Assembly: GCA_002753665.1 (NCBI GenBank)
Contig: PEAP01000006.1
Location: 5,680-69,679 of the forward strand
DNA from: Magnetococcales bacterium DC0425bin3
GTDB lineage: Bacteria; Pseudomonadota; Magnetococcia; Magnetococcales; DC0425bin3
DNA length: 64,000 nucleotides
Direction: 5' to 3'
Shown: positions 1 through 64,000 of the stretch, one piece after another
How the letters are laid out: every line of letters starts with the position of its first letter
Numbering within the stretch: the first letter of the stretch is position 1
The notes under the pieces: model-generated
Told to the model about the DNA's origin: nothing
The model's input: the letters and a program-made list of their open reading frames with translations, nothing else
The model's database searches: none
Made by a program: the position numbers and the translations under genes

Positions 1-1
1 C

Positions 2-1918
2 AACTGGATCGGCAAGAGCCATGGGGTGGAGTTCGCCTTCCAGCTCGACGGCCATCCGGCCACCCTGCCGGTCTACACCACCCGGCCCGACACCATCATG
101 GGGGTGACCTTCTGCTCCATCGCCGCCGAACACCCCCTCGCCCGGGAGGTGGCCGCCGCCAATCCCGCCGCCGCGGCCTTCGTGCGGGAATGCCAGGCCG
201 GTGGCACCAGCGAAGAAGCCCTGGAACGGCTGGAAAAGAAGGGCTTCGACACCGGCCTGCGGGCCCTCCATCCTTTCACCGGCGCCGCGCTGCCCATCTA
301 CATCGCCAACTTCGTCCTCATGAGCTACGGCACCGGCGCCGTGATGGCCGTGCCGGCCCATGACCAGCGGGATTTCGAATTCGCCAAGAAACACGATATT
401 CCCATCCGGGTGGTGATCCAGCCCTCCGGTTCCCCCCTGGACCCGGACGCCCTGACCGCGGCCTATACCGGCCCGGGCGTGCTGGTCGACTCCGGCCCCT
501 TCGACGGCCTGGACAATGCAACCGCCAAGGAGCGGGTGGCCGCCGCCTTCCAGGAGCGCGGCATCGGCCGCGCCACGGTCAACTACCGCCTGCGGGACTG
601 GGGCATCTCCCGGCAACGCTACTGGGGCAACCCCATCCCCATGATCCACTGCCCGCGCTGCGGCGTGGTGCCGGTGCCCCGGGAGCAGCTGCCCGTGCCG
701 TTGCCCGAGGATGTGGACCTCACCGTGACCGGCAATCCCCTGGAGGCCCATCCCGCCTGGAAGCACTGCACCTGCCCGACCTGCGGCTCCGCCGCCCGCC
801 GGGAAACCGATACCATGGACACCTTCGTGGAGTCCTCCTGGTACTTCCTGCGCTACTGCGGCCCCGATGTCCCCGATGCCCCCCTGGATCGGGACCGGGT
901 CAACCACTGGATGCCGGTGGATCAATACGTCGGCGGCATCGAGCATGCCGTGCTGCATCTGCTCTACGCCCGCTTCTTCCACAAGGCCCTGCGGGACCTG
1001 AGCTGGGTGCGGTGCGACGAGCCCTTCACCCGCCTGCTCACCCAGGGCATGGTGCGCAAGGACACCATGCGCTGCCCCGAACATGGCTGGCGCTACCCCA
1101 ACGAGGTGCGGGAGGACGGCGGCGCCCTGCGCTGCGCCGATTGTGGAGCGGTCATCGCGGTGGGGCGCAACGAAAAGATGTCCAAGAGCAAACACAACGT
1201 GGTGGACCCCAACGATCTGATCGCCGGCTACGGGGCCGATACCGCCCGGCTCTTCATGCTATTCGCCGCCCCGCCGGAACGGGATCTGGAATGGAACGAA
1301 AGCGGCGTGGACGGCGCCTGGCGGTTCCTCAACCGGCTGTGGCGCCTGGTCCACGAGGTTCTCGAACGCGCCCCGGGGGCGCGGCCGGCCCGGGCCATGC
1401 CCGCCGATCGCGAACTGCGCGCCCTGCGCTCCAGGACCCACGCCACCATCGACAAGGTCGGGCGCGATCTGGAACGCCACCAGTTCAACACCGGCATCGC
1501 CGCGGTCATGGAGCTGGTCAACGAGGGCTCCCAGGCCCTGGCGGAACGGCCCGACCCCCTGGAAGTCGAGGCCGCCGCCATCCTCCGGGAGCTGGCCGAA
1601 ACCGCCCTGCTGCTGCTCAATCCCTATGTCCCCCACATCACCGAGGAGCTGTGGGCGGCCCTGGGAGGAGACGGCCTGCTCTGCAACCAGACCTGGCCCG
1701 TCGCCGACCCGGAGGCCCTGGTCCGGGAACAGATCACCATCGTGGTCCAGGTCAACGGCAAACTGCGGGCCCGCCTCCAGGTGGCGGCGGACCTGCCGGA
1801 AGCCGAACTGCAGGCCGCCGCCCTGGCCGATGCCGCCGTGCAGGCCCACCTGGCCGGCCTGACCGTGCGCAAGGTGGTGGTGGTGCCGGGCCGCCTGGTC
1901 AACGTGGTGGCCAAATGA
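2..1918 (+). CDS. leuS: leucine--tRNA ligase, C-terminal ~640 aa (5' end lies upstream of the window)
   Basis: Frame is open from base 2 (NWIGKSHGVEFAF...). Class I aaRS KMSKS motif is present (EKMSKSKHNVVDP). Followed by lptE-holA, the conserved leuS-lptE-holA synteny. Confidence 0.95.
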   Translation, partial: NWIGKSHGVEFAFQLDGHPATLPVYTTRPDTIMGVTFCSIAAEHPLAREVAAANPAAAAFVRECQAGGTSEEALERLEKKGFDTGLRALHPFTGAALPIYIANFVLMSYGTGAVMAVPAHDQRDFEFAKKHDIPIRVVIQPSGSPLDPDALTAAYTGPGVLVDSGPFDGLDNATAKERVAAAFQERGIGRATVNYRLRDWGISRQRYWGNPIPMIHCPRCGVVPVPREQLPVPLPEDVDLTVTGNPLEAHPAWKHCTCPTCGSAARRETDTMDTFVESSWYFLRYCGPDVPDAPLDRDRVNHWMPVDQYVGGIEHAVLHLLYARFFHKALRDLSWVRCDEPFTRLLTQGMVRKDTMRCPEHGWRYPNEVREDGGALRCADCGAVIAVGRNEKMSKSKHNVVDPNDLIAGYGADTARLFMLFAAPPERDLEWNESGVDGAWRFLNRLWRLVHEVLERAPGARPARAMPADRELRALRSRTHATIDKVGRDLERHQFNTGIAAVMELVNEGSQALAERPDPLEVEAAAILRELAETALLLLNPYVPHITEELWAALGGDGLLCNQTWPVADPEALVREQITIVVQVNGKLRARLQVAADLPEAELQAAALADAAVQAHLAGLTVRKVVVVPGRLVNVVAK

Positions 1919-2454
1919 ACCGCCGTCTGCTCCCTCTCGGCCTGCTGGCCGGCCTGCTGGCCGCCTGCGGCTATCATTTTCCCGGCGATCTGCCGGAACG
2001 GGGCTTCAGCCCGGAGCTGCGCCACGCCCGGATCCGGGTGGAAGGGCCGGGTCGCCAGAGCGATCCGCTGATGGCCCGCGTCCTGCGCCAGCGCCTGGAA
2101 CAGCGCCTGCGCGGCGCAGACGAGGAGGCCTCCGCCATGGCGGCAACGACCTCGGCCAGCCCCACCGACAAGGTCCGGCTGGTAATCGTCATGGAACCCC
2201 CGCTCCGGGAGCTGCATCTGGAGGACCGCCGGGGACAGGCGGACCAGTACCGCATCACCATCCGCGCCCAGCCGCGCCTGGTCATCGACGGCCAGGCATC
2301 CACCACCACCTTCCCCTGGGTGGAGGGCAAGACCACCTACAGCGAGTTGCGGGCGGTCACTGCCAGCCGCGCCACCCGGGAACAGGCCGTTACCGATGCC
2401 CTGAACCAGCTCGCCGACGCCCTGGCGGCGGTGCTGGCGGGCGCGGCCCTTTGA
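1915..2454 (+). CDS. lptE: LPS-assembly lipoprotein LptE
   Basis: ATG overlaps the leuS stop (ATGA at 1915-1918). N-terminus MNRRLLPLGLLAGLLAAC is a lipoprotein signal with a lipobox Cys. A small lipoprotein between leuS and holA is the canonical LptE position. Confidence 0.8.
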   Translation: MNRRLLPLGLLAGLLAACGYHFPGDLPERGFSPELRHARIRVEGPGRQSDPLMARVLRQRLEQRLRGADEEASAMAATTSASPTDKVRLVIVMEPPLRELHLEDRRGQADQYRITIRAQPRLVIDGQASTTTFPWVEGKTTYSELRAVTASRATREQAVTDALNQLADALAAVLAGAAL

Positions 2455-2464
2455 TCCCGCGGGG

Positions 2465-3499
2465 ATGAAACTCAAATCCACCGCCCTGGCGGCCCGCCTG
2501 CGGGCCGAGGGGTATCCCCCCGTTCTGCTGCTCTACGGCAGCGAGCAGGGACAGATCGCCGACCAGGCCGCCGCGCTTCACCAGCAGCTATTCAGCGTCG
2601 AACCGGCCGACGCCGACTTCGATACCGAAACCTTCCATGCCCGAGACCTGTCGGCCGAGCGGTTTCTCGCCGCCTGCCGAGCCATCCCCCTGGGCGCCGC
2701 CCGGAGGTTGGTGACCGTGCGGGAGGCCGACGGACTGCCCCAGGCCCAGGGGGCCGTGGTGCTGGATTACCTGAAGGCCCCCAACCCCTCCACCCTGCTG
2801 CTGCTGCTCGCCGGCCCCCTGGAGGCCCGCAGCAAGCTGCGGGCGGCGGCGGAACGCTCCGCAAACGGCTGGTGCGTGCCGTTCTATCCCCTGGAAGGTC
2901 CGGCCTTTCAACAATGGGTGGGCCAATGGCTGGCTGCGGCGGGCCTTGCCGTGGATCGCGACGCCCTGGTCCACCTGGCTCAGCGGCTGGAGGGCGACAC
3001 CCAGGCCGCCCGGCCCGAGCTGGAAAAACTGGCCCTCTACCTGGGCGCGCAGCGGCGGGTGGACCTGGAGGCGGTGCTGGCGGTGGTGGGAGAAACGGTG
3101 GACCATTCGGCCTTCGCCCTGGCCGAGACCATCACCGCCGGTCAGGTTCCCCGCGCCCTTCACATCCTGGAGCGGCTGTTGGAACGGGGCGAGGAGCCCC
3201 TGACCCTGTTGGGCAGCCTGCTGCCGCGGATCCGCCGCCTGGCCCAGGCCCGGGACGGCCTCGATCAGGGCGAGGACCCCAAACAGATCCTGGAGCGTCT
3301 CAAAATTTTCTGGAAGGACCAGGCCCCCCTGATGCAGCAGGCCCGGCGGATCCCGGCCCGGCGGCTGGCCGACGCCCTGCTGGCCTGCCAGGAGGCCGAC
3401 GCGGCCCTCAAGGGCGCGGGACGCCTGCCCCCGGAGCTGGTGATGGAACGGCTGGTGCTGCGGCTGGCTCTGTGGTTCCGGGGCGACGGACGGGGCTGA
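2465..3499 (+). CDS. holA: DNA polymerase III subunit delta
   Basis: 344-aa ORF directly after lptE. Size, position and N-terminal PVLLLYGSE-type segment fit HolA. Confidence 0.8.
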   Translation: MKLKSTALAARLRAEGYPPVLLLYGSEQGQIADQAAALHQQLFSVEPADADFDTETFHARDLSAERFLAACRAIPLGAARRLVTVREADGLPQAQGAVVLDYLKAPNPSTLLLLLAGPLEARSKLRAAAERSANGWCVPFYPLEGPAFQQWVGQWLAAAGLAVDRDALVHLAQRLEGDTQAARPELEKLALYLGAQRRVDLEAVLAVVGETVDHSAFALAETITAGQVPRALHILERLLERGEEPLTLLGSLLPRIRRLAQARDGLDQGEDPKQILERLKIFWKDQAPLMQQARRIPARRLADALLACQEADAALKGAGRLPPELVMERLVLRLALWFRGDGRG

Positions 3500-3506
3500 T
3501 GGGGAC

Positions 3507-3539
3507 GGGGCGGTCCACCCCATGGGAACGGACCGCCCC
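3507..3539. terminator. GC-rich hairpin between convergent holA and the antiporter gene
   Basis: 10-bp arms GGGGCGGTCC / GGACCGCCCC (3507-3516, 3530-3539). No clear U-tract on either strand. Confidence 0.35.
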
Positions 3540-3568
3540 GCTTACCGCACGCAAGGGGGATCACACCG

Positions 3569-5041
3569 TCAGGGCATGACCACCGGCACGCCGTTGAACA
3601 GATCGCCGTTGATCAGGAAATGCGCGCCGATGGAGGCGGCATAGCCCAGGGCCACGGCCCAGGTCCACTTCAGGTGACTGAAGAAGGTGTACTTGCCGCG
3701 GGCCTGGCCCATCAGCCCCACGCCGGCGGCGGAACCCACCGACAGCAGGCTGCCGCCCACGCCGGCGGTCAAGGTCACCAGCAGCCACTGGCCTATGTCC
3801 ATGGCCGGACCCATGGTCAGGACGGCGAACATCACCGGGATGTTGTCCACCACCGCCGACAGCAGGCCCACGGCCACGTTGGCCTGGGTGGCACCCCATT
3901 CCACATACATGGTCTGGCTGGCCAGGGCCAGAAAGCCGATGAAGCCCAGGCCGCCCACGCAGAGGATGACGCCGTAGAAGAACATCAGGGTGTCCCACTC
4001 GGCGCGGCCCACCTCGCGGAAGATGTCGAAGCGCACATCACCGACGTACTCGGCGTCTTTCCCGGGTTCGATGGGGATGCCACGCTTCTGGCGATAGCTG
4101 ACGTAGGTGGTCTTCAGGTAGAAACCCAGAATCTGGATAAAGGCCAGACCCAACATCATGCCCGCCACCGGGGGCAGGTGGAGGAAGTTGTGGAAGCTGA
4201 CCGCGGTGAAGATGGTGAGCAGGAAGAGGAAGATGGCGCGCTTGGCGCCCCGCTTCATCGTCACGGTCTCATCCAGGGCGGGGGGTTGCTGCCCCTTGGG
4301 AATGGCAAGATACATCAGTGTGCAGGGCACTAGCCAGTTGACCAGCGAGGGAATGAGGAGGTGGAAGAAGGTCCAGAACGGCACTACGCCCTTCTGCCAC
4401 ACCATCAGGGTGGTGATATCACCGAAGGGACTGAAGGCGCCGCCGGCGTTGGCCGCCACCACGATGTTGATGCAGGAAAGGCTGACGAACTTGGGGCTGT
4501 CCTTGCCCACCGCCAGCACCACGGCGCACATCAGCAGGGCGGTGGTGAGGTTGTCGGCCACCGGGGAGATGATGAAGGCCAGAAAGCCGGTGAGCCAGAA
4601 CAGGGAACGATAGCTGAACCCGGAGCGCACCAGCCAGGAGCGCAGGGCCGTGAACACCCGTCGTTCGTCCAGGGTGTTGATGTAGGTCATGGCCACCAGC
4701 AGGAACAGGAACAGTTCCGCATATTCCAGGATGTTGTGGCGCAGGGCCTCCCCCGCCACATCGGGCATGCCATGCTCGACATAGACCCAGCCGATCAGAC
4801 CCCAGATGCCTCCGGCGGCCATCAGCACCGGCTTGGATTTGCGCAGGTGGGTGAATTCCTCCAGCATCACGAAGAAGTAGGCTACGACGAAGGTCCAAAG
4901 GGCCACGGTGCCCAGGGTATGCTGGGTCAGGTCCATCCGGTGGCCACCGCCTCCGCCGCCTCCACCGGAGGCCAGGGCCTCGCCCATTCCGGCCGCCAGC
5001 AGGACCGGAAGCGCTCCCAGTACTGTCAATAGTCTGTTCAC
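3569..5041 (-). CDS. NhaD-type Na+/H+ antiporter-like ion transporter (ArsB/CitMHS-fold permease)
   Basis: Polytopic membrane protein with many hydrophobic segments and an NhaD-like sequence character. Start placed at GTG 5041, preceded by GGAGGA at good spacing. The ORF-track ATG at 5119 is an alternative. Confidence 0.65.
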   Translation of the reverse strand: MNRLLTVLGALPVLLAAGMGEALASGGGGGGGGHRMDLTQHTLGTVALWTFVVAYFFVMLEEFTHLRKSKPVLMAAGGIWGLIGWVYVEHGMPDVAGEALRHNILEYAELFLFLLVAMTYINTLDERRVFTALRSWLVRSGFSYRSLFWLTGFLAFIISPVADNLTTALLMCAVVLAVGKDSPKFVSLSCINIVVAANAGGAFSPFGDITTLMVWQKGVVPFWTFFHLLIPSLVNWLVPCTLMYLAIPKGQQPPALDETVTMKRGAKRAIFLFLLTIFTAVSFHNFLHLPPVAGMMLGLAFIQILGFYLKTTYVSYRQKRGIPIEPGKDAEYVGDVRFDIFREVGRAEWDTLMFFYGVILCVGGLGFIGFLALASQTMYVEWGATQANVAVGLLSAVVDNIPVMFAVLTMGPAMDIGQWLLVTLTAGVGGSLLSVGSAAGVGLMGQARGKYTFFSHLKWTWAVALGYAASIGAHFLINGDLFNGVPVVMP

Positions 5042-5153
5042 ATCAACTCCTCCCAGTTCGTATGACCAGCCTTGCGGACTGGCGGTTGCGGAACCCCCTC
5101 CTTGCACAAGAACCGGCACAATATCCGATTGTTCAGATGGTTACAACCATCCC

Positions 5154-5837
5154 TCACCGCCGCCGGAAGGAAAAATGCCGGGGGGGGCGCCCCGCCCGCA
5201 GGCCTTTTTCCTGGAAGCGGGTGACCACCCATTCCGCCGGTTCCGGGGCCGCCCCGCCCTGGAAAGCCGGGTGGGCGCCCAGCACCTCGGCCATCCAATC
5301 GGCGTATTCCACCCAGTCGGTGGCCAGGGTCAGCTCGCCCCCGGGGACCATGCGGGTGGCCAGCAGGTCCAGAAACGGCGTCTGGATCAGGCGCCGCTTG
5401 TGATGCCGCGCCTTGGGCCAGGGATCGGGAAAGTTGATGATCACCCGGTCCAGCACTCCCTCGGGCAGCCGGTCGCGCAGCACGGGATGGACATGGCCCC
5501 GCACCACCCGCACATTGTCGCAGCCGGCCCGCTCCACCTTCTTGACGAGGGCGGCGATTCCCTCCAGGAACACCTCCACGCCGATGAAACCGTCCCCGGG
5601 ATGGCGGGCGGCCAGGTGGGCGAGACAATCGCCGTTGCCGAAGCCCACCTCCAGCCAGAGACGCGCCGGCGGCCGCCGCCAGCAGGCGGCCAGAGCGGCG
5701 CGGTCGGCGGTGGGGGGCAATTCATAACGGAACAGGGTCTCTTCCAGCCACAGAGTCTCCCCGGGCCGCAGATAGCCCTTCTTGCGACCGAACGTCTTGA
5801 ACCGGCGGCGATCCTCCTCCTCGGGAGACAGGTTCAT
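5154..5837 (-). CDS. trmB: tRNA (guanine-N7)-methyltransferase
   Basis: SAM-binding LEVGFGNGD and TrmB-type FPDPWPKARHHKRR motifs. ATG 5837 overlaps the thyX stop (ATGA). The longer ORF to 6332 overlaps thyX and was rejected. Confidence 0.85.
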   Translation of the reverse strand: MNLSPEEEDRRRFKTFGRKKGYLRPGETLWLEETLFRYELPPTADRAALAACWRRPPARLWLEVGFGNGDCLAHLAARHPGDGFIGVEVFLEGIAALVKKVERAGCDNVRVVRGHVHPVLRDRLPEGVLDRVIINFPDPWPKARHHKRRLIQTPFLDLLATRMVPGGELTLATDWVEYADWMAEVLGAHPAFQGGAAPEPAEWVVTRFQEKGLRAGRPPRHFSFRRR

Positions 5838-6661
5838 GACCCGGCCTCCCCGGCCAGCACCCGATCCATGGTCTCCCCCAGCAGCGGGAAACGGCGCTTG
5901 AACATGGCATGGGCCACGGTGGCGAACTGGCGGATCTCGAACTGGGCGTCGGGCTTGAGTCGCAGGTCGAAAAAATTCATCAGGGAGCGGAAATTGATGG
6001 TCCAGTAGAGATCCGAGTAGGTGGCGACCGGCATGGCGTTGCGCAGCAGCTCCCGGGCCCGGGCCCGGTAGGGATTGCGCCCCCCCGCGACCGCCGGAAT
6101 CTCCCCGGCCCGTTCCGCCGTCTCCAGGCGCTGGCACACCCGGGCGTATTCGTCCCGGTAGAAGCGGTGCAGGCCCTCCATCAATTCCCGGTAGCGTTGG
6201 AGCTGGGCGTCGTCCAGCACCTGGAACCCATCGATGCTGCGGGCCGCGTCGTCGGGCAGATAGAAGGCGGTGATGGGCTCCCGGTAGCGCTGGCTGAACT
6301 CGTTGTAGGAACAGATGCGGTGGCGCATCCATTGGCGCAGCACGAAGATGGGGGCGATGATCCGCCAGCGGCAGTAGACCGTCTCGAAGGGCGTGCCGTG
6401 GTTGTGGACCAGCAGATGGTGCAGCAGGTCCCGGTCCCGCTGGGTGAAGTCCGCCAGGCCGGCCAGGCGGCGGTTGGTGGTGGAGATGCGGGCGGTGTTG
6501 AGGATGGTCGCCTCGTCGCCCCAGGTCTCCTCCAGCTCGATGAAACCGAAATTGCCGATCCGGGAAGCATAGTCCGGATTGAGGCGGCAGCGGGTGTCCA
6601 TCTCCTCCCGCAACTCCACCGTGGCCTTGTTTTCCTCCAGCGTCTCCGCCGCCATGGTCAT
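5834..6661 (-). CDS. thyX: FAD-dependent thymidylate synthase
   Basis: ThyX signature RHRxxSxNExSxRY is present as RHRICSYNEFSQRY. Start MTMAAETLEEN at 6661. The upstream part of the 5834..7009 ORF overlaps the next gene. Confidence 0.9.
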   Translation of the reverse strand: MTMAAETLEENKATVELREEMDTRCRLNPDYASRIGNFGFIELEETWGDEATILNTARISTTNRRLAGLADFTQRDRDLLHHLLVHNHGTPFETVYCRWRIIAPIFVLRQWMRHRICSYNEFSQRYREPITAFYLPDDAARSIDGFQVLDDAQLQRYRELMEGLHRFYRDEYARVCQRLETAERAGEIPAVAGGRNPYRARARELLRNAMPVATYSDLYWTINFRSLMNFFDLRLKPDAQFEIRQFATVAHAMFKRRFPLLGETMDRVLAGEAGS

Positions 6662-6672
6662 GGTATCCCTGG

Positions 6673-7818
6673 TCAGGGGTTGTGAAACAGCCGATGGGAC
6701 TGGTGCATCAGGGCCGGCAGGTCGAACCCTGCCGGACAGCGGGGCCGGCAGTCCCCGCAGCGGGTGCAGGAATCGCCCCGGGCGCCGGGCACCCAGGCGT
6801 CGTCGGGCTGCATCTCCCCGTAGCGATAGCGGGCGAAGGGCAGCATGCCGTAACTCTCCGCCAGGTGGCGCAGGCGCATCAGCTCGGGGATGTCGATCCG
6901 CTCCGGACAGGGCAGGCAGCGCCGGCAACGGGTGCCGCAGTCGGCCCGCAGCGGATCGGCCACCGCCGCCCGCAGCCGGGCCTCGGCCTGGCGCTCCGCC
7001 GGCCCCCACCAGGGCCGGGGGGCGAGGCTGTCCAGGTGGATGGCCATCTGCCCCGGGGCGCTGAGCCCCAGGCTCAGGGTGTGGATCTCGGGATGGGCCA
7101 GCAGCCAGCGTTCATTGAAGTTCACCGGATGCAGGGGCCGGGTCAGGCGGCGCAGCTGGTCCGGAGGATCGTAGAGCCGGCCGCCATACACTCTTTTCAG
7201 ACGTGTGCTCACCCCCATGCCCAGGGCCCTGGCCAGAGCCAGGGCCGGCGCGTTCCCGGTGCGGAAATAATAATAATGCAGATCGACGAACTCGAAGGCC
7301 CCGCTGGCCAGGGTGCGCAGCAGCAGATCCAGCGGCGCATGGCTGGAAAAGCCGACATGGCCCACCAGCCCCTGGTCCCGGGCGCGCAGCGCCGCCTCCA
7401 GGCAGCCCCCCCGCTCGAAGGTGGCCCGGTACTCGGCCTCGGTATTGATGCCGTGGATGGCGAACAGCGCCACCCGGTCCACCCCCAGATGGCCCAGGGA
7501 TTCCTCCAGGTTGCGGCGGAACTGGTCCCCGGTCCCCCTGGGGCGGCCCTTGGTCATCAGATGATAACGTCCCCGCAGCGGCGACGGCAGGTGGGGCAGC
7601 ACCTGGCCCAGCAGGCGTTCGCTCTTGCCGTAGCCCTGGGCGGTCTCGATGAGATTGCAGCCGGCGGTGAGCCCCTCCTCCACCACCCGGGCGGTGACCG
7701 TCAGGCTGTCCTCGGGCAGATGATCGTGGGGCTCGTCCCAGCCGTGGGGAAAGCGCATGCCGCCGATGGTGAAGGCCGAAAGCTCCAGCCCGGTCCGGCC
7801 GAAAGCGCGATATTCCAT
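6673..7818 (-). CDS. aldo/keto reductase with C-terminal Cys-cluster (4Fe-4S ferredoxin-like) extension
   Basis: AKR-type N-terminus MEYRAFGRTGLELSAFTIGG. C-terminal clusters CGTRCRRCLPCP and CTRCGDCRPRCP. Confidence 0.8.
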   Translation of the reverse strand: MEYRAFGRTGLELSAFTIGGMRFPHGWDEPHDHLPEDSLTVTARVVEEGLTAGCNLIETAQGYGKSERLLGQVLPHLPSPLRGRYHLMTKGRPRGTGDQFRRNLEESLGHLGVDRVALFAIHGINTEAEYRATFERGGCLEAALRARDQGLVGHVGFSSHAPLDLLLRTLASGAFEFVDLHYYYFRTGNAPALALARALGMGVSTRLKRVYGGRLYDPPDQLRRLTRPLHPVNFNERWLLAHPEIHTLSLGLSAPGQMAIHLDSLAPRPWWGPAERQAEARLRAAVADPLRADCGTRCRRCLPCPERIDIPELMRLRHLAESYGMLPFARYRYGEMQPDDAWVPGARGDSCTRCGDCRPRCPAGFDLPALMHQSHRLFHNP

Positions 7819-7821
7819 GGG

Positions 7822-9381
7822 TCACCCGAGCCGGTTGCGCAGCCGCTGGAGGTGGGGCAGCAGGTCGCTGGCCACCAGGCCGATGGGGCCGCTGTCCGCC
7901 GCGGCCGCCTCGGCGGCGGCGCCGTGAATCCACACCCCGGCCCGCACCGCACTGGCCACCGGCCAGCCCTGGGTCAAAAACCCGGCGATGATGCCGGTGA
8001 GCAGGTCCCCGCTGCCCCCGGCCCCCAGGCCCGAATGGCCGGTGGCGTTGATCCAGGCCCGGCCGTCGGGGGCGGCGATCACCGTGCCGGCCCCCTTCAG
8101 CACCACCCACACCCCCCAGGCCTGCGCCTGGCGGCGGGCCACCGCCAGCCGGTCGGCCTGGATCTCCGGCACCGTCAGGCCCGTCAACCGGGACATCTCT
8201 CCGGGATGGGGCGTGATCACCAGGGGGCTGCGTCGCCCTCGCGCCAAGCGCAGCAGGTCCTCGGGCTCCGCCGTCAACAGGTTGAGGGCATCGGCGTCCA
8301 GCACCGCCGGCACGTCCTGATCCTGGACCAGCGCCCGCACCGCCGCCCCGGCCCCGGGGCCGGTACCCAGCCCCGGCCCGATGGCCAGGGCCTGGGGCCT
8401 CAGACCGCTGGCCCGCAGTCCGACCATGGCCCCGGCTCCCAGGCCGATGCCGGCTTCATCTTCATCCAATGGCAGGGTCATGGCCTCCACCAGCTCCCGG
8501 GCCACCAGCCGCTGGGCGCCCCGGGGCAGGGCGACGGTCACCAGCCCCGGCCCGGTGCGCAGCGCCCCCCGGGCGGTCAGCACCGCCGCGCCGGTCTTGC
8601 CCAGGCTGCCGGCCAGGATCAGCAGATGGCCGAAGCGGCCCTTGTGGCCGTCCCCGGGCCGGGGGGGAATCTCCAGCCCCTCGGGCCGGTTCAGCTCCAC
8701 AGCGTGTTCGGCGCTGTCCAGATAGGCCTGGGGAATGCCGATGGGGTGGCAGATCACTTCCCCGCAGTAGCCCGCCCCGGGCCAGGTGCGGTGAGCGATT
8801 TTTTCCGCGGCGAAGGTCACCGTCCAGGTGGCCCGCACCGCGCTGCCGAGGATGCGGCCGTCGTCGGCCGATACCCCCGAGGGCAGATCCACCGCCAGCA
8901 CCGGTTTGCCCAGTTCATTGATCAGGTCGAAGACCCGGGCGAACAGCCCGGTCACCTCCCGCTGCAGGCCGGTGCCGAACACCGCGTCCACCACCACTGC
9001 GGCGTGACCCAGGGCGCTGCGCAATCCCTCCAGCCCGCTGTCGTCGGTGAGTTCCCGGATCCGAACGCCCAGCTTGCGGCAGACATCGTGATTGGTCCGG
9101 GCATCTCCCTTGAGGGACTCCCCGTGCCCCAGGAGAAACACCCGCACCCGGATACCCTCCTGGAACAGGCGGCGGGCCACCACGAAGCCGTCGCCGCCGT
9201 TGTTGCCGGTGCCGGCCACCACCACCACCCGGCGCTCCCGCAAGCCGGGCATCCGCTCCAGCAGGGTGTGGGTCAGGGCCGCGCCGGCGTTTTCCATCAA
9301 CACGATGCCCGGCAGGCCCAAGTCGTCGATGGTGCGGCGGTCCGCGGCCATCATCTGTCGGCTGGTGAGCAGTTTGGCCAT
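7822..9381 (-). CDS. nnr: bifunctional NAD(P)H-hydrate repair enzyme (epimerase / ADP-dependent dehydratase)
   Basis: YjeF-N domain (VVVVAGTGNNGGDGFVVAR) fused to a carbohydrate-kinase-like C-terminal domain (GLGAGGSGDLLTG). Confidence 0.85.
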   Translation of the reverse strand: MAKLLTSRQMMAADRRTIDDLGLPGIVLMENAGAALTHTLLERMPGLRERRVVVVAGTGNNGGDGFVVARRLFQEGIRVRVFLLGHGESLKGDARTNHDVCRKLGVRIRELTDDSGLEGLRSALGHAAVVVDAVFGTGLQREVTGLFARVFDLINELGKPVLAVDLPSGVSADDGRILGSAVRATWTVTFAAEKIAHRTWPGAGYCGEVICHPIGIPQAYLDSAEHAVELNRPEGLEIPPRPGDGHKGRFGHLLILAGSLGKTGAAVLTARGALRTGPGLVTVALPRGAQRLVARELVEAMTLPLDEDEAGIGLGAGAMVGLRASGLRPQALAIGPGLGTGPGAGAAVRALVQDQDVPAVLDADALNLLTAEPEDLLRLARGRRSPLVITPHPGEMSRLTGLTVPEIQADRLAVARRQAQAWGVWVVLKGAGTVIAAPDGRAWINATGHSGLGAGGSGDLLTGIIAGFLTQGWPVASAVRAGVWIHGAAAEAAAADSGPIGLVASDLLPHLQRLRNRLG

Positions 9382-9447
9382 GTTTCCTTCTCTCGATAAT
9401 TCATTGCCATCGCCTGATGGAGTCGGTCAGGATACCAGGATCGGGCC

Positions 9448-10389
9448 ATGGAACAAACAGACACCCCACCACCGGACGGCGCCCCCCTGCTGCGCGCCCG
9501 CAATCTGGTCAAACGCTACCAGGGCCGCACCGTCGTGGATCACATCTCCTTCACCGTGCAGCGCGGGGAATGCTTTGGCCTGCTGGGTCCCAACGGCGCC
9601 GGCAAGACCACCACCCTGCGCATGATCGTCGGTCTCACCCCGGCCGATGGTGGCGAGCTGACCCTGTTCGGCCTGCCCATGCATCCGGAGCAGCGCGCGG
9701 CGCGGCAGCGCATGGGCGTGGTCAGCCAGGAAGACAACCTGGACACCGACCTGGGAGTGGCGGAAAACCTGCGCATCTACGGTCGCTACTTCGGCCTGCC
9801 CGGGGCGCTCATCGAGGAGCGGCTGGAGCGGCTGCTGCGCTTCGCCCAGCTGTCCGACCGGGCCGGACAGGCGGTGGGCACCCTTTCCGGCGGCATGCGG
9901 CGCCGGCTGGTGCTGGCCCGCAGCCTGGTGGCCGACCCGGAGCTGGTGGTGCTGGACGAACCCACCACCGGCCTGGATCCCCAGGCCCGCCACCTGATCT
10001 GGCAACGGCTGCGCACCCTGCGGGACGACGGCGTCACCCTGCTGCTCACCACCCACTACATGGACGAGGCGGCCCGGCTCTGCGACCGGCTGCTGGTGAT
10101 GGACCATGGCGCCATCCTGGACCTGGGCACCCCCCGGGAGTTGATCGCCCGCCATGTGGAGCCCGAGGTGGTGGAGATCACCGGCCAGGGCGACCCGCCC
10201 GATCCGGCCACCCTGGGCAATCCGGACGGACGTCAGGAACGGATGGGCGACACCCTCTACTGCTACACCCGCGATGCGGCCCCCCTCATGGAGCGGCTAA
10301 GCCGGCGGCCCGATCTGGCCGTGCTGATGCGCCCGGCCAATCTGGAGGATGTCTTCCTGAAACTCACCGGCCGGGAGCTGCGGGATTGA
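9448..10389 (+). CDS. ABC transporter ATP-binding protein (NodI / ABC-2 exporter type)
   Basis: Walker A GPNGAGKTT, signature LSGGMRRR, Walker B LVVLDEPTTGLD. Confidence 0.9.
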   Translation: MEQTDTPPPDGAPLLRARNLVKRYQGRTVVDHISFTVQRGECFGLLGPNGAGKTTTLRMIVGLTPADGGELTLFGLPMHPEQRAARQRMGVVSQEDNLDTDLGVAENLRIYGRYFGLPGALIEERLERLLRFAQLSDRAGQAVGTLSGGMRRRLVLARSLVADPELVVLDEPTTGLDPQARHLIWQRLRTLRDDGVTLLLTTHYMDEAARLCDRLLVMDHGAILDLGTPRELIARHVEPEVVEITGQGDPPDPATLGNPDGRQERMGDTLYCYTRDAAPLMERLSRRPDLAVLMRPANLEDVFLKLTGRELRD

Positions 10390-10394
10390 TCGCC

Positions 10395-11171
10395 ATGCCG
10401 CGCTTCCTGCCCCGCCCCACCCTCGGCTTCATCCAGATCGTGCGCCGGCATTTCCTCGTCTGGCGCAAGACCTCCGCGGCGTCCCTGGTGGGCAATCTGG
10501 GGGAACCCCTGCTCTATCTCACCGGCATGGGCTACGGCCTGGGGCGCTTCGTGGGTGACATCGGCTCCCTGCCCTATCTGGTGTTCGTGGCCGCGGGCAT
10601 TCTCTCGGCCAGCAGCATGAACACCGCCACCTTCGAGGCCCTCTACGGCGGGTTCACCCGCATGACCCGGCAGAATACCTACCATGCCATGCTGGCCACT
10701 CCCCTGGGGGTGGCGGACGTGGTCCTGGGTGAGGTGGTCTGGGCCGCAGTCAAATCCCTGTTCGCCGGACTGGCCATCTTCCTGGTGGGTACCCTGCTGG
10801 GGGCCTTTCCCGGTCCCCAGGCCTGGCTGGCCCTGCCGGTGGTGTTCCTTGCCGGGCTGGTGTTCGGTGGCATCGGCATGGTGGTGACCGCGATATCCCC
10901 CGGATACGATTTTTTCCTCTACTATTTCACTTTGGTGTCCACCCCCATGTTTCTCTTCTGCGGCGTCTTCTATCCCGTTGCCTCGCTGCCCGAGGGCGTC
11001 CAGACGCTGGTGGCGGCCCTGCCCCTCACCCATGTGGTGGCCCTCATCCGACCCCTCGGTTCCGGCACGCCCCCGGAGGATGTCATGGTCCATCTGGGCG
11101 CGCTGCTGCTGTTCGCGCTGACGGCCTATCCCATCGCGGTCCTGCTGATCAAACGCCGCATCATCGTGTAG
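10395..11171 (+). CDS. ABC-2 type transporter permease (NodJ-like)
   Basis: ATG 10395 lies 5 nt after the ATPase stop. About six hydrophobic segments. The upstream part of ORF 9417..11171 overlaps the ATPase gene in another frame. Confidence 0.75.
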   Translation: MPRFLPRPTLGFIQIVRRHFLVWRKTSAASLVGNLGEPLLYLTGMGYGLGRFVGDIGSLPYLVFVAAGILSASSMNTATFEALYGGFTRMTRQNTYHAMLATPLGVADVVLGEVVWAAVKSLFAGLAIFLVGTLLGAFPGPQAWLALPVVFLAGLVFGGIGMVVTAISPGYDFFLYYFTLVSTPMFLFCGVFYPVASLPEGVQTLVAALPLTHVVALIRPLGSGTPPEDVMVHLGALLLFALTAYPIAVLLIKRRIIV

Positions 11172-11181
11172 AAAGCCTCCC

Positions 11182-12045
11182 ATGTGGTGGTTTCCCCTGA
11201 CCCTGGCCACGGCGGTCGCCGAATCCTTCAAGGACCTCCTGGCCAAGCGCGCCCATGGCCGCCTGGACCCCTGGTTGACCGCCTGGGGCCTGATGGTTTT
11301 CACCCTGCCCTTTCTGCTGCCCCTGCTGTGGATCCTGCCCCCCCCCCGGTTTGGCCCTCAGTTCTGGCCGGCGGTGGTGAGCGGGGCGTTGTGCAACACG
11401 GTAGCGTTCTTTCTCTACATCCACGCCGTGCGGCGCTCCGATCTGTCCCTCACCACCCCCATTCTGGCCTTCTCTCCGGTGCTGTTGCTGCTCACCTCCC
11501 CCATCATGGTGGGGGAATCCCCCTCCCCGGGAGGCCTGGTCGGCATCCTGCTGGTGGTGGGCGGCAGCTACATCCTCAACCTGGGCCCCCGGGGCGGCGG
11601 CCCCTGGGCGCCGTTCCTGGCCATGCTGACCCTGCCCGGCCCCCGGCTCATGCTGGGGGTAGCCGCCATCTGGGGGGTCACCGCCAACCTGGACAAGATC
11701 GCGGTGGTCAACTCATCGCCCCTGCATTACGCCTTCGCACTCTTTGCCCTGATGGCCCTGTTCATGGCCCCTCCCGCCCTGTACATGGCCCGGGGCCACC
11801 TCCGGCAGGTTCCCGCCAACCTGGGCCTGCTGCTTCTGCTGGGCGGGTTGAACGCCTTCGCCATTCTCTGCCAGATGGTCGCCGTGCAGCAGACCCTGGT
11901 GGTCTACGTCATCGCTGTCAAACGCACCGGCGGGGTGCTGGGCGTGGTGTGGGGTTGGCTGTTTCTCAAGGAGCCTGACATCGTCAACCGCCTGCTGGGC
12001 GCAGCCATCATGGCTGCCGGCGTGGCCCTCATCGCCCTGGCCTGA
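11182..12045 (+). CDS. EamA/DMT-family transporter
   Basis: 287-aa polytopic protein with two halves of about five TM segments, typical of drug/metabolite transporter family proteins. Confidence 0.65.
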   Translation: MWWFPLTLATAVAESFKDLLAKRAHGRLDPWLTAWGLMVFTLPFLLPLLWILPPPRFGPQFWPAVVSGALCNTVAFFLYIHAVRRSDLSLTTPILAFSPVLLLLTSPIMVGESPSPGGLVGILLVVGGSYILNLGPRGGGPWAPFLAMLTLPGPRLMLGVAAIWGVTANLDKIAVVNSSPLHYAFALFALMALFMAPPALYMARGHLRQVPANLGLLLLLGGLNAFAILCQMVAVQQTLVVYVIAVKRTGGVLGVVWGWLFLKEPDIVNRLLGAAIMAAGVALIALA

Positions 12046-12091
12046 CCGGTCCGGAGAGTCTGGGCTTTCTTGAACGATGGCGACGGAAGAT

Positions 12092-12107
12092 CTTCCCCAT
12101 CCATCGA
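12092..12107 (-). repeat. 16-nt fragment of the two-hairpin repeat family (copy L)
   Basis: CTTCCCCATCCATCGA matches the terminal CTTCCCCCATCCATC(A/G)A of the full copies and is nearly the reverse complement of the fragment at 38367-38382. Confidence 0.5.
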
Positions 12108-12134
12108 GGTTATGCAGCCATCAATCTATATGAT

Positions 12135-12163
12135 TTGCAAATTCTTTTTCCGAACTATATTAA
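12135..12163 (+). promoter_or_regulatory. candidate sigma70-type promoter in the only strongly AT-rich spacer
   Basis: TTGCAA (12135-12140), 17-nt spacer, TATTAA (12158-12163), inside the AT-rich stretch ~12100-12215 upstream of the SCP2/RND block. Confidence 0.3.
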
Positions 12164-12409
12164 AGTTTCAGAATGTTCTAATATTCGACTTCACTTGAAT
12201 TTGCAGGTGTGCTACCATGGACGGCGCAGGTGGGGAAGATCCGGCCCAATCCGGCCAAAAAAGACCGGCCGGGTTGACCGTAAACCCTGGAAAGGGGTTG
12301 GAAAGGTCAGCTAGACTGACAAATGGTGCCGTAACCGTATCCGCCGCCCAAGGGGAAAATCGATGGAGAATCGGGCTGGAACGGGCACCGCACATCGATC
12401 GTCGCGCTG

Positions 12410-12438
12410 CCGGCCCCCCAACGGGCCGGAGCGGTTTT
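12410..12438 (+). terminator. terminator-like hairpin inside the long leader (possible attenuator)
   Basis: CCGGCCC / GGGCCGG stem (12410-12416, 12423-12429), then AGCGG and TTTT (12435-12438). Lies ~45 nt before the SCP2 start. Confidence 0.3.
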
Positions 12439-12481
12439 CGTTACCATGCCGATCATCATCACGAAGGGGAGAACCATCATC

Positions 12482-12877
12482 ATGGCTGGGCTTTTTTCTG
12501 CGGAGTGGATGGCAAAATTCATGGCCGAGTGGAACAAGGAGCCGGAGCTGGCCGATGCATTGGCCAAGATCGACTTCAATTCCACCATCGCCTACGGGAT
12601 CGACGGCGAGGACAAGCCCCGGGGGATCCTGGTGGTGACCAAGGGCAAGGCCACCAAGGGAGCGACCTACGGCGGCGAGGACATGAGCTGGGATCTGCGG
12701 GCTTCCGAGGAGAACTGGAACAAGTGGATCGCCAAGGGCATCGGCATGGGCGGTCTGGCCAAGGCCTACACCTTCCGGCAGTTGAAGTTCAAGGTGGGGG
12801 ACTACGGCGCCATGATCAAGGACCCGCGCATGGCCGGTCCCTTCATCAAGAGCTTCACGGTGATGGGTCGGGTCTGA
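12482..12877 (+). CDS. SCP2 (sterol-carrier-protein-2)-like lipid-binding domain protein, cytoplasmic
   Basis: 131-aa protein MAGLFSAEWMAKFMAEWNK... with an SCP2-like pattern (...WDLRASEENWNKWIAKG...AYTFRQLKFKVGDYGAMIKD...). No signal peptide. GGGGAG RBS before ATG 12482. Confidence 0.5.
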   Translation: MAGLFSAEWMAKFMAEWNKEPELADALAKIDFNSTIAYGIDGEDKPRGILVVTKGKATKGATYGGEDMSWDLRASEENWNKWIAKGIGMGGLAKAYTFRQLKFKVGDYGAMIKDPRMAGPFIKSFTVMGRV

Positions 12878-12983
12878 GCCCTTCCCGGCAGGATCCGTTC
12901 CGGACCGGGGTCCTGGGACCCCGGTCCGGCGCACCGGTGGTCGGAGAGGGAGGCATCAGCATCGCATGAGAGGGTTTGATCCC

Positions 12984-14162
12984 ATGTCTTATCGCAAAGC
13001 GTCACTGCCGGCGTTGCCGCTGGCCCTGGCCGGTTGGCTGGTCGTTGCGGCTCCGGCCGCCGCGGCCGGCATTCCCGTGGCCAATCAGCCGACGGTCACC
13101 GTCGAGGCGGGGGCCATCGGCGCCACCACCACCCTGGGTGGGACGGTGGTGCCGTTCCGGGAGGTCTCCTTTTCCGCCCAACTGCCAGGCCGGGTGGAGT
13201 ATCTGGCCGGGGTGGAAGGGGACTGGGTCAAGAAGGGCAACGTGCTGGTGGCCCTGGATGATGATGACCTGCTGGCCAAACGCAACCAGATTCTGGCGGG
13301 CATGGAGACCGCCATGGCCGGCCTGCGCAATGCCCGGGTGCAGTTCGTCCGGCAGCAATACACCGGCCAGCCCCAGGGCATGAGCGGCATGGGCATGCCC
13401 AGCATGATGGACGAGGCGCTCACCCGCCCCATGGAAAACATGTTCAAGGGCGGGTCCAACGATGTCAATCGCCGGGCCCAGCTCTACAACCAGGGGGTGC
13501 AGATCGACCAGGCCCGCTGGCAGTACCAACAAGCCCGGGCCCAGCTCCAGGAATTGGACGCCCATATCCGGGATGCCCGCTCCATCGCGCCCTTCGACGG
13601 GGTGATCGTGCGCAAGACCGTGGAAGTGGGCGACACGGTGCAGCCCGGCATGCCCCTGCTGGCCTTCGCCGATACCGTCCACCTGCAGATCAAGGTGGAT
13701 GTGCCCGCACGCCTGATGCCCGGCATCAAGAAGGGCATGTCCATTCCGGCCAAGCTGGACGTGGGGGATACCCACATCGAGACCAAGGTCGCCCAGGTCT
13801 TCCCCATGGCCGACGCCCAACGCCACACCGTGACCATCAAGCTGGATCTGCCCCAGAACGCCCCCGGCGGACCGGGCATGTACGCGGAAGTGGTCATTCC
13901 CGACATCACCACCCCGGTGGAAAACCTGCCGGTGATTCCCAAGTCGGCGGTGCGCTGGAACGGCAGTCTGCCCGGAGTCTATGTGGTCACCGGCAAGGAC
14001 GAAGCGGAGCTGCGCATGGTTCGTCTGGGTGGGTTCGTCGACGGCAACAGCGTCAGCGTCCTCTCCGGCCTGAAGACCGGGGAGCGGATCCTGGCCGCGC
14101 CCCCCAACAACCAGACCGGCGACAGCAACGATAGCGGCGGCGGCCGTCCCCAGGCCGAGTGA
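12984..14162 (+). CDS. RND efflux periplasmic adaptor (membrane fusion protein, HlyD family)
   Basis: N-terminal signal/anchor (LPALPLALAGWLVVAAPAAAAG). Central alpha-hairpin segment (RRAQLYNQGVQIDQARWQYQQARAQLQELDAHI) flanked by beta-rich regions. Precedes the RND gene. ATG 12966 is an alternative start. Confidence 0.75.
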   Translation: MSYRKASLPALPLALAGWLVVAAPAAAAGIPVANQPTVTVEAGAIGATTTLGGTVVPFREVSFSAQLPGRVEYLAGVEGDWVKKGNVLVALDDDDLLAKRNQILAGMETAMAGLRNARVQFVRQQYTGQPQGMSGMGMPSMMDEALTRPMENMFKGGSNDVNRRAQLYNQGVQIDQARWQYQQARAQLQELDAHIRDARSIAPFDGVIVRKTVEVGDTVQPGMPLLAFADTVHLQIKVDVPARLMPGIKKGMSIPAKLDVGDTHIETKVAQVFPMADAQRHTVTIKLDLPQNAPGGPGMYAEVVIPDITTPVENLPVIPKSAVRWNGSLPGVYVVTGKDEAELRMVRLGGFVDGNSVSVLSGLKTGERILAAPPNNQTGDSNDSGGGRPQAE

Positions 14163-14244
14163 TACCACCCGGAATCCGCCCCCCCCCGGCCCCGCGTGCC
14201 GGGGGGGGGGCGGTCACAGGCTCTCATCGACAGGTTTCTGACCC

Positions 14245-17200
14245 ATGTCCGAGCAACCCAAACAACCCGGGACGCCATCCAATCCCGATCTGGCTCAATA
14301 CTCCCCCCACAAGAATCTGGGAGTGGCGGGCGGCATGGCCAAGGCGTTCATCCACTCGCCCTTGTCGCCATTGTTCCTGTTCGCCTGCTTGGCCATGGGG
14401 TTGATGGGCCTGTTGCTGACCCCGCGCCAGGAGGATCCGCAGATCTCGGTGCCCATGGTGGACATTTTCGTCCGCTATCCCGGCGCCGTCAGCCAGCAGG
14501 TGGCCACGCTGGTGACGGATCCCCTGGAACGGATCATGAGCGAAATCCACGGCGTCAAACATGTCTACTCCGCCTCCATGCGCGGCGAGGCCATGGTGAC
14601 CGTGGAGTTCGACGTGGGCGAGAACCTGGAGGACTCCATCGTCAAGCTGCGGGACAAGATCATGTCCAACATGGACAAGGTCCCGCCCGGGGTGGAAACG
14701 CCCCTGATCAAGCCCATGGCGGTGGACGACGTGCCGATGGTGACCCTCACCCTCTGGTCCCACGATCTCAACGACTCGGAACTGCGGGTGCTGTCCCTGG
14801 ACGTGCTGCAACGCCTGAAGGAAGTGGAGAACACCAGCAAGGGTTTCGTGGTGGGTGGCCGGGCCGAGCAGTTGCGGGTGGACGTGATGCCCGAACGGCT
14901 CTCGGGTTTCAAGATCAGCATGGATCAGATCGCCCAGACCATCAAGACCGCCAACAGCGTCCAGGGCGTCGGCGATGTGGAGTCCGGCGACGTGGGCCGC
15001 AAGGTCTATACCGGCAAATGGCTGCAGAACGCCCAGGATCTGCGCCGGCTGGTGTTGAGTACCCACCAGGGCGTGCCGGTCTACCTGGGGGACGTGGCCA
15101 AGGTGGAATCCGCCCCCGAGGAAACCAGCCAGATGGTCGCCTATTACAGTGGCCCTGCCTATCGGGACAACACCCCCCAGGCCAACGGCGCCCCGGCGGT
15201 GACCATCGCCATCGCCAAGAAGATGGGCAGCAACGGCGTCTCGGTGGCCAACGATCTGCTGGACAAGGTGGAGGAACTCAAGGGCCGTCTGATTCCCAGC
15301 AACGTCTATGTGGCGGTCACCCGCAACTATGGCGAGACCGCCAACGAAAAGGTCAACGAACTGCTCTTCAAGCTGTGCATCGCTACCCTGGCGGTGACCG
15401 TGCTGGTGTGGTTCTTCCTGGGACTGCGGCCGGCGGTGGTCACCCTGATCGTGATTCCCGTGGTGATCCTGATGACGGTGTTCGCCGCCTGGATCATGGG
15501 GTACACCATCGACCGGGTGAGCCTGTTCGCCCTGATCTTTTCCATCGGCATCCTGGTGGACGACGCCATCGTGGTGGTGGAAAACATCTACCGCCGCTGG
15601 CTGCTGGAGGACAACTGCTGCCACATCATCTCCGTGGACGCGGTGCGGGAGGTTGGCAACCCCACCATCCTGGCCACCTTCACGGTCATCGCCGCCCTGC
15701 TGCCCATGGGCTTCGTGCGCGGCATGATGGGTCCCTACATGGAACCGATTCCCGCCCTGGGATCGGTGGCCATGCTGTTCTCCCTGTTCGCCGCCTTCAT
15801 CTTCACCCCCTGGCTCACCCAGTTGATCAAGCCCAGCCTGCGCTCCCTGCATATCCATTCGGAAAAGGAGCATGCCCAGGCGGAGCGCATGGAGCGGTTC
15901 TACCGCTGGATCATTCCCCAGTTGATCCATTCCAAGGCCAAGGGGTTCGGTTTTCTGTTCGGCATGGTCTTCATCTTCTTCCTCTGCATGGTGATGTTCT
16001 ATACCCAGAGCGTGGCGGTGAAGATCATGCCCCTGGACAACAAGCCCGAGTTCAACGTGGTGGTCAACATGTCCGAGGGCACTGCCATGCCCAAGACCGC
16101 CAATCTGGTCCAGCAGCTGACCAACGAACTCCGCAACAAGATTCCGGAGATCATCGCCCTCCAGACCTATGTGGCCACCGCCTCCCCGTTCAACTTCAAC
16201 GGCATGGTGCGTCACTACTATCTGCGGCGCGAGCCCTGGCAGGGTGACATCCAGGTGCAGCTGGTCCACAAGAGCGAGCGGGAGCGGACCAGCCATGAAC
16301 TGGCCATTCTGGCCCGCCATATTCTCACCCCCATCGCCCGACAGGCCGGCGCCCGGATCGAGGTGGTGGAAATGCCCCCGGGACCGCCGGTGCTGCAGTC
16401 GGTGGTGGCCGAGGTGACCGGCCCCACGGCCCAGATCCGCCATCAGGTGGCCCAACAGATGACCCGGTTCTTCGAGGATGCCCACAACATCGTCGATGAG
16501 GACAACTACATCCAGGAACCGTTCGAGGTCTGGCGGTTCGAGGTGGACACCGAAAAAGCCGTGCGGCGGGGCGTTTCGGTGGATGCCATCAACCGCAACC
16601 TGGGGATGGCCATGGGCGGGGCGCGTCTGGGCGACATCAAGCGCGGTCGGGTGCTGGAGCCGACCTACATCGTCATCCAGGTGCCCCTCAACGTGCGCGC
16701 CCAGATCACCAGCCTGGCCGAACTGCCCGTCATGTCCACCACCGGGACCACCATCCCCCTGGGCGAGCTGGGGCGGTTTGTCCGGGAACCCCAGGATCCC
16801 ATCATCTTCCACAAGGATCTGCGCCCGGTGGAATTCGTCACCGGCGAGGTGGAAGGGGTTCTGGACGCTCCCATCTATGGCATGATGGAAGTGGAAAAGA
16901 TGCTGGAGAACTACACCACCCCGGATGGGGTGAAGATGTCCGGCTACTACATGGGGCCGCCGGAAACCACCACCCGCTCCGGCTTCGAGTGGACCGGAGA
17001 ATGGACCGTCACCTACGAAACCTTCCGGGACATGGGCATGGCCTTCGGAGTGGCCCTGATCCTCATCTACATGTTGGTGGTGTGGGAATTCGGCAACTTC
17101 GTCCTGCCGGCCATCATCATGGCCCCCATTCCCCTGACCCTGATGGGCATCATCCCGGGCCATTGGCTGCTGGACGCCAAGTTCACCGCCACTTCCATGA

Positions 17201-18090
17201 TCGGCTTCATCGCCCTGGCCGGGATCATCGTGCGCAATTCCATTCTGCTGGTGGATTTTTCCCAGCAGGAGGTCCTCAAGGGCGTGCCCCTGATGGACGC
17301 GGTGATCATGTCCTGCAAGGCCCGGACCCGGCCCATTCTCATCACCGCCCTGGCCCTGGTGGCCGGGTCGTCGGTGATCCTCTCCGACTTCATCTTCATG
17401 GGCATGGCCATCAGCCTGCTGTTCGGCGTGCTGATCTCCACCCTGCTGACTCTGCTTGTGATTCCCCTGGGCTGCATCAGCGCCAAGAACGCCTTCCGCT
17501 ATCCAACGCGGCAGGAGGCCGAGGAGATGGGCTATCCGGTGGCGCCGGGTGTCCTGGCCGCTCCCGCCATGCCGAGGGACAACGCCTGCAGCGACAGTGC
17601 CTGCGCCGCCCCGGAGATCGAAGAAGCCTCGCCGCCCGCGCCAGCGGCACAGTCGGCCGAGCTCCCGCCGGCACAGTCGGTCGAGCCCTCGCCGGCACAG
17701 TCGGTCGAATCCGTGACCCAGCCGGAACCACCTGCCGGTTCCGCCCTGCCGGAAGCGCCACAGACAGCGCCACCCCAGGCAGAGGTGCGGCAGCCGGACT
17801 CCGATCCCGGTCAGGCCACGCCTCCCGAGCCACCGGCGGCTCCCGCAACCGCCTTGGAATTGCTGGAGGCGGTGCATCAGGCCATTGAGCCTGCCCCGGT
17901 TCTGGAAACCGCCCAACCTGATTCCAGGACAGAGACCGCCTCCCTGGATCAGGACGAGGAAACCCGGGATGACCTCCCGGAACAGATCACCTCCGAGGCC
18001 CCGGCTGGAGGGGACAAAGGCAGCGGCAAAGCCGTCGCTCCCCGCCGGGGCATCCGTCTCAAACCCCCGTCAGGCAAGGGGCCGTCATGA
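14245..18090 (+). CDS. RND (AcrB/HAE-type) efflux transporter with ~200-aa disordered P/A/E/Q-rich C-terminal tail
   Basis: About 1040-aa core with the two-fold 1+5 TM / large periplasmic loop RND architecture. After ...LLVIPLGCISAKNAF (about nt 17500) comes a low-complexity acidic tail ending in a basic patch (KGSGKAVAPRRGIRLKPPSGKGPS). Confidence 0.9.
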   Translation: MSEQPKQPGTPSNPDLAQYSPHKNLGVAGGMAKAFIHSPLSPLFLFACLAMGLMGLLLTPRQEDPQISVPMVDIFVRYPGAVSQQVATLVTDPLERIMSEIHGVKHVYSASMRGEAMVTVEFDVGENLEDSIVKLRDKIMSNMDKVPPGVETPLIKPMAVDDVPMVTLTLWSHDLNDSELRVLSLDVLQRLKEVENTSKGFVVGGRAEQLRVDVMPERLSGFKISMDQIAQTIKTANSVQGVGDVESGDVGRKVYTGKWLQNAQDLRRLVLSTHQGVPVYLGDVAKVESAPEETSQMVAYYSGPAYRDNTPQANGAPAVTIAIAKKMGSNGVSVANDLLDKVEELKGRLIPSNVYVAVTRNYGETANEKVNELLFKLCIATLAVTVLVWFFLGLRPAVVTLIVIPVVILMTVFAAWIMGYTIDRVSLFALIFSIGILVDDAIVVVENIYRRWLLEDNCCHIISVDAVREVGNPTILATFTVIAALLPMGFVRGMMGPYMEPIPALGSVAMLFSLFAAFIFTPWLTQLIKPSLRSLHIHSEKEHAQAERMERFYRWIIPQLIHSKAKGFGFLFGMVFIFFLCMVMFYTQSVAVKIMPLDNKPEFNVVVNMSEGTAMPKTANLVQQLTNELRNKIPEIIALQTYVATASPFNFNGMVRHYYLRREPWQGDIQVQLVHKSERERTSHELAILARHILTPIARQAGARIEVVEMPPGPPVLQSVVAEVTGPTAQIRHQVAQQMTRFFEDAHNIVDEDNYIQEPFEVWRFEVDTEKAVRRGVSVDAINRNLGMAMGGARLGDIKRGRVLEPTYIVIQVPLNVRAQITSLAELPVMSTTGTTIPLGELGRFVREPQDPIIFHKDLRPVEFVTGEVEGVLDAPIYGMMEVEKMLENYTTPDGVKMSGYYMGPPETTTRSGFEWTGEWTVTYETFRDMGMAFGVALILIYMLVVWEFGNFVLPAIIMAPIPLTLMGIIPGHWLLDAKFTATSMIGFIALAGIIVRNSILLVDFSQQEVLKGVPLMDAVIMSCKARTRPILITALALVAGSSVILSDFIFMGMAISLLFGVLISTLLTLLVIPLGCISAKNAFRYPTRQEAEEMGYPVAPGVLAAPAMPRDNACSDSACAAPEIEEASPPAPAAQSAELPPAQSVEPSPAQSVESVTQPEPPAGSALPEAPQTAPPQAEVRQPDSDPGQATPPEPPAAPATALELLEAVHQAIEPAPVLETAQPDSRTETASLDQDEETRDDLPEQITSEAPAGGDKGSGKAVAPRRGIRLKPPSGKGPS
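17647..17718 (+). repeat. 3 x 24-bp in-frame tandem repeat in the RND tail
   Basis: GCACAGTCGGCCGAGCTCCCGCCG / GCACAGTCGGTCGAGCCCTCGCCG / GCACAGTCGGTCGAATCCGTGACC, encoding AQSAELPP-AQSVEPSP-AQSVESVT. Confidence 0.85.
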
Positions 18091-19112
18091 TCACAGCCGC
18101 CATCCGATGGCCCATCCCGGTATCGCCTGCGCTGACTGCCACCGCCCTGGTTCTGACTCTGGGGTTGGGAGTCTCCGCCCAGGCCTTCGAGGGCAACTCT
18201 CCCCAGGAGTGGAACCCCGGATTCAGCGGAGCCAATGGCCCGGAACAGACCCCCATGCCGCCCGGCGGCCCCGGCGAGGGGTTTTCCGGACCCGGCGCCC
18301 CCTCCGGCGGATCCTACGGTCCGCCTGCCGAGGGCATCGCACCCGGCGGCGGACCGCCCGGTCAGGAGCCGATGTCGGGCCATGACCGTCCGCCAGTCGA
18401 TCATTGGAGCGGTTCCGGTGGCCCGCAGCCCTCCGGACCTTCCGGCTCTCCCTACCGGTGGGACAACCCGCCCCCGGGCATGGGATCGGATTGGACTCCC
18501 GGCGCCGAGTCACCCGGCGATGGCAGGCCCGCACCGACCGATGGGGTCACCGCTCCAAAAGGTTACCCAGACCCCCGCGGCCCCTATTCCGATGGCAATG
18601 CAGCCCCACCCTATCAGGGACCGATGGGCTATCCGGGCCAAATGCCCCAGATGCCATGGACGCGGCAGTCCCCCTGGAACGGACCGGCCCCCCATCCCGG
18701 CGCCATGGGCAACATGCCGGATCCCGGCGCCGGTGCGTGGGGCGGCCCCCCCACCCAACAGGCTCCCGAGGGCGCCGGGCGTGGCTATTATCCACCCCAG
18801 CAGGGTGGCGGACCGCCCACCGGCACCTACCCGCCGCAGATGGTTCCTTATCAGGGGGGCGGTATGGGATCCTATGGACCGCCCAGCCAGGGCAATTATG
18901 GCGGTGGACCTCCACTGGGCGGTGGGGGACGACCCCAGCCGTCCTCTCAGCCCCCCCCGTGGAATGGCGGCAACTGGCAGTCCCAGCCGCCGCCGTCGCC
19001 ACCCATGGGTGGCGGCTATCCACCATGGTCCACCCCCCCTGCCTATCAAGGTCGTTCTCCGGCGGACCAGGGCAGTCAGACAGGTCCCGGCTATCGGCAG
19101 CCCGGGTATTGA
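18087..19112 (+). CDS. secreted P/G-rich intrinsically disordered protein (341 aa)
   Basis: ATG overlaps the RND stop (ATGA at 18087-18090). Signal peptide ...LVLTLGLGVSAQA|FE. The rest is almost entirely P/G/S/Q/Y/W low complexity with no recognisable domain. Confidence 0.7.
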   Translation: MITAAIRWPIPVSPALTATALVLTLGLGVSAQAFEGNSPQEWNPGFSGANGPEQTPMPPGGPGEGFSGPGAPSGGSYGPPAEGIAPGGGPPGQEPMSGHDRPPVDHWSGSGGPQPSGPSGSPYRWDNPPPGMGSDWTPGAESPGDGRPAPTDGVTAPKGYPDPRGPYSDGNAAPPYQGPMGYPGQMPQMPWTRQSPWNGPAPHPGAMGNMPDPGAGAWGGPPTQQAPEGAGRGYYPPQQGGGPPTGTYPPQMVPYQGGGMGSYGPPSQGNYGGGPPLGGGGRPQPSSQPPPWNGGNWQSQPPPSPPMGGGYPPWSTPPAYQGRSPADQGSQTGPGYRQPGY

Positions 19113-19119
19113 GTCAACG

Positions 19120-19150
19120 GGCCGGGGCCATGGGCTCCGGCCCCTCTTTT
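19120..19150 (+). terminator. rho-independent terminator after the P/G-rich gene
   Basis: GGCCGGGGCC / GGCTCCGGCC stem (one G-U pair), 3-nt loop, followed by CCTCTTTT. Confidence 0.6.
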
Positions 19151-19312
19151 CGGCCCGGCTGTTATCGTGCCAGCCGCGCGCCAGTCGCGCTTCGGGCCTT
19201 CGAGAAACGCGGGGGAGGTATATAAACCTCCCCCCCCCAGGAAGGTTGACGCAGGACTGTTCTGGAACGCCCAGCGCATTCCAGGCAGGATTCGGGATTG
19301 GTGGAAGCCAAG

Positions 19313-19993
19313 ATGGCATTGTCCAGTTGCATGCACCTTCATTGTGCCCTGTTCCTCGGGATGCTCCTGACCGGAAACGCGGTGCATGCCGCTGTCATGG
19401 AGCCCGCTGCCGGCCCCGGGCCGGTCCTGCCCCTGCTGCTTGCCCAGAATGGTGGGACCAACGATCATCTGTGGAACTGGTATGGCGACAATTATTCCCG
19501 TCAGCCAGCGCCAGTCACCCCGCAGGAACAGGCCCTTCCCTCCTATGGGACTCCGTTCCGTCCCAGTGGCAAAATCCCTGCCGGCGATCAGACCCGACCC
19601 TGGGGTGAGGTGCCGCCCGACTATCAACCCAATCCCTATTACGGAGACCAGCGGCGGCCCTCGGACAGCGGAGCAGACAACCGCAACCGTTTCGACTCCC
19701 GTCCGCGTCCCGACCCGCGGTATTCCGAGGAACGCTTCCGGTCCATGAACCCGCCCCCGGGCCAGTACTCCGACTTCGACCCCCCCGCTCCACCGTCCTC
19801 CGGCTCCGAACGGGGCACCGACGATTATTTTCGCCGACGCCAGGTTGAGGAACAACCCTTGCATGCCCCGCCGCCACCCGGCAATGGCTATCCCGCCACA
19901 GTGCCCTGGGGATACCGCCCTCCCGACAGTTATGACTCGTGGTCGTCCGAGGGTCAGCCCTTCTGGGGCACCCCCTCTTATTGGTCCAGATAG
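19313..19993 (+). CDS. secreted P/R/D/Y-rich low-complexity protein (226 aa)
   Basis: Signal peptide MALSSCMHLHCALFLGMLLTGNAVHA. Mature part is rich in P, R, D, Y and W (e.g. DYQPNPYYGDQRRPSDSG..., ...GYRPPDSYDSWSSEGQPFWGTPSYWSR). TTG 19298 is an alternative start. Confidence 0.6.
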   Translation: MALSSCMHLHCALFLGMLLTGNAVHAAVMEPAAGPGPVLPLLLAQNGGTNDHLWNWYGDNYSRQPAPVTPQEQALPSYGTPFRPSGKIPAGDQTRPWGEVPPDYQPNPYYGDQRRPSDSGADNRNRFDSRPRPDPRYSEERFRSMNPPPGQYSDFDPPAPPSSGSERGTDDYFRRRQVEEQPLHAPPPPGNGYPATVPWGYRPPDSYDSWSSEGQPFWGTPSYWSR

Positions 19994-20001
19994 GAAGGTT
20001 C

Positions 20002-20661
20002 ATGGCTGCATCCGCGGGATTCAATCTCGAACGGGCATGGAAGCTTGGCGCCGCCACCCTGATCCTTCTGGCCGGAATCCCGGTCAGCCTGCCCGTTCCG
20101 GCCCGGGGAGACCAACAGCAGCCGGCCTTTTCCGCCCGGGTGGTCCGCAGCCATCCCTCGGATCGGGAGAAGAACTCCCAGGGCCACATGTATGTGGGAC
20201 CCCTGGGCATCCGCACCGAATCCACCGTGGGCGGTGAGGCCATTCATGTCATCTTTCAACGCCAACCGCCGAAGGCTCTGGTCCTGTTTCCGTCCCGCAA
20301 GGAGTACATGGAACAACCCGGAGCCGACAGCACCCCGCCGCCGCTCCCCGACCATCCGGACAGCCCCTGCCGCACCCATGATTCCTACCGCTGCCTCAAA
20401 AAGGGCCTGACCACCGTGGGCGGCCGTGACACCGAACATTGGGTGGTGACGGTCATCCCGCCCGGCGAGAAACCCCGGGATTCCCAGATGTGGATCGACC
20501 GTCGTCTGGGCATTGCCATTCGGGAAGCCTATCCGGACGGCTCTCTCGTGGAGCTGACCGACATCCGGGAGGCTCCCCAGGACCGGCAACTCTTCACCCT
20601 GCCGGAGGGGTATCGCCTGGTCACCCTGCCGGAGTCCGGCGCTCCTCCCGCGCCACCCTGA
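20002..20661 (+). CDS. hypothetical exported globular protein (possibly LolA-like/DUF4412-like fold)
   Basis: AGGAAGG RBS before ATG 20002. Signal-like N-terminus ...LGAATLILLAGIPVSLPVPARG. The beta-rich, non-repetitive mature part is the only ordinary-composition exported protein in this block. The fold assignment is a guess. Confidence 0.5.
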   Translation: MAASAGFNLERAWKLGAATLILLAGIPVSLPVPARGDQQQPAFSARVVRSHPSDREKNSQGHMYVGPLGIRTESTVGGEAIHVIFQRQPPKALVLFPSRKEYMEQPGADSTPPPLPDHPDSPCRTHDSYRCLKKGLTTVGGRDTEHWVVTVIPPGEKPRDSQMWIDRRLGIAIREAYPDGSLVELTDIREAPQDRQLFTLPEGYRLVTLPESGAPPAPP

Positions 20662-20673
20662 CCCGCCGCGTGA

Positions 20674-20744
20674 TTTCGATGGGTGGGGGAAGCCTCCCTC
20701 CTCCCTCCACCGATGCAAGTCGCAGTGCGACTTGCATCGGTAAC
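20674..20744 (+). repeat. two-hairpin ~70-bp repeat, full copy A
   Basis: TTTCGATGGGTGGGGGAAGCCTCCCTCCTCCCTCCACCGATGCAAGTCGC-AGT-GCGACTTGCATCGGTAAC, immediately after the stop of the 20002..20661 gene. Confidence 0.85.
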
Positions 20745-21154
20745 ATGACGACAACAATCGCCCGCCCCTGGCCCTCAGTTTGTAACATACCGGTCCGCCA
20801 GTGAGGGGAATTTTACATTAAACATCTTGTTATAGCGTGCCTTCTGCTCCAAAATGGCGTTTAACGTCCTCCCGTGAATACCTGCGGCAGCCACGTTGGT
20901 TTCGCGGTCCATCGGTGTCCGCGGTTGACCCCTGCGACCCGGACCCCAGACAGGGAGTTGTCGCGAGGGGTATCGAAGCACCATGGGTCTCCTTGTGCGG
21001 AATCCATCAGGTGTGATAAGAGGGCTTGAACCTGGAAAAAATGGATGGCTCCAGGGCAGGAGGGCAAACCATGGATGCCGCCAAGTCACATCGGCTCGGC
21101 ACGGTGGCGGAGGGGATCTTCCCAGCCACGAGGGTTTCCTGGCAGCAGCCACGC

Positions 21155-21763
21155 ATGAACGTGCGACGTTTCGGACACATCGTCTCCCTCGGCACCTTGG
21201 TCACAATGACCGGTTGGTCTTGCCATGCGACGGCGGGGGAGCCTTGGCAACAAACCATGGAGGCCGCCCAGCGGGCCGCTGCGAAACAGGGCTTGAGCGG
21301 CGATTCCCAGATGGGCCAACGCTTCGGACGTTTCATGAAGTCCTTCATGGACGAAATGGAATCCACCGACCCCGGAGTCGGCCACCCCCCCGGGAATCCG
21401 GAGGTGCCTCCAGGAATGCCGGACAATCGACCCCGTACCGAGGCCCGCCGGGCCCCCGAAGGGATATCCGGCCCCGCACGGATCCCGCAACCGCTTCCGC
21501 CCGGGCCGGGATACTGGGAGCCCACCCCCTGGGACAGCTCCCCCGGCCTTTGGGGTCCTGGAGGATGGAGTGCCTACGATTCCCCCGGCCGTCCCTATGC
21601 CGGAGCGGAAGGATATGGGTGGGGCGGTTCAGCCTACCGGGTTCCAAACCAGGGCTGGCCCGCCTGGAGCCCGTCGGGGTCCTGGGGCAATTATCGGGAT
21701 CCGCTGTTCGACAGCCCCGCGGGGCTGGGAACGGGTTGGGTTCCCCAGGGGTGGGATTGGTGA
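21155..21763 (+). CDS. secreted W/P/G-rich low-complexity protein (202 aa)
   Basis: Signal-like MNVRRFGHIVSLGTLVTMTGWSCHATA. C-terminal half is GYWEPTPWDSSPGLWGPGGWSAYDSPGRPYAGAEGYGWGGSAYRVPNQGWPAWSPSGSWGNY...GWVPQGWDW. The start is uncertain (ORF opens at 21026). Confidence 0.55.
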   Translation: MNVRRFGHIVSLGTLVTMTGWSCHATAGEPWQQTMEAAQRAAAKQGLSGDSQMGQRFGRFMKSFMDEMESTDPGVGHPPGNPEVPPGMPDNRPRTEARRAPEGISGPARIPQPLPPGPGYWEPTPWDSSPGLWGPGGWSAYDSPGRPYAGAEGYGWGGSAYRVPNQGWPAWSPSGSWGNYRDPLFDSPAGLGTGWVPQGWDW

Positions 21764-21908
21764 ACACCGGAACCCACATGGACTGTTCCGGGTTGGCGGT
21801 GTGGGAGGAGACCATTCTGCTGCCTCCCGCAAGGGATGATATACGGCCCTCAGTCTGATTTCAGCTATTAGATCAACCTTTTTTTAAGGAAAGCCAGAGG
21901 AGATCGAT

Positions 21909-22172
21909 ATGAAAAAGACCGCGCGCTTGTTGGCCATTGCCGCCCTTCTGGGCACTGCCATGACCCTCGCCGCCCCCGCGGATGCCTGGTGGGGACCCGG
22001 CTGGGGCAATGGCAACGGTTGGGGCAATGGCACCTTCAGCATGAACATGGGTGGCTGGGGCAATGGCTATGGCAATGGCTACGGCTATCCCGGCTACGGC
22101 GGCTGGGGCGGACCCGGCTATGGCGGCTGGGGCGGACCCGGCTACGGCGGTTGGGGCGGACCCTGGTGGTGA
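21909..22172 (+). CDS. small secreted G/W/Y-repeat protein 1 (87 aa), sulfur-globule-envelope-protein-like composition
   Basis: GAGGAG RBS. Sec signal MKKTARLLAIAALLGTAMTLAAPADA. Mature WWGPGWGNGNGWGNG...GYGGWGGPGYGGWGGPGYGGWGGPWW. Confidence 0.8.
   Translation: MKKTARLLAIAALLGTAMTLAAPADAWWGPGWGNGNGWGNGTFSMNMGGWGNGYGNGYGYPGYGGWGGPGYGGWGGPGYGGWGGPWW
22092..22163 (+). repeat. 3 x 24-bp coding tandem repeat (GYGGWGGP unit)
   Basis: GGCTA(C/T)GGCGG(C/T)TGGGGCGGACCC x3. The same unit recurs in the two downstream paralogs. Confidence 0.9.
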
Positions 22173-22236
22173 CGGTTGACCACCGCAATTCGTGCCATCC
22201 TCCTTTTTATCTGCAATGACGACGGAGATACAGAAA

Positions 22237-22506
22237 ATGAAAAAGTCCCTCGGTGTTCTCGCCATCGCGGCCCTGCTGGGTGGAGCCGCCATCCTCGCGA
22301 CCAATGACGCCTCCGCCTGGTGGGGACCCGGTTGGGGCAACGGCAACGGTTGGGGCAACGGCAACCTGAGCTTCAGCATGGGTGGCTGGGGCAACGGCTG
22401 GGGCAATGGCTACGGCTATCCCGGCTACGGCGGTTGGGGCGGACCCGGCTACGGCGGCTGGGGCGGACCCGGCTACGGCGGCTGGGGTGGTCCCTGGGGT
22501 TGGTAG
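22237..22506 (+). CDS. small secreted G/W/Y-repeat protein 2 (89 aa)
   Basis: GGAGA RBS. Signal MKKSLGVLAIAALLGGAAILATNDASA. Mature region is nearly identical in layout to paralog 1. Confidence 0.8.
   Translation: MKKSLGVLAIAALLGGAAILATNDASAWWGPGWGNGNGWGNGNLSFSMGGWGNGWGNGYGYPGYGGWGGPGYGGWGGPGYGGWGGPWGW
22423..22494 (+). repeat. 3 x 24-bp coding tandem repeat (GYGGWGGP unit)
   Basis: Same unit as 22092-22163. Confidence 0.9.
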
Positions 22507-22516
22507 TCAAACAGGC

Positions 22517-22538
22517 AGGGGGGGCTCACGCCCCCCTT
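22517..22538 (+). terminator. short G/C hairpin after paralog 2
   Basis: GGGGGG-CTCACG-CCCCCC followed by TT only. Weak U-tract. Confidence 0.3.
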
Positions 22539-22642
22539 GACTGCAATGCCAACTGGCATGGTTGGGGGAATTGTCTCCCACCCGCGTGCCGCACCCACTT
22601 CCGGCAACGGCTGCGTGCGGCAACTGCGCAAAGGGTTTCAAC

Positions 22643-23020
22643 ATGAAAAAGACGCTCGGCATGCTGGCCATCGCCACCCTTTTGGGTGGTGCAGCCATGG
22701 TGACCTCGAATGAAGCTTCGGCCTGGTGGGGCGGTGGTCCCGGCTACTGGGGCGGACCCGGCTACGGCGGTTGGGGCGGACCCGGCTACGGCGGTTGGGG
22801 TGGCGGGCCTGGCTACGGCGGTTGGGGCGGACCCGGCTACGGCGGTTGGGGTGGCGGGCCTGGCTATTGGGGCGGCGGTGGTGGCCCCTATGGCTATGGC
22901 GGCGGACCCTATGGCTATGGCGGCGGGCCTGGCTACTGGGGCGGTGGTGGACCCAACGGCGCTCCTCCAGCGACGGCTCCCACCGGGGAGAAAGAAACCA
23001 AAACCGACTCCGGTAATTGA
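22643..23020 (+). CDS. small secreted G/W/Y-repeat protein 3 (125 aa) with charged C-terminal tail
   Basis: Signal MKKTLGMLAIATLLGGAAMVTSNEASA. Mature WWGGGPGYWGGPGYGGWGGPGYGGWGGGPGYGGWGG...GGGPYGYGGGPYGYGGGPGYWGGGG, then NGAPPATAPTGEKETKTDSGN. Confidence 0.8.
   Translation: MKKTLGMLAIATLLGGAAMVTSNEASAWWGGGPGYWGGPGYGGWGGPGYGGWGGGPGYGGWGGPGYGGWGGGPGYWGGGGGPYGYGGGPYGYGGGPGYWGGGGPNGAPPATAPTGEKETKTDSGN
22742..22940 (+). repeat. array of 18/24/27-bp coding repeats (GYWGGP / GYGGWGGP / GYGGWGGGP / GPYGYGG units)
   Basis: Direct reading of 22742-22861 shows alternating 24- and 27-bp units. More degenerate units follow. Confidence 0.8.
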
Positions 23021-23040
23021 TCCTTCGGGGCATTGATGCG

Positions 23041-23070
23041 GGGGGGCGGTTGCGGCCGCCTCCCGTTTTG
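23041..23070 (+). terminator. rho-independent terminator after the G/W/Y gene triplet
   Basis: GGGGGGCGG / CCGCCTCCC stem (one G-U pair), loop TTGCGG, then GTTTTG. Confidence 0.65.
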
Positions 23071-23090
23071 CCTATCCTCTTTCCATAGGA

Positions 23091-23136
23091 CCGATGAACG
23101 TCGTGTCGCGACGTGCATCGGTGGAGGGTGAAGGGT
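23091..23136 (-). repeat. two-hairpin repeat, degenerate partial copy B
   Basis: CCGATGAACGTCG-TGTC-GCGACGTGCATCGGTGGAGGGTGAAGGG. The hairpin-2 module plus GGTGGAGGG is retained. The GGAGGCCTCC module is lost. Confidence 0.6.
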
Positions 23137-23235
23137 GTTTGAGCCAATCCAGCCTGGCCAGTCCCGGTTTCCGGACCCGGTGCCATGGTTTGGAAACCGC
23201 CGGCCTTACCGGCATCCCGGTTGGAACCACATGCC

Positions 23236-23904
23236 ATGATTACCCTGATCGGCAACCTGAAAGGCGGTTGCGGCAAAAGCACCGTGACCTTCAATCTGGC
23301 GGTTTGGCTGGCCAAGCGGAAGCGGCAGGTGGTTACCTTCGATCTGGATCCCCAGGCCACCCTGAGCGATGTGGTGGATGTGCGCCGGGAAGAGGGTGTG
23401 ACTCCCGCCATCACCGTGTTTCGCCCGGAAAGCGACCCCGGCAAGGTCTTCAAGGAACATTCCGCGGGCGAGGTTCTGGTGGATGTCGGCGCTTCCAACC
23501 TCTGGGCCATGCGGCAGGCCATCGCCATGGCCGACCGGGTGTTGATTCCGGTGCCGCCCAGTCAGGCGGATGTCTGGTCCACCCAGCGGTTCCTGAACAT
23601 CGTCGAGGAAACCGTCGCCGGCAAGAAACGCCCCGAGACCCTGGTCTTCGTCAACCGTGCCGATACCCACCCGGGATTGACGGAATCCGACGAAACCGAA
23701 CAGGCCCTGGCCGCCCTGTCCGGGGTGGCGATCCTGGACGCCCGTATTTCCCAAAGAACCATCTACCGCCGTTCCTTCAGCGAGGGCCGGGCTGTCTTCG
23801 AACTGTCCCCCTCCAGCAAGGCCGCGGAAGAGTTCATCAATCTGGCCAAGGCCCTGTATCCGGACCTGGCCCAGCCCGCCAAAAGCGGCAACAAGAAAAA
23901 GTGA
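23236..23904 (+). CDS. orphan ParA/MinD-family P-loop ATPase
   Basis: Deviant Walker A GNLKGGCGKST, then FDLDPQ and VLVDVG motifs. 222 aa with a short basic C-terminal tail (AKSGNKKK). No parB, parS or min genes nearby. Confidence 0.85.
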   Translation: MITLIGNLKGGCGKSTVTFNLAVWLAKRKRQVVTFDLDPQATLSDVVDVRREEGVTPAITVFRPESDPGKVFKEHSAGEVLVDVGASNLWAMRQAIAMADRVLIPVPPSQADVWSTQRFLNIVEETVAGKKRPETLVFVNRADTHPGLTESDETEQALAALSGVAILDARISQRTIYRRSFSEGRAVFELSPSSKAAEEFINLAKALYPDLAQPAKSGNKKK

Positions 23905-23919
23905 GGGAGAATACGGCCC

Positions 23920-24612
23920 ATGACCGATCGACCGGTTCAACATCCCGGCGCGGATGCCGACGGTGGCGGAAACCCGTCCTCCCCCATGCCCCAGCGCGGC
24001 GTCAACATCATCCCGCCCGTCGGCACCCACAAGGAGTGCGGCAACTGCTCGGCCATGGTGCTGGACCAGTTCGCCAAGAGTTTCGACAAAAGCGCCCGCC
24101 GCTGGGAACTGGTGGTCTACCCGTCCCTGTTCGCCTTCATCATCCTGGCCATGTACGGATTTTTCCTGATCTACAGCCTCACCCAGGACATCCGGATCAT
24201 GTCCCACTCCATCGACCCGCAGATGGGGCGCAACATGGGCTCGTTGTCTTCCAACATCGGCAGTTTGTCCAACAATATCGAGTTGATGTCCAATTATCTC
24301 GAATATATCAGCGACAACATGGAAACCATGTCGGTGGACATGCAGACCATGGCCGAGAACATCGATACCATGACCGACAGCGTTTCCGGCATGAGCGGCA
24401 ATGTCAAGCAGATGGCCGGCACCATGACCGAAATGTCCGGGCGGGTCAGTGAAATGGCCGTCAAGCTTGATACCCTGGGACCCATGACCGCCAACGTGGC
24501 CATCATGTCCCAGGCCATGCGCGTCATCACCGGGTCCATGAACCGCATGGGATACGACATGAACAACGCGGCCCGGCCCATGAGCTTCATCAACCGGTTC
24601 ATGCCCTGGTAG
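23920..24612 (+). CDS. bitopic membrane protein with periplasmic Met-rich 18-heptad coiled coil ('methionine zipper')
   Basis: N-terminal ~65 aa carry an ECGNC (CxxC) motif and a K/R cluster. One TM follows (VVYPSLFAFIILAMYGFFLIYSL). From residue 102 there are 18 uninterrupted 7-residue repeats beginning M (L/I/V in a few). Ends ...RFMPW. Confidence 0.7.
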   Translation: MTDRPVQHPGADADGGGNPSSPMPQRGVNIIPPVGTHKECGNCSAMVLDQFAKSFDKSARRWELVVYPSLFAFIILAMYGFFLIYSLTQDIRIMSHSIDPQMGRNMGSLSSNIGSLSNNIELMSNYLEYISDNMETMSVDMQTMAENIDTMTDSVSGMSGNVKQMAGTMTEMSGRVSEMAVKLDTLGPMTANVAIMSQAMRVITGSMNRMGYDMNNAARPMSFINRFMPW

Positions 24613-24675
24613 TCGGCCACATGGCCAGTCCGGTTTCTGTGAATATTGTTTGATTCCGATCACGGGAGAAAATTG

Positions 24676-25392
24676 ATGTCCGCGACACGCAAAACCAGTT
24701 CCATCCTCTCCGCCGCCGTCCTGACCCTGGCCATGACCTTTTCCGCCGCCGCCATGGCCGAGGACAAGGCCGCCACCGTCCCGGTCACGCCGCCCACCAG
24801 CCCCCAGGATCTGCAAGAACGCATCCAGGACCGGGTCGGCAATTACTGGCAGAGCATCCAGAGCAGCCACGATGCCTGGCAGCGCCAGCATACCCTCGGA
24901 CAGACCGCCACCGAGCGGGACCGGGAAACCGGTCAGTCGGCCCGGGAAATGGCCGAACAGACCCGCATGCTGGATTGGCAGAACCAGCAGCAGGCCTGGA
25001 CCAACGCCGCCCAGCAGCTCCAGAACACCCAGCAGCGCCAGCAGGAGAACAATCTGAAACTCCAGGAAGCCCTGATGGCCTACCGCCACGAACAGGAGCG
25101 CATCAACCTGGAACATCGCAAGGCGATGGTGAGCAACACCACCGCCTACCAGCAGGGCAGCCTCAACAACGCCGTCATGCGCCGTCAGAATAATCTGATG
25201 ACCAGCACCTCCGCGGTCAACAACGATCTGTGGGCCAGCCGGCAGGCCATGATGAACCACATGGCCCGTCAGCGCGCCTGGCTGCAGCAGCGCACCGGCG
25301 CTCCCGTGAACGAAGCCATTCTGCCTCCCGTCGCTCCCGGCAGTGAACCCGCGGCCCCTCCGGCGGCGGAAGCAGCCAAGCCGGCGCAATAA
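24676..25392 (+). CDS. secreted Q/N-rich helical protein (238 aa)
   Basis: GGGAGA RBS. Signal MSATRKTSSILSAAVLTLAMTFSAAAMA. Mature part is Q/N/R/E-rich and helix-prone (WQNQQQAWTNAAQQLQNTQQRQQENNLKLQEAL...), with a P/A tail. Confidence 0.65.
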   Translation: MSATRKTSSILSAAVLTLAMTFSAAAMAEDKAATVPVTPPTSPQDLQERIQDRVGNYWQSIQSSHDAWQRQHTLGQTATERDRETGQSAREMAEQTRMLDWQNQQQAWTNAAQQLQNTQQRQQENNLKLQEALMAYRHEQERINLEHRKAMVSNTTAYQQGSLNNAVMRRQNNLMTSTSAVNNDLWASRQAMMNHMARQRAWLQQRTGAPVNEAILPPVAPGSEPAAPPAAEAAKPAQ

Positions 25393-25393
25393 C

Positions 25394-25462
25394 TTTGATG
25401 GATGGGGGAGGCCTCCCTCCACCCTCCACCGATGGAAGTCGCGCAGCGACTTCCATCGGTAA
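25394..25462 (+). repeat. two-hairpin ~70-bp repeat, full copy C (closest to consensus)
   Basis: TTTGATGGATGGGGGAGGCCTCCCTCCACCCTCCACCGATGGAAGTCGC-GCA-GCGACTTCCATCGGTAA, starting 2 nt after the stop of the Q-rich gene. Confidence 0.9.
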
Positions 25463-25473
25463 ATGATTCGAAC

Positions 25474-25515
25474 TTCTGATGGATGGGGGAGGCCTCCCTC
25501 CACCTTCCATCGGTG
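25474..25515 (+). repeat. two-hairpin repeat, copy D with hairpin 2 collapsed
   Basis: TTCTGATGGATGGGGGAGGCCTCCCTCCACC-TTCCATCGGTGA. The left arm and loop of hairpin 2 are deleted. Confidence 0.75.
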
Positions 25516-25539
25516 AGCGAGTCGTCCAGATCGAATCCA

Positions 25540-25569
25540 GGGCGGATTGCCATGCAATCCGCCCTTTTT
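25540..25569 (+). terminator. strong rho-independent terminator closing the + strand block
   Basis: 11-bp perfect stem GGGCGGATTGC / GCAATCCGCCC, loop CAT, then TTTTT. Confidence 0.8.
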
Positions 25570-25621
25570 CATTGGGGGATATCCCCACCACACCCGGCCA
25601 GGCGATCGCCCGCCGGGACGG

Positions 25622-26566
25622 TCAATGGGCGGGTACGAAGCCTTGCGCGACCAGGATGGCCTGGGCCTCGGGATCCAGGGTCCAGTCCAGGAAAGTCTTC
25701 AGGTCGCCCTGGGGTTGGCCCAGGGTGTAGAGATACAGGGGATGGATCAAGGGATAGGAACGGTCCCGGATCCGCTCCGGGGTGGGGGTGATACAGGCCT
25801 CTCCGGATTGTTCCGCCAGGCACACCGCCCGCACCCCGGAAGTGAGGGAGGACAGGGAAACATAACCGATGGCGCAAGGATCCTCCGCCACCCGGTTCAC
25901 CAGGCCCGGATCATCCCGGGTGAAAGTCAGGCGTCGGGACATGTCTGCGAGATGCGCGCCGAACAGCCGGGCGCGGAAGATGCCATAAATCCCCGCCTTG
26001 GTGGTGCGGCTCAGCGGATGGATCTGTTGCGCCATGCAGCCGGGCAGGGGATTGTCCAGGGCGGTCCAGCGGGCGATGCGCCGGTGTTTTCGGTAGATGC
26101 CGGCCAACTGATCCAGATCCAGGGCCTGGATGCCATTGTCCCGGTGAACGATCACCGCCACCGCATCCCATCCCACCACCTGACCCTGGGGCTTGGCAAA
26201 GCCGCTGGCCACCGCCAATTGGGCTTCCCACTCCTGCATGGTGCGGGAGGTGGCGGCGACATGGCCATGGCCGTTGATCAGGGCCGCAATCCCCTTGACC
26301 GAGCCCCCCCCCTGAATATGCAGGCCGATGTCGGGATGACGTTCGTGGAAGGGCTTGACCCAGGCCTCCAACACCGGCTTCAGGGTTTCGGACCCCCGGA
26401 TCCACAGGGCGGTGTCCTCCTCCCCCAGGGCCCATGCCGACCCACAGCCGCTCATCCAGGTCAGGATCGCCACCAGCCATGCCTTACCGTGGAAGTCGCG
26501 TTGCGACTTCCATCGGTGGAGGGTGGCGGGAGGCTTCCCCCATCCATCAAAGTTACAGGTTCCCAT
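25622..26566 (-). CDS. PstS-family (phosphate-binding-protein-like) periplasmic lipoprotein, orphan
   Basis: PBP-fold sequence (...IRGSETLKPVLEAWVKPFHERHPDIGLHIQGGGSVKGIAALINGHGHVAATSR...). Lipobox-like LTWMSGC. No pstCAB nearby. The only usable in-frame starts (ATG 26566 or TTG 26578) lie upstream of repeat copy E, which is read through in frame. Confidence 0.65.
   Translation of the reverse strand: MGTCNFDGWGKPPATLHRWKSQRDFHGKAWLVAILTWMSGCGSAWALGEEDTALWIRGSETLKPVLEAWVKPFHERHPDIGLHIQGGGSVKGIAALINGHGHVAATSRTMQEWEAQLAVASGFAKPQGQVVGWDAVAVIVHRDNGIQALDLDQLAGIYRKHRRIARWTALDNPLPGCMAQQIHPLSRTTKAGIYGIFRARLFGAHLADMSRRLTFTRDDPGLVNRVAEDPCAIGYVSLSSLTSGVRAVCLAEQSGEACITPTPERIRDRSYPLIHPLYLYTLGQPQGDLKTFLDWTLDPEAQAILVAQGFVPAH
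26484..26553 (-). repeat. two-hairpin ~70-bp repeat, full copy E, inside the 5' end of the PstS-like ORF
   Basis: Plus strand reads TTACCGTGGAAGTCGC-GTT-GCGACTTCCATCGGTGGAGGGTGGCGGGAGGCTTCCCCCATCCATCAAAGT. Confidence 0.85.
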
Positions 26567-26671
26567 TCGGTCGCTCAATCTCACTCTCCTCCGCTGCCAC
26601 CAATCTGACCGATTTGGCAACCACAGTTCAAGAGGTGTTCATGCACCCTGGTCAGGGGATGTTCGCCGCCC

Positions 26672-27850
26672 TCACTGTCCGGTCACCATCAGGGGAGCAT
26701 ATCCGCTGCCCGGCTCGCGAAAATTGGTCACCTGCCCCCGATAGACCCGGGCCGCGGCGGCCAGGATCCGCTGCCGGTAGACGAACAACCGATAATCGGT
26801 CTTCATGGGGGTCTCTGCTCCGCCCAGGACGGTCAGGGACGGGGGCACCCGTTCCTGGACCAGGGTGCGGGCTGGATCCATCTCGCCAAAGCGTTTGCGG
26901 GAAATCTTCTCTCCCAGCAACACCCCCCGGCTGCCCGACTCGGTCACCGGCTTGAAGACCGACTCCCGGCGAATGGCCCAGGCCGCTTCCGGGTTCAAGT
27001 CCGCCAGCAGCCGGGTGGACGGTACCACCGCGCCGATGCGCCGGGCGGTGGCCTCCGGCACCCCCAGTTCGGTGAGCAGGTCGGGGCGGCACCAGAGGAT
27101 CATGCGGCGTTTGTCCGCCAGCAGGCCATAGGCGCGGGGATTGGGGGACAAGCAGACCCGTCCCGCCAGGTAGGCGGCCCGCACCCCGGCCAGAGCCGGC
27201 TCTTCCAGGTAGAAATCACAGTGGCGGTTGTAGATCATCTCCACCGGCGCGCCATGATACCACACGCCCTGTTCCGAGGCGTCCAGCTCCCCTGGATCCA
27301 CCAGATCGGTCGCCACGCCCAGGTGGCGGAACAGCCCGGCCATCATCCTGGTTTCGGGGTAGAGGAACTGCTGCGTTGGCTCGGCATCCATGATCACCAG
27401 ACGCCGCGGCAGGCGGGCCGGACCGCTGGTCCACAGTCCCATCTCCTGGCTGAAGGAGTCCAGCAGATGCAGCAGGGGTCGGTCGCCCAACAGCAAACCC
27501 AGGGGCAGCTGCTCCGGATCGGCCCGGAAATCGGGATAATGGGCCTGGTAGGCCAGCAGACCGCCGCCGGCGTTGGTATTCACCTCGATGAGCCTGGGAC
27601 CCTCGGGAGTCAAATGAAAGTCGTAACCCATCATCACCGCGGCATGGCCGGGATGAAAGCGGGCCACGGCGGGCAGCGCTTCTTCCACCTGGGCCAGATA
27701 GCCGGGCACCGCCAGCAGATCGTCCAGATCCCGGACCAGGCGGATCATGGTCCGCAGATGCCGGCGGGGCAGGGTCACCATGACTGGCGCGGGTGTCCGG
27801 GTGGCGTCAACCATGTCCGGCTCCCGCGGCGACCGGCTCGGTTGTGACAC
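26672..27850 (-). CDS. ATP-grasp-fold ligase-like protein, function unknown
   Basis: Segments such as MMGYDFHLTPEGPRLIEVNTNAGG and ...DYRLFVYRQRILAAAARVY... resemble ATP-grasp/glutathionylspermidine-synthase-like enzymes. The start is uncertain (overlaps the MFS gene end; ATGs at 27814 and 27781 are alternatives). Confidence 0.45.
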   Translation of the reverse strand: MSQPSRSPREPDMVDATRTPAPVMVTLPRRHLRTMIRLVRDLDDLLAVPGYLAQVEEALPAVARFHPGHAAVMMGYDFHLTPEGPRLIEVNTNAGGGLLAYQAHYPDFRADPEQLPLGLLLGDRPLLHLLDSFSQEMGLWTSGPARLPRRLVIMDAEPTQQFLYPETRMMAGLFRHLGVATDLVDPGELDASEQGVWYHGAPVEMIYNRHCDFYLEEPALAGVRAAYLAGRVCLSPNPRAYGLLADKRRMILWCRPDLLTELGVPEATARRIGAVVPSTRLLADLNPEAAWAIRRESVFKPVTESGSRGVLLGEKISRKRFGEMDPARTLVQERVPPSLTVLGGAETPMKTDYRLFVYRQRILAAAARVYRGQVTNFREPGSGYAPLMVTGQ

Positions 27851-29006
27851 CGAAATGTCGGCTGGAAATCAGGCTGGCCACCAACCCTGCCAGGGCCGCC
27901 AGGGCCATGCATTGGAAGAGGAGCTGGGCGCCCCAGGCGTCCTGGATGCGTCCAGCCGCCAGCAGGCCGATGCCCCCACCCACCCCGAAGGACAGGGCGG
28001 CATACCAGGCCTGTCCGGAGGCCCGGTCCCGTTCCGGCACCGCCTCGAAGGTGCGGCGCACCCCGGCGATGTGGAACGTACCGAAGGTGAAGGCGTGGAG
28101 CATCTGGCCAAAAATCAACAGGGGCAGCCAAAGAGTGGCGCTGTAGATGCCCCAACGCAGGGCCGCCAGCGCCAGGGAGACCGCCAGCACGGCGGAAAGA
28201 TTGAACCGTCGCAGCCAGGAGCGGCTCTGGATCATGACCAGCACCTCGGCCACCACCCCCACGGCCCACAGGGCGCCGATGGCGGTGCGGCTGAAGCCGT
28301 TCTGTTCCAGGTGGATCGACATGAATCCATAGTAGGCCCCGTGGGAAAACTGCATCAGCGCGCAGGACAGAAAGAACCAGCGCAACCCGGGGTGGTGCCA
28401 GGGAAACCGTTCCCCGCCCCGCCCGGGCAGGGAGTGATCCTGGGTGGATGGCAGGCGCAGGGTCAACAGGGCGCTGCCGGCCAACAGGGTCAGGGCGGAC
28501 CAGAACACCAGGATCAGGCCCCAGCGGTCCAGGGCCATCCCCAGGCCGGAGGCGAACAGCAGAAACCCCAGGGAGCCCCACAGCCGGATGCGGCCGTAAT
28601 CGCCGTCGGACCGCACCACCGTCTCCATGGTGGTGGCCTCCACCAGGGCCAGGGGACCGGCATGGAACAGGGAGAACAAGACGGTCGCGGCCACCAGGGC
28701 GATGAATTCCCTGGCCGGATAGTAGGACAGGAATCCAATCACCGAGGCCCAGGCGGTGAAGGCCGCCACCCGGTTGCGCACCCCCCGATCGGCCAACCGA
28801 CCCCACAGCGGCAGGAATGCCACCCGCACCCACATGCCCAGGGCCATCAACAGGCCGATGGCGGCGGCATCGAGATTCAGGCTCTTCAGGTAGAGGGGCC
28901 AGTAGGGAATCCACACCCCCAGCATGGCAAAGTGAAAGAAATAATAACCCGAGAGGATCCCGTAAGCGGAACGCGCCGGGTGGGGGCCGTGACCCGGGAC
29001 AGTCAA
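27807..29006 (-). CDS. MFS transporter (HcaT/nucleoside-H+ symporter-like, 12 TM)
   Basis: Polytopic sequence ILSGYYFFHFAMLGVWIPYWPLYL... with an MFS loop motif (LWGRLADRGVRNR). No in-frame ATG is present. TTG 29006 was chosen. The upstream part of ORF 27807..29327 has non-membrane composition. Confidence 0.7.
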   Translation of the reverse strand: MTVPGHGPHPARSAYGILSGYYFFHFAMLGVWIPYWPLYLKSLNLDAAAIGLLMALGMWVRVAFLPLWGRLADRGVRNRVAAFTAWASVIGFLSYYPAREFIALVAATVLFSLFHAGPLALVEATTMETVVRSDGDYGRIRLWGSLGFLLFASGLGMALDRWGLILVFWSALTLLAGSALLTLRLPSTQDHSLPGRGGERFPWHHPGLRWFFLSCALMQFSHGAYYGFMSIHLEQNGFSRTAIGALWAVGVVAEVLVMIQSRSWLRRFNLSAVLAVSLALAALRWGIYSATLWLPLLIFGQMLHAFTFGTFHIAGVRRTFEAVPERDRASGQAWYAALSFGVGGGIGLLAAGRIQDAWGAQLLFQCMALAALAGLVASLISSRHFGVTTEPVAAGAGHG

Positions 29007-29374
29007 GGCCGCCCCCGGAACAGCACCCAGGTGGGCAGCACCAGCACGGCCCCGGTGTCCTCCAGCCGGGTCTCGAATTGGCCATCGCCGTCCTGGTCCA
29101 CCAGATAATAGGGCGCAGCACCCACCGGCAGCCCCTGAATCTGGAACAGGGCGCCGTTGATCCGGAACTCCCGCACCCGATTGCCGGAGCCGTCCTCGTA
29201 GAGCGAGATCTCGGTTTCCGGTCCGGGCAGGGCGGGGTCCATGTCCTCCCGGAGTACCGTGATCAGATCGCCCCGGGCCGGCGGCGTGAACCGCTCCGGC
29301 GGCGCGGCGACGGCCAGCAGTGGCCACAGCCCCAGAACAGCCGGAACCGCGTGCCGCAGCTGCCGCTGCGAGAT
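29003..29374 (-). CDS. small exported protein, DUF2782-like (commonly divergent from polA)
   Basis: Signal-like RHAVPAVLGLWPLLAVAAP, then ...EISLYEDGSGNRVREFRINGALFQIQGLPVGAAPYYLVDQDGDGQFE.... The start codon is unresolved (CTG 29359 or ATC 29374; no ATG/GTG nearby). Confidence 0.5.
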   Translation of the reverse strand: MSQRQLRHAVPAVLGLWPLLAVAAPPERFTPPARGDLITVLREDMDPALPGPETEISLYEDGSGNRVREFRINGALFQIQGLPVGAAPYYLVDQDGDGQFETRLEDTGAVLVLPTWVLFRGRP

Positions 29375-29413
29375 GGGGTGGTTCCTGAAAACACAGAAGG
29401 GTATGATGCGGTC

Positions 29414-32131
29414 ATGTCCGAGCAACGTCTGTTCCTGATCGATGGTTCGGGTTACCTCTACCGGGCCTTCTATGGCGTGAAGAACCTGGCCCGCCGGGAC
29501 GGGTTTCCGACCAATGCCATCTTCGGCTTCATCAAGATGGTCCGCAAGGTGGTGGAAGAAGAAGCGCCAGACTCCGTAGCCATGGTGTTCGACGCCAAGG
29601 GGCCCACGTTTCGCCATGGGTTGTACGACCAGTACAAGGCCACCCGCAAGCCCATGCCCGATGAATTGCGGGTGCAAGTGCCGATCATCCGGGAGGCGGT
29701 GGCGGCCTGGAACATCCCCATTCTGGAACAACCGGGCTTCGAGGCCGACGACATTTTGGCCACCCTGGCCCGCCAGGGGCGGGAGGCGGGCTGGTCGGTG
29801 ACCATCGTCACCGGCGACAAGGACCTGATGCAGATGGTCGGCACCGGCATCCGCATCCTGGACACCGCCAAGGAGCGGTGGATCGATTCCCCCCAGGTCG
29901 AGGAGTTCTGGGGCGTGCCGCCAGCCCTGGTCACCGACGTGATGGGATTGTGCGGCGACAATTCGGACAACATACCCGGCGTCCCCCAGATCGGCCCCAA
30001 AATCGCCGCCCAGTTGATCCGGGAGTTCGGCAGTCTGGACCATCTGCTGGCCAACACCGCCGCCATCCACCAGCCCAAACGCCGCGCGAACCTGGAGGCC
30101 TTCGCCGACCAGGCGCGGCTGTCACGCCGCCTGGCCACCCTGGACACCACGGTCGAACTGCCCCTGACGGTGGCCGACCTGCAACGCCGGGCCCCGGACC
30201 CGCAGCAGTTGGAACGCCTCTATACCGCCATGGAGTTCCACTCCCTGCTCCAGGAGCTGCGGTCTCGGCCGGCGGTCGCAACCACCACCCAGTCACCCGA
30301 GCTCGCGGCGGTGGCGAACGATTACCGGACCGTCACCACCCCGGCAGCGTTCCAGGCCTTCCTGAGCGAATTGCAGGCCCAGAAGGCCTTTTCCGTCGAT
30401 TCGGAAACCACCAGCATCGACCCGGTCCAGGCGCGACTGGTGGGGCTGTCCTTTGCCTGGCGGGCCCACCAAGCCTGGTACCTGCCCGTGGCCCACCAGC
30501 CGGCGGCGGCCCCGGACGGCCAGTTGGATCGGGACCTGGTTCTGGCGGCCCTCAAGCCGATTCTGGAAGACCCGGAGGTGGCCAAGACCGGGCAGAACAT
30601 CAAATACGAGTATGTGGTGTTCCGCAACCATGGCATCGTCCTGCGGGGCATCTCCCGGGATGCCATGCTCCTATCCCACCTGATCTTCGGTCCGACCCGG
30701 CGGCACAATCTGGACGCCATTGCCCTGGACCTGCTGGGGCGCACCACCATTTCCTTCAAGGAAGTCGCGGGGCGGGGCCAGAAGGCGGTCACCTTCGACC
30801 ATGTGCCCCTGGACCAGGCCGCCCCCTATGCCTGCGAGGACGCCGAGGTGGCCTGGCAGGCGGCGGAACGGCTGGAGCCTCAACTGGTCGCCCTGCCGGG
30901 GGTGGCCCGGCTGTGCCGCGAGCTGGAGCTGCCCCTGATCCCGGTGCTGGGAGAGATGGAACTGGCCGGCGCCCTGGTCGACCGGAGGGTGCTGGAACAC
31001 CTGTCGGGGCTCTTCAGCCAGCGGCGGGAGGTCCTGGTCAAGACCATTCATGAACTGGCCGGCGAGATGTTCAACGTCAACTCCACCCAGCAACTGGGGG
31101 AGATTCTGTTCAGCGCCGACAGGCTGGGACTCAAGGGCGGCAAACGCACCAAGACCGGTTTTTCCACCGACCTGTCGGTCCTCACCCGCCTGGCGGACCA
31201 GGGGCACGCGCTGCCGGCCCGGGTGCTGGAATACCGCACCCTGACCAAGCTGCAATCCACCTACACCGACGCCCTCATCGGGCTGATCAACCCGGCCACC
31301 GGGCGGGTGCATACCAGCTACAATCAGGCGGTCACCCTCACCGGCCGGCTCTCGTCGTCGGACCCCAACCTGCAGAACATCCCCATCCGCTCCGAGGAGG
31401 GGCGGGCCATCCGCGCCGCCTTCATCGCCCCCCCCGGCTGGGTGCTGATTGCCGCGGACTACAGCCAGATCGAACTGCGGCTGCTGGCCCACCTGGGCGA
31501 GGTGCCCCGGCTGCGGGAGGCCTTTGCCCAGGGCGGGGACATCCATACCGCCACCGCCATCGAGCTGTTCGGCACCCGGCCGGACGCCGTGACCCCCGAG
31601 CAGCGGCGCATGGCCAAGACCATCAATTTCGGCCTGATCTACGGCATGAGCCCCTTCGGCCTGGCCAAACGGCTGGGAATTTCCAATCCGGAGGCCCGGG
31701 CCTACATGGATCTCTACTTCCGCCGTTATGCCGGGGTAAAGGAATTCATGCAGCGCACCATCCGCCAGGCCCGCGCCAACGGCTATGTGGAGACCATCGG
31801 CGGCCGACGCTGCCCGATCCGGGACATCGACAGCAGCAACCGCACCCTGCGGGAGCTGGCCGAGCGCACCGCCATCAACGCGCCCATCCAGGGCTCGGCC
31901 GCCGACCTGATCAAGCGGGCCATGGTGGTCCTGCATCGATCCCTGAAGGATTTTGGCCTGCGGACCCGCATGCTCCTCCAGGTCCATGACGAACTGGTCC
32001 TGGAGGCCCCCGAGGAGGAACGGGAGACGGTGATCCCCCTGATCCGCCGCACCATGGAAGACGTGATGCCTCTGGCGGTGCCCCTGACGGTGGACGTGGG
32101 GCAGGGAACCAACTGGGCCGAAGCCCATTGA
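29414..32131 (+). CDS. polA: DNA polymerase I
   Basis: 5'-nuclease N-terminus MSEQRLFLIDGSGYLYRAFYG, 3'-5' exonuclease region, polymerase motifs DYSQIELRLLAHL and QVHDELVLE. 905 aa. Confidence 0.95.
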   Translation: MSEQRLFLIDGSGYLYRAFYGVKNLARRDGFPTNAIFGFIKMVRKVVEEEAPDSVAMVFDAKGPTFRHGLYDQYKATRKPMPDELRVQVPIIREAVAAWNIPILEQPGFEADDILATLARQGREAGWSVTIVTGDKDLMQMVGTGIRILDTAKERWIDSPQVEEFWGVPPALVTDVMGLCGDNSDNIPGVPQIGPKIAAQLIREFGSLDHLLANTAAIHQPKRRANLEAFADQARLSRRLATLDTTVELPLTVADLQRRAPDPQQLERLYTAMEFHSLLQELRSRPAVATTTQSPELAAVANDYRTVTTPAAFQAFLSELQAQKAFSVDSETTSIDPVQARLVGLSFAWRAHQAWYLPVAHQPAAAPDGQLDRDLVLAALKPILEDPEVAKTGQNIKYEYVVFRNHGIVLRGISRDAMLLSHLIFGPTRRHNLDAIALDLLGRTTISFKEVAGRGQKAVTFDHVPLDQAAPYACEDAEVAWQAAERLEPQLVALPGVARLCRELELPLIPVLGEMELAGALVDRRVLEHLSGLFSQRREVLVKTIHELAGEMFNVNSTQQLGEILFSADRLGLKGGKRTKTGFSTDLSVLTRLADQGHALPARVLEYRTLTKLQSTYTDALIGLINPATGRVHTSYNQAVTLTGRLSSSDPNLQNIPIRSEEGRAIRAAFIAPPGWVLIAADYSQIELRLLAHLGEVPRLREAFAQGGDIHTATAIELFGTRPDAVTPEQRRMAKTINFGLIYGMSPFGLAKRLGISNPEARAYMDLYFRRYAGVKEFMQRTIRQARANGYVETIGGRRCPIRDIDSSNRTLRELAERTAINAPIQGSAADLIKRAMVVLHRSLKDFGLRTRMLLQVHDELVLEAPEEERETVIPLIRRTMEDVMPLAVPLTVDVGQGTNWAEAH

Positions 32132-32146
32132 GTGGACGATACGGGG

Positions 32147-32890
32147 ATGCCGGTCTTCCGCCTGCCTGAAGAACCTCTCTTTCCACCCGTCGCCTTCGCC
32201 GAACCCAATGGCCTGTTGGCGGTGGGGGGGGATCTGACCCCGCGGCGGCTGCTGGCCGCCTACCGCAACGGCATTTTCCCCTGGTATTCCCCGGGGGAAC
32301 CCCTGCTGTGGTGGAGCCCCCACCCCCGCATGGTTCTCAAGCCGGAATGGCTGCACATCCCCCGCAGCCTGCGCAAGACCCTGCGTCAGGGCCGGTTTCA
32401 CGTCACCCTGGACCGGGCCTTTCCCCGGGTGATCGCCGGCTGCGCCGCCGTGCGCCGGGAGACCGGCACCTGGATCACCTCGGAGATGGAAGCCGCCTAT
32501 GGCGACCTCCATCGTCTGGGCCACGCCCATTCCGCCGAGGCCTGGAGCGTCACCCGTCCCGGGATGTTGGTCGGCGGGGTCTATGGGGTGGCCATCGGCG
32601 GCTGTTTCTTCGGCGAATCCATGTTTCATCTGGAACCGGAGGCCTCCAAATGCGCTTTCGCGGTCCTGATGGAACACCTGAGGCAGCGGGGCTTCTCCCT
32701 GGTGGACTGCCAGATGAATACCCACCACCTGGCCCGTTTCGGTGCCCGGGAAGTGCCCCGGACCCGGTTCATGGCGGACCTGGATCTGGCCCTGTCCGTG
32801 CCGATCCCGCCGGGCCCCTGGGCCAGAGAGGTTTCTCCTGCCCCTTCGGACCTGCTCCAGCCCGCGCATTCCCCTCCCCCGGTGTCCTGA
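32147..32890 (+). CDS. aat: leucyl/phenylalanyl-tRNA--protein transferase
   Basis: LLAAYRNGIFPWYSPGEPLLWWSPHPRMVL and GESMFH motifs typical of Aat. ATG 32147 is preferred over GTG 32132. Confidence 0.85.
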   Translation: MPVFRLPEEPLFPPVAFAEPNGLLAVGGDLTPRRLLAAYRNGIFPWYSPGEPLLWWSPHPRMVLKPEWLHIPRSLRKTLRQGRFHVTLDRAFPRVIAGCAAVRRETGTWITSEMEAAYGDLHRLGHAHSAEAWSVTRPGMLVGGVYGVAIGGCFFGESMFHLEPEASKCAFAVLMEHLRQRGFSLVDCQMNTHHLARFGAREVPRTRFMADLDLALSVPIPPGPWAREVSPAPSDLLQPAHSPPPVS

Positions 32891-33075
32891 CCGGCCTGCC
32901 GACCGAACAGCCATCTTCGGTCCGAAGATTGCATGGCTGCCTCATAGACCATTGACAGAAGGCGGTTCCGGGTGTCCTCCCGACCCTTGCGGGCCGGCGC
33001 TATTAATGGCTGAGATCAAGCGGTTATCCGGAATTGCACCATTCCGGACCGGTCAACCCATTGACGGCAAGGTAG

Positions 33076-35493
33076 ATGATCATGAAAAGGCCTCAAACCC
33101 TTACTGACCTCCAGGCCCGACCCGCCAAACGGCCGGGGCGGACCTGGCTGGGGCTGGTCCTGCTGGGGGGAAGCCTGCTGGGAGCGGCCTGCTCCCACAA
33201 ATCGGATATCGACCCCTCGAAAGGCCATCTGCTGCGGCCCACCTTTCCACCGCCCATGGCCGCCTCGCCGATCAGCCTGCCGCCTTCGGCCCAGGACATC
33301 CAGGTCGAAGGACCGGGGGATGGGGGCGGGGAAGTCTACAGCGTCAGTGTCACCAACATGCCGGTCCGGGATCTGCTGTTCGCCCTGGCCTCGGATGCCA
33401 AGCTCAACATCGACATCTATCCCGGCATTGAGGGACGGGTCACCCTGAGCGCGGTGGACCAGACCCTGCCCCAAATCCTGGACCGGGTGGCCAGACAAGT
33501 GGACCTGCGCTATGAAATCCGGGACGGCAACATCACCGTCGTCCCGGACCGGGCGTACATGAAGATCTATCAGGTCGACTATGTCAACATGGAGCGCTCC
33601 ACCGAGAGTTCCCTGAACATCTCCACCCAGTTATCCACGGGCGCCAAGGGCACCGATGCCAACCCCCTGGCGGAGACCGAACACAACCAGTCGGATACCA
33701 AGCTCAACAACAAGTCCTCCAACCAGTTCTGGGATTCGTTGACACGCAACCTGACCCTGATCCTCAGCCAGGGTGACAATTCCGGCAGAGGAATGCCGCC
33801 CGCCGGCATGCCCGGCGCCATGGCGGGAACCGGCATGCCGCCCGTCGGTGGCATGGCCGGCATGCTGGGCGGGGCTCCCGGGACCGGCGGCATGCCCGGC
33901 GTTCCCGCCGGTACCGATGGCAATGGCTCCCGGTCTTCCATCATTTCCATCAACCGGGAGGCGGGGGTCATTTCCATTTTCGGCACCGCCGATCAGCATC
34001 GCCAGGTGCAGGCCCTGCTGGATTCCGTGCTGGAAAACGTCCACCGTCAGGTGCTGATCGAATCGACCGTGGTGGAAGTCGAGTTGAGCGACCGTCATCA
34101 GGCCGGCGTGGACTGGGTGAACCTGACCGCGGGCACCGCCAGCGTGATCAAGGCCTCCGGGCATCTGGTGCAGAACACCATCAACATGGCCGAGCAATCC
34201 AGTCAGCGGCCGATTGCCTTCGGCAGCCTGCCGTTCTTCTCGCTGCCCATTTCCAAGACCTGGAACAACGCCAACGGCTCCACGTCCACGGTCCAGGCCA
34301 CGGTGCGGGCCCTGGGTCAGTTCGGCAACGTGAAGGTGCTGTCCAGCCCCAAGATCATGGCGCTGAACAATCAGACCGCCATCCTCAAGGTGGTGGAGAA
34401 CAAGATCTTCTTCACCCTGGAAGCCCAGGCCTCCAGCGTCAGCAACAACAGCAACAATTCCACCAACAACTCGCCCCTCTACAACACCAAGATCCACACC
34501 GTGCCGGTGGGTCTGGTGATGAGCGTCACCCCCCAGATCAACGGCGAGGATGTGGTGAGCATGAACGTGCGGCCCACCATCTCCAGCATCAGCCGCTGGG
34601 TCAACGACCCCAACCCCGGCCTGGTGGAAGGCAACCTGATCACCGGCGTGGGCGCCACCAACCCCATCCCGGAAATCCGGGTGCGGGAGATGGAGTCCAT
34701 GTTGCGCGTCCACAGCGGACAGGTGGCGGTGATGGGCGGCCTGATGCAGGACAAGCAGGACAAGGCCAGCTCCGGCATCCCGGTTTTGCAGAATCTGCCG
34801 TTCCTGGGCAAGCTGTTCAAGTATGAAGACGATCAGGTGACCAAGACCGAGTTGGTGATCTTCCTGCGGCCCATCGTCATGACCCACGGCAAGCCCAAGT
34901 CGAGATACCTGGCCGACAGGAACATGTCCGCGCCCATCGTGCATCACACCTCGCCCACCATGCCGCCACCCGCGCCGCCCGCGCAGTCCACCGGCCTCGA
35001 CCTGGGGTCGGGGTCGCCGATGGGCGGTCAGGGCTCCGGCAACTACCTGGATTTCACCCGTCCCTCGTCGGGTGGCGGCGGTCTCCAGCTCGCCCCGCCA
35101 CCGGCGCCGCTGGCCCCGGATCCGTCGGCGCTGCAATCCGCCCCGGAGGATTCGGCCGCTGCGCCACCCCCGGCCGCCGCGATGGCTCCACCGGCCGACG
35201 CACCGCCCGCAGCCGCCCCGGCGGCCCAGGGCGCCGCCACCGCGCCCAACCCAGGCCCGGGTGACTTCTATGTGGATCTCGGCTCCTATCTGGAAAAGTC
35301 CAACGCGGACACCATCTATGACCAGATCGCCGGCGCCGGTCTGCCCGCCTCCCGGGAGACCGCCGAGGTGGGCGGAAAAACCTACCAGCGGGTCCGCTCC
35401 GGTCCCTTCCCTTCCGCCGAAGAGGCCGAAAAGGCCCGGGCCATCATCGTCAGCCAGACCGGCCATGACAAAGCCCGGGTGACCACCCACTGA
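33076..35493 (+). CDS. MshL/GspD-family lipoprotein secretin with P/A-rich linker and C-terminal SPOR domain
   Basis: Lipobox LLGAAC. Secretin core (VKVLSSPKIMALNNQTAILKVVENK... IPVLQNLPFLGKLFKYEDDQVTKTELVIFLRPIVM). About 100 aa of P/A/G linker. C-terminal SPOR-like GDFYVDLGSYLEKSNADTIYDQIAGAGLPASRETAEVGGKTYQRVRSGPFPSAEEAEKARAII. Confidence 0.8.
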   Translation: MIMKRPQTLTDLQARPAKRPGRTWLGLVLLGGSLLGAACSHKSDIDPSKGHLLRPTFPPPMAASPISLPPSAQDIQVEGPGDGGGEVYSVSVTNMPVRDLLFALASDAKLNIDIYPGIEGRVTLSAVDQTLPQILDRVARQVDLRYEIRDGNITVVPDRAYMKIYQVDYVNMERSTESSLNISTQLSTGAKGTDANPLAETEHNQSDTKLNNKSSNQFWDSLTRNLTLILSQGDNSGRGMPPAGMPGAMAGTGMPPVGGMAGMLGGAPGTGGMPGVPAGTDGNGSRSSIISINREAGVISIFGTADQHRQVQALLDSVLENVHRQVLIESTVVEVELSDRHQAGVDWVNLTAGTASVIKASGHLVQNTINMAEQSSQRPIAFGSLPFFSLPISKTWNNANGSTSTVQATVRALGQFGNVKVLSSPKIMALNNQTAILKVVENKIFFTLEAQASSVSNNSNNSTNNSPLYNTKIHTVPVGLVMSVTPQINGEDVVSMNVRPTISSISRWVNDPNPGLVEGNLITGVGATNPIPEIRVREMESMLRVHSGQVAVMGGLMQDKQDKASSGIPVLQNLPFLGKLFKYEDDQVTKTELVIFLRPIVMTHGKPKSRYLADRNMSAPIVHHTSPTMPPPAPPAQSTGLDLGSGSPMGGQGSGNYLDFTRPSSGGGGLQLAPPPAPLAPDPSALQSAPEDSAAAPPPAAAMAPPADAPPAAAPAAQGAATAPNPGPGDFYVDLGSYLEKSNADTIYDQIAGAGLPASRETAEVGGKTYQRVRSGPFPSAEEAEKARAIIVSQTGHDKARVTTH

Positions 35494-35498
35494 GAGCA

Positions 35499-35527
35499 AG
35501 CCTGCCGCGCCCAGGGCGCGGCAGGCT
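35499..35527 (+). terminator. 13-bp GC hairpin after the secretin gene
   Basis: AGCCTGCCGCGCC-CAG-GGCGCGGCAGGCT. The T-run (35547-35552) is ~20 nt downstream, so this is not a canonical intrinsic terminator. Confidence 0.45.
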
Positions 35528-35648
35528 CTGCAGAGAATTTATTGGGTTTTTTCGCTACGGATGGGTATGATGCCAGAGTGGGAAATTCCTCTTTTCATCC
35601 GTCACTGATCTCCGGGCTGGGACTTCCGGACAAGGCTGTGTGGATGCC

Positions 35649-38363
35649 ATGAAGATCGGCCTGCAACCCAAATGGTTGATTGCCATCGCGGCCACTATCG
35701 TGGTCGTTGTGGTTGGCGGAGTCTTGCTGTTCCGGGGCGAGACGCCCGGTCCCAAGGGACCAACCACCCCGGGAGCCCCTGCTGCTGCCCAACAGGACAA
35801 AGCGGTCCAGCCGGCCGCCGATGCCACCACCCCCGGCCGTCCGGGTTTGCCCGGCAAGCCCGCCATTGATCATGCCCAGGGCCGCAATCCGGCCGGTCAG
35901 GTTACCGGAGTCCGGGGTCAGGTCAATGCCGCCTTTCGCGGCAACAGCCGCCCCCTGGCGATGGGTGATATCGTCTATCCGGAAGACCGCATCCTCACCG
36001 GACAAAAGGCCCGTCTGGTCCTCAAGATGCTGGACAATGCCATCATCGCCCTGGGCGAGGATACCGAATTCCTGGTCGAAAAATACGACTATGCCCGGGA
36101 CAACCCGGCCAGTTCCGGTCTGTTGAACCTGTCCAAGGGATTCCTGCGTTTCACTTCCGGCGGGTTGGGCAAGCTCAAGGATCGGCCCTTCAAGGTCCAT
36201 ACCCCCACCGCCACCATGGGCATCCGGGGCACCAAGGCTGCCGCCAACCCATCCAACATCTACAGCCTCGAAGGGGTGGTCACCGCCCAGGGCAACAACG
36301 AATCCACTCCCCGGGATATCCCGGCCGGCAGCAAGGTCAGTGTGGACGCCAGTGGCACCACCTCCCAACCCCACCCCACCCCGGCCCAGGAGGCAGCCGC
36401 CGTGGTGATGGCCACCGCCGTCCCCAAGAAGCTCAGCCCCAGCGCGGCCAACAAGCTGGAAAATCAGCTCGCCCAAAAGCTGGTCGACCAGGGTCTGGCG
36501 AAGAATCTCGGCCAGGCCAAGCAGATGCTCAGCCCGGAAACCGTTCAGAAGATGGTCGAAAAGGCGGAATGGGAAGCGACCCAACAGGCGGTGGAGCAGA
36601 GCCTGGAAGCCGCCTCCGACCTGGATGTCGCCCTGTCGGAATCCATTCCCGAAGCCCAGGAGACCGCGCTGATCGAGGAAGTGACCCAGGAAGTGGCCAC
36701 CCAGGTCCAGGAGGCCGCGGTCGCCAACCCCAGCGCCGCCGTCGCCGACCTGCTCAGCACGGCGGTGGAGCGGATCACCCCCCCGGTGGCGCCGGAACCC
36801 CCCCAGAGCCAGAGACCGCAGCCCGAATCGATCCTGGGGGACAGTGCCGCAGCGGGCCAAGCCGCCGCGGCCGCCACCGGGGAGACCACACCGGCGACTG
36901 CATCCACGACCCAGATCGCCCCGGAAAACGATCTGGATGGTCCGCTCACCGGCGACAATGCCGCCGGCCTGGCCGGAGAAGGCGCCCCGACCCCGGAAAC
37001 CGTTGATGCCGATCGACCCACGCCCGAGGCAATCGATGACCCGAAACCGGAATTCGAGGACAGCACCACCCCGCCGGAAGAAACGGTCGACGCCACCACT
37101 GCGGCCGCCACGCCGGATGACGTGAAGGACACCGCAGCGACCCAGGCTCAAGAGGAAACGACATCCCAGGCGACTGGCGCACAGCCGGCCGCCACCATTG
37201 CGGGCAGTCAAGCCCTTGGCCAAGCCATCACCGATACCGGCGGCGGCACCTCCTCTGGTACCACCTCCGGCAGCTCCGGGACCTCCAGCGGCACCAGCAC
37301 GCCCAAGGATCCCATCACGTTCTCCCTGGACAACAGCAGCGTGTCCGAGCGGGCCCTGGACGGGTCGGTCATCGGAACCTTCTCCGCCACCAGCTTGCCG
37401 GCCAGCACCACCGTGGTCTACACGCTGGTCGCCTCCACCACCGGCGTCAATCCCTTTTCCGTGAGCGACAACCAGCTGATGGTGGCCAACAGCGCCCTGC
37501 TGGCCGGCGGAGCCACCCATGAGGTCACCATCCGGGCCACCTCCGGCGGCTACGCCACTACCACCAAGACCTTCACCATCACGGTGATGGATGATTTCAG
37601 TCCCACCGGCGCCGACGTGCCCACCTCCACCCTGCGGGATGAAGCCCGCACCACCTACGAGGGGGTTCTGGCCAGCCTGGCCAAGGCCAAATTCGGTGAC
37701 GTGGTGGTCCTCAACGAACGGCAACTCCTCAGCCTGCTGGTGGGCAAGGTGGCCCAGCAGCTCACCTCCACCGATGTCACCCAGGTGATGCGCAAGGTCG
37801 AATTGACCCTGGAGGCGCCCGACTCCGTCACCCTCACCATGGAGATCGGACTGCTGAACACCCTGTTCAATCGCCTGCCCGCCACGGTGCAGGCCAATGC
37901 CGAGACCCTGTTCAATGCCATCCAGAACTATGCCACGGACTATACCGCCAACGTCCGACTCCGCCTGCGCACCCAGGTGACCGGTCAGACCATCACCTTC
38001 GTGCCCGGGGAGTCGTTCGTGGACCTGCAGCATGCCTCCACCTTCATCCCCAGCTTCTCCTTCTCCCTGGCCAGCCTGATCACCGAATACAACGACAACA
38101 TCGGGACCATCCAGCAGCAGGGGGGACTGACCTTCTTCACCGGCGGCGGCAACAACCTGTCCTACTACACCCTGGCCCGGATCACCCAGGACGCGGACCA
38201 GGCCGCCCAGATCTACGCCAACCAACCGGCCCAGACCCAGGAATTCGCCGGCGCCAACGCCACCAGCCAGACCGTCCCCGTCACCCAGAAGATCGACTAT
38301 TACCTGCCGGGCCTGGTCTCCAGCCTGGCCATCCAGGACGGCGGGCTGGCCATCACCCGGTAA
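35649..38363 (+). CDS. membrane-anchored FecR-domain protein with T/S/A/E/P low-complexity spacer, cadherin-like domain and unknown C-terminal domain (905 aa)
   Basis: N-terminal TM (WLIAIAATIVVVVVGGVLLF). FecR-like region (GQVNAAFRGNSRPLAMGDIVYPEDRILTGQKARLVLKMLDNAIIALGEDTEF...). Long low-complexity region ~36370-37300. Cadherin-like PITFSLDNSSVSERALDGSVIGTFSATS...HEVTIRATSGGYATTTKTFTITVMDD. Confidence 0.65.
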   Translation: MKIGLQPKWLIAIAATIVVVVVGGVLLFRGETPGPKGPTTPGAPAAAQQDKAVQPAADATTPGRPGLPGKPAIDHAQGRNPAGQVTGVRGQVNAAFRGNSRPLAMGDIVYPEDRILTGQKARLVLKMLDNAIIALGEDTEFLVEKYDYARDNPASSGLLNLSKGFLRFTSGGLGKLKDRPFKVHTPTATMGIRGTKAAANPSNIYSLEGVVTAQGNNESTPRDIPAGSKVSVDASGTTSQPHPTPAQEAAAVVMATAVPKKLSPSAANKLENQLAQKLVDQGLAKNLGQAKQMLSPETVQKMVEKAEWEATQQAVEQSLEAASDLDVALSESIPEAQETALIEEVTQEVATQVQEAAVANPSAAVADLLSTAVERITPPVAPEPPQSQRPQPESILGDSAAAGQAAAAATGETTPATASTTQIAPENDLDGPLTGDNAAGLAGEGAPTPETVDADRPTPEAIDDPKPEFEDSTTPPEETVDATTAAATPDDVKDTAATQAQEETTSQATGAQPAATIAGSQALGQAITDTGGGTSSGTTSGSSGTSSGTSTPKDPITFSLDNSSVSERALDGSVIGTFSATSLPASTTVVYTLVASTTGVNPFSVSDNQLMVANSALLAGGATHEVTIRATSGGYATTTKTFTITVMDDFSPTGADVPTSTLRDEARTTYEGVLASLAKAKFGDVVVLNERQLLSLLVGKVAQQLTSTDVTQVMRKVELTLEAPDSVTLTMEIGLLNTLFNRLPATVQANAETLFNAIQNYATDYTANVRLRLRTQVTGQTITFVPGESFVDLQHASTFIPSFSFSLASLITEYNDNIGTIQQQGGLTFFTGGGNNLSYYTLARITQDADQAAQIYANQPAQTQEFAGANATSQTVPVTQKIDYYLPGLVSSLAIQDGGLAITR

Positions 38364-38366
38364 TCT

Positions 38367-38382
38367 CGATGGATGGGGGAAG
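38367..38382 (+). repeat. 16-nt fragment of the two-hairpin repeat (copy F)
   Basis: TCGATGGATGGGGGAAG lies between the convergent FecR-like and amidotransferase genes. Confidence 0.5.
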
Positions 38383-38394
38383 TTTTCTGGCTCT

Positions 38395-40293
38395 TCAGGC
38401 GCGGCGCAGAAACCCTTCCAGCATCAGCAACGCCCACAGGGCAGCAGCGCAGTCACGCCGGCCACTCATATGGGCCTCCACCAGCTCCCGGATGACCCGC
38501 GGCTCCAGCCAGCCGGTCTCCCCCAGCGTTCCGTTCAGCAGCGACCGCTCCACCCTGGTCCGCAACGGCCCCCGCAACCAGGCCGCCAGGGGGATGGAAA
38601 ATCCTCGCTTGGGTCGGCGCAGCAGGTCGGCGGGCAGCAGGGACGCCAACCCCTCCTTGAAGATGACCTTCCCCTCCCCTCCCCGCAGCTTCCAGTGCGC
38701 GGGCAGACGGGCGGTCCATTCCACGAACCGATGGTCCAGCAGTGGCACGCGCACCTCCAGGCCATGGGCCATGCTGGCGCGGTCCACCTTCACCAGCACC
38801 CGGCCGGCCAGAAAGGTCTTGAGATCGAGATACTGCAATTGCGCCAGCGGCGGAGCCTCCGCCACCCTCTGCTGGTGGCGATGCAGGTGTTCCACGGCCC
38901 GATAGCCCTGGCGCTCCCGCTCCAGGGCCGGGGTGCCGAGGCGGCGGCGCAGGGGTTCGTCCAGCACTGCCATACCATGGGCCCAGCCTTCCACGGCCTC
39001 CCGGGCCAGGGACTGGAAAGTGCTTTTGGCCCGCAGGAAGCGGGGGGCCCAGTCCAGCTTGGGATACAGCCGCCCCAGGGTCCCGAACAGGGGGCCCCGC
39101 ACCCCCTGGGGCAGCCAGGCCCGCACCCGCTGTTCGGCCATGAACAGGGCATAACGGCGATAACCGGCCAGGATTTCGTCCCCCCCATCGCCGGACAGCA
39201 CCACCTTGACCTGCCGCCGGGCCGTCCGGCACACCAGCCAGGTGGGCAGGGCGGAGGAATCGGCAAAGGGTTCGCCATACAGGTCCACCAGGGTCTCCAA
39301 CAGGTCGAAATGCGCGGCTTCGACCTGCTCCAGCCGGTGGGTCACCCCAAACCGTCGGGCCACCTGGGCGGCCTGGGGGCTCTCGTCGAAGGCGGCCTCC
39401 CGAAAGGCCACGGTGCAGGCGGTGATGGCCCGGGGATCCGCAACCGCCCGGCTCATCAGCGCCACCACCGCGGCGGAATCCACCCCCCCGGACAGAAACG
39501 CCCCCACCGGCACATCGGCCACCAGATGGGCAGTCACCGCGGCAGACAGCCGTTCCATCAGCTCGGCGGCGGCGGCGGCCATCGACGGCCAGGAATCTGG
39601 GGTGGCAGGAAAACTCCAATCCCAGTAGGGCTCCGGGGCGGGCAGCGGCCGTCCCCATTCGACCAGCAACCGGTGGCCTGGCTCCAGCTTGTGGACCCCC
39701 TGGTAGATGGTGCGGGGATCGGGCAGATAGCCGAAGGCCAGGTAATCCTCCAACCCCAGGGGATCCAGGCTGCGGGGACAGCCCGGGTGGGCCAGCAACC
39801 CCGGCAGCTCCGAGGCGAACAGCAGCCAGCCGTCGCCGGTCTGGGTGTAATACAGCGGCTTGATGCCCAACCGGTCCCGGGCCAGAAACAAGGATTGGCG
39901 ATTGCGATCCCACACCGCCAGGGCGAACATGCCCTGCAGGCGGGTCACGCAGTCCGGCCCCCAGCTCTCCCAGGCATGCACGATCACTTCCGTATCGCTG
40001 CGGGTGGCGAAGCGGTGGCCCAGGGCCTCCAGCTCGGCGGTCAGGCTCTGGAAATTGTAGATCTCGCCGTTGAAGACCACCCACACGGCGCCATCCTCGT
40101 TGCCCAGGGGCTGGACGCCCCCCTCCAGGTCGATGATGGCCAGCCGCCGGTGGCCCAGCCCCACCCCCGGTTCCAGACGATGGCCCTGCCCGTCCGGCCC
40201 CCGGTGGGCCAGACGGGTGGTCATGGCCAGTAGCGGGGCCGGCTCCGGCTGCCGCCCTCCCCGCCGATCAACCAGGCCGGCGATGCCGCACAT
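38395..40293 (-). CDS. asparagine synthase (glutamine-hydrolysing) family amidotransferase, XrtA/PEP-CTERM-locus type
   Basis: N-terminal MCGIAG (Ntn Cys), PP-loop SGGVDSAAV, 632 aa. Last gene of the minus-strand EPS operon, as for exosortase-A-associated amidotransferase 1. Confidence 0.85.
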   Translation of the reverse strand: MCGIAGLVDRRGGRQPEPAPLLAMTTRLAHRGPDGQGHRLEPGVGLGHRRLAIIDLEGGVQPLGNEDGAVWVVFNGEIYNFQSLTAELEALGHRFATRSDTEVIVHAWESWGPDCVTRLQGMFALAVWDRNRQSLFLARDRLGIKPLYYTQTGDGWLLFASELPGLLAHPGCPRSLDPLGLEDYLAFGYLPDPRTIYQGVHKLEPGHRLLVEWGRPLPAPEPYWDWSFPATPDSWPSMAAAAAELMERLSAAVTAHLVADVPVGAFLSGGVDSAAVVALMSRAVADPRAITACTVAFREAAFDESPQAAQVARRFGVTHRLEQVEAAHFDLLETLVDLYGEPFADSSALPTWLVCRTARRQVKVVLSGDGGDEILAGYRRYALFMAEQRVRAWLPQGVRGPLFGTLGRLYPKLDWAPRFLRAKSTFQSLAREAVEGWAHGMAVLDEPLRRRLGTPALERERQGYRAVEHLHRHQQRVAEAPPLAQLQYLDLKTFLAGRVLVKVDRASMAHGLEVRVPLLDHRFVEWTARLPAHWKLRGGEGKVIFKEGLASLLPADLLRRPKRGFSIPLAAWLRGPLRTRVERSLLNGTLGETGWLEPRVIRELVEAHMSGRRDCAAALWALLMLEGFLRRA

Positions 40294-40305
40294 GGCGCCC
40301 CCGTT

Positions 40306-41520
40306 TCATCGGCCGGTCTCCCCCCGCACCAGTTCGTCGTACAGGCGGTCGTAGTGGGCCACCATCTCCTCCAGGGAAAACAGCTCCTCCACCCGCTGCC
40401 GACCCCGAGCCCCCTGCCGGCGGGCCAGGGCCGGATCGGCGACATAACCAGCCATGGCCACCGCCAGGGCATCGGGATCACCCGGCGGCACCAGGGTCCC
40501 GGTCTCCCCCTCCACCACCAGATCCGGCACCCCACCCACCCGGGTGGCCACCACCGCCAGGCCCGCCGCCATGGCCTCCAGGACCGTCAACGGCATCCCT
40601 TCGGCCAGGGACGGCAGCACGAACAGGTGGGCCCGGGCCAACAGTCCGGGCACATCCTCCTGGTAACCGGCCAGACGGACGGATTCTCTCACTTGCAGCT
40701 CCCCCGCCAGGGCCGTCAGCTCCCCCTCCAGCAGGCCACCACCCACCAGCAGCAGACGGCAGGGTGGCTGCCCAGGCCGGGAATTCTGGAGCAGGCGGGC
40801 AAAGGCCCGCAACAGGTTGGCCTGATCCTTCACCGGCCAGAATCGGCCCACGGTGATGATCAGGAAGGCCCCGGGGGGCAGGAAGCCGGGCCAGGGCAGC
40901 GCCGCGTCCACCGCCTCCGGTCGGGGCCGGAACCGGGTCAGGTCCACCCCGTTGCCGATGAAGCAGACCTTGTGGGCCGGGATGGCCACCCGTTGCACCA
41001 GCCACCGTTCCAGGTCCCGGGACACCGCCACGAAGCGGCTGACCAGGGGATTCAACAGGCGGCGCAGGAGAATGTAGGTCCGGTTTTCCCCGTCCAGGTC
41101 GTGCCAGTCCCGGCCATGTTCGGCCTGGATGCGGACCGGCACCCCGGCCAGGAACGCCGGCAGGGCCGCCTCCAGGGCGGCGATGTTGCAGCCATGGACC
41201 ACCTGGGGCCGCAGGCGGCGCAGCAGGCGGAACAGCCGCCACCAGACCCGCCAATCCTGGCCTGCCCGTTTGTTCAGGGCATGAAAGGCCACCCCGGCCC
41301 GCTGGATGCGGTGCCTGAAGCCAGTACAGCGGGTCAGGCAGATGACCGTGTGACGGTAGCGGTCCTGGGGCAGCCGGTCCACCAAGTGGGCCAGCACCGT
41401 CTCCAGACCGCCCACATCCAGCCGATAAACGACATGGGCGACATGAATTTGGCTGGATGGGGGATGCCTCCCTCCACCCTCCCCCGATGCAAGTCGCTCC
41501 GCGACTTCCAGGGTAATCAC
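40306..41520 (-). CDS. GT4 glycosyltransferase (PEP-CTERM/EpsH1-associated sugar transferase 'stp2'-like); start unresolved
   Basis: Conserved N-terminus HVVYRLDVGGLE and C-terminal EGMPLTVLEAMAAGLAVVATRVGGVPDLV. No in-frame ATG is near the conserved N-terminus. The only canonical in-frame start is GTG 41520, overlapping the upstream stop (GTGA). That start places repeat copy G inside the ORF. Confidence 0.75.
   Translation of the reverse strand: MITLEVAERLASGEGGGRHPPSSQIHVAHVVYRLDVGGLETVLAHLVDRLPQDRYRHTVICLTRCTGFRHRIQRAGVAFHALNKRAGQDWRVWWRLFRLLRRLRPQVVHGCNIAALEAALPAFLAGVPVRIQAEHGRDWHDLDGENRTYILLRRLLNPLVSRFVAVSRDLERWLVQRVAIPAHKVCFIGNGVDLTRFRPRPEAVDAALPWPGFLPPGAFLIITVGRFWPVKDQANLLRAFARLLQNSRPGQPPCRLLLVGGGLLEGELTALAGELQVRESVRLAGYQEDVPGLLARAHLFVLPSLAEGMPLTVLEAMAAGLAVVATRVGGVPDLVVEGETGTLVPPGDPDALAVAMAGYVADPALARRQGARGRQRVEELFSLEEMVAHYDRLYDELVRGETGR
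41449..41517 (+). repeat. two-hairpin ~70-bp repeat, copy G, wedged between two glycosyltransferase genes
   Basis: TTTGGCTGGATGGGGGATGCCTCCCTCCACCCTCCCCCGATGCAAGTCGC-TCC-GCGACTTCCAGGGTAATC. Confidence 0.8.
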
Positions 41521-42716
41521 GCCAGGGCTCCCGCCAAGTGGCGGTCCACCCGGGCCAGGTTGGTTGCCCAATCGTAGCGGTCGATCACACAGCGCCGGCC
41601 GAGGGTTCCGGCGTCGCCGGGATCGTCCAGCAGGGCCAGCCCCCGTTTCGCCAGGGCAACCGGATCGTCGGCCACCCACCGCTCCAGCCCGGGGCAGAGC
41701 CGCACCCCTTCCATCGCCTTGCCGGTGGCCAGCACCGGTTTGGCCATGGCCATCGCCTCCAGCACCTTGTTCTGGATGCCCTGCCCCAGCCGCATGGGGG
41801 CCACCGCCAGGGCGGCATGGGCCAGGTAGGGACGCACGTCCGGCACCCGCCCGGTGACCAGGATACCCGGATCCCGGACCAGGGCGGTCACCGCCGGGGC
41901 GGGCCGGCTGCCGACCACCGCCAACCGGACCCCGGGCCGGACCGCCCGGATTCTGGGCAGCACCGCCGCGGCGAACCAGGTCACCGCCTCGACGTTGGGC
42001 CAGTAATCCATGGCCCCGGTGAACACCACCACCGGCCCGCCGGGGGGATAGGGATCCGGATAGTCCAACAGGGGCGAGAAATAGGCCGCGTCCACCCCAT
42101 TGTCGTAATGGTCCACCCGCCCGGCCAGCTCCGGGGCCAGGCTGCAGAACAGATCGGCCTCGGCCCGGCTGACGAACAGGGCGGCGTCGAACTGGCGCAC
42201 CACCTCCTGCTCGAAGGCCAGCAGCCGGGTGGCTTCCCGGCGGTAGATCCAGGCCAGCGGCCCCCGCTGCCGCCGGGCATACTGGGCCCATTTCTGGGAG
42301 TCGGCATCAACGAAATCCATGACCCGCCGCTGCCGGATCGGCCCCAGCACATAGGGCGCCATGCCGGAACTGTAGACCACCACCAGCTGCACCTCCTCTC
42401 GGGCCAGGATCCCCCGAACCCAACGGGCCAGCTCCGTCCGGTACAGATAGGGCAGGGTCAGGGGCTGGCCGGTGAGCAGGCCGGTTAACCCGCGCCACCG
42501 GGCCAAGCGGGGATCCAGCTCCAGAATCCGGCAGTCGCCCCCGGCCATCGCCCGCACCGTCTCGCCATGAACCTGGTCGGCGGGATCATCGATGAAAGTC
42601 CCCAAGTGAACGCGAAACCGTTGCGCCACATGGCGGAACAGCCGGTAAGAGCGGATCTTGTCCCCCTTGTCCGGGGGGTATGGGATGCGGTGGGACAGGA
42701 ACAGGCAGTCGGCCAT
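41517..42716 (-). CDS. GT4 glycosyltransferase (PEP-CTERM/EpsH1-associated sugar transferase 'stp1'-like)
   Basis: N-terminus MADCLFLSHRIPYPPDKGDKIRSYRLFRHVA is characteristic of this family. The 5' part of ORF 41517..43709 overlaps the FemAB-like gene and was rejected. Confidence 0.8.
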   Translation of the reverse strand: MADCLFLSHRIPYPPDKGDKIRSYRLFRHVAQRFRVHLGTFIDDPADQVHGETVRAMAGGDCRILELDPRLARWRGLTGLLTGQPLTLPYLYRTELARWVRGILAREEVQLVVVYSSGMAPYVLGPIRQRRVMDFVDADSQKWAQYARRQRGPLAWIYRREATRLLAFEQEVVRQFDAALFVSRAEADLFCSLAPELAGRVDHYDNGVDAAYFSPLLDYPDPYPPGGPVVVFTGAMDYWPNVEAVTWFAAAVLPRIRAVRPGVRLAVVGSRPAPAVTALVRDPGILVTGRVPDVRPYLAHAALAVAPMRLGQGIQNKVLEAMAMAKPVLATGKAMEGVRLCPGLERWVADDPVALAKRGLALLDDPGDAGTLGRRCVIDRYDWATNLARVDRHLAGALA

Positions 42717-42721
42717 GGCCC

Positions 42722-43765
42722 TCACCCCAGGCCGCGGGACAACCAGGGACCCACCACCCGGGTCAGTCCCAGGGGCAGCCGCTGCCAGAGGGCGATGAAG
42801 AGCCGGTATTTGGGGTTGAGAGGATTGTACTCCGGCATCCGCTCCGCCCGCACCAGATGGTAGGCGTAGGGCAGAAGGGAGGGGGTAAAGCCGAAGTTCT
42901 TCTTGAAGTCGAAGGAACCGGTGCCCTTTTTCGACCGTCCGAAATCGAACACCCGCGCCCCCCGCGCCAGGGCATGGCCCATCAGGGTCCAGTACATGAA
43001 CGGATGGGCCCCCAGGCCCCGGGCCGCGGCCACGCCGCCGCCATAGAAGGGCAGCACCTCGTCCCGGAAATAGAAGCTGAGGACTCCGTTGACATCCCGG
43101 CCCTGGTGGGTGATGACCAGCCCCTGGCAATCGGCCCCGAACACCTCCTGCAGGGTGGTGAACAGCGCCTTGGGGAAGACCGGCGTGCCCAGATTGCGCA
43201 CGCTTTCGGCATACAGGGCATAACAGCGCTCCGGGTCGGCGGTCACCATGCCCGTCAGCCCGGCCTGGAGGCCCCGCCGCACCTCGGCCCGCTGTTTGCG
43301 GGGAATCGCCTGCAGGTTGGCCTCCTGGTCCGCTTTCATGGGCTGGCGGAAGGTGTAATAGAGATCCCTGCCCTGCCACCCCGGCGGCAGGGGCGTCTGC
43401 CGATGGCGCAGTTCCAGGTGGTCCACGGCCAGCCGGTGGGCCAGCGCCTTGCCGGCCTCCTCCAGGGCCTGCCAGGCGGCCTGGTCGCGGGCCAAAATGC
43501 CGCCATACACCCCGAAAGGAATGGAGATCAGGGCATTGCCGAACAGGCGGCTGCGCTGGTGGACCAGGGGCAGCACCCCCCGCAGCTCTTCGCCGGCCCA
43601 GACTCCCAGGTAGTGGCAGGGATGGTGGAATGCCCGCTCGATCACCCGCCGCCAGCCCAGGCGATGGAAAAAGGTTCCCTCCGCCTGTGCGAACACGAAG
43701 GCATCCCATTGGGCTTCGCGGTCCGGCTCCAGCGGGCGCACCTGGAGGGAAGCGGCCCCGGTCAT
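42722..43765 (-). CDS. FemAB-family (GNAT-fold) protein, PEP-CTERM-locus type
   Basis: 347 aa. WDAFV...GTFFHRLGWRRVIE... and ...GNALISIPFGVYGGI... match the FemAB-related layout. ATG 43765 overlaps the upstream stop (ATGA). Confidence 0.7.
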   Translation of the reverse strand: MTGAASLQVRPLEPDREAQWDAFVFAQAEGTFFHRLGWRRVIERAFHHPCHYLGVWAGEELRGVLPLVHQRSRLFGNALISIPFGVYGGILARDQAAWQALEEAGKALAHRLAVDHLELRHRQTPLPPGWQGRDLYYTFRQPMKADQEANLQAIPRKQRAEVRRGLQAGLTGMVTADPERCYALYAESVRNLGTPVFPKALFTTLQEVFGADCQGLVITHQGRDVNGVLSFYFRDEVLPFYGGGVAAARGLGAHPFMYWTLMGHALARGARVFDFGRSKKGTGSFDFKKNFGFTPSLLPYAYHLVRAERMPEYNPLNPKYRLFIALWQRLPLGLTRVVGPWLSRGLG

Positions 43766-44634
43766 GGCCTGGGCGCCTCGGCTCCCGGGATCACGTCCCG
43801 GAACACCTGAACGATGGGACCCCAGCGAAAATCCCGCAACAGGGCCGACAGGCGGTCCTCCATGCGGTGCAGGTTGAGATAGTGGCGAAAACGCGAGCGC
43901 AGCCCGATGTGTGGCAGACGGGGTTGGTCGGGGTCCAGCTCCCACGGATGGCAGTAGAAAATGGCCGGCCGGCCTTCCCGATGGTTCAGCCGACGCAACG
44001 CCCAGCGGCTGAAGGCATAGGGGAACAGGCGAAAATAGCCGCCGCCGCCGCAGGGGATCCGCTGTCCGCCCACGGTCACCGTGGCCACCGGCAGCTCCAC
44101 CACCCCACCGGGATGGGGACGAAACGGGGTGGGCGGAGCCTCAGGCATGCCGTAGAGGTCGTGGCGGATGGGATAGATGCTGGAGCTGTAGAGGTAGCCG
44201 GCCCGGCGCAGGCGCTCCAGGGCCCACAGGTTGTCGCGGCCGATGGAATAGGTGGCGGCCCGGTAGCCGACCACCGGCACCTGCCCCACCTCCTCCAGAA
44301 AATGCCGGGTGGCGGTGACGTCGGCCAGAAAGGTGACCGGATCCTGGCGGGTGGCCCGTACATGGTCGAAACCGTGACTGGCCAGCTCATGTCCGCCGGC
44401 CACGATCCGCCGCACCAGACCCGGATGCCGGCAGGCAATCCAGCCCAGGACGAAAAACGTAGCCCGCGTCCGGTGGCACTCCAGCAGAGCCAGAATACGG
44501 TCGGTGTTGGCCTCCACCCGGGAGTCGATGGCGAGCCAGCGGCTGCGCTCCAGATGGGCCTCGAAGGCGGCCACCTGGAAGAAATCCTCCACATCGATGG
44601 TCAGGGCGTTGACCAGGCCTTCAGCCACGGCCAT
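43762..44634 (-). CDS. polysaccharide deacetylase (NodB homology), PEP-CTERM-locus subfamily
   Basis: N-terminus LTIDVEDFFQV, later HELASHGFDH metal-binding motif. 290 aa. Confidence 0.8.
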   Translation of the reverse strand: MAVAEGLVNALTIDVEDFFQVAAFEAHLERSRWLAIDSRVEANTDRILALLECHRTRATFFVLGWIACRHPGLVRRIVAGGHELASHGFDHVRATRQDPVTFLADVTATRHFLEEVGQVPVVGYRAATYSIGRDNLWALERLRRAGYLYSSSIYPIRHDLYGMPEAPPTPFRPHPGGVVELPVATVTVGGQRIPCGGGGYFRLFPYAFSRWALRRLNHREGRPAIFYCHPWELDPDQPRLPHIGLRSRFRHYLNLHRMEDRLSALLRDFRWGPIVQVFRDVIPGAEAPRP

Positions 44635-45757
44635 TCCCCAGCCGCGCCTTGAGAATCGCGGCGATGCGCTCCCCGGCCCGGCCGTCCCACAGCTCGGGCA
44701 CCCGGCCGTCCTTGCCGCCGCCGTCGAGAATCCCGGCCAGGGCCGTGGCGATGCGGCTCGGATCGGTACCCACCAGGGTGTTGGTGCCCTGGATGACGGT
44801 GATAGGCCGTTCAGTGTTGTCCCGCAAGGTCAGACAGGGAATGCCCAGGGCGGTGGTCTCCTCCTGGAGCCCGCCGGAATCGGTCAGCACCACCCGGGCA
44901 CTCCGCAGCAAGCCCAGCATCTCCAGGTAGCTCAACGGCGGGGTGGCCAGCAGGCCGGGGGTCTGCAACGCCGCCTCCAGTCCAGCCTTCGCCACCGCCT
45001 GACGGGTGCGGGGGTGGAGGGGAAAGATCAGGGGCAGCTCCCGGGCCGCCCGGCCCAGGGTCGCCAGCAGGGAACCCAACACCGCCGGCTGGTCCACATT
45101 GGCCGGTCGGTGCAGGGTGACCAGACCATAACCATGGTCCATGGACCAGGGCGCTCCGCCGGTCAGCCTGGAAACCACCCGCTCCGGGGCAGGGGCCCGG
45201 GGCAGCAGGCGCCGCAGGGTGTCGATCATCACGTTGCCCACGAAGTGGATCTTCTCCGGCGCGATCCCCTCCCGCTGCAGTTGCGCCACCGCCTCCCGTT
45301 CGGTGGCGAAGAGCAGGTCGGCGATCTGGTCGGTGAGCAGGCGGTTGATCTCCTCGGGCATGGTGCGGTCGAAACTGCGCAGGCCCGCCTCCACATGGAT
45401 CACCGGGATCCCCTTCTTGACCGCGGTCAGGGCGCAGGCAATGGTGGAGTTGACATCGCCCACCACCAGCACCGCCCGGGGCTGGCGGCGATCCAGCACC
45501 GGCTCGAACCGCTGCATGATTTCGGCGGTCTGGACCGCATGGGACCCCGAGCCCACCTCCAGGTCCTCATCCGGAACCGGCATGCCCAGTTCCTGGAAGA
45601 ACGTCTCCTTCATGGCGGCGCCGTAATGCTGACCGGTATGGATCAACAGGGTGGGCAGGGGATCCGGCACGGCGCCCAGGGGCGGCAGGACCGCGGCCAT
45701 CTTCATGAAATTGGGCCGGGCGCCCACCACGCAGAGAACGGGACTGGAGATTTTCAT
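44621..45757 (-). CDS. wecB: UDP-N-acetylglucosamine 2-epimerase (non-hydrolysing)
   Basis: VVGARPNFMKMAAV...HTGQHY...VVGDVNST...DSGGLQEE motifs. 378 aa. Confidence 0.85.
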   Translation of the reverse strand: MKISSPVLCVVGARPNFMKMAAVLPPLGAVPDPLPTLLIHTGQHYGAAMKETFFQELGMPVPDEDLEVGSGSHAVQTAEIMQRFEPVLDRRQPRAVLVVGDVNSTIACALTAVKKGIPVIHVEAGLRSFDRTMPEEINRLLTDQIADLLFATEREAVAQLQREGIAPEKIHFVGNVMIDTLRRLLPRAPAPERVVSRLTGGAPWSMDHGYGLVTLHRPANVDQPAVLGSLLATLGRAARELPLIFPLHPRTRQAVAKAGLEAALQTPGLLATPPLSYLEMLGLLRSARVVLTDSGGLQEETTALGIPCLTLRDNTERPITVIQGTNTLVGTDPSRIATALAGILDGGGKDGRVPELWDGRAGERIAAILKARLGNGRG

Positions 45758-45780
45758 GGGAACAATCGCGGATGACCGGT

Positions 45781-46821
45781 TCAGGACTTGAACAGCCGGT
45801 TCATCAGGCTCTGCTTCTTGCGCGAGCCACCGTAGCCCCCATAGCCGCCATAGCCCCCCCCGTAGCCGCCGTAGCCCCCATAGCCCCCATAGCCGCCGTA
45901 GCCGCCGTAGCCCCCATAGCCCCCATAGCCCCCATAGCCATAGCTGTAATAGCTGCCCCCGCCGCGATTCTGGGTCTTGTTGAGAATCAGCCCGACGATG
46001 TCCAGGTTTTCCAACTGATTCAAGGCATCCTTGACGGCGAACTGGGGCGTGCGTTCGGCTTCCACCACCATGACGATCTGCCCCATGTCCCGAGCCAACT
46101 CCCGGGCCTCGGTGGTGACCAGCAGGGGCGGCGAGTCGAACACTACGATCCGGTCCCGGCCGCTCTTGGCCAGGCTTTCCAGCAACTGGCGCATGCTGTC
46201 ACTGGCCAGCAGCTCCGTGGCATGGTGATGGCGCCGTCCCGAGGGCAGCAGCATCAGCTTGGGAATGTTGGTGCGGATGAGGACCTCGGCGAAGTTTTCC
46301 ACCTTGCCCAACAGGTAGTCGATCAGTCCCTTCTGGGCCTTGAACCCCAGAATGCGGCTGACGGAAGGTTTCGCCACATCGCCATCCACCAGCAGCACCG
46401 TGCTGTCCCGTTCGGCGGCCAGGCTCATGGCCAGATTGATGGCGGTGAAGGTCTTGCCCTCCTTGGGGAAGGCGCTGGTCACCATGATCATGTTGGCGTT
46501 GGCAACCTTGCGCAGGCCCTTGCCGATGGCGTTGAGCAGCAGGGGTCGTTTGATGATCCGGAACTCCTCCGCCACCGTGCCCCGCCCCACGTCCGGCGTG
46601 AGGATGCCCTTGGATTTGAGCTGCACGAAATCCAGGGTCACCTTCTTGCGCACGTCGCGCTCGGTGATGTCTGGGATGGCCTTGATCCGGGCTTTGTCCG
46701 TGGCGCTCCGGGTGGTGGGTGGCTCTTCCTGGATCGGTTGCAGGTCCTCCAGCTCGTCAGGCTCGAACTCCGGCAGGATCTCCTCCCGGGTGGTTCTCCG
46801 TCTCACGTCCGGCTGTGGCAT
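45781..46821 (-). CDS. BY-kinase (exopolysaccharide tyrosine autokinase, PEP-CTERM-locus type) with hyper-expanded (GGY)n tail
   Basis: Walker A-like SAFPKEGKT, Walker A' LLVDGD, Walker B VVFDSPP. C-terminus is SYYSYGYGGYGGYGGYGGYGGYGGYGGYGGYGGGYGGYGGYGGSRKKQSLMNRLFKS. Confidence 0.85.
   Translation of the reverse strand: MPQPDVRRRTTREEILPEFEPDELEDLQPIQEEPPTTRSATDKARIKAIPDITERDVRKKVTLDFVQLKSKGILTPDVGRGTVAEEFRIIKRPLLLNAIGKGLRKVANANMIMVTSAFPKEGKTFTAINLAMSLAAERDSTVLLVDGDVAKPSVSRILGFKAQKGLIDYLLGKVENFAEVLIRTNIPKLMLLPSGRRHHHATELLASDSMRQLLESLAKSGRDRIVVFDSPPLLVTTEARELARDMGQIVMVVEAERTPQFAVKDALNQLENLDIVGLILNKTQNRGGGSYYSYGYGGYGGYGGYGGYGGYGGYGGYGGYGGGYGGYGGYGGSRKKQSLMNRLFKS
45826..45954 (-). repeat. 9-bp (GGY codon-triplet) tandem repeat tract encoding the tyrosine cluster
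   Basis: Plus strand reads ...GTAGCCCCCATAGCCGCCATAGCC...; about 12 consecutive GGY units, 15 Tyr in 43 aa. Confidence 0.9.
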
Positions 46822-46875
46822 CGTTCCCTCCTCGTCCTTGCGTCAGTCCATGCGTTCCAATCGCGCCACCGCTGC

Positions 46876-48492
46876 CTACTCCATCTGAAAGTACATGACA
46901 ATCGCATAGAGGACCATCAGCCCTCCCGCCACGCTGCCGAAGAACAGTCCCGACCCCAGCCACACGGGACCGGTCCCTTCTCGCACCATGGAGACGGTGC
47001 CCAACACCGGCAGGCCAAGCTCCTTCTTCAGAGAGCTGGGGGTGTCGAACACCGGACGCATGACGGACAGGAACAGGGCCATGGCCAGACCCGCCAGCAT
47101 CCCACCCAGCAGCACCACGGTCAGAAACAGGGGCCGGTTGGGGCCCGACGGGGCATAGGGCAGGTTGGGCAGATCGATGATCTTGAACTTGACCTTGCTG
47201 CTCAGCCCCTCGGCCACATCGCCGGAGAATCTGGCCTTGCCCTCGGTTTGCATCAGCTCCATCATCTTGTCCCGGGCGTGCTTCACGTTGCGCTCCAGGC
47301 GGATCAACTCCGCCTCGATGGCCGGCAGGGTGTTCTCCTGGGATTTGAGCTGCTGATAGGCGGCCTCGTGTTCCTGCACCCGGGCCCGGGTCGAGGCCAA
47401 TTCCACCTCCACCTGGCTCAGGGTCAACAGGGCCTGGCGATAGACCGGGTCATCCTTGGGATCCCGTTGAACCGGTTTGGGTCGCTCCTCCTGGAACTGG
47501 CTGGTGACCTCCTGCTTCTGCTGTTGCAGAACGGCGATGGACTGCCGCAGCGCCACCACCTCGGCATGGGTTTCGGTATAGAGGAAGCGCTTCTCGCCAC
47601 CGCGCATGTAGTACCGGCCCAGCAACTCGGACAGTTGGCCTTCCAGCTGGCGAATCTCCTGATCGATGCCTGCCGCAATCGAGGAATTGTCCTTGGCGGG
47701 GGCGGCCGTGGCCTCCTGCTCGGGGCGGGACAGATCCCGGATGATATCGTCCATCTGCCGGTGCAGGGCATCCTTGCGTTCCTGCAATTCACGCACCTTG
47801 ATATTGCCCGCCTCGATGTCGGATTGCAGCTTCTTCAGGCGCTGGTAATAGCCGCCCTCCTCTCCCGGCAGCATCAGCATCGAGCTGTTCTTGCGCTTGA
47901 AGACCTGCATCCGAGTTTCGGCTTCGGTCACCTTGGCTTCGTATTTGCCGATCTGTTCATCCAGAAAGCGCTGGGCCTCCCGGGCCCCGTCCTCGGTCAT
48001 CTGCTGCAGGGGACCTTCGTTCAGAATGTTCAACATGCCCTGCACCACCTGCTGGGTGACCCGCGGATTGGTGTGGCGGTGGGAGATGACGTACATGTTG
48101 TTGCCCTGGGTATTGACCGCCACCTGGGCGCGCAGGTCGACGATATGGCGCTCCAGGTCCTCCTCGCTGCGGATCTCCTTGGCCAGACTGGTCCCCTGGA
48201 TCACCTTGACCAGATTGCTGCGGCGCAGCAACCCGTTGAGAACCTGGCGGGCCTCCACGGTGACATCGATGCGCACCTCCATTTCCTTCAGGTAGGAGCG
48301 CAGCTGGTTCTGGGGATCCTCGATCATCACCCGGGCATGGGAGACGTACTGGTCTTCCATGAAGAACACCGCGGTCCAACCGGTCAGGCTGACAAACCAG
48401 GCCACCAGAATCATGTGCCACCGATGGCGCCACATTCCCCGCAGGTGGGTGAAGATCTGGAAATAGATGTCGCGTATGCCGAATTCCTGCAT
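46876..48492 (-). CDS. polysaccharide chain-length determinant (PCP/GumC-Wzz family), PEP-CTERM-locus type
   Basis: N-terminal TM (ILVAWFVSLTGWTAVFFM), long coiled-coil periplasmic region, C-terminal TMs. 538 aa. Sits immediately upstream of the BY-kinase. Confidence 0.8.
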   Translation of the reverse strand: MQEFGIRDIYFQIFTHLRGMWRHRWHMILVAWFVSLTGWTAVFFMEDQYVSHARVMIEDPQNQLRSYLKEMEVRIDVTVEARQVLNGLLRRSNLVKVIQGTSLAKEIRSEEDLERHIVDLRAQVAVNTQGNNMYVISHRHTNPRVTQQVVQGMLNILNEGPLQQMTEDGAREAQRFLDEQIGKYEAKVTEAETRMQVFKRKNSSMLMLPGEEGGYYQRLKKLQSDIEAGNIKVRELQERKDALHRQMDDIIRDLSRPEQEATAAPAKDNSSIAAGIDQEIRQLEGQLSELLGRYYMRGGEKRFLYTETHAEVVALRQSIAVLQQQKQEVTSQFQEERPKPVQRDPKDDPVYRQALLTLSQVEVELASTRARVQEHEAAYQQLKSQENTLPAIEAELIRLERNVKHARDKMMELMQTEGKARFSGDVAEGLSSKVKFKIIDLPNLPYAPSGPNRPLFLTVVLLGGMLAGLAMALFLSVMRPVFDTPSSLKKELGLPVLGTVSMVREGTGPVWLGSGLFFGSVAGGLMVLYAIVMYFQME

Positions 48493-48649
48493 TCTTCACC
48501 AATGATGGATCGTGTGGCGGACTGCGGACCAGCAGGGTTGCGTGACCGGAACAGGGCCTCGACTGTATCGAAAAATATACCCTCCGGCCATGGAAGTATA
48601 GCCCCCTTCGCCACCTGTCTCCCCGGAAAGCCCGCCGCGGGGACCGCTG

Positions 48650-50071
48650 TCACCGGACCCGGGGACCGCTGACTCGCTGGCCAAAAAGTACAACCTCAAC
48701 GGAGTGAATCAAAACCAAAAGATCCAGAAAAAAATTGTGATTTTTGACGTAGTACAGATCGTACTTCAGCTTTTCCACCGCGTCCTCCTCGGAGGCGCCG
48801 TATCCGTAGCGGATCTGGGCCCAGCCGGTGATGCCCGGTTTGACCCGCAGGCGCTCCCGGAAATAGGGGATGCGCTGTTCCAGGATCGCCACGAATTCCG
48901 GACGTTCCGGACGGGGGCCCACCAGGCTCATCTCGCCGTTGAAGACGTTGAGAAACTGGGGCAGCTCGTCGATGCGGTTGTAGCGGATGAAGCGGCCCAC
49001 CCGGGTGACCCGACTGTCTTGCTGTTGGGCCCAGCGGGGGGTGCCATCCTGTTCGGCATCGGTGCGCATGCTGCGGAACTTGAAAACGTGAAACACCTTG
49101 CCGCCGAAGCCCACCCGTTCCTGACGGTAGAATACCGGCTCCCGGCCCCGGCCTTCCACCCAGATGGCCAGGGCGGCGGCCAGCATCACCGGCCACAGGG
49201 TGACCAGCAACACCAGACTCAACAGCAGATCGAAAACCCGCTTGCTCACCGCCCGCAGGGTACCCTGGGTCAACCCTTCGGACTGGAGAACCCACCAGCG
49301 GGGGCTCAGGGTGTCCATGTGGATGATCCGCTGTTCCTGTTCGAAGAAGCTGGTGAGGTCCAGGATGCGCGTCCCCAGGACCCGGCAGTCCAGCAGACGG
49401 CTGGCGGTGTTTTCGTCCATCTCCCCTTCCACCGTCACCACGATCTCGTTGACGGATTGCGCTTCCACCAGTCCGGGCAGGGTGGTGGTGGCGCCCGCCT
49501 CGAGGATCGCTGCCTCGGGCACCAGCCGGGGCACATGGTTCACCGGCCAGTAGCCCACCAGGGTGATGTCCGGATGCTCCTTCTTCAACCAGTCGTCGAT
49601 CAGTCGGGCTCCTTCTCCCGTCCCGAGGACCAGCACCCGCCGCCGCAACAGGTTGCGGTCCAGGATGAAACGGGCAAAGAGCCAACGCACAGTGACCACG
49701 ATGCCATAGGCGAACAGCAGGGAAAACCCGAACGCCCCCCGGCCGATGAACAGGTCCGGAAAGACATAGAACAGCATGCTCATGGCCACCAGGCCAATCA
49801 GAAAGCTCAGGGCGACGTTGAGCAGCTCCCCGGAAAGACCATCGTCCATCAGCCGCTGGTAACGGCCGGTAGCGGTCATGCTGATCACCATGACCGCGGC
49901 AAAAAACAGCGCCCGCGGCAGCAGAACCTCCGAATGCAGCTCGTCGGGATGGGTCTGCTCCAGGAAACGGATGCTCACCCCGGCATAGACCGCACTGAGA
50001 AACCCGGCCGACTCCATGGTGAACAGCAGCAGGGACCAGCGGGAAATATAATGTTTGAAGATGCGGATCAT
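48650..50071 (-). CDS. polyprenyl glycosylphosphotransferase (priming sugar transferase, EpsB_2/WbaP-like)
   Basis: N-terminal TM bundle, central Rossmann-like region, C-terminal bacterial sugar transferase domain (KRVFDLLLSLVLL...FKFRSM...DELPQFLNVFNGEMSLVGPRPERPEF). Confidence 0.85.
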   Translation of the reverse strand: MIRIFKHYISRWSLLLFTMESAGFLSAVYAGVSIRFLEQTHPDELHSEVLLPRALFFAAVMVISMTATGRYQRLMDDGLSGELLNVALSFLIGLVAMSMLFYVFPDLFIGRGAFGFSLLFAYGIVVTVRWLFARFILDRNLLRRRVLVLGTGEGARLIDDWLKKEHPDITLVGYWPVNHVPRLVPEAAILEAGATTTLPGLVEAQSVNEIVVTVEGEMDENTASRLLDCRVLGTRILDLTSFFEQEQRIIHMDTLSPRWWVLQSEGLTQGTLRAVSKRVFDLLLSLVLLVTLWPVMLAAALAIWVEGRGREPVFYRQERVGFGGKVFHVFKFRSMRTDAEQDGTPRWAQQQDSRVTRVGRFIRYNRIDELPQFLNVFNGEMSLVGPRPERPEFVAILEQRIPYFRERLRVKPGITGWAQIRYGYGASEEDAVEKLKYDLYYVKNHNFFLDLLVLIHSVEVVLFGQRVSGPRVR

Positions 50072-50146
50072 GAATCAGACGGCATGCGACTGCCTACCCC
50101 TTGTCCGACCGGAGCGGCGATCCCCCTCGCCGGCATGTCGATCATT

Positions 50147-50217
50147 TTACCGATGAAAGCCGCGGAGCGGCTTTCATCGGTGGAGGGTGGAGGGAGGCCT
50201 CCCCCATCCATCAAAGT
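50147..50217 (-). repeat. two-hairpin ~70-bp repeat, full copy H (first of a tandem pair)
   Basis: TTACCGATGAAAGCCGC-GGA-GCGGCTTTCATCGGTGGAGGGTGGAGGGAGGCCTCCCCCATCCATCAAAGT. Confidence 0.9.
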
Positions 50218-50286
50218 GACCGTGAAAGTCGCGGAGCGGCTTTCATCGGTGGAGGGTGGAGGGAGGCCTCCCCCATCCATCAAAGT
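50218..50286 (-). repeat. two-hairpin ~70-bp repeat, full copy I (second of the tandem pair)
   Basis: GACCGTGAAAGTCGC-GGA-GCGGCTTTCATCGGTGGAGGGTGGAGGGAGGCCTCCCCCATCCATCAAAGT, directly abutting copy H. Confidence 0.9.
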
Positions 50287-50433
50287 TCCATGGCTTCTGG
50301 CAGCGCCAAGCATACCATCATCCGCCCGGGGGTTCCCGAGAAAAGAAATTTTTCCCACCGCCACCGCGCAACCTTCATGGGACCGCCTCCTTCTGGTGTA
50401 GAATCAAGAAATTCGGCCAACCGCCCACCCTGA

Positions 50434-51138
50434 ATGCCGCCACAGGCCCATCCCATGCCCTGGATCAAGACCGGCCTGCGGGCCCTGATTCCTTCCCTCA
50501 CCTGGCAACCGCGACCCCGGGTCGCCGCCGAGGTCGCCCGCCAGGGACCGGGCGCCGTCATCCTGGACCTGGGGGCCGGGGGACGTCGGCTGGGGGCGCG
50601 GGTGATCGGCGTCGATTTCCTGGTGCTGCCCGGCACCCGGGTGGCCGCCGACGTGACCCGGCTGCCCTTCGCCGATGCCTGCGCTGATCTGATCGTCGCC
50701 ACCGGACTGCTGGAGCATGTGGCCGATCCCCGGGCTGTCCTGGGTGAAATGCGACGGGTGCTGCGTCCCGGCGGCAACCTCCATGTGGAGATTCCCTTCC
50801 TGCAGCCCTACCATGCCGACCCCCGGGATTTCCGCCGTTATACCCTCGAAGGCCTGCAGGACCTGGTGCGGGAGCATGGTTTCCAGGTGCAGGACAGCGG
50901 GGTTCACATCGGCCCAACGGTCACCCTGCTGACCGTGAGCGTCTATTATTTTTCGCTCTGGTTCGAAGGGGGGGGCTTGGCGGGCCGGGTGGCCTCCAAT
51001 GGGCTGTTCTGGCTGCTGTCCCTGCTGCTGTATCCGTTCAAATTCCTGGATTACGCCCTGATCCACAAGAAGAACGCCCATCGGCTGGCCTTTGGGCTGT
51101 TCTGCACCGCGGTCCGGGGGCCGGACGGGAAGACCTAG
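50434..51138 (+). CDS. class I SAM-dependent methyltransferase with hydrophobic C-terminal region
   Basis: VILDLGAGGRRLG (motif I), LPFADACADLIVATGLLEHV, LRPGG. The C-terminal ~70 aa contain two TM-like segments. ATG 50455 is an alternative start. Confidence 0.75.
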   Translation: MPPQAHPMPWIKTGLRALIPSLTWQPRPRVAAEVARQGPGAVILDLGAGGRRLGARVIGVDFLVLPGTRVAADVTRLPFADACADLIVATGLLEHVADPRAVLGEMRRVLRPGGNLHVEIPFLQPYHADPRDFRRYTLEGLQDLVREHGFQVQDSGVHIGPTVTLLTVSVYYFSLWFEGGGLAGRVASNGLFWLLSLLLYPFKFLDYALIHKKNAHRLAFGLFCTAVRGPDGKT

Positions 51139-52307
51139 CCCCCCCTCCGCCAGCGCTTGTACCGAAGCCATGGCCGGTACAGCGGGCGCAACGGACGAAC
51201 ACGGTAGAACAGGGAACGGTTGCTCCAAAATTCGGTGTGTCTGCGGATGGGCAATGCCATGATCTGTTCGAATTCCGTGGCGTCGAGTCCCAGTTTCTTC
51301 AGGACAAATTCCTTGTCCTGCTCCATCAGCGTTCCGGGATAGGATGGTGTCTTCAGGATCTCCAACGCTTTTTCCCGAGTCATCTGGCCCGAACAGATCA
51401 GGTTGGAAAGATGGGCCTTGCGTTTATCGATGCCGAACTTCTCAGGCAAGAGATAGCCCTGATAGAAGCGGGTAAAAATCGATTCGTAATGTTTCCCGCC
51501 GTAATCCCGCCAGCCAAAGGCCTCCAGCAGTCGCTGTTTGACCTCCCCCGAGTGGTAGGACATGAAGTCGAGCAAGTCATACCGCCTGATCTTCTGTCTG
51601 GCCAGATTGCGATTGACCCGGTCCCCCATGAAGGGATACTGGCGAATGGGCACCCGGCAATATTGACGGCAGATATCCCGGATATTGGCCTCATCCTCCT
51701 TGAGATAGATCCAGCTGAAGGGCAGAAAGCTCTCCGTCTCCAGGTTCACTCCCGAGAGGACCGAAGGGATCTTGAACTTCAGGGCCACCTCGTACATGAC
51801 CGTGAAGATGGCATGGTCGGTCAGGACTTCGATGTCCACCACCGAGGCGCGGAGATAGGCCAACTGCATCTCCCTGAACTCATCCCAGTCCATGACGAAA
51901 GTATGCAGATCGAACCCGGTTTTTCCGATGATGCGGTTGATGTTGTCGATGGCCAGTTCGGAGTTCCAGCCATTGTCGAAATGGACCAGCAACGGACGCA
52001 GGTTCCGTTCGTGGCACAGCAGGACCAGATAGCTGCTGTCCACCCCACCGCTCAGACCGAGGATGACATCATACGGTTTCCCCCGGCCGGCCTGTTTAAT
52101 CAGGTCAATCTGTTCCGCGAGGGCGGCCTCGTTGCGGTGGTGTTTGCGGATTTCCCATGCCGCATCAAAATCCCGGCACAGCCGGCAAATGCCTTTTTCA
52201 TCCAGCTGAACCTCGATGGCGTCGGTGGTTTCCATCACGCAGCGACTGCACATCCGGGCCGGGGAACCGTTGGGATTGTTCAGCCTTCTTGCTGATGGTG
52301 TAGTCAT
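51135..52307 (-). CDS. N-acetyl sugar amidotransferase (PP-loop ATPase, WbpG/LfnA-like)
   Basis: N-terminal Cys pairs CSRCV...CRLC. PP-loop ILGLSGGVDSSY. 390 aa. Confidence 0.75.
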   Translation of the reverse strand: MTTPSARRLNNPNGSPARMCSRCVMETTDAIEVQLDEKGICRLCRDFDAAWEIRKHHRNEAALAEQIDLIKQAGRGKPYDVILGLSGGVDSSYLVLLCHERNLRPLLVHFDNGWNSELAIDNINRIIGKTGFDLHTFVMDWDEFREMQLAYLRASVVDIEVLTDHAIFTVMYEVALKFKIPSVLSGVNLETESFLPFSWIYLKEDEANIRDICRQYCRVPIRQYPFMGDRVNRNLARQKIRRYDLLDFMSYHSGEVKQRLLEAFGWRDYGGKHYESIFTRFYQGYLLPEKFGIDKRKAHLSNLICSGQMTREKALEILKTPSYPGTLMEQDKEFVLKKLGLDATEFEQIMALPIRRHTEFWSNRSLFYRVRPLRPLYRPWLRYKRWRRGG

Positions 52308-52313
52308 AAATTA

Positions 52314-53624
52314 TCACGCAGCCTCGGGCGACGCATCATTGATCAATTCCTGGATCTGCCACTCCAGGATGGGCAGCATCACCCCCGGGGGAACCGGTTT
52401 GACGGTGCGGCCCAGGGGGTTGAGACCCAATTCGTTGATTTCGAACTGCACTTCCTGTTTCCCGATCAGGACATCCCCCAGCGGGACCTCGATGAAGACC
52501 TGCACGACATACCGGCCCACGGTCATCAGGCCGGGCGGAATGCGGCAGATCGATCGGTAGCGCCCGGCCCGGCGCATTTTCCGGCCGGTTTTGTCTAGGC
52601 AATCGGACGACGAAAACAGCACGATGGCATCGGCATCAATCAGCTGGATTGCCACCCGCAGCTCGGGGATGTCCTGGAGCAGGGCATAGTCGATTTCGAT
52701 CCGGATCTCATTCAAGGTCGAAAGGAGGCTGTCCAGCCGTCCGGCGATGTCCCGCACCGCGATGGAATACAGCCTGACCTGGGAGGTGGCGGGACAATAG
52801 TCGGGCTCCCAGCGGGTCAGGCGCATGGCAACCTTGGCGCTGTCCAGGTACTGGGAGATGACCTGGGGAGTCTTGCCTTCCATGACCACGCGGCCCTGCT
52901 CCAAAAGTATCGCCTGGGGACACAGCCGCTGCACGGCGGCCATGTTGTGGCTGACGAACAGAATGGTGCGCCCGGATTTCTGGCTGACATCCTCCATCTT
53001 GCCCAGGCATTTGGCCTGGAAATCGGCATCCCCCACCGCCAACACCTCATCGACGATGAGGATGTCCGGCTCCAGATGGGCCGCCACCGCGAACGCCAAC
53101 CGCACATGCATGCCCGAGGAATAGCGCTTGACCGGGGTATCGATGTATTTGGCCACCCCGGCAAAGGCGACGATCTCATCCAGCCTGGCCTGGATTTCCC
53201 GCCGATTCATGCCCATGATGGCGCCGTTGAGAAAGACGTTCTCCCGCCCGGTGAGGTCTGGATGAAACCCGGTGCCCACCTCCAGCAGGCTGGCCAGGCG
53301 GCCGCGGATTCCGATGCGTCCGGTAGTGGGGGCCGTCACCCGGGACAGCAGCTTGAGCAGGGTGGACTTGCCCGCCCCGTTGTGGCCGATGATGCCCACC
53401 ACCGACCCCTGCTCGATGGCGATGTCGATCCCCCGCAGGGCCCACATCAGCTTCCCGTTCGCCGCGATCTGGTCCTCCTCCCTCCCCACCGGCGCCAAAG
53501 GGTCTGGCCGGCCCAGGATTTTCGCGAACCAGCGGTTGAGGTCATGGGCAAAGGTGCCCGAGCCCACCTCGCCGAGGCGGTATTGTTTGGAGACATCCTC
53601 CATCATCAGGGCCAGTCGGGGCAT
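52314..53624 (-). CDS. polysaccharide ABC exporter ATP-binding protein (Wzt/TagH type) with C-terminal ~190-aa extra domain
   Basis: Walker A GHNGAGKST, signature YSSGMHVRLAFA, Walker B ILIVDEVLAVGD. The beta-rich C-terminal extension is consistent with a Wzt-type glycan-terminus-binding domain. Confidence 0.85.
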   Translation of the reverse strand: MPRLALMMEDVSKQYRLGEVGSGTFAHDLNRWFAKILGRPDPLAPVGREEDQIAANGKLMWALRGIDIAIEQGSVVGIIGHNGAGKSTLLKLLSRVTAPTTGRIGIRGRLASLLEVGTGFHPDLTGRENVFLNGAIMGMNRREIQARLDEIVAFAGVAKYIDTPVKRYSSGMHVRLAFAVAAHLEPDILIVDEVLAVGDADFQAKCLGKMEDVSQKSGRTILFVSHNMAAVQRLCPQAILLEQGRVVMEGKTPQVISQYLDSAKVAMRLTRWEPDYCPATSQVRLYSIAVRDIAGRLDSLLSTLNEIRIEIDYALLQDIPELRVAIQLIDADAIVLFSSSDCLDKTGRKMRRAGRYRSICRIPPGLMTVGRYVVQVFIEVPLGDVLIGKQEVQFEINELGLNPLGRTVKPVPPGVMLPILEWQIQELINDASPEAA

Positions 53625-53627
53625 GGG

Positions 53628-54497
53628 TTACACCGTATCCATGAAGGTCTGCTCCACCCGGGTGAAGATCACCAGGGCGACGAACAGGACCAGCGCCATG
53701 AAGCCCGTGCTGTAGAACAGATGCAGCCAATGGAGAACGCCCTGTCCCAGAAAGGCGAAACGGAAGCCCTCGATGATGGGTGTCAGGGGATTGGCCATCA
53801 GCAGCCAGCGGTATTCTCCCGGCAGAGAAGAGAGGGGATAGATCACCGGCGTGGCATACATGATGAGCTGAATCGCAAAACTCAACAGAAAACGCAGATC
53901 ACGGTATTTGGTGGTCAGGGCGGTGACGATCATCCCCAGGCCCAGCCCGATTCCCCCCATGAGCAGCAGGAACAGCGGCAGGAGCAGCATGGCGGCGTTG
54001 GGATGGACCATCGCCCCGTGAAACAGATGCCAACCCAGGAAGGCCAGAAACAGGACAAACTGCACTCCGAACTTGATGAGGCTGGACAGAACAATGCTCA
54101 GCGGAATGATCATCCGCGGAAAATAGACCTTGCCGAACAGGCTGGCGTTCTGGACGAACGTCTCGGAGGTCTTGGTCAGGGTATCGGAGATGAAGGTCCA
54201 GCAGGTGACTCCGGCCAGATAGAACAGGATCCGGGGCAGGCCGTCGGTGGACAGCCCGGCGATGCGGCCGAAGACCAGGGTGAACATCAGGGTGGTGAGC
54301 AGCGGCTGCAGCAGGAACCACAGCGGGCCCAGAATGGTCTGCTTGTAGAGCGAAACGAAGTCCCGCCGTACCAGCAGCAACAACAGATCCCGGTACTGCC
54401 AGATTTCGGCTACCGGAATGGCCAGCCAAGGCCGCTGGGGATGGATTTCCAGATCCCACTCCCCGGCGGAATACCACCTGTCTTGACTCGATGTCAT
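53628..54497 (-). CDS. polysaccharide ABC exporter permease (Wzm, ABC-2 type)
   Basis: 289 aa, six TM-like segments. Directly upstream of and co-oriented with the Wzt-like ATPase. Confidence 0.8.
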   Translation of the reverse strand: MTSSQDRWYSAGEWDLEIHPQRPWLAIPVAEIWQYRDLLLLLVRRDFVSLYKQTILGPLWFLLQPLLTTLMFTLVFGRIAGLSTDGLPRILFYLAGVTCWTFISDTLTKTSETFVQNASLFGKVYFPRMIIPLSIVLSSLIKFGVQFVLFLAFLGWHLFHGAMVHPNAAMLLLPLFLLLMGGIGLGLGMIVTALTTKYRDLRFLLSFAIQLIMYATPVIYPLSSLPGEYRWLLMANPLTPIIEGFRFAFLGQGVLHWLHLFYSTGFMALVLFVALVIFTRVEQTFMDTV

Positions 54498-54500
54498 GGC

Positions 54501-55868
54501 TTACCGCCTTCTTTCGTCTTCCAAAACAGTGACCAGTCGATCATTGCATTCGCCTCCCCCGGCGTCCGGTGGGCCACCGGTGCGGAACAGATCCGAAACA
54601 GCGAGGGACGGGCGAATCAGGGTCAGTCTCTCCCCCGCTTCCAGCAGATATTCCGCCGGCGTCGGATGGGAGAGGAACAGCAGCGGGCTGGCGCTGTAGG
54701 CATAGGCTCCCGAATCGAAAACGGCGATGCAATCGTCCAGCCGCGGCGCCCCCAGGGTCACCTGGTCCCCCAGGACATCCAGGGAGGTGCAGAGGGGCCC
54801 CACCACGGTCACCGTTTCAACCGGGGCGTCCGGGGCTGCGGAGAGGTTGACCAGGCGAAAATTCTTGCGGATGACCTGGCCGAAATTCCCGCTGGCGGAC
54901 AGATGATGATGCATGCCGCCATCCACCACACAATAGGTCCGACCCCGGGACCGTTTGACATCCACCACCCGCGCCACATACAGGCCGGCCTGGGCGACCA
55001 GGAATCGCCCCAGTTCGACGATGCCCATCAGCCGGGACCGACCCGTCCCACGGCGAAATTCCGCAAACAGCTCCCGGAACCGTCCTCCCGCCTCCCTCAC
55101 GTCCAGGGGCTGCTGACCGGCATGATAGGGAATCCCGAAGCCGCCTCCGAAATTGATCCGCCCGATGCCGCCGTGGCGGTGACTCATGACCCGCCGGGCG
55201 ATGTCCAGGGAGTGGCGGAAGTTGTCCACCAGGGCGTCCGCGACCAGGCATTGGGTGCCGGCGTAGATGTGCAGGCCAGTCATGCGACAGTCTGGCATAT
55301 CGTCCAGACGGTCCAGAATCCCCGTGATCTCCTCTTCGTCGATCCCGAACGGCGCGGGACGTCCGCCCATCTTGACGGCGAATTCCCGGGTCAGACGGCT
55401 GGGGTTGATCCGGAGGGTGACATTGGCTGGCGCGCCGAGCTGCGCCGCCAGTTGCTGGATCCGCCCCAGCTCGGTGGGGGATTCCACGCTGATGGACCCC
55501 AGGCCGCTGGCCACTGCCGCCGTCAATTCTGCCATCGACTTGCCGGGACCAGCGAAACTCAGGGTACCAGGGTTCCAGCCCCTGTCCATGGCAGCCCGCA
55601 GTTCGCCCCCGGAGGAAATATCCAGGCCGTCCACCAGGCCACTCAGACGGTGCAGCAACTCCGGATTCGGGTTGGCCTTGACCGCATAATAGAGCTTCAG
55701 ATCCGGACCCAGCGCCTGCCGCACTCCGGCGATGCGCCGCTCGATGGCCGGCATATCGTAGACGAAAAATGGCGTGTCCAGACCCTGGAACAGGGCCAGC
55801 AGCCCCTCCCGGGGGGCCGACCATCCCTCCCCGTCCAGGGTCGATGGCATGGAGATATCGGAGATCAT
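54501..55868 (-). CDS. PLP-dependent decarboxylase (Orn/DAP/Arg family), exosortase-A-system-associated type
   Basis: TPFFVYDMPAIERR..., YAVKANPNPELL (PLP Lys region), and a C-terminal beta-barrel region resembling LysA. 455 aa. Confidence 0.75.
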   Translation of the reverse strand: MISDISMPSTLDGEGWSAPREGLLALFQGLDTPFFVYDMPAIERRIAGVRQALGPDLKLYYAVKANPNPELLHRLSGLVDGLDISSGGELRAAMDRGWNPGTLSFAGPGKSMAELTAAVASGLGSISVESPTELGRIQQLAAQLGAPANVTLRINPSRLTREFAVKMGGRPAPFGIDEEEITGILDRLDDMPDCRMTGLHIYAGTQCLVADALVDNFRHSLDIARRVMSHRHGGIGRINFGGGFGIPYHAGQQPLDVREAGGRFRELFAEFRRGTGRSRLMGIVELGRFLVAQAGLYVARVVDVKRSRGRTYCVVDGGMHHHLSASGNFGQVIRKNFRLVNLSAAPDAPVETVTVVGPLCTSLDVLGDQVTLGAPRLDDCIAVFDSGAYAYSASPLLFLSHPTPAEYLLEAGERLTLIRPSLAVSDLFRTGGPPDAGGGECNDRLVTVLEDERRR

Positions 55869-55960
55869 GCATCAACTGTACTGCATCCATTTCCATGAAC
55901 ACAAATTTGTCTGGCAGCCCGTTGATAAATGGGCTGCTGGCGGGGCAGGGATGCCCCTCC

Positions 55961-55991
55961 GGAATCAACGGATTGGAAATCCGTTGATTCC
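55961..55991. promoter_or_regulatory. perfect 14-bp inverted repeat (candidate operator) in a divergent promoter region
   Basis: GGAATCAACGGATT-GGA-AATCCGTTGATTCC lies between the decarboxylase gene (-) and the membrane protein gene (+). Confidence 0.4.
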
Positions 55992-56047
55992 GTGAGGGAA
56001 CCGCAAGCTCTGCTTGAAGGCTTTATGGCCCCTTCAGGATCTGTTAA

Positions 56048-56117
56048 CTTTGGATGGAGGGGAGATGCCTCCCTCCACCCTTCACCGATGAAAGCCGGTT
56101 TCCGGTTTCCACGGTAA
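56048..56117 (+). repeat. two-hairpin ~70-bp repeat, copy J
   Basis: CTTTGGATGGAGGGGAGATGCCTCCCTCCACCCTTCACCGATGAAAGCCGG-TTT-CCGGTTTCCACGGTAAC. Confidence 0.8.
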
Positions 56118-56222
56118 CTTCAATAGGATTGGGGAGGGGATGAAGGTCGCATCACGACGTTCACGGTCACCTCCATCGGAACGATGCTATCGGCACTCCC
56201 ACGGATTCCTGACCATTTGCCC

Positions 56223-57599
56223 ATGGAACGTCCCCGAATCCCTGCCCTGTTGCCCATCGTACTGCTGCTACTCCAGGCGGCCCTGCTCCACTGGCTCTAC
56301 GAGCGGTCCGGCTTCGCCCCCAAGAGCTATCCGGACACCATCGATTACACCTTCTTCGCCCAGCAGACCTGGACCGAGCGCCTCACCTCCCTGCGCACCA
56401 TCGGCTACCCAATCTTCCTGTATCTCCATTCCCTGGTGGCCGACCAGTTCCGCCTGGTGCCACTGTGGCATTTTCTGCTCCATATCGCCACCGTGGTGGT
56501 GTTCCAGTCGTCCCTGCTGCAATTCGGCTTCCGGACCTGGACCGCCTTTCTGGCCGCCAGCGCGCTGGTTTACGCCAGTATCCTGCGCTATTTCGGTCAT
56601 GCGATCCTCACCGACGCGCCCGGCACCGCCCTGATCATCCTGCTCACCGCCCTGCTGCTGTTCTCCCTCACCCGACCCCGAAGCCGCTGGTGGCTGGCGG
56701 GGTTGGGGGTGGGGCTGTTCGTCTCCTATCAGGTACGGCCGGCCAATCTCTACCTGGTGGCCCTGATCCCCCTGTTGGGGGGGATGCTCTACCCTCTGAC
56801 TCCCGGCAATCCGGCCACCCGCTGCTGGACCACCCCCGACTTTCGCCGCCATCTGCAACGCCTGACCCTGGTGTCCCTGGTGCCGTTTCTGCTGTTCTGC
56901 GGCCTGCGCTGGGTGACGGTGGGCCATTTTGGCCTGGTGTCCTTCGGCGGTCACAACGCCATCGGGGTGCTGGCCTCCCTGGTGCAGGCCGAGACAGTGG
57001 ATCAGCTGGATCCCGAGGTCCGGCCCCTGGCCCGGGCCATCGCTGCGGAACGGGAGCGGCGGGGCATGGAATGGCCGTTTTCCCGCCTGGGCTGGATCCG
57101 TTACGAAATCTGGTTCAAGGAGTACAACCCCAACTCCCACGAGGTGGCACTGCCGGCGGCCCTGAAACTGGCCGGGGGCAGCCGGGTGGAGGCCAACCGC
57201 ATGATGACCAGGCTGTCCTGGGCCATCCTGTTCCAGCATCCGGATCTCTACGCCCGCTGGGTGGTGGCCTCCTTCGCCGAGTCGCTCTGCGGACTGGTGC
57301 GCCGCGAGGCCACCCTGCAGGCCACCGCGCTGCTGCTGCTGCTGGCCTTCACCGCCGCCCGCATGCGCCCCCGTCTCCCGGAGGCCGCCGTTCGACAGCA
57401 GGAGCGCGAGACCACGGTGCTGCTGTTGATCAGCCTGCTGTTTTTCCTCAGCGGCACCCTGCTGGTGGTGCTGGTGGAGCAACCCCTGGAACGCTACATC
57501 TTCAGCACGGCCGTCTTCATTCCTTCATTGCTGGCCGCGGTCCTATCCCACCAGCTGACCCGCCTGCTGGCCCGCAGCCCCACCGCCGGAGATCAGTGA
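56223..57599 (+). CDS. polytopic integral membrane protein, possibly GT-C-fold (ArnT/PMT-like) glycosyltransferase or polymerase
   Basis: About 10 or more hydrophobic segments with one larger soluble loop (~56950-57250). Function is inferred from context only. Start MERPRIPALLPIVLLL at 56223; ATG 56184 is an alternative. Confidence 0.45.
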   Translation: MERPRIPALLPIVLLLLQAALLHWLYERSGFAPKSYPDTIDYTFFAQQTWTERLTSLRTIGYPIFLYLHSLVADQFRLVPLWHFLLHIATVVVFQSSLLQFGFRTWTAFLAASALVYASILRYFGHAILTDAPGTALIILLTALLLFSLTRPRSRWWLAGLGVGLFVSYQVRPANLYLVALIPLLGGMLYPLTPGNPATRCWTTPDFRRHLQRLTLVSLVPFLLFCGLRWVTVGHFGLVSFGGHNAIGVLASLVQAETVDQLDPEVRPLARAIAAERERRGMEWPFSRLGWIRYEIWFKEYNPNSHEVALPAALKLAGGSRVEANRMMTRLSWAILFQHPDLYARWVVASFAESLCGLVRREATLQATALLLLLAFTAARMRPRLPEAAVRQQERETTVLLLISLLFFLSGTLLVVLVEQPLERYIFSTAVFIPSLLAAVLSHQLTRLLARSPTAGDQ

Positions 57600-59509
57600 G
57601 GCACCACAGGTGGCTCGGCAGCCCCCAGTCCCGCCTGCCACATGTGGAACATCACCAGGCCCAGCAGGCGCAGGCCATTGTCCCGCTCCATGGCCAGATG
57701 TTCCCGCCACAGCCGGTCCACCTCCTCCGGCACGAAGAACTCCCCGGCCAGGGCCGCCCGGGTCGGGTCGGCGAACAGACGATCCCGGGTCTCGGCCAGC
57801 CAATGGGCGATGGGGGCGTTGAAACCCTCCTTGGGCCGGTTGAGAATCCGCTCCGGCAGGCAGCCCTTCTGACTGGCCTTGAGCAGGTATTTTCTCTTCA
57901 GACCCTTCATCTTCAGCGCCACGGGCAGAGCCGCGGCGAACTCCACCAGCCGGTAGTCCAGGAACGGTGCCCGGGCCTCCAGGGAATGGGCCATGGTGGT
58001 GCGGTCCACCTTGACCAGGATGTCGTCGGCCAACCAGGTCTTGATGTCCACATACATGGCCTGGTCAAGGTAGTGGCAATCGGCCACCTCGCGGAAATGC
58101 CGCTCGAAATGGATAAAAGGGTCCGCCGCGGCCACCGCTTCTCGCCAGGGAGGCCGCACCAGGGCCTGTTTTTCCGGCTCGGAGAAAATGCAGCGCCAGC
58201 TATAGTGGGCGCGCTGGGGACTGTGGCGGTGACCGGCCAGGAACTGGCGGATCTTGTAGTCGAAGCCGATCTTGTCGTAGGTCACCGGCACCAGGCGGTT
58301 CACCGCCCGCTCCAGCAGCCCGATCAGCCAGCCCGGCAGCCGGCGGGTGCGCTGGTGGATCCAGTCGGCGGTGTAGGTGGTGTAACCGGCGAACAGCTCG
58401 TCGGCCCCGTCCCCGGACAGGGCCACGGTCACCTGCTCCCGGGCGAAGGCCGACAACCGCACCATGGGAAAAATGGACGTATCGGCGAACGGTTCATCCA
58501 TCTGGTAAGCCAACGCCGGGAGGTTGACGGCGAATTCGGCGTCGATCAGGCGGCTGTTGAAGGTCACGCCCAGATGGGCGGCCACGCTTTGGGCTTCGTG
58601 GAGTTCGCAGTAGGTCCGCTCGGGAAACCCGATGGAAAAGGTGCGCACCTCCGACGGTTTGCCCAGGCGGCTCATGGCGGCGATGATGGTGGAGGAATCG
58701 ATGCCGCCGCTGAGAAAGCCCCCCAGGGGCACATCGCTTACCAGCCGCAGGCGCACCGAGTCTTCCAGCAGGGCATTGAACGCCTCCACCGCCTCCCTCT
58801 CGGAGGCGAAACGGTTCTTGCGACGGAAATGCTCCGCCAGGTCCCAATAGCGGTCGAGGACCGGCCCCCCCTCCCGCCGCCAGACCAGACAATGGGCCGG
58901 CGGCAGTTTTTTCACCCCGGCCAGGATGGCGGCCCCGGTCAGGGTATAGTTGAGGGACAGGTAATGGCTCAGGGCCACGGGATCCACCTGGCGCGGCACC
59001 TCGGGATCCTCGATCAGGGCCTTGAGTTCGCTGGCGAACACCACTCCGCCGTCGGGCAACGGGTAGTAGAACAGCGGCTTCTTGCCCAACCGGTCCCGGG
59101 CCAGAAACAGGGAGCGGGCCTCCCGGTCCCAGAGGGCGAAGGCGAACATGCCGTTGAAGCGTTCCAGGCAGGCAGTGCCCCAGCGCTTGTAGCTCTCCAG
59201 GATCACCTCGGTGTCGGTCCGGGTCAGGAAACGATGGCCGAGATCCTCCAGGGTGCGGCGGATCGGGGCGAAGTTATAGATTTCGCCGTTGAAGACGATC
59301 CAATAGCGGCCGCTGTGATCGACCATGGGCTGGTTGCCGGCCTCCCGCAAGTCGATGATGGCCAGACGCCGGTGCCCCAGGCCGATGTCGCCCTCCAGAA
59401 AGAGGCCTTCGGCGTCTGGCCCCCGATGCCGCATCCGCCGGGTCATGCGCCCGATGGTCGCCCCATCGGGTGGTCGCCCCCACGAGAATCGGCCCGCGAT
59501 TCCACACAT
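57593..59509 (-). CDS. asparagine synthase (glutamine-hydrolysing) family amidotransferase, second paralog
   Basis: True N-terminus MCGIAGRFSW (Ntn Cys), PP-loop SGGIDSSTI. The 16 upstream codons of ORF 57593..59557 translate repeat copy K and were rejected. Confidence 0.85.
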   Translation of the reverse strand: MCGIAGRFSWGRPPDGATIGRMTRRMRHRGPDAEGLFLEGDIGLGHRRLAIIDLREAGNQPMVDHSGRYWIVFNGEIYNFAPIRRTLEDLGHRFLTRTDTEVILESYKRWGTACLERFNGMFAFALWDREARSLFLARDRLGKKPLFYYPLPDGGVVFASELKALIEDPEVPRQVDPVALSHYLSLNYTLTGAAILAGVKKLPPAHCLVWRREGGPVLDRYWDLAEHFRRKNRFASEREAVEAFNALLEDSVRLRLVSDVPLGGFLSGGIDSSTIIAAMSRLGKPSEVRTFSIGFPERTYCELHEAQSVAAHLGVTFNSRLIDAEFAVNLPALAYQMDEPFADTSIFPMVRLSAFAREQVTVALSGDGADELFAGYTTYTADWIHQRTRRLPGWLIGLLERAVNRLVPVTYDKIGFDYKIRQFLAGHRHSPQRAHYSWRCIFSEPEKQALVRPPWREAVAAADPFIHFERHFREVADCHYLDQAMYVDIKTWLADDILVKVDRTTMAHSLEARAPFLDYRLVEFAAALPVALKMKGLKRKYLLKASQKGCLPERILNRPKEGFNAPIAHWLAETRDRLFADPTRAALAGEFFVPEEVDRLWREHLAMERDNGLRLLGLVMFHMWQAGLGAAEPPVVPH

Positions 59510-59529
59510 AACCAAGCGCCTTTCCAGAT

Positions 59530-59575
59530 TTTGATGGATGGGGGAAGCCTCCCCCATCCATCAGAGTTTCATCGG
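59530..59575. repeat. two-hairpin repeat, copy K (hairpin-1 module converted to a perfect 13-bp palindrome)
   Basis: TTTGATGGATGGGGGA-AGCC-TCCCCCATCCATCAGAGTTTCATCGG, ~20 nt upstream of the amidotransferase start codon. Confidence 0.75.
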
Positions 59576-59615
59576 CAAAAAGAGTCCGATCACGCCCGGG
59601 ACCGCGCCCGGTCGT

Positions 59616-60983
59616 TCAGGACCGGGCCCCGGCCATGCCCCGGCCCCTGGGCGGCATGAATATGGATTGACCCACCAGCGGCCCCGAACGCACCCGTCCC
59701 AGCCCCCCCGCTTGTTTGGTGCGGGGCTGCCGGGCCAGATCCTCCCGCACCCATTCCCGCAGGATCACGACGATGGCCAAGACATGATAGGGCAAATCGA
59801 AATAACCCAGACCCAGGAAGGCCCCGGCCGATCCGTAACCGACCAGGGAAACCTGGGCCATGGCGGCCAGATCCCGGGCCCAGAGCAGATCGGGACGCTG
59901 GCGGGTATTCCGTACCACCCAGCCGGCATAACGGAACCCGGTGAAGAACATGAGCAGGAAGGCGATGAATCCCGGCAATCCCTGCTCCGCCAATACCTCG
60001 AAATAGATGCTGTGGGCGTCATGCACCCATTTGACCGGGGCATATTTCTGGAAGGCGTCCCAGTTGAAGGTCCGGAAGCCGCCCCCCAGGAAGGGCCGGT
60101 CCTGGACCAGATTGACGGCAAACCGCCAGGAGTTGACCCGTCCGCTCACCGAGTCGTCCGCCTCGATGTTCTCCATGGCGTGGAAGGAGGTGATGTTGCC
60201 CATGCGTTCATGCCATTTTTCCGGCATGAACTGCCAGGCCCCCAGCGCCAGCACGATCGAGATCATCAGTACGATCATCTTGTGGCGGCTCTTCATGAAG
60301 AAGGCCACCGCCAATACGGTGAACCCCACCAACCCCCCCCGGGAATAGCTGCCCAGGATGGTCAACAGGGCATTGACGATCAGAAACCCCACAGTCAGTC
60401 TGGCGACGAGATATTTGCTGTGCAACTGGAGATAACGCATCAGGGGCAGGATCATGATCAAGGCCAGGGCCAGGGCGTTGTTGTCCTCGAAAAAGCTGCC
60501 GGCGGGACCATAAATCCGGTAGTTGCCACCGTGCATAATGGTGAACACGCCCCCCTTGACACCCCAGAAACCCACCGACAGCACCATCACCCAAATCATC
60601 CGGTCCAGCCATACCCGGTTGGTGATGACCATGTAGACCGCCAGGATCATCATCTGGACCTTCAGAAAACGGTCGAGATCCCGGCCGGCTCCGGCGTGGA
60701 AGGCAGTGGCGGTGGTGACACAGGCCCAGACGATGAAGAACAGCCAGAGAATGGTCACCCGGTTCACGGGAATGCGGAACCGGAAGGTATTGCCCAACAG
60801 CAGGCCGGCCATGGTGACGAAGGCGATGAAGAAATTGAAGCGAAAATCGTAGGCGTAGCTCCAGGTCAGGCGGTGGGGGCTCATGTATCCGATCCAGACC
60901 CACATCAGCAGCCCCACCTGGGGGCGGACGAAGCAGACCGGCAACATGCCGAACACGAACAGCAGCAGAAACAGGTCCCGCAT
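59616..60983 (-). CDS. O-antigen-ligase-like membrane protein (putative O-glycosylation ligase, exosortase-A-associated type)
   Basis: N-terminus MRDLFLLLFVFGMLPVCFVRPQVGLLMWVWIGYMSPHRL. About 12 TM segments with a Wzy_C-like loop. 455 aa. Confidence 0.75.
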   Translation of the reverse strand: MRDLFLLLFVFGMLPVCFVRPQVGLLMWVWIGYMSPHRLTWSYAYDFRFNFFIAFVTMAGLLLGNTFRFRIPVNRVTILWLFFIVWACVTTATAFHAGAGRDLDRFLKVQMMILAVYMVITNRVWLDRMIWVMVLSVGFWGVKGGVFTIMHGGNYRIYGPAGSFFEDNNALALALIMILPLMRYLQLHSKYLVARLTVGFLIVNALLTILGSYSRGGLVGFTVLAVAFFMKSRHKMIVLMISIVLALGAWQFMPEKWHERMGNITSFHAMENIEADDSVSGRVNSWRFAVNLVQDRPFLGGGFRTFNWDAFQKYAPVKWVHDAHSIYFEVLAEQGLPGFIAFLLMFFTGFRYAGWVVRNTRQRPDLLWARDLAAMAQVSLVGYGSAGAFLGLGYFDLPYHVLAIVVILREWVREDLARQPRTKQAGGLGRVRSGPLVGQSIFMPPRGRGMAGARS

Positions 60984-61019
60984 GGGGGCTACACCCGGTT
61001 GCGGTTGGGGAAGAACGGA

Positions 61020-62219
61020 TCAGGGTTCGTAAACCGACCGGTAACGGGCCACGGCGGCGGGCCAGCTCCGCTCCCGCTCGACGAAGGTCCGCGCCCGGCG
61101 ACAGACCTCCGGCCAGGCCTCCCGGTGTTCCAACAACTCCAACAGGCGGGTCGCCAGGGCGACCGGGTCTCCCGGAGGGAACAGAAACCCGGTGCGGCCA
61201 TCGTCGATCAATTCCCGGTGGCCCCCCACCGACGAGGCGGCCACCGGCTTGCTACCCGCCATGGCCTCCAGCGGCTTGAGGGGGGTGACCAGCTCGGTGA
61301 CCCGCCGGGACAGGCGCGGATAGACGAACAGATCCACCAGGCCATAATAGCGTTCCACCTCATTGTGGGGCACCCTTCCGGCGAACACCACGGCGTTTTC
61401 CAGCCCCAGCACTGCCGCCTGCCGCCGCAGATCGGCCTCCCGGGGCCCGCCTCCCACCAGCAGCAGGGCGACCGCCGCCCGGGCCTGTCGGATGCGGACC
61501 AGGGCCTCCAGCAGGCAATCCAGGCCTTCATAGCCGTAGAAGGAGCCGATGAACCCCAGCACGGTCCGGTCCGTCAGGCCCAACCGCTGCGCCAGTTCCG
61601 GATCCCGGGGCGCGGGGCCGGCGAAGCGATCCGGGTCCACTGCGTTGGGCACCACCGTCACCCGGTGGGCCGCCACGCCCCGGGCGAGGATCTCCCGGCG
61701 CAATCCCTCACAAATGGTCACCACACCCCGGGCCCGGCGCAGCACATGGGTTTCCAGCACCCGGGTGGCCCGGTAGCGGAGACCGCCAGGCCGGCTGGTG
61801 CCATGGTCCACCGCGGCATCCTCCCACAGCGCCCGCACCTCATAGACCACCGGCAGCCCCGTCCGCCGGGCCGCCCGGAGGGCCGCCAGACCATTGAGGG
61901 CCGGAGAATGGGCATGGATCACATCCGGACGCAGCTGGTCGATCAACCCTTCCAGCCGTCGACCCAGGCGTTGGACCACCGACCATTGCCCCACCAGGGG
62001 CCAGCCGGCCCAGGGTGCCGGCGGGGTCCGGAAAAAGCGCACCCCGGCGGCGGTCTCCTCCAGGGGCAAGGACCCGTCGGCAGCGGGACCCTGCTTGGGC
62101 CCGGTGACCGCGGCCGTTTCCCAGCCCAGGGCCTGCTGGTATTCCAGGATGGCCAGGGTGCGGAAGACATAACCGCTCTGCAACGGCGCCGAATGATCCA
62201 GAACATGGAGAATCCGCAT
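61020..62219 (-). CDS. GT4 glycosyltransferase (exosortase-A-associated, Daro_2409-like)
   Basis: MRILHVLDHSAPLQSGYVFRTLAIL... N-terminus. C-terminal ...PLKPLEAMAGSKPVAASSVGGHRELI. Confidence 0.75.
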   Translation of the reverse strand: MRILHVLDHSAPLQSGYVFRTLAILEYQQALGWETAAVTGPKQGPAADGSLPLEETAAGVRFFRTPPAPWAGWPLVGQWSVVQRLGRRLEGLIDQLRPDVIHAHSPALNGLAALRAARRTGLPVVYEVRALWEDAAVDHGTSRPGGLRYRATRVLETHVLRRARGVVTICEGLRREILARGVAAHRVTVVPNAVDPDRFAGPAPRDPELAQRLGLTDRTVLGFIGSFYGYEGLDCLLEALVRIRQARAAVALLLVGGGPREADLRRQAAVLGLENAVVFAGRVPHNEVERYYGLVDLFVYPRLSRRVTELVTPLKPLEAMAGSKPVAASSVGGHRELIDDGRTGFLFPPGDPVALATRLLELLEHREAWPEVCRRARTFVERERSWPAAVARYRSVYEP

Positions 62220-62228
62220 GGTTTATGG

Positions 62229-63419
62229 TCACCCTTCTCGTGCCGCCAGGACCTGGCGAAACAGCTCCCGCTGGCCGCGGCTGGTTTCCCGCCAGGAGAA
62301 CCGTTCGGCATAGGCCCGGGTGGCCTCCCGCCGGGGAGGCGCGGCCAACAGGGCGCGGCAGGCCCGGGCGATCTGTGCGGGTTCGAAGCCATCGGCCAGC
62401 AGCCCGGCCTCCGGCGCCGCCACCACCTCCGGGGTGCCCCAGGCCGGGGTGGCCACCACCGGGGTGCCGCAAGCCATGGCTTCCAGCAGGACGTTGGCCC
62501 ACCCTTCCCGGGTGGAGGCCAGCACCAGCCCATCCGCCGCGCCATAATAGCGGGGCAGCTCGGGTTGGGGCACCGTCCCCGGCATCCGCACCCGTGCGGC
62601 CACCCCCAGGCCTCGGGCCAGATCCTCCAGGGTGGCCCGCTCCGGCCCCTCCCCCACGATGCAGAGATCGACCCCGGGCAGTTCCGGCAGGGCGCGGATG
62701 ATCCGGTCGTGACCCTTGCGGGGAATCAGATGACCCACGGCCAGCAGGGTGGGACGGGTCATGCCCAGGGCGGCCCGGGCGACCAGGCGGTCTACCGGAC
62801 GGAACAGCCCGGCATCCACCCCGTTGCGCAGCACCGTCACCTTGCCGGGTGGGAGTCCCAGATCCAGCAGCACCTCCCGCAAGGCGGCGCAGACCGTCAC
62901 CGAGGCCGCCGCCCGGCCGGCTGCCCAGCGGATCCAGGCCCTGGGCAGCCAATGCCGGGGAATAAGGTTCAGATCGGTCCCCCGGCCGGTGATCACCACC
63001 GGGATCCCCAGCCATTGGCCCAGCAGAGCCGCCGCCACCCCGTCGGGGTAATAATAATGGGCGTCGATCAACCGCATGGGAAATCCATCGCGCCGCAAGG
63101 CCCGCAGCACCGGCAGGGCCGCCAGGGCCAGAGTCAGGGGCACCAGGCTCATGCCGACCCGGGGAATCACCGGATAGCGGGGATGCCACACCGGCAGGCC
63201 ATCGGGGTTTTCGTGTCGCGGCACCCGGGCATAGGCGGCGTAACGGCCGAAGCAGGACCGGGACCAGGGAAACCAGGGTACTGGAGCCACCACCCGGGCC
63301 TGGAGGTCCGGTTCATCGGCCAGCAGATGGCGCAGCCGCTGCGCCACGAACAGGCCATGGGTGGGCTGGACCGGATTGGGAAACAGGGTGGTGAAGGTGA
63401 CGATCCGCAGCCGATCCAT
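62229..63419 (-). CDS. GT4 glycosyltransferase
   Basis: MDRLRIVTFTTLFPNPVQPTHGLFV... N-terminus. C-terminal ...EGWANVLLEAMACGTPVVATPAWGTPEVV. Confidence 0.75.
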   Translation of the reverse strand: MDRLRIVTFTTLFPNPVQPTHGLFVAQRLRHLLADEPDLQARVVAPVPWFPWSRSCFGRYAAYARVPRHENPDGLPVWHPRYPVIPRVGMSLVPLTLALAALPVLRALRRDGFPMRLIDAHYYYPDGVAAALLGQWLGIPVVITGRGTDLNLIPRHWLPRAWIRWAAGRAAASVTVCAALREVLLDLGLPPGKVTVLRNGVDAGLFRPVDRLVARAALGMTRPTLLAVGHLIPRKGHDRIIRALPELPGVDLCIVGEGPERATLEDLARGLGVAARVRMPGTVPQPELPRYYGAADGLVLASTREGWANVLLEAMACGTPVVATPAWGTPEVVAAPEAGLLADGFEPAQIARACRALLAAPPRREATRAYAERFSWRETSRGQRELFRQVLAAREG

Positions 63420-63587
63420 GGCGCCGGCGGATCAGGGCTTGCGGTAGGGGAACAGGGAGACCACCATGGTTCGCATCCCGGCGGCAAATGGCTTGAAAGA
63501 ATCGCCAGGGAGTGTAGATTCTTTCGATCCGCTTCGTAAATGGCCCGAATGACCCGGGACCCATGATCGACCTCGCAAGGATTTCCC

Positions 63588-64000
63588 ATGCCAATACGGC
63601 CCCTGCACATTCTGGTGGTCTACACCACCCGCTTTCCGGCGGTGCGGGGGGGGATCGATACCCTGATCCGTACCCTGTGTACCGGCATGCCGGCACCCCA
63701 TCGGATCTCCCTGCTGGTGCCCGGTGACTGGGAGGACCGGACTCTGACCACCAGCATTCACGAGGGAGTGACCTGCCACCGGCTGCGGCTGCGGCTGCCC
63801 TGGGATCCGGTTCGTCCCCTGCGGGGCTTCCTGGCCTGGCTGGGGGAGTTTCCCCGCACCCTCCTCGCCCTGCGCGGCCTGCTGCGCCGCGAGGGGGTGG
63901 ATGTCCTGCACCTGTTCACCCTCCAGACCCATCAATATTATTTCCGCCTGCTGCGCTGGCTGGGCGGGCCGCCCTACCTGATCACCTTCGTGGGCTCCGA
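63588..64000 (+). CDS. glycosyltransferase-like protein, N-terminal 137 aa (3' end beyond the window)
   Basis: Not in the ORF track because it is open-ended. My manual translation from ATG 63588 gives MPIRPLHILVVYTTRFPAVRGGIDTLIRTL... with no stop through 64000. It is divergent from the preceding GT gene. Confidence 0.55.
   Translation, partial: MPIRPLHILVVYTTRFPAVRGGIDTLIRTLCTGMPAPHRISLLVPGDWEDRTLTTSIHEGVTCHRLRLRLPWDPVRPLRGFLAWLGEFPRTLLALRGLLRREGVDVLHLFTLQTHQYYFRLLRWLGGPPYLITFVGS

Follow-up and report, generated by a model that had tools for sequence, protein, structure and literature searches.

REP/BIME elements, which together with a RAYT (TnpA-REP) form systems known in E. coli, Pseudomonas and Stenotrophomonas, provide one of the closest parallels to the ~69-nt repeat described here, of which 13 copies or remnants lie in a 64-kb stretch of DNA (the window, by which we mean the whole stretch analysed). 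Namely, the likeness extends to imperfect palindromes that are short, rich in G+C and conserved in their bulges, to siting strictly outside genes, lineage-specific occurrence in tens to hundreds of copies, clustering of units, mostly downstream of genes or between genes of the same direction, and a plausible processing as folded single-stranded DNA (PMC3733652, PMC8266576). That said, a REP is a single palindrome of 20-40 nt, whereas the present unit has 69 nt and two non-identical hairpins in a fixed order, and no RAYT is seen in the window. An earlier note on this DNA had called the repeats REP/BIME- or MITE-like; the REP/BIME label holds by analogy but not as membership, since the copies have no unpaired GTAG or CGTC tag and form no inverted dimers. 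Their dimers run head to tail, whereas among CGTC REPs head-to-tail dimers are negligible and many families are mostly paired in opposite orientation (PMC3733652). The REPINs of Pseudomonas fluorescens, thought to be mobilised in trans by a single-copy Y1 transposase, are also non-autonomous, of similar total length and built of hairpin-forming repeats; however, they contain the same REP twice, inverted, in one long hairpin, while the two modules here are unrelated and fold separately (PMC3116915, PMC3337134).

Elements of the IS200/IS605 type have neither TIR nor TSD, carry a hairpin at each end, insert on the 3' side of a defined tetra- or pentanucleotide, and are accompanied by ends-only derivatives, the PATEs (PMC7290912, PMC3201880). 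The repeat shares several features with the latter: its two end-proximal hairpins differ, long TIRs and clear target duplications are lacking, the left end is preceded by a conserved tetranucleotide, and shortened forms keep their ends (PMC7290912, PMC3201880). It differs from them in being much shorter than a PATE-like sequence of ~271 nt (PMC7290912), in the lack of orientation bias among the window copies, and in that no TnpA or TnpB relative was identified in the window. Finally, the pneumococcal BOX and neisserial Correia/NEMIS repeats are likewise small, structured, intergenic and mosaic, with some copies missing one module (here, module 2 is absent from D and J, and module 1 is truncated in I2), but they are unrelated in sequence. 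In Correia elements the inverted ends measure 26 nt and TA is duplicated; BOX modules are longer than those studied here and have no known means of movement.

On balance, we place the repeat among the small mobile elements of the REP/MITE kind, as a non-autonomous, lineage-specific family in the genome of a member of the Magnetococcales. The family is new, but as a small, "junk-like" mobile repeat it is of an ordinary kind, and any special function is a candidate only.

Anatomy of the unit and its copies

The host is an uncultured magnetotactic-type bacterium, represented by a Magnetococcales MAG (GCA_015233965.1). Read from 5' to 3', a full unit consists of a TTTGATGGATGG end, module 1, module 2 and a CCATCGGTAA end, its bounds being (T/G)AAC immediately before TTTGATGGATGG on the 5' side and the last base of CCATCGGTAA on the 3' side, with both ends conserved. 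Module 1 is an imperfect G/C hairpin whose sequence and bulges are kept among copies, and module 2 is a hairpin with a stem of 14-15 bp and a loop of 3 nt, conserved mainly in structure; the two hairpins, which lie near the unit ends, differ from each other. Seven copies are full, one is full-length but decayed, four are shortened and one is a 5'-end fragment, as follows (bits are covariance-model scores).

Copy A, 20675-20743, + strand: full unit (91.8 bits), beginning 13 nt past the stop of the + strand gene 20002-20661, thus in its 3' UTR and sense; module 2 perfect, with C-G at the variable position.
Copy B, 23088-23156, - strand: full length with decayed module-1 core (29.8 bits; repeat groups D6 and I13), antisense to the + strand genes on its flanks; module 2 of the subfamily with 3' arm ACGACGTTCA, with one compensated pair (C-G replacing A-T).
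Copy C, 25394-25462, + strand: full unit (98 bits); its 5' flank TAAC contains the TAA stop of gene 24676-25392.
Copy D, 25474-25516, + strand: short form (41.7 bits) 11 nt past C, made of 5' terminus, module 1 and 3' terminus (TTCCATCGGTGA) and folding as a single hairpin; followed by a separate canonical terminator (25539-25565) with a T run.
Copy E, 26484-26551, - strand: full unit (85.2 bits), sense, flanked by two - strand genes, its 3' end 10 nt upstream of the start of PBP_like_2 (25622-26473).
Copy F, 41449-41516, + strand: full unit (83.5 bits), occupying the whole gap between two - strand glycosyltransferase genes, antisense to both and directly abutting the upstream TGA stop (41517-41519).
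Copy G, 50147-50215, - strand: full unit (101.1 bits), the 3' partner in the head-to-tail dimer H-G; it lies between divergent genes, 76 nt upstream of a sugar-transferase gene start (50071).
Copy H, 50217-50284, - strand: full unit (62.7 bits), 5' member of the same dimer; its 3' end GGTCAC doubles as the 5' flank of G.
Copy I, 56049-56117, + strand: full but diverged unit (75.1 bits), upstream of gene 56184-57599 in a divergent intergenic region.
Copy I2, 56119-56169, + strand: shortened unit (9.1 bits, module-2 part only) with truncated module 1 and B-type subfamily module 2, abutting I head to tail across GGTAAC.
Copy J, 59530-59578, unoriented: variant form, a 5' arm and its perfect complement (32-nt palindrome TGATGGATGGGGGAAGCCTCCCCCATCCATCA), then the 3' terminus TTTCATCGGCAA; flanked by - strand genes on both sides and 22 nt upstream of the probable MCG start of an asnB-like gene.
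Copy K, 12070-12108, - strand: 39-nt mini form, both termini (CTCGATGGATGGGG ... GCCATCGTTCAA) flanking a small palindrome GGAAGATCTTCC; contains the exact 11-mer GATGGATGGGG.
Fragment L, 38365-38382, + strand: 5' terminus only (CTCGATGGATGGGGGAAG), one base past the TAA stop (38361-38363) that ends gene 35640-38363, within a convergent gap of 31 nt.

All the copies that had been listed earlier are real, with positions that hold exactly or to within 3 nt, although B proved to be full length rather than truncated, D, J and K to keep both termini, and I2 to have been missed. The core GGGAGGCCTCCC, allowing at most one mismatch, occurs 9 times against 1.3 expected, a number reached in 0 of 100 shuffles; one of these, at 62318, is a chance match located inside a gene. 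In a repeat search the copies grouped as families D3, D5, D6 and D8 and as inverted pairs I1-I17, at 78-92% identity. A covariance model trained on the seven full copies and run over the 64 kb recovered these at E = 1e-20 to 1e-34 and, outside the training set, D at 6e-13, B at 1e-8 and J at 1e-6; even with filters off, it found no further convincing copies in the window.

By our tally of gene calls, intergenic DNA makes up only ~7% of the window, yet every copy lies there, in 10 different gaps, in both orientations and with unrelated flanks, while tightly packed stretches of genes are without copies. The neighbouring genes are unrelated (efflux, ParA-like, PBP-like and polysaccharide (EPS) synthesis). 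An enrichment in the EPS locus, as once proposed, is not specific, as ~9 of the ~21 intergenic gaps of at least 60 nt are occupied, again counted from gene calls, both within the locus and beyond it.

Ends, dimers and a proposed route of spread

Despite their different internal losses, the shortened copies D, J and K retain the 5' GATGGATGG and the 3' CCATCGG(T/C)AA-like termini. Head-to-tail dimers are found in the window (H-G, I-I2 and C-D) and, as four distinct junction contigs, in X1, a groundwater metagenome run containing the same strain, with one of these (...CACGGTCAC joined to TTTGATGG) at depth 20. The 5' flank is AAC or AAT in 9 of 12 copies, preceded by T in 7 of the 10 tallied, and in abutting dimers these four flanking nucleotides form the 3' end of the unit before. 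The inverted match between the two ends covers 6 nt only (GATGGA/TCCATC), with no long TIR, and a check of the copy flanks for target-site duplications found none that is copy-specific. TAA flanks C, E and I on either side, as AAT does F; the former would fit equally a 3-bp target duplication by a DDE enzyme preferring TAA.

Mobility itself we infer from the pattern of the copies alone. A transposase encoded elsewhere in the genome would copy the unit into new intergenic sites, and a hairpin-recognising single-strand transposase of the HUH/Y1 class acting in trans, be it a RAYT or a TnpA of the IS200/IS605 type, is favoured slightly over a DDE enzyme. Such an HUH/Y1 enzyme would recognise the folded hairpin at each end and insert beside a short target such as TAAC; since the unit's own 3' end recreates this target, head-to-tail dimers would arise. 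The short inverted match and the lack of copy-specific duplications agree with the published description of IS200/IS605 (PMC7290912, PMC3201880). The earlier note had seen no RAYT or transposase gene; no transposase of any kind and no Y1 domain is found among the window ORFs scanned or annotated, which cover all but ~12970-14240 and ~43950-44620. Elements of the IS200/IS605 type are usually biased with respect to the replication strand, and the mixed orientation seen in the window (seven copies +, five -, J unoriented), where GC skew has one sign almost throughout, counts against the HUH reading.

Could the family instead consist of classical MITEs, mobilised by a DDE transposase that binds the GATGGA ... 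TCCATC ends and duplicates a TAA (or TAAC) target upon insertion? The retained termini of D, J and K, of which those of D pair with each other, the matching flanks of C, E, I and F, and the intergenic-only siting at high copy number would all suit such an element, but inverted termini with just those six nucleotides in common would not, and the flanks are near-uniform across copies rather than matched within each copy, with mismatches in A, G and H. What is more, MITEs are usually 100-400 nt long, far above the 69 nt of this unit, and the covered ORFs of the window include no DDE transposase. We hold this explanation to be unlikely.

Hairpin stability, covariation and a possible host role

Compared with shuffled sequence, both hairpins fold with far greater stability (z = -6.6 to -8.5 in typical copies), whether as RNA or as DNA and on either strand. 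In module 2, four of the ten cleanly aligned (testable) pairs carry substitutions on both sides (7 cells), slightly above the at least three compensated pairs claimed earlier, and one pair occurs in three states, G-C, C-G and A-T. Paired cells amount to 92%, and 0 of 500 shuffles reached the observed number of doubly changed cells, the percentage paired or the covariation score, while 6 of 500 reached the number of doubly changed pairs; these values are based on 9 related copies, and the inheritance of subfamilies may account for part of the signal. The earlier note had taken such changes to argue for selection on structure and not on sequence. Covariation of the module-2 stem is confirmed, but it alone is no proof of structural selection, given the 9 related copies, the apparent mixing of arms, and module 1, in which double-sided changes were looked for among the copies and none was found. 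In particular, several mismatched copies resemble mixtures of subfamily arms: the 5' arm of F is A-type and its 3' arm C-type, and the G-type 5' arm of H faces a different 3' arm. Moreover, intrastrand template switching in quasi-palindromes can produce matched arms without any selection.

These properties bear on the possibility that the repeat is a cis-element kept by the host for its function, spread long ago and now immobile like many E. coli REP/BIME, acting as an RNA structure that stabilises mRNA or modulates translation, or as a site for a nucleoid or regulatory protein. Stable folds and double changes that maintain the module-2 stem would be expected of such an element, and five of the seven orientable loci are sense to the neighbouring gene (A, C/D, E, G/H and I/I2, as opposed to B and F), although a 5:2 split is not significant. 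Copies A, C, F and L sit 0-13 nt past a stop codon, and REPs that near a stop codon in E. coli are reported to lower translation. That said, the genes beside the copies are unrelated, the decayed or truncated state of B, I2, K and L speaks against uniform selection, and relatives are without the element at syntenic sites: in five other Magnetococcales, MC-1 among them, the syntenic DNA around polA (~104 kb in all) contains zero copies, as opposed to six in the polA neighbourhood of the window. A retained host function appears quite improbable as the explanation of the family.

Under the mobile-repeat reading that we prefer, effects on transcripts would be incidental. The majority of copies are sited in 3' UTRs, in spacers within operons or in 5' leaders, and where they are transcribed their very stable hairpins would probably, as a side effect, impede 3' exonucleases or modulate expression in a translation-coupled way; repeats of the BOX/Correia type that are co-transcribed with neighbouring genes can alter mRNA processing. 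A role as terminators was rejected, as neither hairpin is followed by a T run and C and D precede a separate canonical terminator.

Copy number and distribution among genomes

In X1, where unique contigs match with 0-1 differences at a word depth of 2-4, the summed word depth across module 1 is 175-188, and the core is carried by 26-29 different contigs with a summed depth 50-100 times that of unique contigs. The naive depth ratio gives ~70 copies, and correction to a true coverage of ~0.6x, inferred from the 12-15% of words held, gives ~300. The genome therefore probably contains ~70-300 copies of this ~69-base two-hairpin repeat, an estimate which derives from assembler word depths at very low coverage and assumes that the family occurs in no other organism of the sample. 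A local segmental duplication or gene conversion limited to this region, without a genome-wide family, for which the adjacent pairs C-D, H-G and I-I2 could be read as tandem duplicates, is for practical purposes refuted by the depth in X1 and by the unrelated flanks at 10 loci, and the earlier view of a dispersed intergenic family stands.

Searches of JGI metagenomes, IMG/VR, plasmids and Rfam did not find the family. Two assemblies of the host agree completely across the compared 22.7 kb bearing copies A-F, with neither an empty site nor an insertion polymorphism seen between them there. As for the variant forms, that of copy J is present in X1 once only.

Architecture and folding of the copies

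The family of intergenic repeats reported in the earlier note is real and was correctly described, and the interpretation given there was broadly right. A full unit is 68-69 nt long, consists of two different hairpins in fixed order (module 1 on the 5' side, module 2 on the 3' side) and can be written as 5'-TTTGATGGATGGGGGA(G/A/T)GCCTCCCTCCACCCTCCACC-GATG(G/C/A)AAG(T/C)CGC-NNN-GCG(A/G)CTT(C/G/T)CATC-GGTAA-3'; it usually has (T/G)AAC directly 5' of it. The window contains 9 matches to the palindromic core GGGAGGCCTCCC (at most one mismatch), where chance would give 1.3. The exact 5'-terminal 11-mer GATGGATGGGG is likewise present 9 times (fragments K and L included), and the 3' end TTCCATCGGTAA (at most two mismatches) 12 times against 2 expected; a core match at 62318 lies in coding sequence and was set aside as a chance match. 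A repeat search recovers the copies as its direct families D3, D5, D6 and D8 and its inverted pairs I1-I17, at 78-92% identity. What is more, a covariance model, R1, built from the seven full copies and run over the whole window with filters off, scores these copies at 63-101 bits, D at 41.7, B at 29.8 and J at 22-24, and finds no other convincing copy, its weak matches at 34406 and 55953 falling in coding sequence and in a different, single-copy hairpin, respectively.

Copies and remnants of the element in the window, with their form and surroundings
A: full unit; after the stop codon of a + strand gene
B: full length, module-1 core mutated; between co-directional genes
C: full unit; with D, after the stop codon of a + strand gene
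D: not a full unit; 5' end, module 1 and 3' end TTCCATCGGTGA, a single hairpin whose two termini pair
E and F: full units; between co-directional genes
G and H: full units; H-G in a divergent promoter or leader region
I: full unit; I-I2 in a second divergent promoter or leader region
I2: 56119-56169, an extra copy abutting I, module 1 truncated
J: not a full unit; 5' arm, then its perfect complement, then the 3' end; between co-directional genes
K: not a full unit; 39-nt mini form with both ends present; between co-directional genes
L: fragment, 5' end only; after the stop codon of a + strand gene

All the copies that the earlier note had called partial are genuine, but B is in fact full length, D, J and K keep both ends, and I2 had been missed. 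The retention of both termini in D, J and K, despite the loss of different internal parts, is what one would expect of a non-autonomous transposable element.

Module 1 folds into approximately 11 pairs with conserved bulges, and module 2 into a stem of 14-15 bp with a 3-nt loop. Folding of the whole unit yields about -45 kcal/mol for RNA and about -26 kcal/mol for DNA, with no difference between the two strands, and typical copies reach z-scores of -6.6 to -8.5 against shuffles. The substitution pattern of module 2 preserves this structure. Namely, double-sided changes are found in 4 of 10 unambiguously aligned pairs, one of which occurs in three states (G-C, C-G and A-T), and 92% of the cells are paired; none of 500 shuffles matches the observed number of double-changed cells, percentage of paired cells or covariation score, while 6 of 500 match the count of double-changed pairs. 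The compensatory stem changes noticed earlier are thus borne out, but this covariation is no proof of selection on an RNA. Template switching within quasi-palindromes is able to equalise both arms of a stem, the mismatched copies F, H, I and I2 look like mixtures of subfamily arms, and neither strand folds better than the other. In module 1, by comparison, 0 of 11 pairs carry double changes, and what is conserved is the sequence, bulges included; only its apex position varies (G/A/T), and since this variation is uncompensated, the position probably lies in the loop. Across the copies in X1, a groundwater metagenome run containing the same strain, the variant profile at a 1% threshold holds too few variants to test covariation.

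Note that the unit, as translated from copy C, is open in five of its six frames and so invites false ORF calls, in line with the spurious ORF-track peptides pointed out in the earlier note; in a search of a protein collection with the five open-frame translations, 190 candidates share words with them and 0 score.

Placement, copy number and lineage

Every copy is intergenic (13/13, in 10 gaps, by gene calls and Pfam hits), and intergenic DNA makes up about 7% of the window in a tally of gene calls. About 9 of some 21 gaps of at least 60 nt are occupied, and this applies inside as well as outside the EPS locus (the polysaccharide synthesis genes, 38-64 kb). In other words, the element tracks available intergenic space and not the EPS locus as such, and the enrichment that had been claimed is not specific to this locus. 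Relative to the adjacent gene, five orientable loci are sense and two antisense, a difference that is not significant.

In assembly GCA_015233965.1 (contig JADFWZ010000016.1), the host MAG, one protein shows 100% identity to the DNA polymerase I encoded in the window; the nearest relatives of this polymerase, at 64-66% identity, all come from Magnetococcales MAGs. The NCBI contig and the window are identical across 22.7 kb, and across another 13.5 kb the sole difference is one 24-nt block: at 7186-7209, inside an aldo/keto-reductase ORF (6673-7818, - strand), the window reads ATACACTCTTTTCAGACGTGTGCT and the otherwise identical contig (L040) reads CTTGTCGTTGGGCGAGATGATGAA. The window version resembles fragments of Illumina TruSeq adapters, ACACTCTTT / TTCAGACGTGTGCTC, joined together, so the window's assembly probably carries an artefact at this point, due to adapters or to assembly.

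A search of RNA and DNA sequencing runs identified one groundwater metagenome with the sequence, X1, at about 0.6x coverage; no RNA run matched, and two sister runs from the same study contain none of the window's words. X1 contains the same strain, with unique contigs showing 0-1 differences at a word depth of 2-4. Module 1, in turn, has a summed word depth of 175-188 there and lies on 26-29 different contigs with diverse loose ends, the matching beginning at or within TAAC. The naive depth ratio implies about 70 copies. With coverage corrected to about 0.6x, given that 12-15% of the sampled words are present and assuming that the assembler discards words seen once, the estimate becomes about 300. 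Four different X1 contigs carry head-to-tail junctions, and one of them, at depth 20 (...CACGGTCAC|TTTGATGG), shows the junction that joins H and G in the window; the perfect palindrome of the type of J, on the other hand, is found in X1 on a unique contig only, with no multi-copy form.

Outside this strain, the searches came back essentially blank. Model R1 found no copy in the polA surroundings, about 104 kb in total, of five other Magnetococcales, which include Magnetococcus marinus MC-1 and two MAGs with accession numbers adjacent to that of the host MAG, while the equivalent polA neighbourhood of the window has six copies. An 18-nt core pattern matched at least 34 loci across genome contigs; among the matches listed, 33 are chance matches in unrelated phyla, and the only loosely similar structure is a single hairpin (13.7 bits) in another Magnetococcales MAG (L008). 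Several of these chance matches, at 6748-6815 of contig L003 and also in L019, L023 and L027, from Fibrobacter and related MAGs, have in common the longer motif TTTGGATGGGGGAAGCCTCCCCC with a second hairpin after it; R1 gives L003 18 bits, but this contig had been chosen for containing the core. Fibrobacteria and a rumen proteobacterium may thus have a hairpin repeat or terminator motif of their own. The sole JGI metagenome match to a 25-nt pattern is due to chance, lying inside a coding region with 73% G+C; IMG/VR yielded 0 matches and plasmids none. It therefore appears, from sequence searches, that the family is restricted to this lineage, and in the literature on Magnetococcales or this assembly we found no description of such repeats.

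Affinities and proposed mode of spread

Taken together, the copies form a dispersed, high-copy, strictly intergenic family with conserved ends and two hairpins near these ends, which also builds head-to-tail dimers with a common (T)AAC/TCAC junction. Several familiar classes can be rejected. An integron attC site is contradicted by ends that are direct (TAAC ... GGTAAC) and not inverted (RYYYAAC / GTTRRRY), by the lack of cassettes and integrase, and by neighbours that are housekeeping and EPS synthesis genes facing either way. The dispersed copies and their irregular spacing contradict CRISPR arrays and satellite DNA, and a known structured RNA is contradicted by the lack of any Rfam match over the whole window at gathering thresholds, the G/H dimer giving only sub-threshold matches to hairpin-shaped miRNA families. 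Intrinsic terminators are excluded as well: the hairpins are followed by GGTAA(A/C/G/T) and not by a T run, a terminator scan of 20000-27000 reported 0 of the 5 elements there, and copies C and D have a canonical terminator of their own behind them (25539-25565), so that the elements themselves are not the terminators.

The earlier description as REP/BIME or MITE-like is apt as a working resemblance, which extends to REPINs, PATEs and small modular repeats such as BOX and Correia, but membership in REP, REPIN or MITE proper fails. Like REPs, the element is high-copy (about 70-300 by X1 depth) and extragenic. That said, a REP is defined as a single palindrome of 20-40 bp with an unpaired GTAG or CGTC tag (PMC3733652), whereas here each module falls in this size range only when taken alone, and no such tag is present in the flanks of either hairpin on either strand (TTTGAT|GGATGG, CTCCACC|GATGG, CCATC|GGTAA). 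REP, BIME and REPIN units are paired mainly in inverted orientation, either head to head or tail to tail, a REPIN being an inverted pair of the same REP, whereas all three adjacent pairs in the window and all four X1 junction contigs are head to tail. Finally, the terminal inverted repeats of MITEs measure at least about 10 bp, whereas the ends of the element share only 6 nt, GATGGA/TCCATC. In keeping both ends in its internally deleted forms, it nevertheless resembles non-autonomous transposons.

How would such units multiply? We infer that they are, or formerly were, copied by a trans-acting enzyme, and we favour an HUH/Y1 single-strand transposase, either a RAYT or an IS200/IS605 TnpA, over a DDE enzyme. 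IS200/IS605 elements have no terminal inverted repeats, produce no target-site duplication, carry a hairpin at each end, insert 3' of a tetra- or pentanucleotide and give rise to ends-only derivatives, PATEs (PMC7290912, PMC3201880). Our preference has four reasons, in line with these published hallmarks: the inverted match between the ends is just 6 nt long, a copy-specific duplication appears to be lacking, a conserved tetranucleotide stands 5' of the left end, and the right end recreates it, so that tandem arrays would be explained as well. As to the tetranucleotide, 9 of 12 copies have AAC or AAT as their 5' flank, usually with a preceding T, but TAAC may equally well be part of the element. 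The element shares with PATEs a hairpin near each end and the lack of inverted repeats and, apparently, of duplications; in structure it could thus be a PATE, for which target specificity, strand bias and a parent IS encoding TnpA in the same genome would be decisive. These features also fit the bulged imperfect palindromes that TnpA-REP recognises (PMC8266576).

A DDE enzyme could be read from the flanks of C, E and I, where TAA or TAAC stands on both sides and TAA could be a 3-bp duplication; F likewise has AAT on both sides. In this small set of seven full copies, the flanks of A, G and H do not match between sides, and the same letters recur in all. Two further observations speak against an HUH/Y1 enzyme. 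Namely, IS200/IS605 elements and PATEs are usually biased in orientation with respect to replication, whereas here 7 copies lie on the + and 5 on the - strand (J being unoriented), although the GC skew, negative in 13 of 16 bins of the window, shows no switch; given the small sample, this is weak evidence. Moreover, the ORFs of the window that were scanned or annotated contain no transposase or Y1_Tnp domain, in agreement with the earlier note, which had seen no RAYT or transposase gene; REPs and REPINs have a cognate RAYT gene, in most cases with the repeats on its flanks. A minimal, cargo-free and previously undescribed substrate of single-stranded DNA transposition, moved by an HUH/Y1 enzyme of Magnetococcales, inserting 3' of TAAC and recreating its own target to build arrays, is, in our judgement, a rather improbable scheme. 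If it were true, this left-end plus right-end hairpin element of about 69 nt would be smaller than any other known "peel-and-paste" element with two ends, with an organisation unlike both REP/BIME and REPIN.

All in all, we see here a new and lineage-specific form of intergenic repeat, of a class that is very common in bacteria; as it stands, the element is a routine kind of repeat with no evidence for a special function. If confirmed genome-wide, it would give Magnetococcales an undescribed family of structured intergenic repeats, whose architecture (two different end hairpins, head-to-tail arrays, no GTAG/CGTC tag) lies outside the REP, REPIN and MITE templates and could therefore help to define the minimum size of an HUH-type mobile substrate. 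On the practical side, such repeats tend to fragment metagenome assemblies made from short reads, and here they place very stable hairpins right beside the stop and start codons of various genes, among them polysaccharide and transport genes.

Other features near the copies

In the stretch of about 1.2 kb directly after copy A (20744-21908), no gene is called, no ORF shows the third-position G+C of coding sequence, and the region near 20780-20840 is A+T-rich; a decayed gene, a long leader and an unannotated RNA are all conceivable here. The divergent intergenic region of I and I2 also contains a perfect 14-bp hairpin, CGGAATCAACGGAT-TGGAA-ATCCGTTGATTCCG (55960-55992), which has no relation to the family and occurs only once in the window. 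In the polysaccharide region, two AsnB-like asparagine-synthase paralogues (38395-40293 and 57593-59508) have a 219-nt stretch in common at 71% identity (repeat family D4); fragment L lies just past the 3' end of the former and copy J upstream of the start of the latter. Comparison of 25622-27814 with the corresponding M. marinus MC-1 locus (L043, 3920-8570) shows two extra genes in MC-1, one for a 757-aa SMC_N/AAA_23 protein and the other an ORF of 71 aa, between a PBP_like_2 gene and a conserved 381-aa gene; both are absent from the window, where copy E sits in that gap.

At 21909-23020 and 45781-46821, Gly/Trp/Tyr repeat regions were noticed. Small proteins with signal peptides (87, 89 and 125 aa), made of GWGGPGYGG-type repeats, are encoded by three genes in tandem; for none of these proteins is a Pfam hit on record, and a scan of the third gave 0 families. 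A similar GY-rich repeat region is found in a ParA-like/AAA_31 gene of the polysaccharide locus, and such repeats produce spurious joints in the alignment of metagenome contigs.

Follow-up and report, generated by a model that had tools for sequence, protein, structure and literature searches.

A block of ten plus-strand genes in Magnetococcales bacterium DC0425bin3 is one half of an undescribed gene cluster, comprising an efflux-type pump, exported low-complexity proteins, a ParA ATPase and a methionine-rich membrane protein, that is shared by magnetotactic cocci and purple or colourless sulfur bacteria. The reading that the evidence favours, although it is inferred and held only tentatively, is a system for building, loading and positioning periplasmic sulfur globules; no paper found describes it. 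The block lies within a window of 64,000 nucleotides (GCA_002753665.1, contig PEAP01000006.1, positions 5,680–69,679), to which all coordinates refer.

A block of exported low-complexity proteins

The observation behind the original prediction, ten consecutive genes encoding compositionally extreme, mostly exported products and a ParA, was confirmed. All ten ORFs are present, and the GenBank record of the same organism (GCA_015233965.1, contig JADFWZ010000016.1) calls nine of them at the same coordinates, the exception being g4. Eight products have an N-terminal basic/hydrophobic/AxA-type signal-peptide pattern (judged by eye and with a crude script rather than with SignalP), g9 is bitopic with one transmembrane helix, and ParA alone is cytoplasmic. 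A lack of profile matches other than to ParA had been named in advance as support for novelty: Pfam and NCBIfam recognise only ParA above threshold, with sub-threshold matches to DUF4412 for g3, DUF948 for g9 and SGP for g5, and none of the products carries a recognisable catalytic domain, as had been claimed.

The first two genes encode proline-rich exported proteins. g1 (18087–19112; 341 aa, 23% Pro and 22% Gly, N-terminus signal-peptide-like) starts within the stop codon of the upstream RND gene, the two overlapping as ATGA at 18087–18090. It has no sequence homologs, but one or two exported P/G/R-rich ORFs occupy the same position in 22 of 24 loci, often with the same ATGA overlap, including a 325-aa ORF in cultured Magnetococcus marinus MC-1. 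g2 (19313–19993; 226 aa, Pro/Arg/Asp/Tyr-rich) gave only one weak positional hit, in L004 (L numbers denote loci of the comparison described below), although positional analogs exist in most loci. The low-complexity ORFs are not artefacts of high GC content, since the same series is present in MC-1, whose locus is 55% GC.

g3 (20002–20661) encodes an exported globular protein with two invariant cysteines, DUF4412-like and probably of a LolA/RseB-like fold, with 24–46% identical orthologs at the same position in 28 loci. The window protein scores 17.7 bits on DUF4412 against a cut-off of 21.6, whereas the Allochromatium vinosum and Sedimenticola orthologs pass at 24.6 and 23.2 bits, and the A. 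vinosum ortholog also hits the MucB_RseB N-terminal domain at E = 8e-4. g4 (about 21155–21763, the start being uncertain between 21026 and 21155) encodes an exported Trp/Pro/Gly-rich protein, with weak hits at the expected position in seven Magnetococcales loci and a conserved GQ.FG.FM..F motif shared with the 278-aa MC-1 gene in the same position.

Three exported G/W/Y mini-proteins follow, each 32–37% Gly with 6–11% Trp and about 7% Tyr: g5 (21909–22172; 87 aa), g6 (22237–22506; 89 aa), a recent tandem duplicate of g5 (188 nt at 90% identity), and g7 (22643–23020; 125 aa), a G/Y/W/P repeat protein with internal repeats of 24 nt, whose signal peptide and N-terminus are 56–76% identical to the second G/W gene of other Magnetococcales. 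These are divergent relatives of the sulfur globule protein family, although none reaches the Pfam SGP cut-off of 26.7 bits (g5 scores 17.5 bits, E = 0.0075; g6 and g7 gave no hit). Against an HMM of gammaproteobacterial SGP-like proteins, g5 scored above all 300 composition-preserving shuffles (z = 4.0), with z = 3.1 for g6 and z = 2.4, not significant on its own, for g7. SGP was the only Pfam family hit recurrently by the 43 G/W/Y proteins examined (5 of 43). A Thiogranum protein encoded just upstream of g3 and g9 (L073) passes the SGP cut-off at 46 bits, and an HMM of 39 Magnetococcales proteins scores it at 74 bits, against 40 ± 4.5 for shuffles (z = 7.6). G/Y SGP-like genes also lie next to g9 in L043, L045 and L050.

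The ParA gene (23236–23904) encodes a small ParA/MinD-type ATPase (type Ib, ParF-like), with Pfam CbiA and AAA_31 above cut-off, NCBIfam ParA_partition at 138 bits (cut-off 180), and ParF and TP228 ParA as nearest solved relatives. g9 (23920–24612) has a disordered N-tail, a highly conserved transmembrane helix, a Met-rich heptad coiled coil and a conserved C-terminal RPMSF.N.FMPW motif. It is 11% Met overall and 16% Met in its C-terminal domain, where Met and hydrophobic residues show heptad periodicity (autocorrelation 0.3–0.43 at lags 7, 14 and 21). Invariant residues concentrate in and around the transmembrane helix, and an AF2 model gives a predicted helix at residues 43–151, with pLDDT above 90 at the transmembrane segment. 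g10 (24676–25392) encodes an exported Gln-rich (12%) helical protein, with a homolog only in L002, the closest relative (53–54% identity); it is a lineage-specific accessory rather than a core member.

The expected terminator-like hairpin closes the block (25539–25565, a 12-bp stem followed by TTTTTCATT), but two more strong hairpins lie inside it, at 19119–19143 after g1 (11-bp stem with 10 G-C pairs, followed by a T run) and at 23041–23064 after g7 (10-bp stem with 8 G-C pairs), so that the block is probably three or four transcription units and not one operon. The palindromic repeat of roughly 70 bp, which had been taken to bound the block, is real (20675–20743, 23090–23151, 25394–25462, 25477–25515 and 26490–26556), but further copies at about 41.46, 50.18, 50.24 and 56.06 kb show it to be dispersed through the window; it is a genome-wide element and does not delimit the block.

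Conservation of the cluster and its upstream pump

Conservation of gene neighbourhoods, on which the original prediction had been staked, was examined by tblastn synteny, and held across 80 loci. The order adaptor, RND pump, one or two exported P/G/R-rich proteins, DUF4412-like protein, two or three exported G/W/N(Y) mini-proteins in Magnetococcales, ParA and g9 is conserved from Magnetococcales to Chromatiaceae. The same nine genes, in the same order, occur in MC-1, where g9 is Mmc1_3257, and the order recurs in about 35 other Magnetococcales. A reduced core is found in A. vinosum (adaptor, RND, P-rich protein, DUF4412-like protein, ParA and g9), in Thiohalocapsa marina, there without the DUF4412-like gene, and in Sedimenticola and other sulfur-oxidising Gammaproteobacteria. 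ParA lies directly upstream of g9 in 33 of 38 Magnetococcales loci and in seven gammaproteobacterial loci, and also in MC-1, T. marina and a Nitrospirae-labelled MAG, although most gammaproteobacterial g9 genes stand alone, without pump or ParA.

Two protein searches with g9 returned 466 and 966 homologs, with 506 GTDB species loci and 616 clusters at 50% identity (E ≤ 1e-10). The taxa include Magnetococcales, Chromatiaceae (Allochromatium, Thiohalocapsa, Halochromatium), Beggiatoaceae (Marithrix, Albibeggiatoa), Ca. Venteria, Sedimenticola, Thiogranum and Thiotrichales, the taxonomic argument resting on the best 80 of the 506 loci and on the best 120 hits of each protein search. Magnetococcales are reverse-Dsr sulfur oxidisers and many carry sulfur globules (PMC6783814; bioRxiv 10.64898/2025.12.17.695019).

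The conserved unit does not begin at the RND stop codon, as had been supposed, but includes the adaptor and RND genes (12966–18090, also on the plus strand) as core members. The adaptor (12966–14162) is a periplasmic membrane fusion protein (Pfam HlyD_D23 and HlyD_3; NCBIfam RND_mfp at 170 bits against a cut-off of 94.9), co-conserved with the pump in Magnetococcales and Gammaproteobacteria. The permease body (14245–17469) is a divergent AcrB-like pump (Pfam ACR_tran at 467 bits) that falls below every NCBIfam subfamily cut-off; its best solved relative is 6vej (E = 1e-60), and it is 73–80% identical in Magnetococcales and 60–65% in Gammaproteobacteria, in the same position. A small cytoplasmic protein encoded upstream of the adaptor (12479–12877, plus strand; 132 aa from the second Met), with no Pfam or NCBIfam family, is a possible member of the pump operon: homologs at 69–72% identity lie directly upstream of the adaptor/RND genes in L035 and in the same place in L034, where that operon is inverted relative to ParA-g9 yet remains next to it.

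The pump ends in a disordered Pro/Ala/Glu-rich cytoplasmic tail of about 200 aa (17470–18090), which has no family hit, ranges from 86 to 314 aa among relatives, and is not conserved in sequence apart from a terminal RRGIRLK motif (18043–18063, confirmed by translation). This motif is invariant in 28 loci (RRGIRLR in one) while its codons vary synonymously. It is present in 28 of 28 loci that have ParA and absent in 4 of 4 that lack it (L004, L042, L043 and L050). ParA, which had been described as an orphan, is therefore not one, and the motif is a candidate ParA-docking or ParA-activating peptide.

A possible sulfur-globule system and its alternatives

The interpretation originally offered was partly supported: the block is indeed a co-conserved set of exported, compositionally extreme proteins with ParA and the Met-heptad protein, and, of the three roles suggested (a sulfur-globule envelope, an adhesive or biomineral-templating surface layer, or a phase-separating scaffold), the first is the one favoured, given the SGP resemblance beyond composition, the bona fide SGP gene in the Thiogranum cluster, and the occurrence of g9 in sulfur-storing sulfur oxidisers. 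What the analysis demonstrates is confined to the conserved gene order, the resemblance to SGP and the co-variation of RRGIRLK with ParA; the functional model that follows is inference. In this view, g5 to g7, and probably g1, g2 and g4, would be structural proteins of the globule envelope or matrix. The pump and adaptor would take a hydrophobic sulfur species (S8 or a polysulfane made at the periplasmic face of the membrane) and pass it to the growing globule, with the LolA-like g3 perhaps acting as periplasmic carrier. g9, anchored by its transmembrane helix and possibly bound to the pump, would extend a Met-lined coiled coil into the periplasm to tether or wet the globule. ParA, sitting on the nucleoid, would bind the basic motif at the end of the pump's tail, and/or the disordered N-tail of g9, thereby spacing these membrane complexes and their attached globules along the cell so that they are distributed and inherited evenly. 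Known partners of ParA/MinD ATPases act through a charged, disordered terminal peptide (PMC10241942). ParF and TP228 ParA work in that way.

Several findings weigh against this model. No expression, proteomic or localisation data tie any of these genes to sulfur globules, and such data were not available here. The window holds no dsr, sox or sqr genes. Ca. Magnetaquicoccus inordinatus UR-1 carries the cluster (L032), yet no globules were seen in its micrographs (PMC6783814). RND pumps normally need an outer-membrane channel, and none was seen among the neighbours scanned. The known A. vinosum globule proteins SgpA to SgpD are encoded elsewhere, and the P-rich protein in the A. vinosum cluster is not SgpD.

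The strongest alternative, although unlikely, is a hydrophobe or lipid export and envelope-remodelling system not specific to sulfur, in which pump, adaptor and LolA-like g3 would move a lipid or other hydrophobic molecule, as HpnN and the Mla and Lol systems do, the low-complexity proteins would form a periplasmic or cell-surface matrix, and ParA would distribute the machinery. The AcrB-like pump with its adaptor, the DUF4412/RseB-like g3, the lack of a sulfur enzyme nearby and the absence of visible globules in UR-1 are consistent with this. However, the known range of g9 is sulfur-storing sulfur oxidisers from two distant lineages, SGP-like genes are embedded in or adjacent to the cluster, and a general envelope function would be expected in many more taxa.

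It is improbable that the cluster serves another membrane-bounded inclusion with a topologically periplasmic lumen, such as acidocalcisome-like polyphosphate granules or carbonate inclusions. Magnetotactic cocci commonly carry large polyphosphate inclusions, and FCR-1, which has the cluster (L036), is reported with them (bioRxiv 10.64898/2025.12.17.695019). Large sulfur bacteria also store polyphosphate, and a PstS-like gene lies next to the block on the other strand. Yet the only family resemblance of the structural proteins is to sulfur globule proteins, polyphosphate granules are cytoplasmic in most bacteria, and the PstS-like neighbour is not conserved next to the cluster in other loci.

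It is also very unlikely that the genes are neighbours by descent only, with ParA-g9 a separate module, for example for positioning a membrane receptor array. Terminator-like hairpins do split the block, ParA-g9 occurs without the pump within 10 kb in the Nitrospirae-labelled MAG and in several Magnetococcales loci, and sources often label g9 as a methyl-accepting chemotaxis protein. Against this, the pump tail motif co-varies with ParA, the cluster is kept across two distant lineages and survives an inversion, and g9 has no MCP signalling domain.

Least likely is a copper or silver (soft metal) efflux and buffering system, with g9 and the pump acting like Cus and the low-complexity proteins as periplasmic metal sponges: Met-rich motifs bind Cu(I) and Ag(I) in CusF, CusB and PcoC, the g9 C-terminal domain is Met-rich and the adaptor gives a partial match to the CzcB/NccB family (113 bits), but the taxonomic range is too narrow for metal resistance, no CusF or CopA-type gene lies nearby, the pump scores higher on multidrug-type than on CusA/CzcA-type models (417 against 247 bits, passing neither cut-off), and the Met residues of g9 follow a heptad pattern typical of a coiled-coil core or stripe, not MxxM-type metal sites.

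Gene content and conservation of the cluster

ORF listing and codon-position GC show ten + strand genes between 18087 and 25392, so the original prediction of a ten-gene block was borne out, as were the compositions it described: g1 is 23% Pro and 22% Gly, g5 to g7 (the G/W/Y proteins) are 32–37% Gly with Trp and Tyr, g9 is Met-rich and g10 is 12% Gln. Nine of the ten genes are annotated at the same coordinates in GenBank (GCA_015233965.1, contig JADFWZ010000016.1), the exception being g4, at about 21155–21763, which has positional homologs in other Magnetococcales, including MC-1. A 795-codon antisense ORF spanning ParA, g9 and g10 (23206–25593, − strand) is a high-GC artefact, as codon-position GC favours the + strand genes. 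The N-termini of g1 to g7 and g10 have a basic residue, a hydrophobic core and an A.A-type site, although this was judged by heuristic only. Profile searches, proposed beforehand as a test of novelty, bore the prediction out in that Pfam and NCBIfam recognise only ParA above threshold, with sub-threshold hits to DUF4412 for g3, DUF948 for g9 and SGP for g5.

The RND stop and the g1 start overlap as ATGA, and terminator-like hairpins follow g1, g7 and g10, so the block is probably several transcription units. The repeats of roughly 70 bp, proposed to bound the block, are real but dispersed through the window in both orientations (20675–20743, 23090–23151, 25394–25462, 25477–25515, 26490–26556, 41461–41489, 50175–50203, 50244–50272 and 56062–56090); this palindromic intergenic family (core GGGAGGCCTCCCTCCACCCTCCACCGATG plus a hairpin) looks like a REP or MITE-type element, and Rfam returned no match anywhere in the window. 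Directly downstream on the − strand (25622–29327) lie a PstS-like binding protein, a 392-aa protein with a weak ATP-grasp hit and an MFS_1_like transporter, which are not conserved next to the cluster in other loci. The rest of the window is housekeeping genes plus a large polysaccharide biosynthesis cluster (38395–63419), which holds two asparagine synthase paralogs, a sugar transferase, a Wzt-type ABC ATPase, a Wzy_C/DUF5935 protein, glycosyltransferases, a UDP-GlcNAc 2-epimerase and a second ParA/AAA_31-like protein at 45781–46821. No dsr, sox or mam genes were found in the window.

The membrane protein g9 is the best handle on the cluster. It has hundreds of homologs, those at 55–69% identity being nearly all from Magnetococcales and those around 40% from Gammaproteobacteria, and at 50% identity clustering the family has 616 clusters at E ≤ 1e-10. 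A scan of one genome per GTDB species found 506 loci, the best 80 of which are 38 Magnetococcales plus Chromatiaceae, Beggiatoaceae (Marithrix, Albibeggiatoa), Ca. Venteria, Sedimenticola thiotaurini, Thiogranum, Thiotrichales and ‘Ectothiorhodospiraceae’ MAGs; a second search, from a Chromatiaceae homolog, reached Allochromatium vinosum, A. palmeri, Thiohalocapsa marina and Halochromatium.

Whether the genes co-occur in relatives had been named in advance as a condition on which the prediction could fail, and tblastn of all the window proteins against these loci showed that a core of them does. In Magnetococcales the order is RND, g3, ParA, g9 at fixed spacing, and in several Gammaproteobacteria it is adaptor, RND, g3, ParA, g9. 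Cultured Magnetococcus marinus MC-1 (CP000471.1:4,044,526-4,055,138) has the same nine genes in the same order in a locus of 55% GC, g9 there being Mmc1_3257. A. vinosum (locus L082; GCA_016584135.1, contig NRSL01000002.1, bases 383–8197) has adaptor, RND, an exported P/R-rich protein, a DUF4412 protein, ParA and g9, and T. marina has the same set without the DUF4412 gene. Where the pump operon is inverted it still abuts ParA-g9, and it keeps with it the small upstream gene (12479–12877), which encodes a 132-aa cytoplasmic protein with no family hit and travels with the pump operon in loci L034 and L035. The synteny may extend further: a secretin (with STN and SPOR domains) and a large FecR-domain protein lie about 8 kb downstream of the block (33076–38363), and in MC-1 (locus L084, 10970–20678) a secretin and a 2454-aa FecR/cadherin-like protein lie directly downstream of g9.

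The low-complexity genes cannot be followed by sequence, but they can be followed by position. In 22/24 loci one or two exported P/G/R-rich ORFs lie between the pump and g3, often overlapping the pump's stop codon, and g4 has weak positional homologs in seven loci. The exported P-rich proteins of the gammaproteobacterial clusters (L082 5564–6049; L086 8279–9034; L072 5728–6192) share a short motif (YRFRGD... then RFRPLT.RE), and may therefore form a real family despite their low complexity. Nearly every Magnetococcales locus has two or three exported G/W/N(Y) proteins just upstream of ParA, sharing the pattern SAWWGPGWGNN...GNFGFNMGGD...GPGGWGW, whereas g10 is found only in the closest relative.

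Resemblance of the G/W/Y proteins to sulfur globule proteins

The G/W/Y proteins are of 87–125 aa, with MKK...A.A signal-peptide-like N-termini and 13–18% Trp plus Tyr, and in these respects have the character of small, Sec-exported proteins with Gly/aromatic repeats. All three genes carry 24-nt internal repeats (8-residue GPGYGGWG), and g5 and g6 share 188 nt at 90% identity (21984–22171 and 22315–22502), indicating a recent tandem duplication. A homolog search with g6 was uninformative, giving only 7 weak hits because of the composition correction. Against Pfam SGP (PF17228, gathering cut-off 26.7 bits) the window's proteins fall short, g5 scoring 17.5 bits and g6 and g7 giving no hit. SGP is nevertheless the only Pfam family hit recurrently by the 43 related G/W/Y proteins (5/43 at E ≤ 0.1), of which only one passes: a bona fide SGP member at 46.2 bits, encoded just upstream of g3 and g9 in a Thiogranum MAG (locus L073). 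In three other Gammaproteobacteria a G/Y SGP-like gene lies next to g9.

The similarity is order-specific, beyond composition. An HMM of the 39 Magnetococcales proteins scores the Thiogranum SGP at 74 bits, against 40 ± 4.5 for 300 shuffles (z = 7.6), and in the reverse test, with an HMM of gammaproteobacterial SGP-like proteins, g5 lies above all 300 shuffles (z = 4.0), with g6 at z = 3.1 and g7 at z = 2.4, which is weak. Location on the envelope of sulfur globules, as examined for SgpD by globule proteomics or fluorescent fusions (PMC10386293), was not measured here. Magnetococcales are reverse-Dsr sulfur oxidisers that often contain sulfur globules, and the gammaproteobacterial hosts named here are classic sulfur storers. 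Because sgpD is reported to lie next to a hydrophobe/amphiphile exporter gene (PMC10386293), the P-rich protein of the A. vinosum cluster was considered as a candidate SgpD, but this was rejected: the published sgpD terminator sequence is absent from L082 and the protein does not fit. The A. vinosum cluster was not mapped to Alvin_ locus tags, nor was its expression under sulfide examined (for the transcriptome, see PMC3754752). A link to magnetosomes was likewise rejected, because the cluster is present in non-magnetotactic Chromatiaceae and lies outside any mam genes.

ParA, the pump tail and other components

The ATPase carries a deviant Walker A with the signature lysine (GNLKGGCGKST) and scores above the Pfam cut-offs for CbiA (55.9 bits) and AAA_31 (48.3 bits), but at 138 bits it does not reach equivalog level for partition ParA (NCBIfam NF041546, cut-off 180), and no ParB-like gene is adjacent. 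Its nearest solved relatives are ParF and TP228 ParA. The original prediction called it an orphan; it is not. The RND pump has a cytoplasmic C-terminal tail of 86–314 residues whose sequence is not conserved, but which ends in RRGIRLK (RRGIRLR in one locus), 1 to 17 residues before the stop. The motif's codons vary freely at synonymous sites, so selection acts on the peptide and not on an RNA signal. All 28 loci with the motif have ParA, while the four RND genes without it, one from Magnetococcales and three from related Gammaproteobacteria, have none; these counts are not phylogenetically independent, but at least two lineages are involved. In Chromatiaceae (L082 and L086) the pump tail holds an extra hydrophobic segment (for example LGNILMMVFYAIRGLFLLLFDLIK) between helix 12 and the disordered linker, which may be a thirteenth helix or an amphipathic anchor.

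ParA/MinD partners characteristically act through a charged, disordered terminal peptide (PMC10241942). ParA is also almost always directly upstream of g9, including in a MAG with no pump within 10 kb, and g9 has a disordered N-tail. Both the pump tail and g9 are therefore candidate partners, and with neither binding nor docking examined the observations do not settle on a cognate partner. A shared RG[ILV] motif in the g9 N-tail was sought but is not consistent: Magnetococcales share a P[IV][IV]P.G...EC..C segment that Gammaproteobacteria lack. Neither g9 nor g10 fits the description of McdB-type partners (soluble, disordered, with an N-terminal charged peptide and an invariant C-terminal Trp), since g9 ends in Trp in most homologs but has a transmembrane helix, and g10 is Gln-rich but is exported and not conserved.

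Basic residues precede the single transmembrane helix of g9, so that its C-terminal domain is probably periplasmic, an orientation inferred from the positive-inside rule. In that domain Met and hydrophobic residues recur every seven positions. AF2 with 16 homologs gives a disordered tail at 1–42 and only long helices after it, and no fold search was run. Residues that never vary cluster in and beside the helix and in a C-terminal RPMSF.N.FMPW motif; such conservation in a membrane anchor suggests, by inference, a specific partner inside the membrane, possibly the pump. The DUF948 score of g9 (27.7 bits) is below the Pfam cut-off of 37.2.

The exported protein g3 has two invariant cysteines and a clear ortholog set. 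Its DUF4412 membership is left undecided by the scores, the window protein reaching 17.7 bits against a cut-off of 21.6, while the A. vinosum and Sedimenticola orthologs pass at 24.6 and 23.2 bits and one ortholog touches the RseB N-domain. This suggests a LolA-like binder of hydrophobic ligands, although the fold was not confirmed: AF2 without an alignment gave pLDDT 37, and a PDB profile search with 18 g3 orthologs found nothing.

The pump is AcrB-like, with ACR_tran scoring 467 bits over residues 32–1075 across 12 helices and the adaptor gene directly upstream, but it belongs to no named subfamily by score (417, 333 and 247 bits for the multidrug RND_permease_1, the multidrug RND_permease_2 and CusA/CzcA, against cut-offs of 1250, 1250 and 701). 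None of the neighbouring products scanned carries an OEP/TolC-type domain, although an outer-membrane factor may be encoded elsewhere. A loop in the adaptor, considered as Met-rich, is conserved but only modestly Met-rich, and was not pursued.

Proposed function and comparison with known systems

The interpretation offered with the original prediction was partly supported: the set of exported proteins is co-conserved, but the cluster reaches upstream to include the pump, and ParA has candidate partners. In the mechanism proposed here, the exported low-complexity proteins would form the globule envelope or matrix; the pump, its adaptor and g3 would deliver hydrophobic sulfur; g9 would tether the globule to the membrane; and ParA, acting through the pump tail and/or g9, would space the complexes along the nucleoid. 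What the data demonstrate extends to the conservation, the SGP resemblance and the co-variation of motif and ParA, and no further, every functional step being inference. Alternatives are a non-sulfur hydrophobe export system, another inclusion, metal handling, and unrelated neighbouring modules.

In its boldest form, which is considered unlikely, a nucleoid-bound ParA ATPase would position an organelle lying outside the cytoplasm, gripping the cytoplasmic tail of a dedicated RND pump together with a Met-rich transmembrane tether, and through them would space and partition protein-coated periplasmic sulfur globules which the pump itself loads with hydrophobic sulfur. On this reading the cluster is the long-missing biogenesis and inheritance machinery of bacterial sulfur globules, shared by Chromatiaceae, large sulfur bacteria and magnetotactic cocci.

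Sulfur globules are a classic bacterial inclusion, yet only four envelope proteins are known, all from one family of purple bacteria, and nothing is known about how sulfur reaches the globule or how globules are nucleated, spaced and inherited. The cluster offers candidates for each step, in organisms that can be grown and in part manipulated (A. vinosum, where periplasmic mCherry fusions already work (PMC10386293), and M. marinus MC-1); it would supply the first candidate sulfur globule proteins in Magnetococcales, and would extend ParA/MinD positioning to a membrane pump and to a compartment across the membrane. The conserved exported low-complexity proteins may also interest work on bacterial condensates and biomineral templating. 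In the literature searched, no paper mentions Mmc1_3249 to Mmc1_3257 or links sulfur globules with ParA, RND, DUF948 or DUF4412. The cluster is conserved and undescribed, with a testable short linear motif (RRGIRLK).

Set against known systems, g9 gives a weak hit to DUF948 (YoxC/YtxH-like) and is sometimes called YoxC in source annotations, but has its own conserved TM and C-terminal motifs; neither DUF948 nor DUF4412 has a known function. As in RND pumps with small membrane partners and lipid-handling RND systems (AcrAB-AcrZ, HpnN), an AcrB-like permease is paired with an adaptor, and the adjacent bitopic protein has an unusually conserved transmembrane helix, as expected of a pump-bound subunit. 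The pump differs, however, in its cytoplasmic tail of 86–314 aa with a terminal motif and in having no outer-membrane factor seen nearby, and g9, whose binding to the pump has not been tested, carries a 140-residue Met-rich coiled coil.

Like sulfur globule proteins, the G/W/Y proteins are small, Sec-exported, repetitive and Gly/aromatic-rich and, like SgpD, begin with Trp in their mature form (PMC10386293). They are rich in Trp and Asn rather than Tyr, however, and are clustered with a pump, ParA and g9, whereas the A. vinosum sgp genes are described as separate transcription units (PMC10386293); they also occur in Magnetococcales, where no sgp genes have been reported in the papers searched. 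As in the ParA/MinD cargo-positioning systems (McdAB for carboxysomes, ParC and PpfA for chemoreceptor arrays, ParF-ParG of plasmid TP228), a small ParA with a deviant Walker A (KGGCGKS) is encoded next to its presumed cargo genes, and the candidate partner offers a basic motif at the end of a disordered segment. There is no ParB, centromere or McdB-like gene; the candidate partner peptide is at the C-terminus of a 12-helix RND pump, and/or on a bitopic membrane protein, rather than at the N-terminus of a soluble adaptor, and the presumed cargo lies on the other side of the cytoplasmic membrane.

Follow-up and report, generated by a model that had tools for sequence, protein, structure and literature searches.

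Tandem genes for Trp-rich, putative sulfur globule proteins in a Magnetococcales genome lie beside a ParA-type ATPase gene

Introduction

The sulfur globule is a classic among bacterial inclusions, and experimental work on its envelope proteins has come almost entirely from a single purple sulfur bacterium; essentially no factors for globule nucleation, sizing or positioning are known. Globules inside the cell are characteristic of magnetotactic sulfur oxidisers (PMC10386293), and many magnetotactic cocci harbour sulfur globules and have genes for reverse Dsr and FccAB (PMC6783814). In a contig of Magnetococcales bacterium DC0425bin3, of which we analysed a stretch of 64 kb (hereafter the window), three adjacent genes, here named sgp1, sgp2 and sgp3, encode small secreted proteins that an initial annotation had likened, on composition, to the sulfur globule proteins SgpA/B/C of Allochromatium vinosum. 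Are these genes indeed sulfur globule protein genes, how old is their triplication, and what do the genes conserved around them suggest about their role?

Results

Three adjacent genes for small secreted proteins

The three adjacent reading frames of 87, 89 and 125 aa were confirmed; all lie on the + strand, and NCBI calls identical genes on the matching contig JADFWZ010000016.1 (GCA_015233965.1). The features of this region are as follows.

21909..22172, + strand: sgp1, 87-aa precursor of the SgpA/B type (ORF, NCBI call, homology), with a 26-aa signal peptide and a 61-aa mature chain of 6.3 kDa with zero charged residues
22237..22506, + strand: sgp2, 89-aa precursor of the SgpA/B type (ORF, NCBI call, homology)
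22518..22537, + strand: strong G+C hairpin 3' of sgp2, lacking a T tract (fold of 22500-22560, z-score -3.85)
22643..23020, + strand: sgp3, 125-aa precursor resembling SgpC/'CV3'-annotated proteins
23041..23064, + strand: terminator-like hairpin 3' of sgp3, followed by GTTTTG (sequence/fold) and likely closing the sgp transcription unit

A ribosome binding site of its own had been proposed for each gene, which held for sgp1 and sgp2, both preceded by GGAG, but less so for sgp3, which has a weak AAGGG alone. In the sgp region the opposite strand and the remaining frames are open too.

On inspection of the sequences, all three precursors began with a predicted cleavable Sec signal, consisting of an MKK n-region, a hydrophobic core and AxA ahead of WWG (MKKTARLLAIAALLGTAMTLAAPADA in sgp1, MKKSLGVLAIAALLGGAAILATNDASA in sgp2 and MKKTLGMLAIATLLGGAAMVTSNEASA in sgp3, each cut before WWG), and the best 12-residue Kyte-Doolittle hydropathy of these leaders was 2.0-2.4. 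They are similar rather than near-identical, as had been claimed, with 75-80% nucleotide identity over aligned positions, gaps being present.

The mature regions were built of the G/W/Y/N/P repeats originally described. Those of sgp1 and sgp2 (6.3 kDa each) contained 47-48% Gly, 16-18% Trp and no charged residues, and that of sgp3 (9.2 kDa) contained 51% Gly and consisted of pure GYGGWGGP/GPYGYGG repeats, with no FSxNM core, ahead of a hydrophilic tail (PPATAPTGEKETKTDSGN). The richness in Trp is indeed unusual: sgp1 and sgp2 ranked top among 215 relatives, whose medians were 9% Trp and 15% Tyr. AlphaFold2 found no fold for sgp1 from a 28-sequence alignment (pLDDT 49.7).

Homology of sgp1 and sgp2 to sulfur globule proteins

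The Pfam SGP model (PF17228; gathering threshold 26.7 bits) matched sgp1 below threshold, at 17.5 bits (E 0.0075), and matched neither sgp2 nor sgp3; the equivalent proteins from other Magnetococcales genomes gave no match or 13 bits, whereas the positive controls P0007 and P0012 scored 49.8 and 59.2 bits. No NCBIfam model matched any of the three proteins. When a mature-only profile of sgp1/sgp2 (from the window and the related locus L003) was aligned by hhalign to 13 PF17228-positive proteins, the match had a probability of 97%, an E value of 7e-11 and a score of 58.6 over 31 columns, as against a best score of 21 among 20 residue-shuffled and 20 column-shuffled controls. Inclusion of the signal peptides raised the probability to 98.4%. 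Among 227 collected proteins searched locally by phmmer, P0012, which is PF17228-positive, was the best match of sgp1/sgp2, with 54-58 bits.

What sgp1/sgp2 and the SGP-domain proteins have in common is an ordered, non-repetitive core, WWG..GNG.G.G-[FLM]S[FM][NS]M-G.GNGYGY, which was found in sgp1 (WWGPGWGNGNGWGNGTFSMNMGGWGNGYGNGYGY) and sgp2 and is missing from sgp3. The suggestion of an Sgp-like identity, first made from composition, is thus now backed by alignment, even if the curated Pfam threshold was missed. Part of the sgp1/sgp2 similarity could also be convergent composition. Those relatives whose source organism is named were mostly from sulfur-storing thiotrophs; two of the relative searches used profiles that contained known Sgp-annotated proteins and are therefore partly circular.

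The resemblance to SgpA/SgpB (CV1/CV2) of A. vinosum and other PF17228 proteins extends from the AxA-ending Sec signal and the WWG that follows it, through GNG/GDG units, [F/M]S[F/M]NM and GNGYGY, to the aromatic-Gly-Pro repeats and the small size. Moreover, sgp1 and sgp2 are two closely similar paralogues, as are the interchangeable SgpA and SgpB of A. vinosum (PMC10386293). They differ from these proteins in that Trp takes the place of most Tyr, and in a mature chain that is shorter (6.3 kDa, as compared with ~8-11 kDa for Sgp), uncharged and devoid of an Ala/Pro-rich tail. The gene arrangement differs as well: the sgp genes are in tandem here, whereas the sgp locus numbers of A. vinosum are far apart (Alvin_1905, Alvin_0358, Alvin_1325), and the relatives checked outside the Magnetococcales cluster were solitary genes. 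Within the same order, CRH07102.1 of Magnetococcus massalia MO-1 carries the annotation 'similar to sulfur globule protein' and, in UniRef, the name 'Sulfur globule protein CV1'; it has the same signal peptide, a WWGPGWGN start and W-rich repeats, although it is W/N-rich and the sgp proteins of the window are W/G-rich.

Likeness of sgp3 to CV3-annotated proteins

A profile that included sgp3 and a CV3-annotated sequence retrieved 697 proteins, with matches consisting of pure low-complexity repeats. Those with a name came from Ca. Kentrum ('sulfur globule protein CV3/CV1'), and matches labelled hypothetical came from Lamellibrachia symbionts, Thiodiazotropha and Thiosymbion. Searched alone by local phmmer, sgp3 reached at most 66 bits to collected relatives from this set, again in low-complexity repeats. 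With the 'CV3'-annotated proteins of thiotrophic Gammaproteobacteria (e.g. P0101, MDJ0864060.1) it shares the signal peptide, pure G/W/Y/P repeats with no FSFNM core, and a C-terminal Ala/Pro/Thr/Lys tail. The SgpC/CV3 type has no curated model, and the likeness was read against CV3-annotated proteins from thiotrophic symbionts. It lies in low-complexity sequence and cannot be told apart from convergence, and the whole of it could be convergent composition.

Repeat units and age of the paralogues

Tandem Repeats Finder detected an array in each gene.

22089..22163, + strand: 24-bp coding repeat in sgp1, 3.1 copies
22420..22494, + strand: 24-bp coding repeat in sgp2, 3.1 copies
22748..22866, + strand: repeat array in sgp3, read as 24 bp in 4.2 copies or as a 51-bp period in 2.3 copies

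The 24-bp unit reported at the outset is reused within and between the paralogues as described: it had 8 matches at up to 3 mismatches where none was expected, as 0 of 100 dinucleotide-preserving shuffles gave any. At the protein level, sgp1, sgp2 and sgp3 contain 3, 3 and 4 copies of PGYGGWG.

This reuse had been taken to imply recent duplication or gene conversion. The sgp gene set recurs, however, in the same position in other Magnetococcales metagenome-assembled genomes (MAGs) of 47-66% GC, so the triplication is not recent; a trio equivalent to sgp1-3 is present in a second genome, and all loci related to the window came from Magnetococcales MAGs. The lower identity of sgp1 and sgp2 outside their mature regions (75% in the signal-peptide regions, ~60% in the flanks) likewise speaks against recency. 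The 24-bp unit of the window is missing from every related locus, and the paralogues of L003 have a common unit of their own, GWGGGPY. Because the repeat units are genome-specific and yet common to the paralogues, they point to concerted evolution. The sequences thus indicate that the paralogues are old and that their repeat units have been homogenised within each genome, which makes the earlier proposal only partly right. Nucleotide identity was considered as proof of gene conversion and set aside as weak: the mature regions of sgp1 and sgp2 are 91% identical, but even orthologous mature regions reach 78-86%, since a single codon encodes Trp and Gly codons show a strong GGC bias.

A conserved island around the sgp genes

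The genes on either side of the sgp trio are the following.

12984..18090, + strand: RND efflux pair, a periplasmic adaptor plus a permease of 1281 aa whose C-terminal ~200 aa form a disordered tail
18087-19112 and 19313-19993, + strand: p341 and p226, secreted Pro/Gly-rich low-complexity proteins
20002..20661, + strand: p219, secreted, weakly DUF4412-like
21155..21763, + strand: orfU, conserved secreted protein of ~200 aa, uncalled by NCBI
23236..23904, + strand: ParA/ParF-type ATPase of 222 aa, Walker A KGGCGKS
23920..24612, + strand: tm230, single-pass membrane protein, always 3' of the ParA gene
24676..25392, + strand: cc238, secreted, Q/A-rich
25539..25565, + strand: terminator-like site 3' of cc238 (sequence)

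Several of these genes keep their place at related loci. In L006 and L007 the RND permease is also directly 5' of secreted-protein genes, and genes similar to p341/p226 hold the same position; p219 lies upstream of the sgp genes in these two loci and in L003. The orfU product contains a GRxFGxFMxSF motif and is rich in W/G/P/Y at its C-terminus, which ends in W.W; in 4 genomes its gene is the direct upstream neighbour of the sgp genes. The order of RND pump, Pro/Gly-rich secreted proteins, orfU and sgp genes, then ParA and tm230, is a new and conserved island, which probably holds further globule-associated factors, judging from these gene neighbourhoods. In the literature that we searched, ParA was never linked to sulfur globules and no sgp clusters were described in Magnetococcales. 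Sgp is thus an already known kind of protein, and what is new is the cluster beside a ParA-type positioning ATPase.

The last gene of the series, cc238, is conserved in L003/L005 only and looks helical from its sequence. It was considered as a candidate of the type of SgpD (Alvin_2515), a secreted, globule-associated protein with predicted coiled-coil character, or as kin to the C-terminal helical extensions that some SGP-domain proteins have. Both readings were set aside when phmmer against the collected SGP-domain proteins found nothing at E<1.

No dsr, sox or sqr genes were found in the 64-kb window, and a search of the window for sulfur-oxidation and magnetosome genes returned housekeeping, transporter and polysaccharide genes only. 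Sulfur storage by this host is accordingly presumed from published work on the order Magnetococcales.

The ParA-type ATPase and its membrane partner

The ATPase has a deviant Walker A motif (GNLKGGCGKST) and matched Pfam CbiA (4e-15) and AAA_31 (1e-12), ParF in the PDB (4dzz; E 2e-11) and NCBIfam ParA_partition at 138.5 bits, which is under the equivalog cut-off of 180. As in plasmid ParF systems, the ATPase has a KGGxGKS Walker A, and a single small partner gene, tm230, accompanies it in every case. Carboxysome McdA-like systems are also ParA/ParF-type cargo-positioning ATPases. The partners of ParA/ParF are DNA- or cargo-binding cytoplasmic adaptors, whereas tm230 encodes a membrane protein with a disordered N-terminus, a transmembrane segment at ~62-88 and a Met-rich domain with predicted helices at 100-184 and 187-209, and we infer that this Met-rich helical domain, the bulk of the protein, is periplasmic. 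AlphaFold2 on tm230 alone gave long helices only (pLDDT 66, pTM 0.25).

The ParA-tm230 pair also occurs away from sgp genes, in two contexts (L008 and L024). A metagenome scan with the tm230 alignment returned one short locus only, and in the gene neighbourhoods examined the distant tm230 relatives had neither ParA nor sgp genes nearby. One such distant relative adjoins genes for an SQR-like flavoprotein and a DsrE-like protein, a single case and no more than a hint.

Discussion

We consider it probable, from these sequence comparisons, that the products of all three genes are structural proteins of the envelope around periplasmic sulfur globules, the host being a magnetotactic coccus that oxidises sulfur. 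Each precursor would be exported by Sec, and its sequence predicts that cleavage after AxA leaves an N-terminal WWG. The mature chains of Gly/Trp/Tyr/Asn repeats, uncharged in sgp1 and sgp2, would lack a stable fold of their own and, by homology with SgpA/B/C of A. vinosum, would assemble as a thin coat at the interface of sulfur and periplasm. In this scheme sgp1 and sgp2 would correspond to the interchangeable SgpA/SgpB type, and sgp3, with no core and a hydrophilic tail, to the SgpC/'CV3' type, SgpC of A. vinosum being involved in globule expansion. The sgp genes would form one unit, closed by the terminator-like hairpin, within a Magnetococcales-specific island, and slippage or gene conversion between the old paralogues may keep their repeat units alike in each genome.

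The similarity to Sgp might instead be convergent, and the products generic Gly/aromatic-rich periplasmic or envelope proteins unrelated to sulfur, belonging to another inclusion coat or to an envelope structure. The missed Pfam and NCBIfam thresholds, the absence of a curated family for sgp3-type proteins and the zero sulfur-oxidation genes in the window would all agree with this, and magnetotactic cocci carry large phosphorus-rich inclusions too (PMC6783814). We nevertheless regard it as unlikely, given that the motif common to sgp1/sgp2 and PF17228 is ordered and non-repetitive and survives the shuffling controls, that the named relatives come mostly from sulfur-storing thiotrophs, and that the distant tm230 relative described above has SQR-like and DsrE-like neighbours. 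Homology to SGP-domain proteins also makes it highly improbable that these are secreted Gly-rich antimicrobial or signalling peptides that are repeat-rich by chance. Such peptides would likewise be small, secreted, Gly-rich and encoded in several tandem copies, but the leaders here are Sec signals and not double-glycine leaders, genes for immunity, a dedicated peptidase or an ABC exporter are missing from the immediate neighbourhood, and the mature chains of sgp1 and sgp2 carry no charge where a cationic or amphipathic character would be usual.

In a genome of 66% G+C with many spurious overlapping ORFs, repetitive DNA might even produce sgp1-3 as chance reading frames. This we give scarcely any probability, as it is effectively refuted by conservation: genomes of 47 to 66% G+C have kept the signal peptides, the start codons and the order of the genes, and the low-GC versions swap Gly to Asn with the architecture retained. 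Third-position GC (0.77-0.80 in sgp1 and sgp2, 0.66 in sgp3, against 0.57-0.66 at first positions) also argues against chance.

If the three genes do encode globule envelope proteins, a Trp-rich, charge-free Sgp clade would exist throughout the order of magnetotactic cocci, missed by the Pfam model and annotated 'hypothetical'. What is conserved would then be the spacing of aromatic residues and Gly, rather than Tyr as such, which bears on the contact of coat and sulfur. The clustering of sgp genes, unlike their arrangement elsewhere, furthermore provides a short list of candidate genes for globule biogenesis and positioning.

A bolder extension, which we hold to be rather unlikely though conceivable from the gene order, is that the sgp genes are the core of a sulfur-globule organelle island, in which ParA in the cytoplasm and its obligate membrane partner tm230 would link the cytoplasm with the periplasmic globule, so as to nucleate, space or segregate globules, and further biogenesis factors would be supplied by orfU, the Pro/Gly-rich proteins and the RND pump. 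If true, a ParA system would act on cargo across the inner membrane, and ParA-type positioning would be extended to periplasmic cargo. A parallel to the RND pump near the sgp genes is seen in A. vinosum, where sgpD adjoins a hydrophobe/amphiphile exporter gene.

Three adjacent genes for secreted repeat proteins

The region 21909–23020 contains three plus-strand ORFs of 87, 89 and 125 aa. The same genes are annotated by NCBI on JADFWZ010000016.1 (GCA_015233965.1), which was identical to the window across the 20 kb compared.

21909–22172 (+): sgp1, 87 aa
22237–22506 (+): sgp2, 89 aa
22643–23020 (+): sgp3, 125 aa

The initial annotation had described three small secreted repeat-protein genes with a common 24-bp unit, and the ORFs, their signals and the repeat counts bear this out. 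All three N-termini run from MKK through a hydrophobic core to AxA, after which comes WWG. GGAG lies 5' of sgp1 and sgp2, and sgp3 has only a weak AAGGG. The mature products of sgp1 and sgp2 (6.3 kDa) contain 47–48% Gly, 16–18% Trp and zero charged residues; that of sgp3 (9.2 kDa) ends in a hydrophilic C-terminal tail. Tandem Repeats Finder detected the 24-bp unit three times in each of sgp1 and sgp2, and in sgp3 reported either about four copies of it or a 51-bp double unit. The 24-mer of the initial annotation had eight matches at ≤3 mismatches, as compared to none in 100 shuffles.

Relationship to sulfur globule proteins

sgp1 scored 17.5 bits against the Pfam SGP domain (PF17228), below the threshold of 26.7; sgp2 and sgp3 did not match this model, none of the three matched NCBIfam, and equivalents from other Magnetococcales genomes likewise missed the Pfam threshold. 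A database search with sgp1 retrieved P0007, a relative with a true SGP domain (49.8 bits), as well as a Magnetococcus massalia MO-1 protein annotated as 'similar to sulfur globule protein'. Alignment of sgp1 and sgp2 with SGP-domain relatives revealed a common, ordered, non-repetitive core immediately C-terminal to the cleavage site, comprising WWG, several GNG/GDG units, [F/L/M]S[F/M][N/S]M, GNGYGY and aromatic-Gly-Pro repeats.

Because two of the profile searches were partly circular, their profiles having held known family members, we performed an independent comparison of a mature-only profile (window sgp1 and sgp2 plus two counterparts from the related locus L003) with 13 PF17228-positive proteins. 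This gave a probability of 97%, an E-value of 7e-11 and a score of 58.6, relative to a top score of 21 among 40 composition-preserving shuffles; the probability was 98.4% when signal peptides were kept. The common core and this match, far above the shuffles, support the Sgp-family reading of sgp1 and sgp2 that had been made from composition, and we conclude that they are divergent members of the Allochromatium vinosum SgpA/B lineage that lie beyond the reach of the Pfam threshold.

sgp3 lacks the core and consists of repeats and tail only, as do proteins annotated as 'sulfur globule protein CV3'. One of the partly circular profiles, which included sgp3, retrieved 697 proteins, the named ones being CV3/CV1 of Ca. 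Kentrum, with further matches from tubeworm and clam symbionts. Homology and convergence cannot be told apart for this likeness of sgp3 to CV3-annotated proteins.

All related loci came from Magnetococcales MAGs. No sulfur-oxidation genes were found within the 64-kb window. Sulfur globules are present in many magnetotactic cocci, and freshwater magnetotactic cocci carry reverse Dsr, FccAB and SoxYZ (PMC6783814); Dahl's group includes magnetotactic sulfur oxidisers in its list of organisms that contain intracellular globules (PMC10386293).

Trp-richness and repeat evolution

Among 215 relatives (median 9% Trp and 15% Tyr), sgp1 and sgp2 stood at the very top for Trp, and the remaining Magnetococcales proteins were also Trp-rich and Tyr-poor; Trp-richness is a lineage trait. 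The Sgp-like proteins of two lower-GC genomes (L006, 8026–8988; L007, 8154–8988) are Trp/Asn-rich (GWNNGWNN, Asn up to 33%) rather than Trp/Gly-rich, so that composition tracks genome GC while Trp spacing is kept.

An equivalent trio is present in L003/L005 (61% GC), where two genes bear the core and the third lacks it and has a tail; L006 (56% GC) and L007 (47% GC) have two sgp genes each. The gene set is therefore old, and the recent duplication that had been proposed is not upheld. The repeat units, however, are homogenised within the genome: PGYGGWG occurs three, three and four times in sgp1, sgp2 and sgp3, respectively, GWGGGPY is common to the L003 paralogues, GWNNGWNN is used by the low-GC genomes, and the 24-bp DNA unit was not found in any related locus. 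The repeats of the paralogues thus evolve in concert, with a genome-specific unit. Between sgp1 and sgp2, identity is 91% for the mature region but drops to 75% over the signal peptide and to about 60% in the flanks; high nucleotide identity alone is poor evidence for concerted evolution, since Trp has a single codon and Gly is GGC-biased.

A conserved gene neighbourhood

The sgp genes are flanked, in order, by the following genes:

12984–18090 (+): RND adaptor and 1281-aa permease
18087–19993 (+): two secreted Pro/Gly-rich low-complexity proteins, 341 and 226 aa
20002–20661 (+): p219, secreted and weakly DUF4412-like
21155–21763 (+): orfU, a conserved gene absent from the NCBI annotation of the contig
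23236–24612 (+), downstream of the sgp genes: ParA/ParF-type small ATPase, then tm230
24676–25392 (+): cc238, a secreted Gln/Ala-rich protein, helical-looking by sequence

The permease has a disordered C-terminal tail of about 200 aa rich in Pro, Ala, Glu and Gln, and in L006 and L007, too, its gene lies just 5' of the genes for the secreted proteins and of sgp. This proximity recalls A. vinosum, where an exporter gene adjoins sgpD (PMC10386293). The 341-aa and 226-aa proteins (23% and 17% Pro, respectively) had no family match, and similar genes occupy the equivalent position in L006 and L007. The orfU product (28–36% identity across four genomes) carries a signal peptide, contains the motif GRxFGxFMxSF and is W/G/P/Y-rich at its C-terminus, and its homologues lie directly 5' of sgp genes in L003, L006 and L007. 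Conservation of cc238 extended to L003/L005 only, and no other collected protein was detectably similar to it.

There is a strong hairpin after sgp2 and, after sgp3, a terminator-like one with a T run; the sgp genes therefore probably form one unit, apart from the downstream genes. tm230 encodes a single-pass membrane protein (230 aa, 11% Met) with a disordered N-terminus that bears positive charges ahead of the TM segment, and the long Met-rich helical domain after this segment would be periplasmic.

The ParA gene is directly 5' of tm230 in all eight Magnetococcales-like contexts. Five lineages (the window, L003/L005, L006, L007 and L018) carry sgp genes directly upstream of this pair; L008 and L024 do not. 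The entire order (RND pump, P/G-rich proteins, p219, orfU, sgp, ParA, tm230) is retained in L006 and L007; outside Magnetococcales contexts, the sgp genes examined were solitary. tm230 is one member of a broader unnamed family (376 cluster representatives), of which the distant relatives had no ParA or sgp neighbours. In a single case (L019, 2368–7438), a tm230 relative (47% identical) without ParA was found in a sulfur-related context, with an ArsR/BigR-like regulator containing a rhodanese domain and a methyltransferase upstream, and an SQR-like flavoprotein, a DsrE-like protein and, judged by eye only, a product resembling an RND/MMPL-type transporter downstream.

Proposed function

The analysis establishes the secretion signals, the repeat architecture, the kinship of sgp1 and sgp2 with SGP-domain proteins and the conserved synteny. 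Beyond these, we propose that the precursors would be exported via Sec and cut after AxA, and that the mature chains would self-assemble into a globule coat. By analogy with A. vinosum (PMC10386293), sgp1 and sgp2 may form a redundant pair, with sgp3 an expansion-type component. More speculatively, the ParA/tm230 pair might position or nucleate periplasmic globules across the membrane. Sgp proteins as such are known, and the MO-1 homologue had been noticed by annotators. The Trp-rich, charge-free clade under the Pfam threshold, the tandem sgp arrangement, and the conserved island with ParA and the unannotated orfU are new; our literature search found no paper on any of these.

Elsewhere in the window

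A polysaccharide biosynthesis/export cluster, mainly on the minus strand, occupies 38395–55868 and encodes asparagine synthase, glycosyltransferases, UDP-GlcNAc 2-epimerase, a sugar transferase, a MinD/ParA-like tyrosine-kinase-type ATPase and a Wzt/Wzm-type ABC transporter. By coordinates, the window would extend about 7.6 kb (56372–64000) beyond position 1 of JADFWZ010000016.1 (62,050 bp), and the ORF at 56184–57599 crosses the implied end of that contig; the window may represent a longer or different assembly version.
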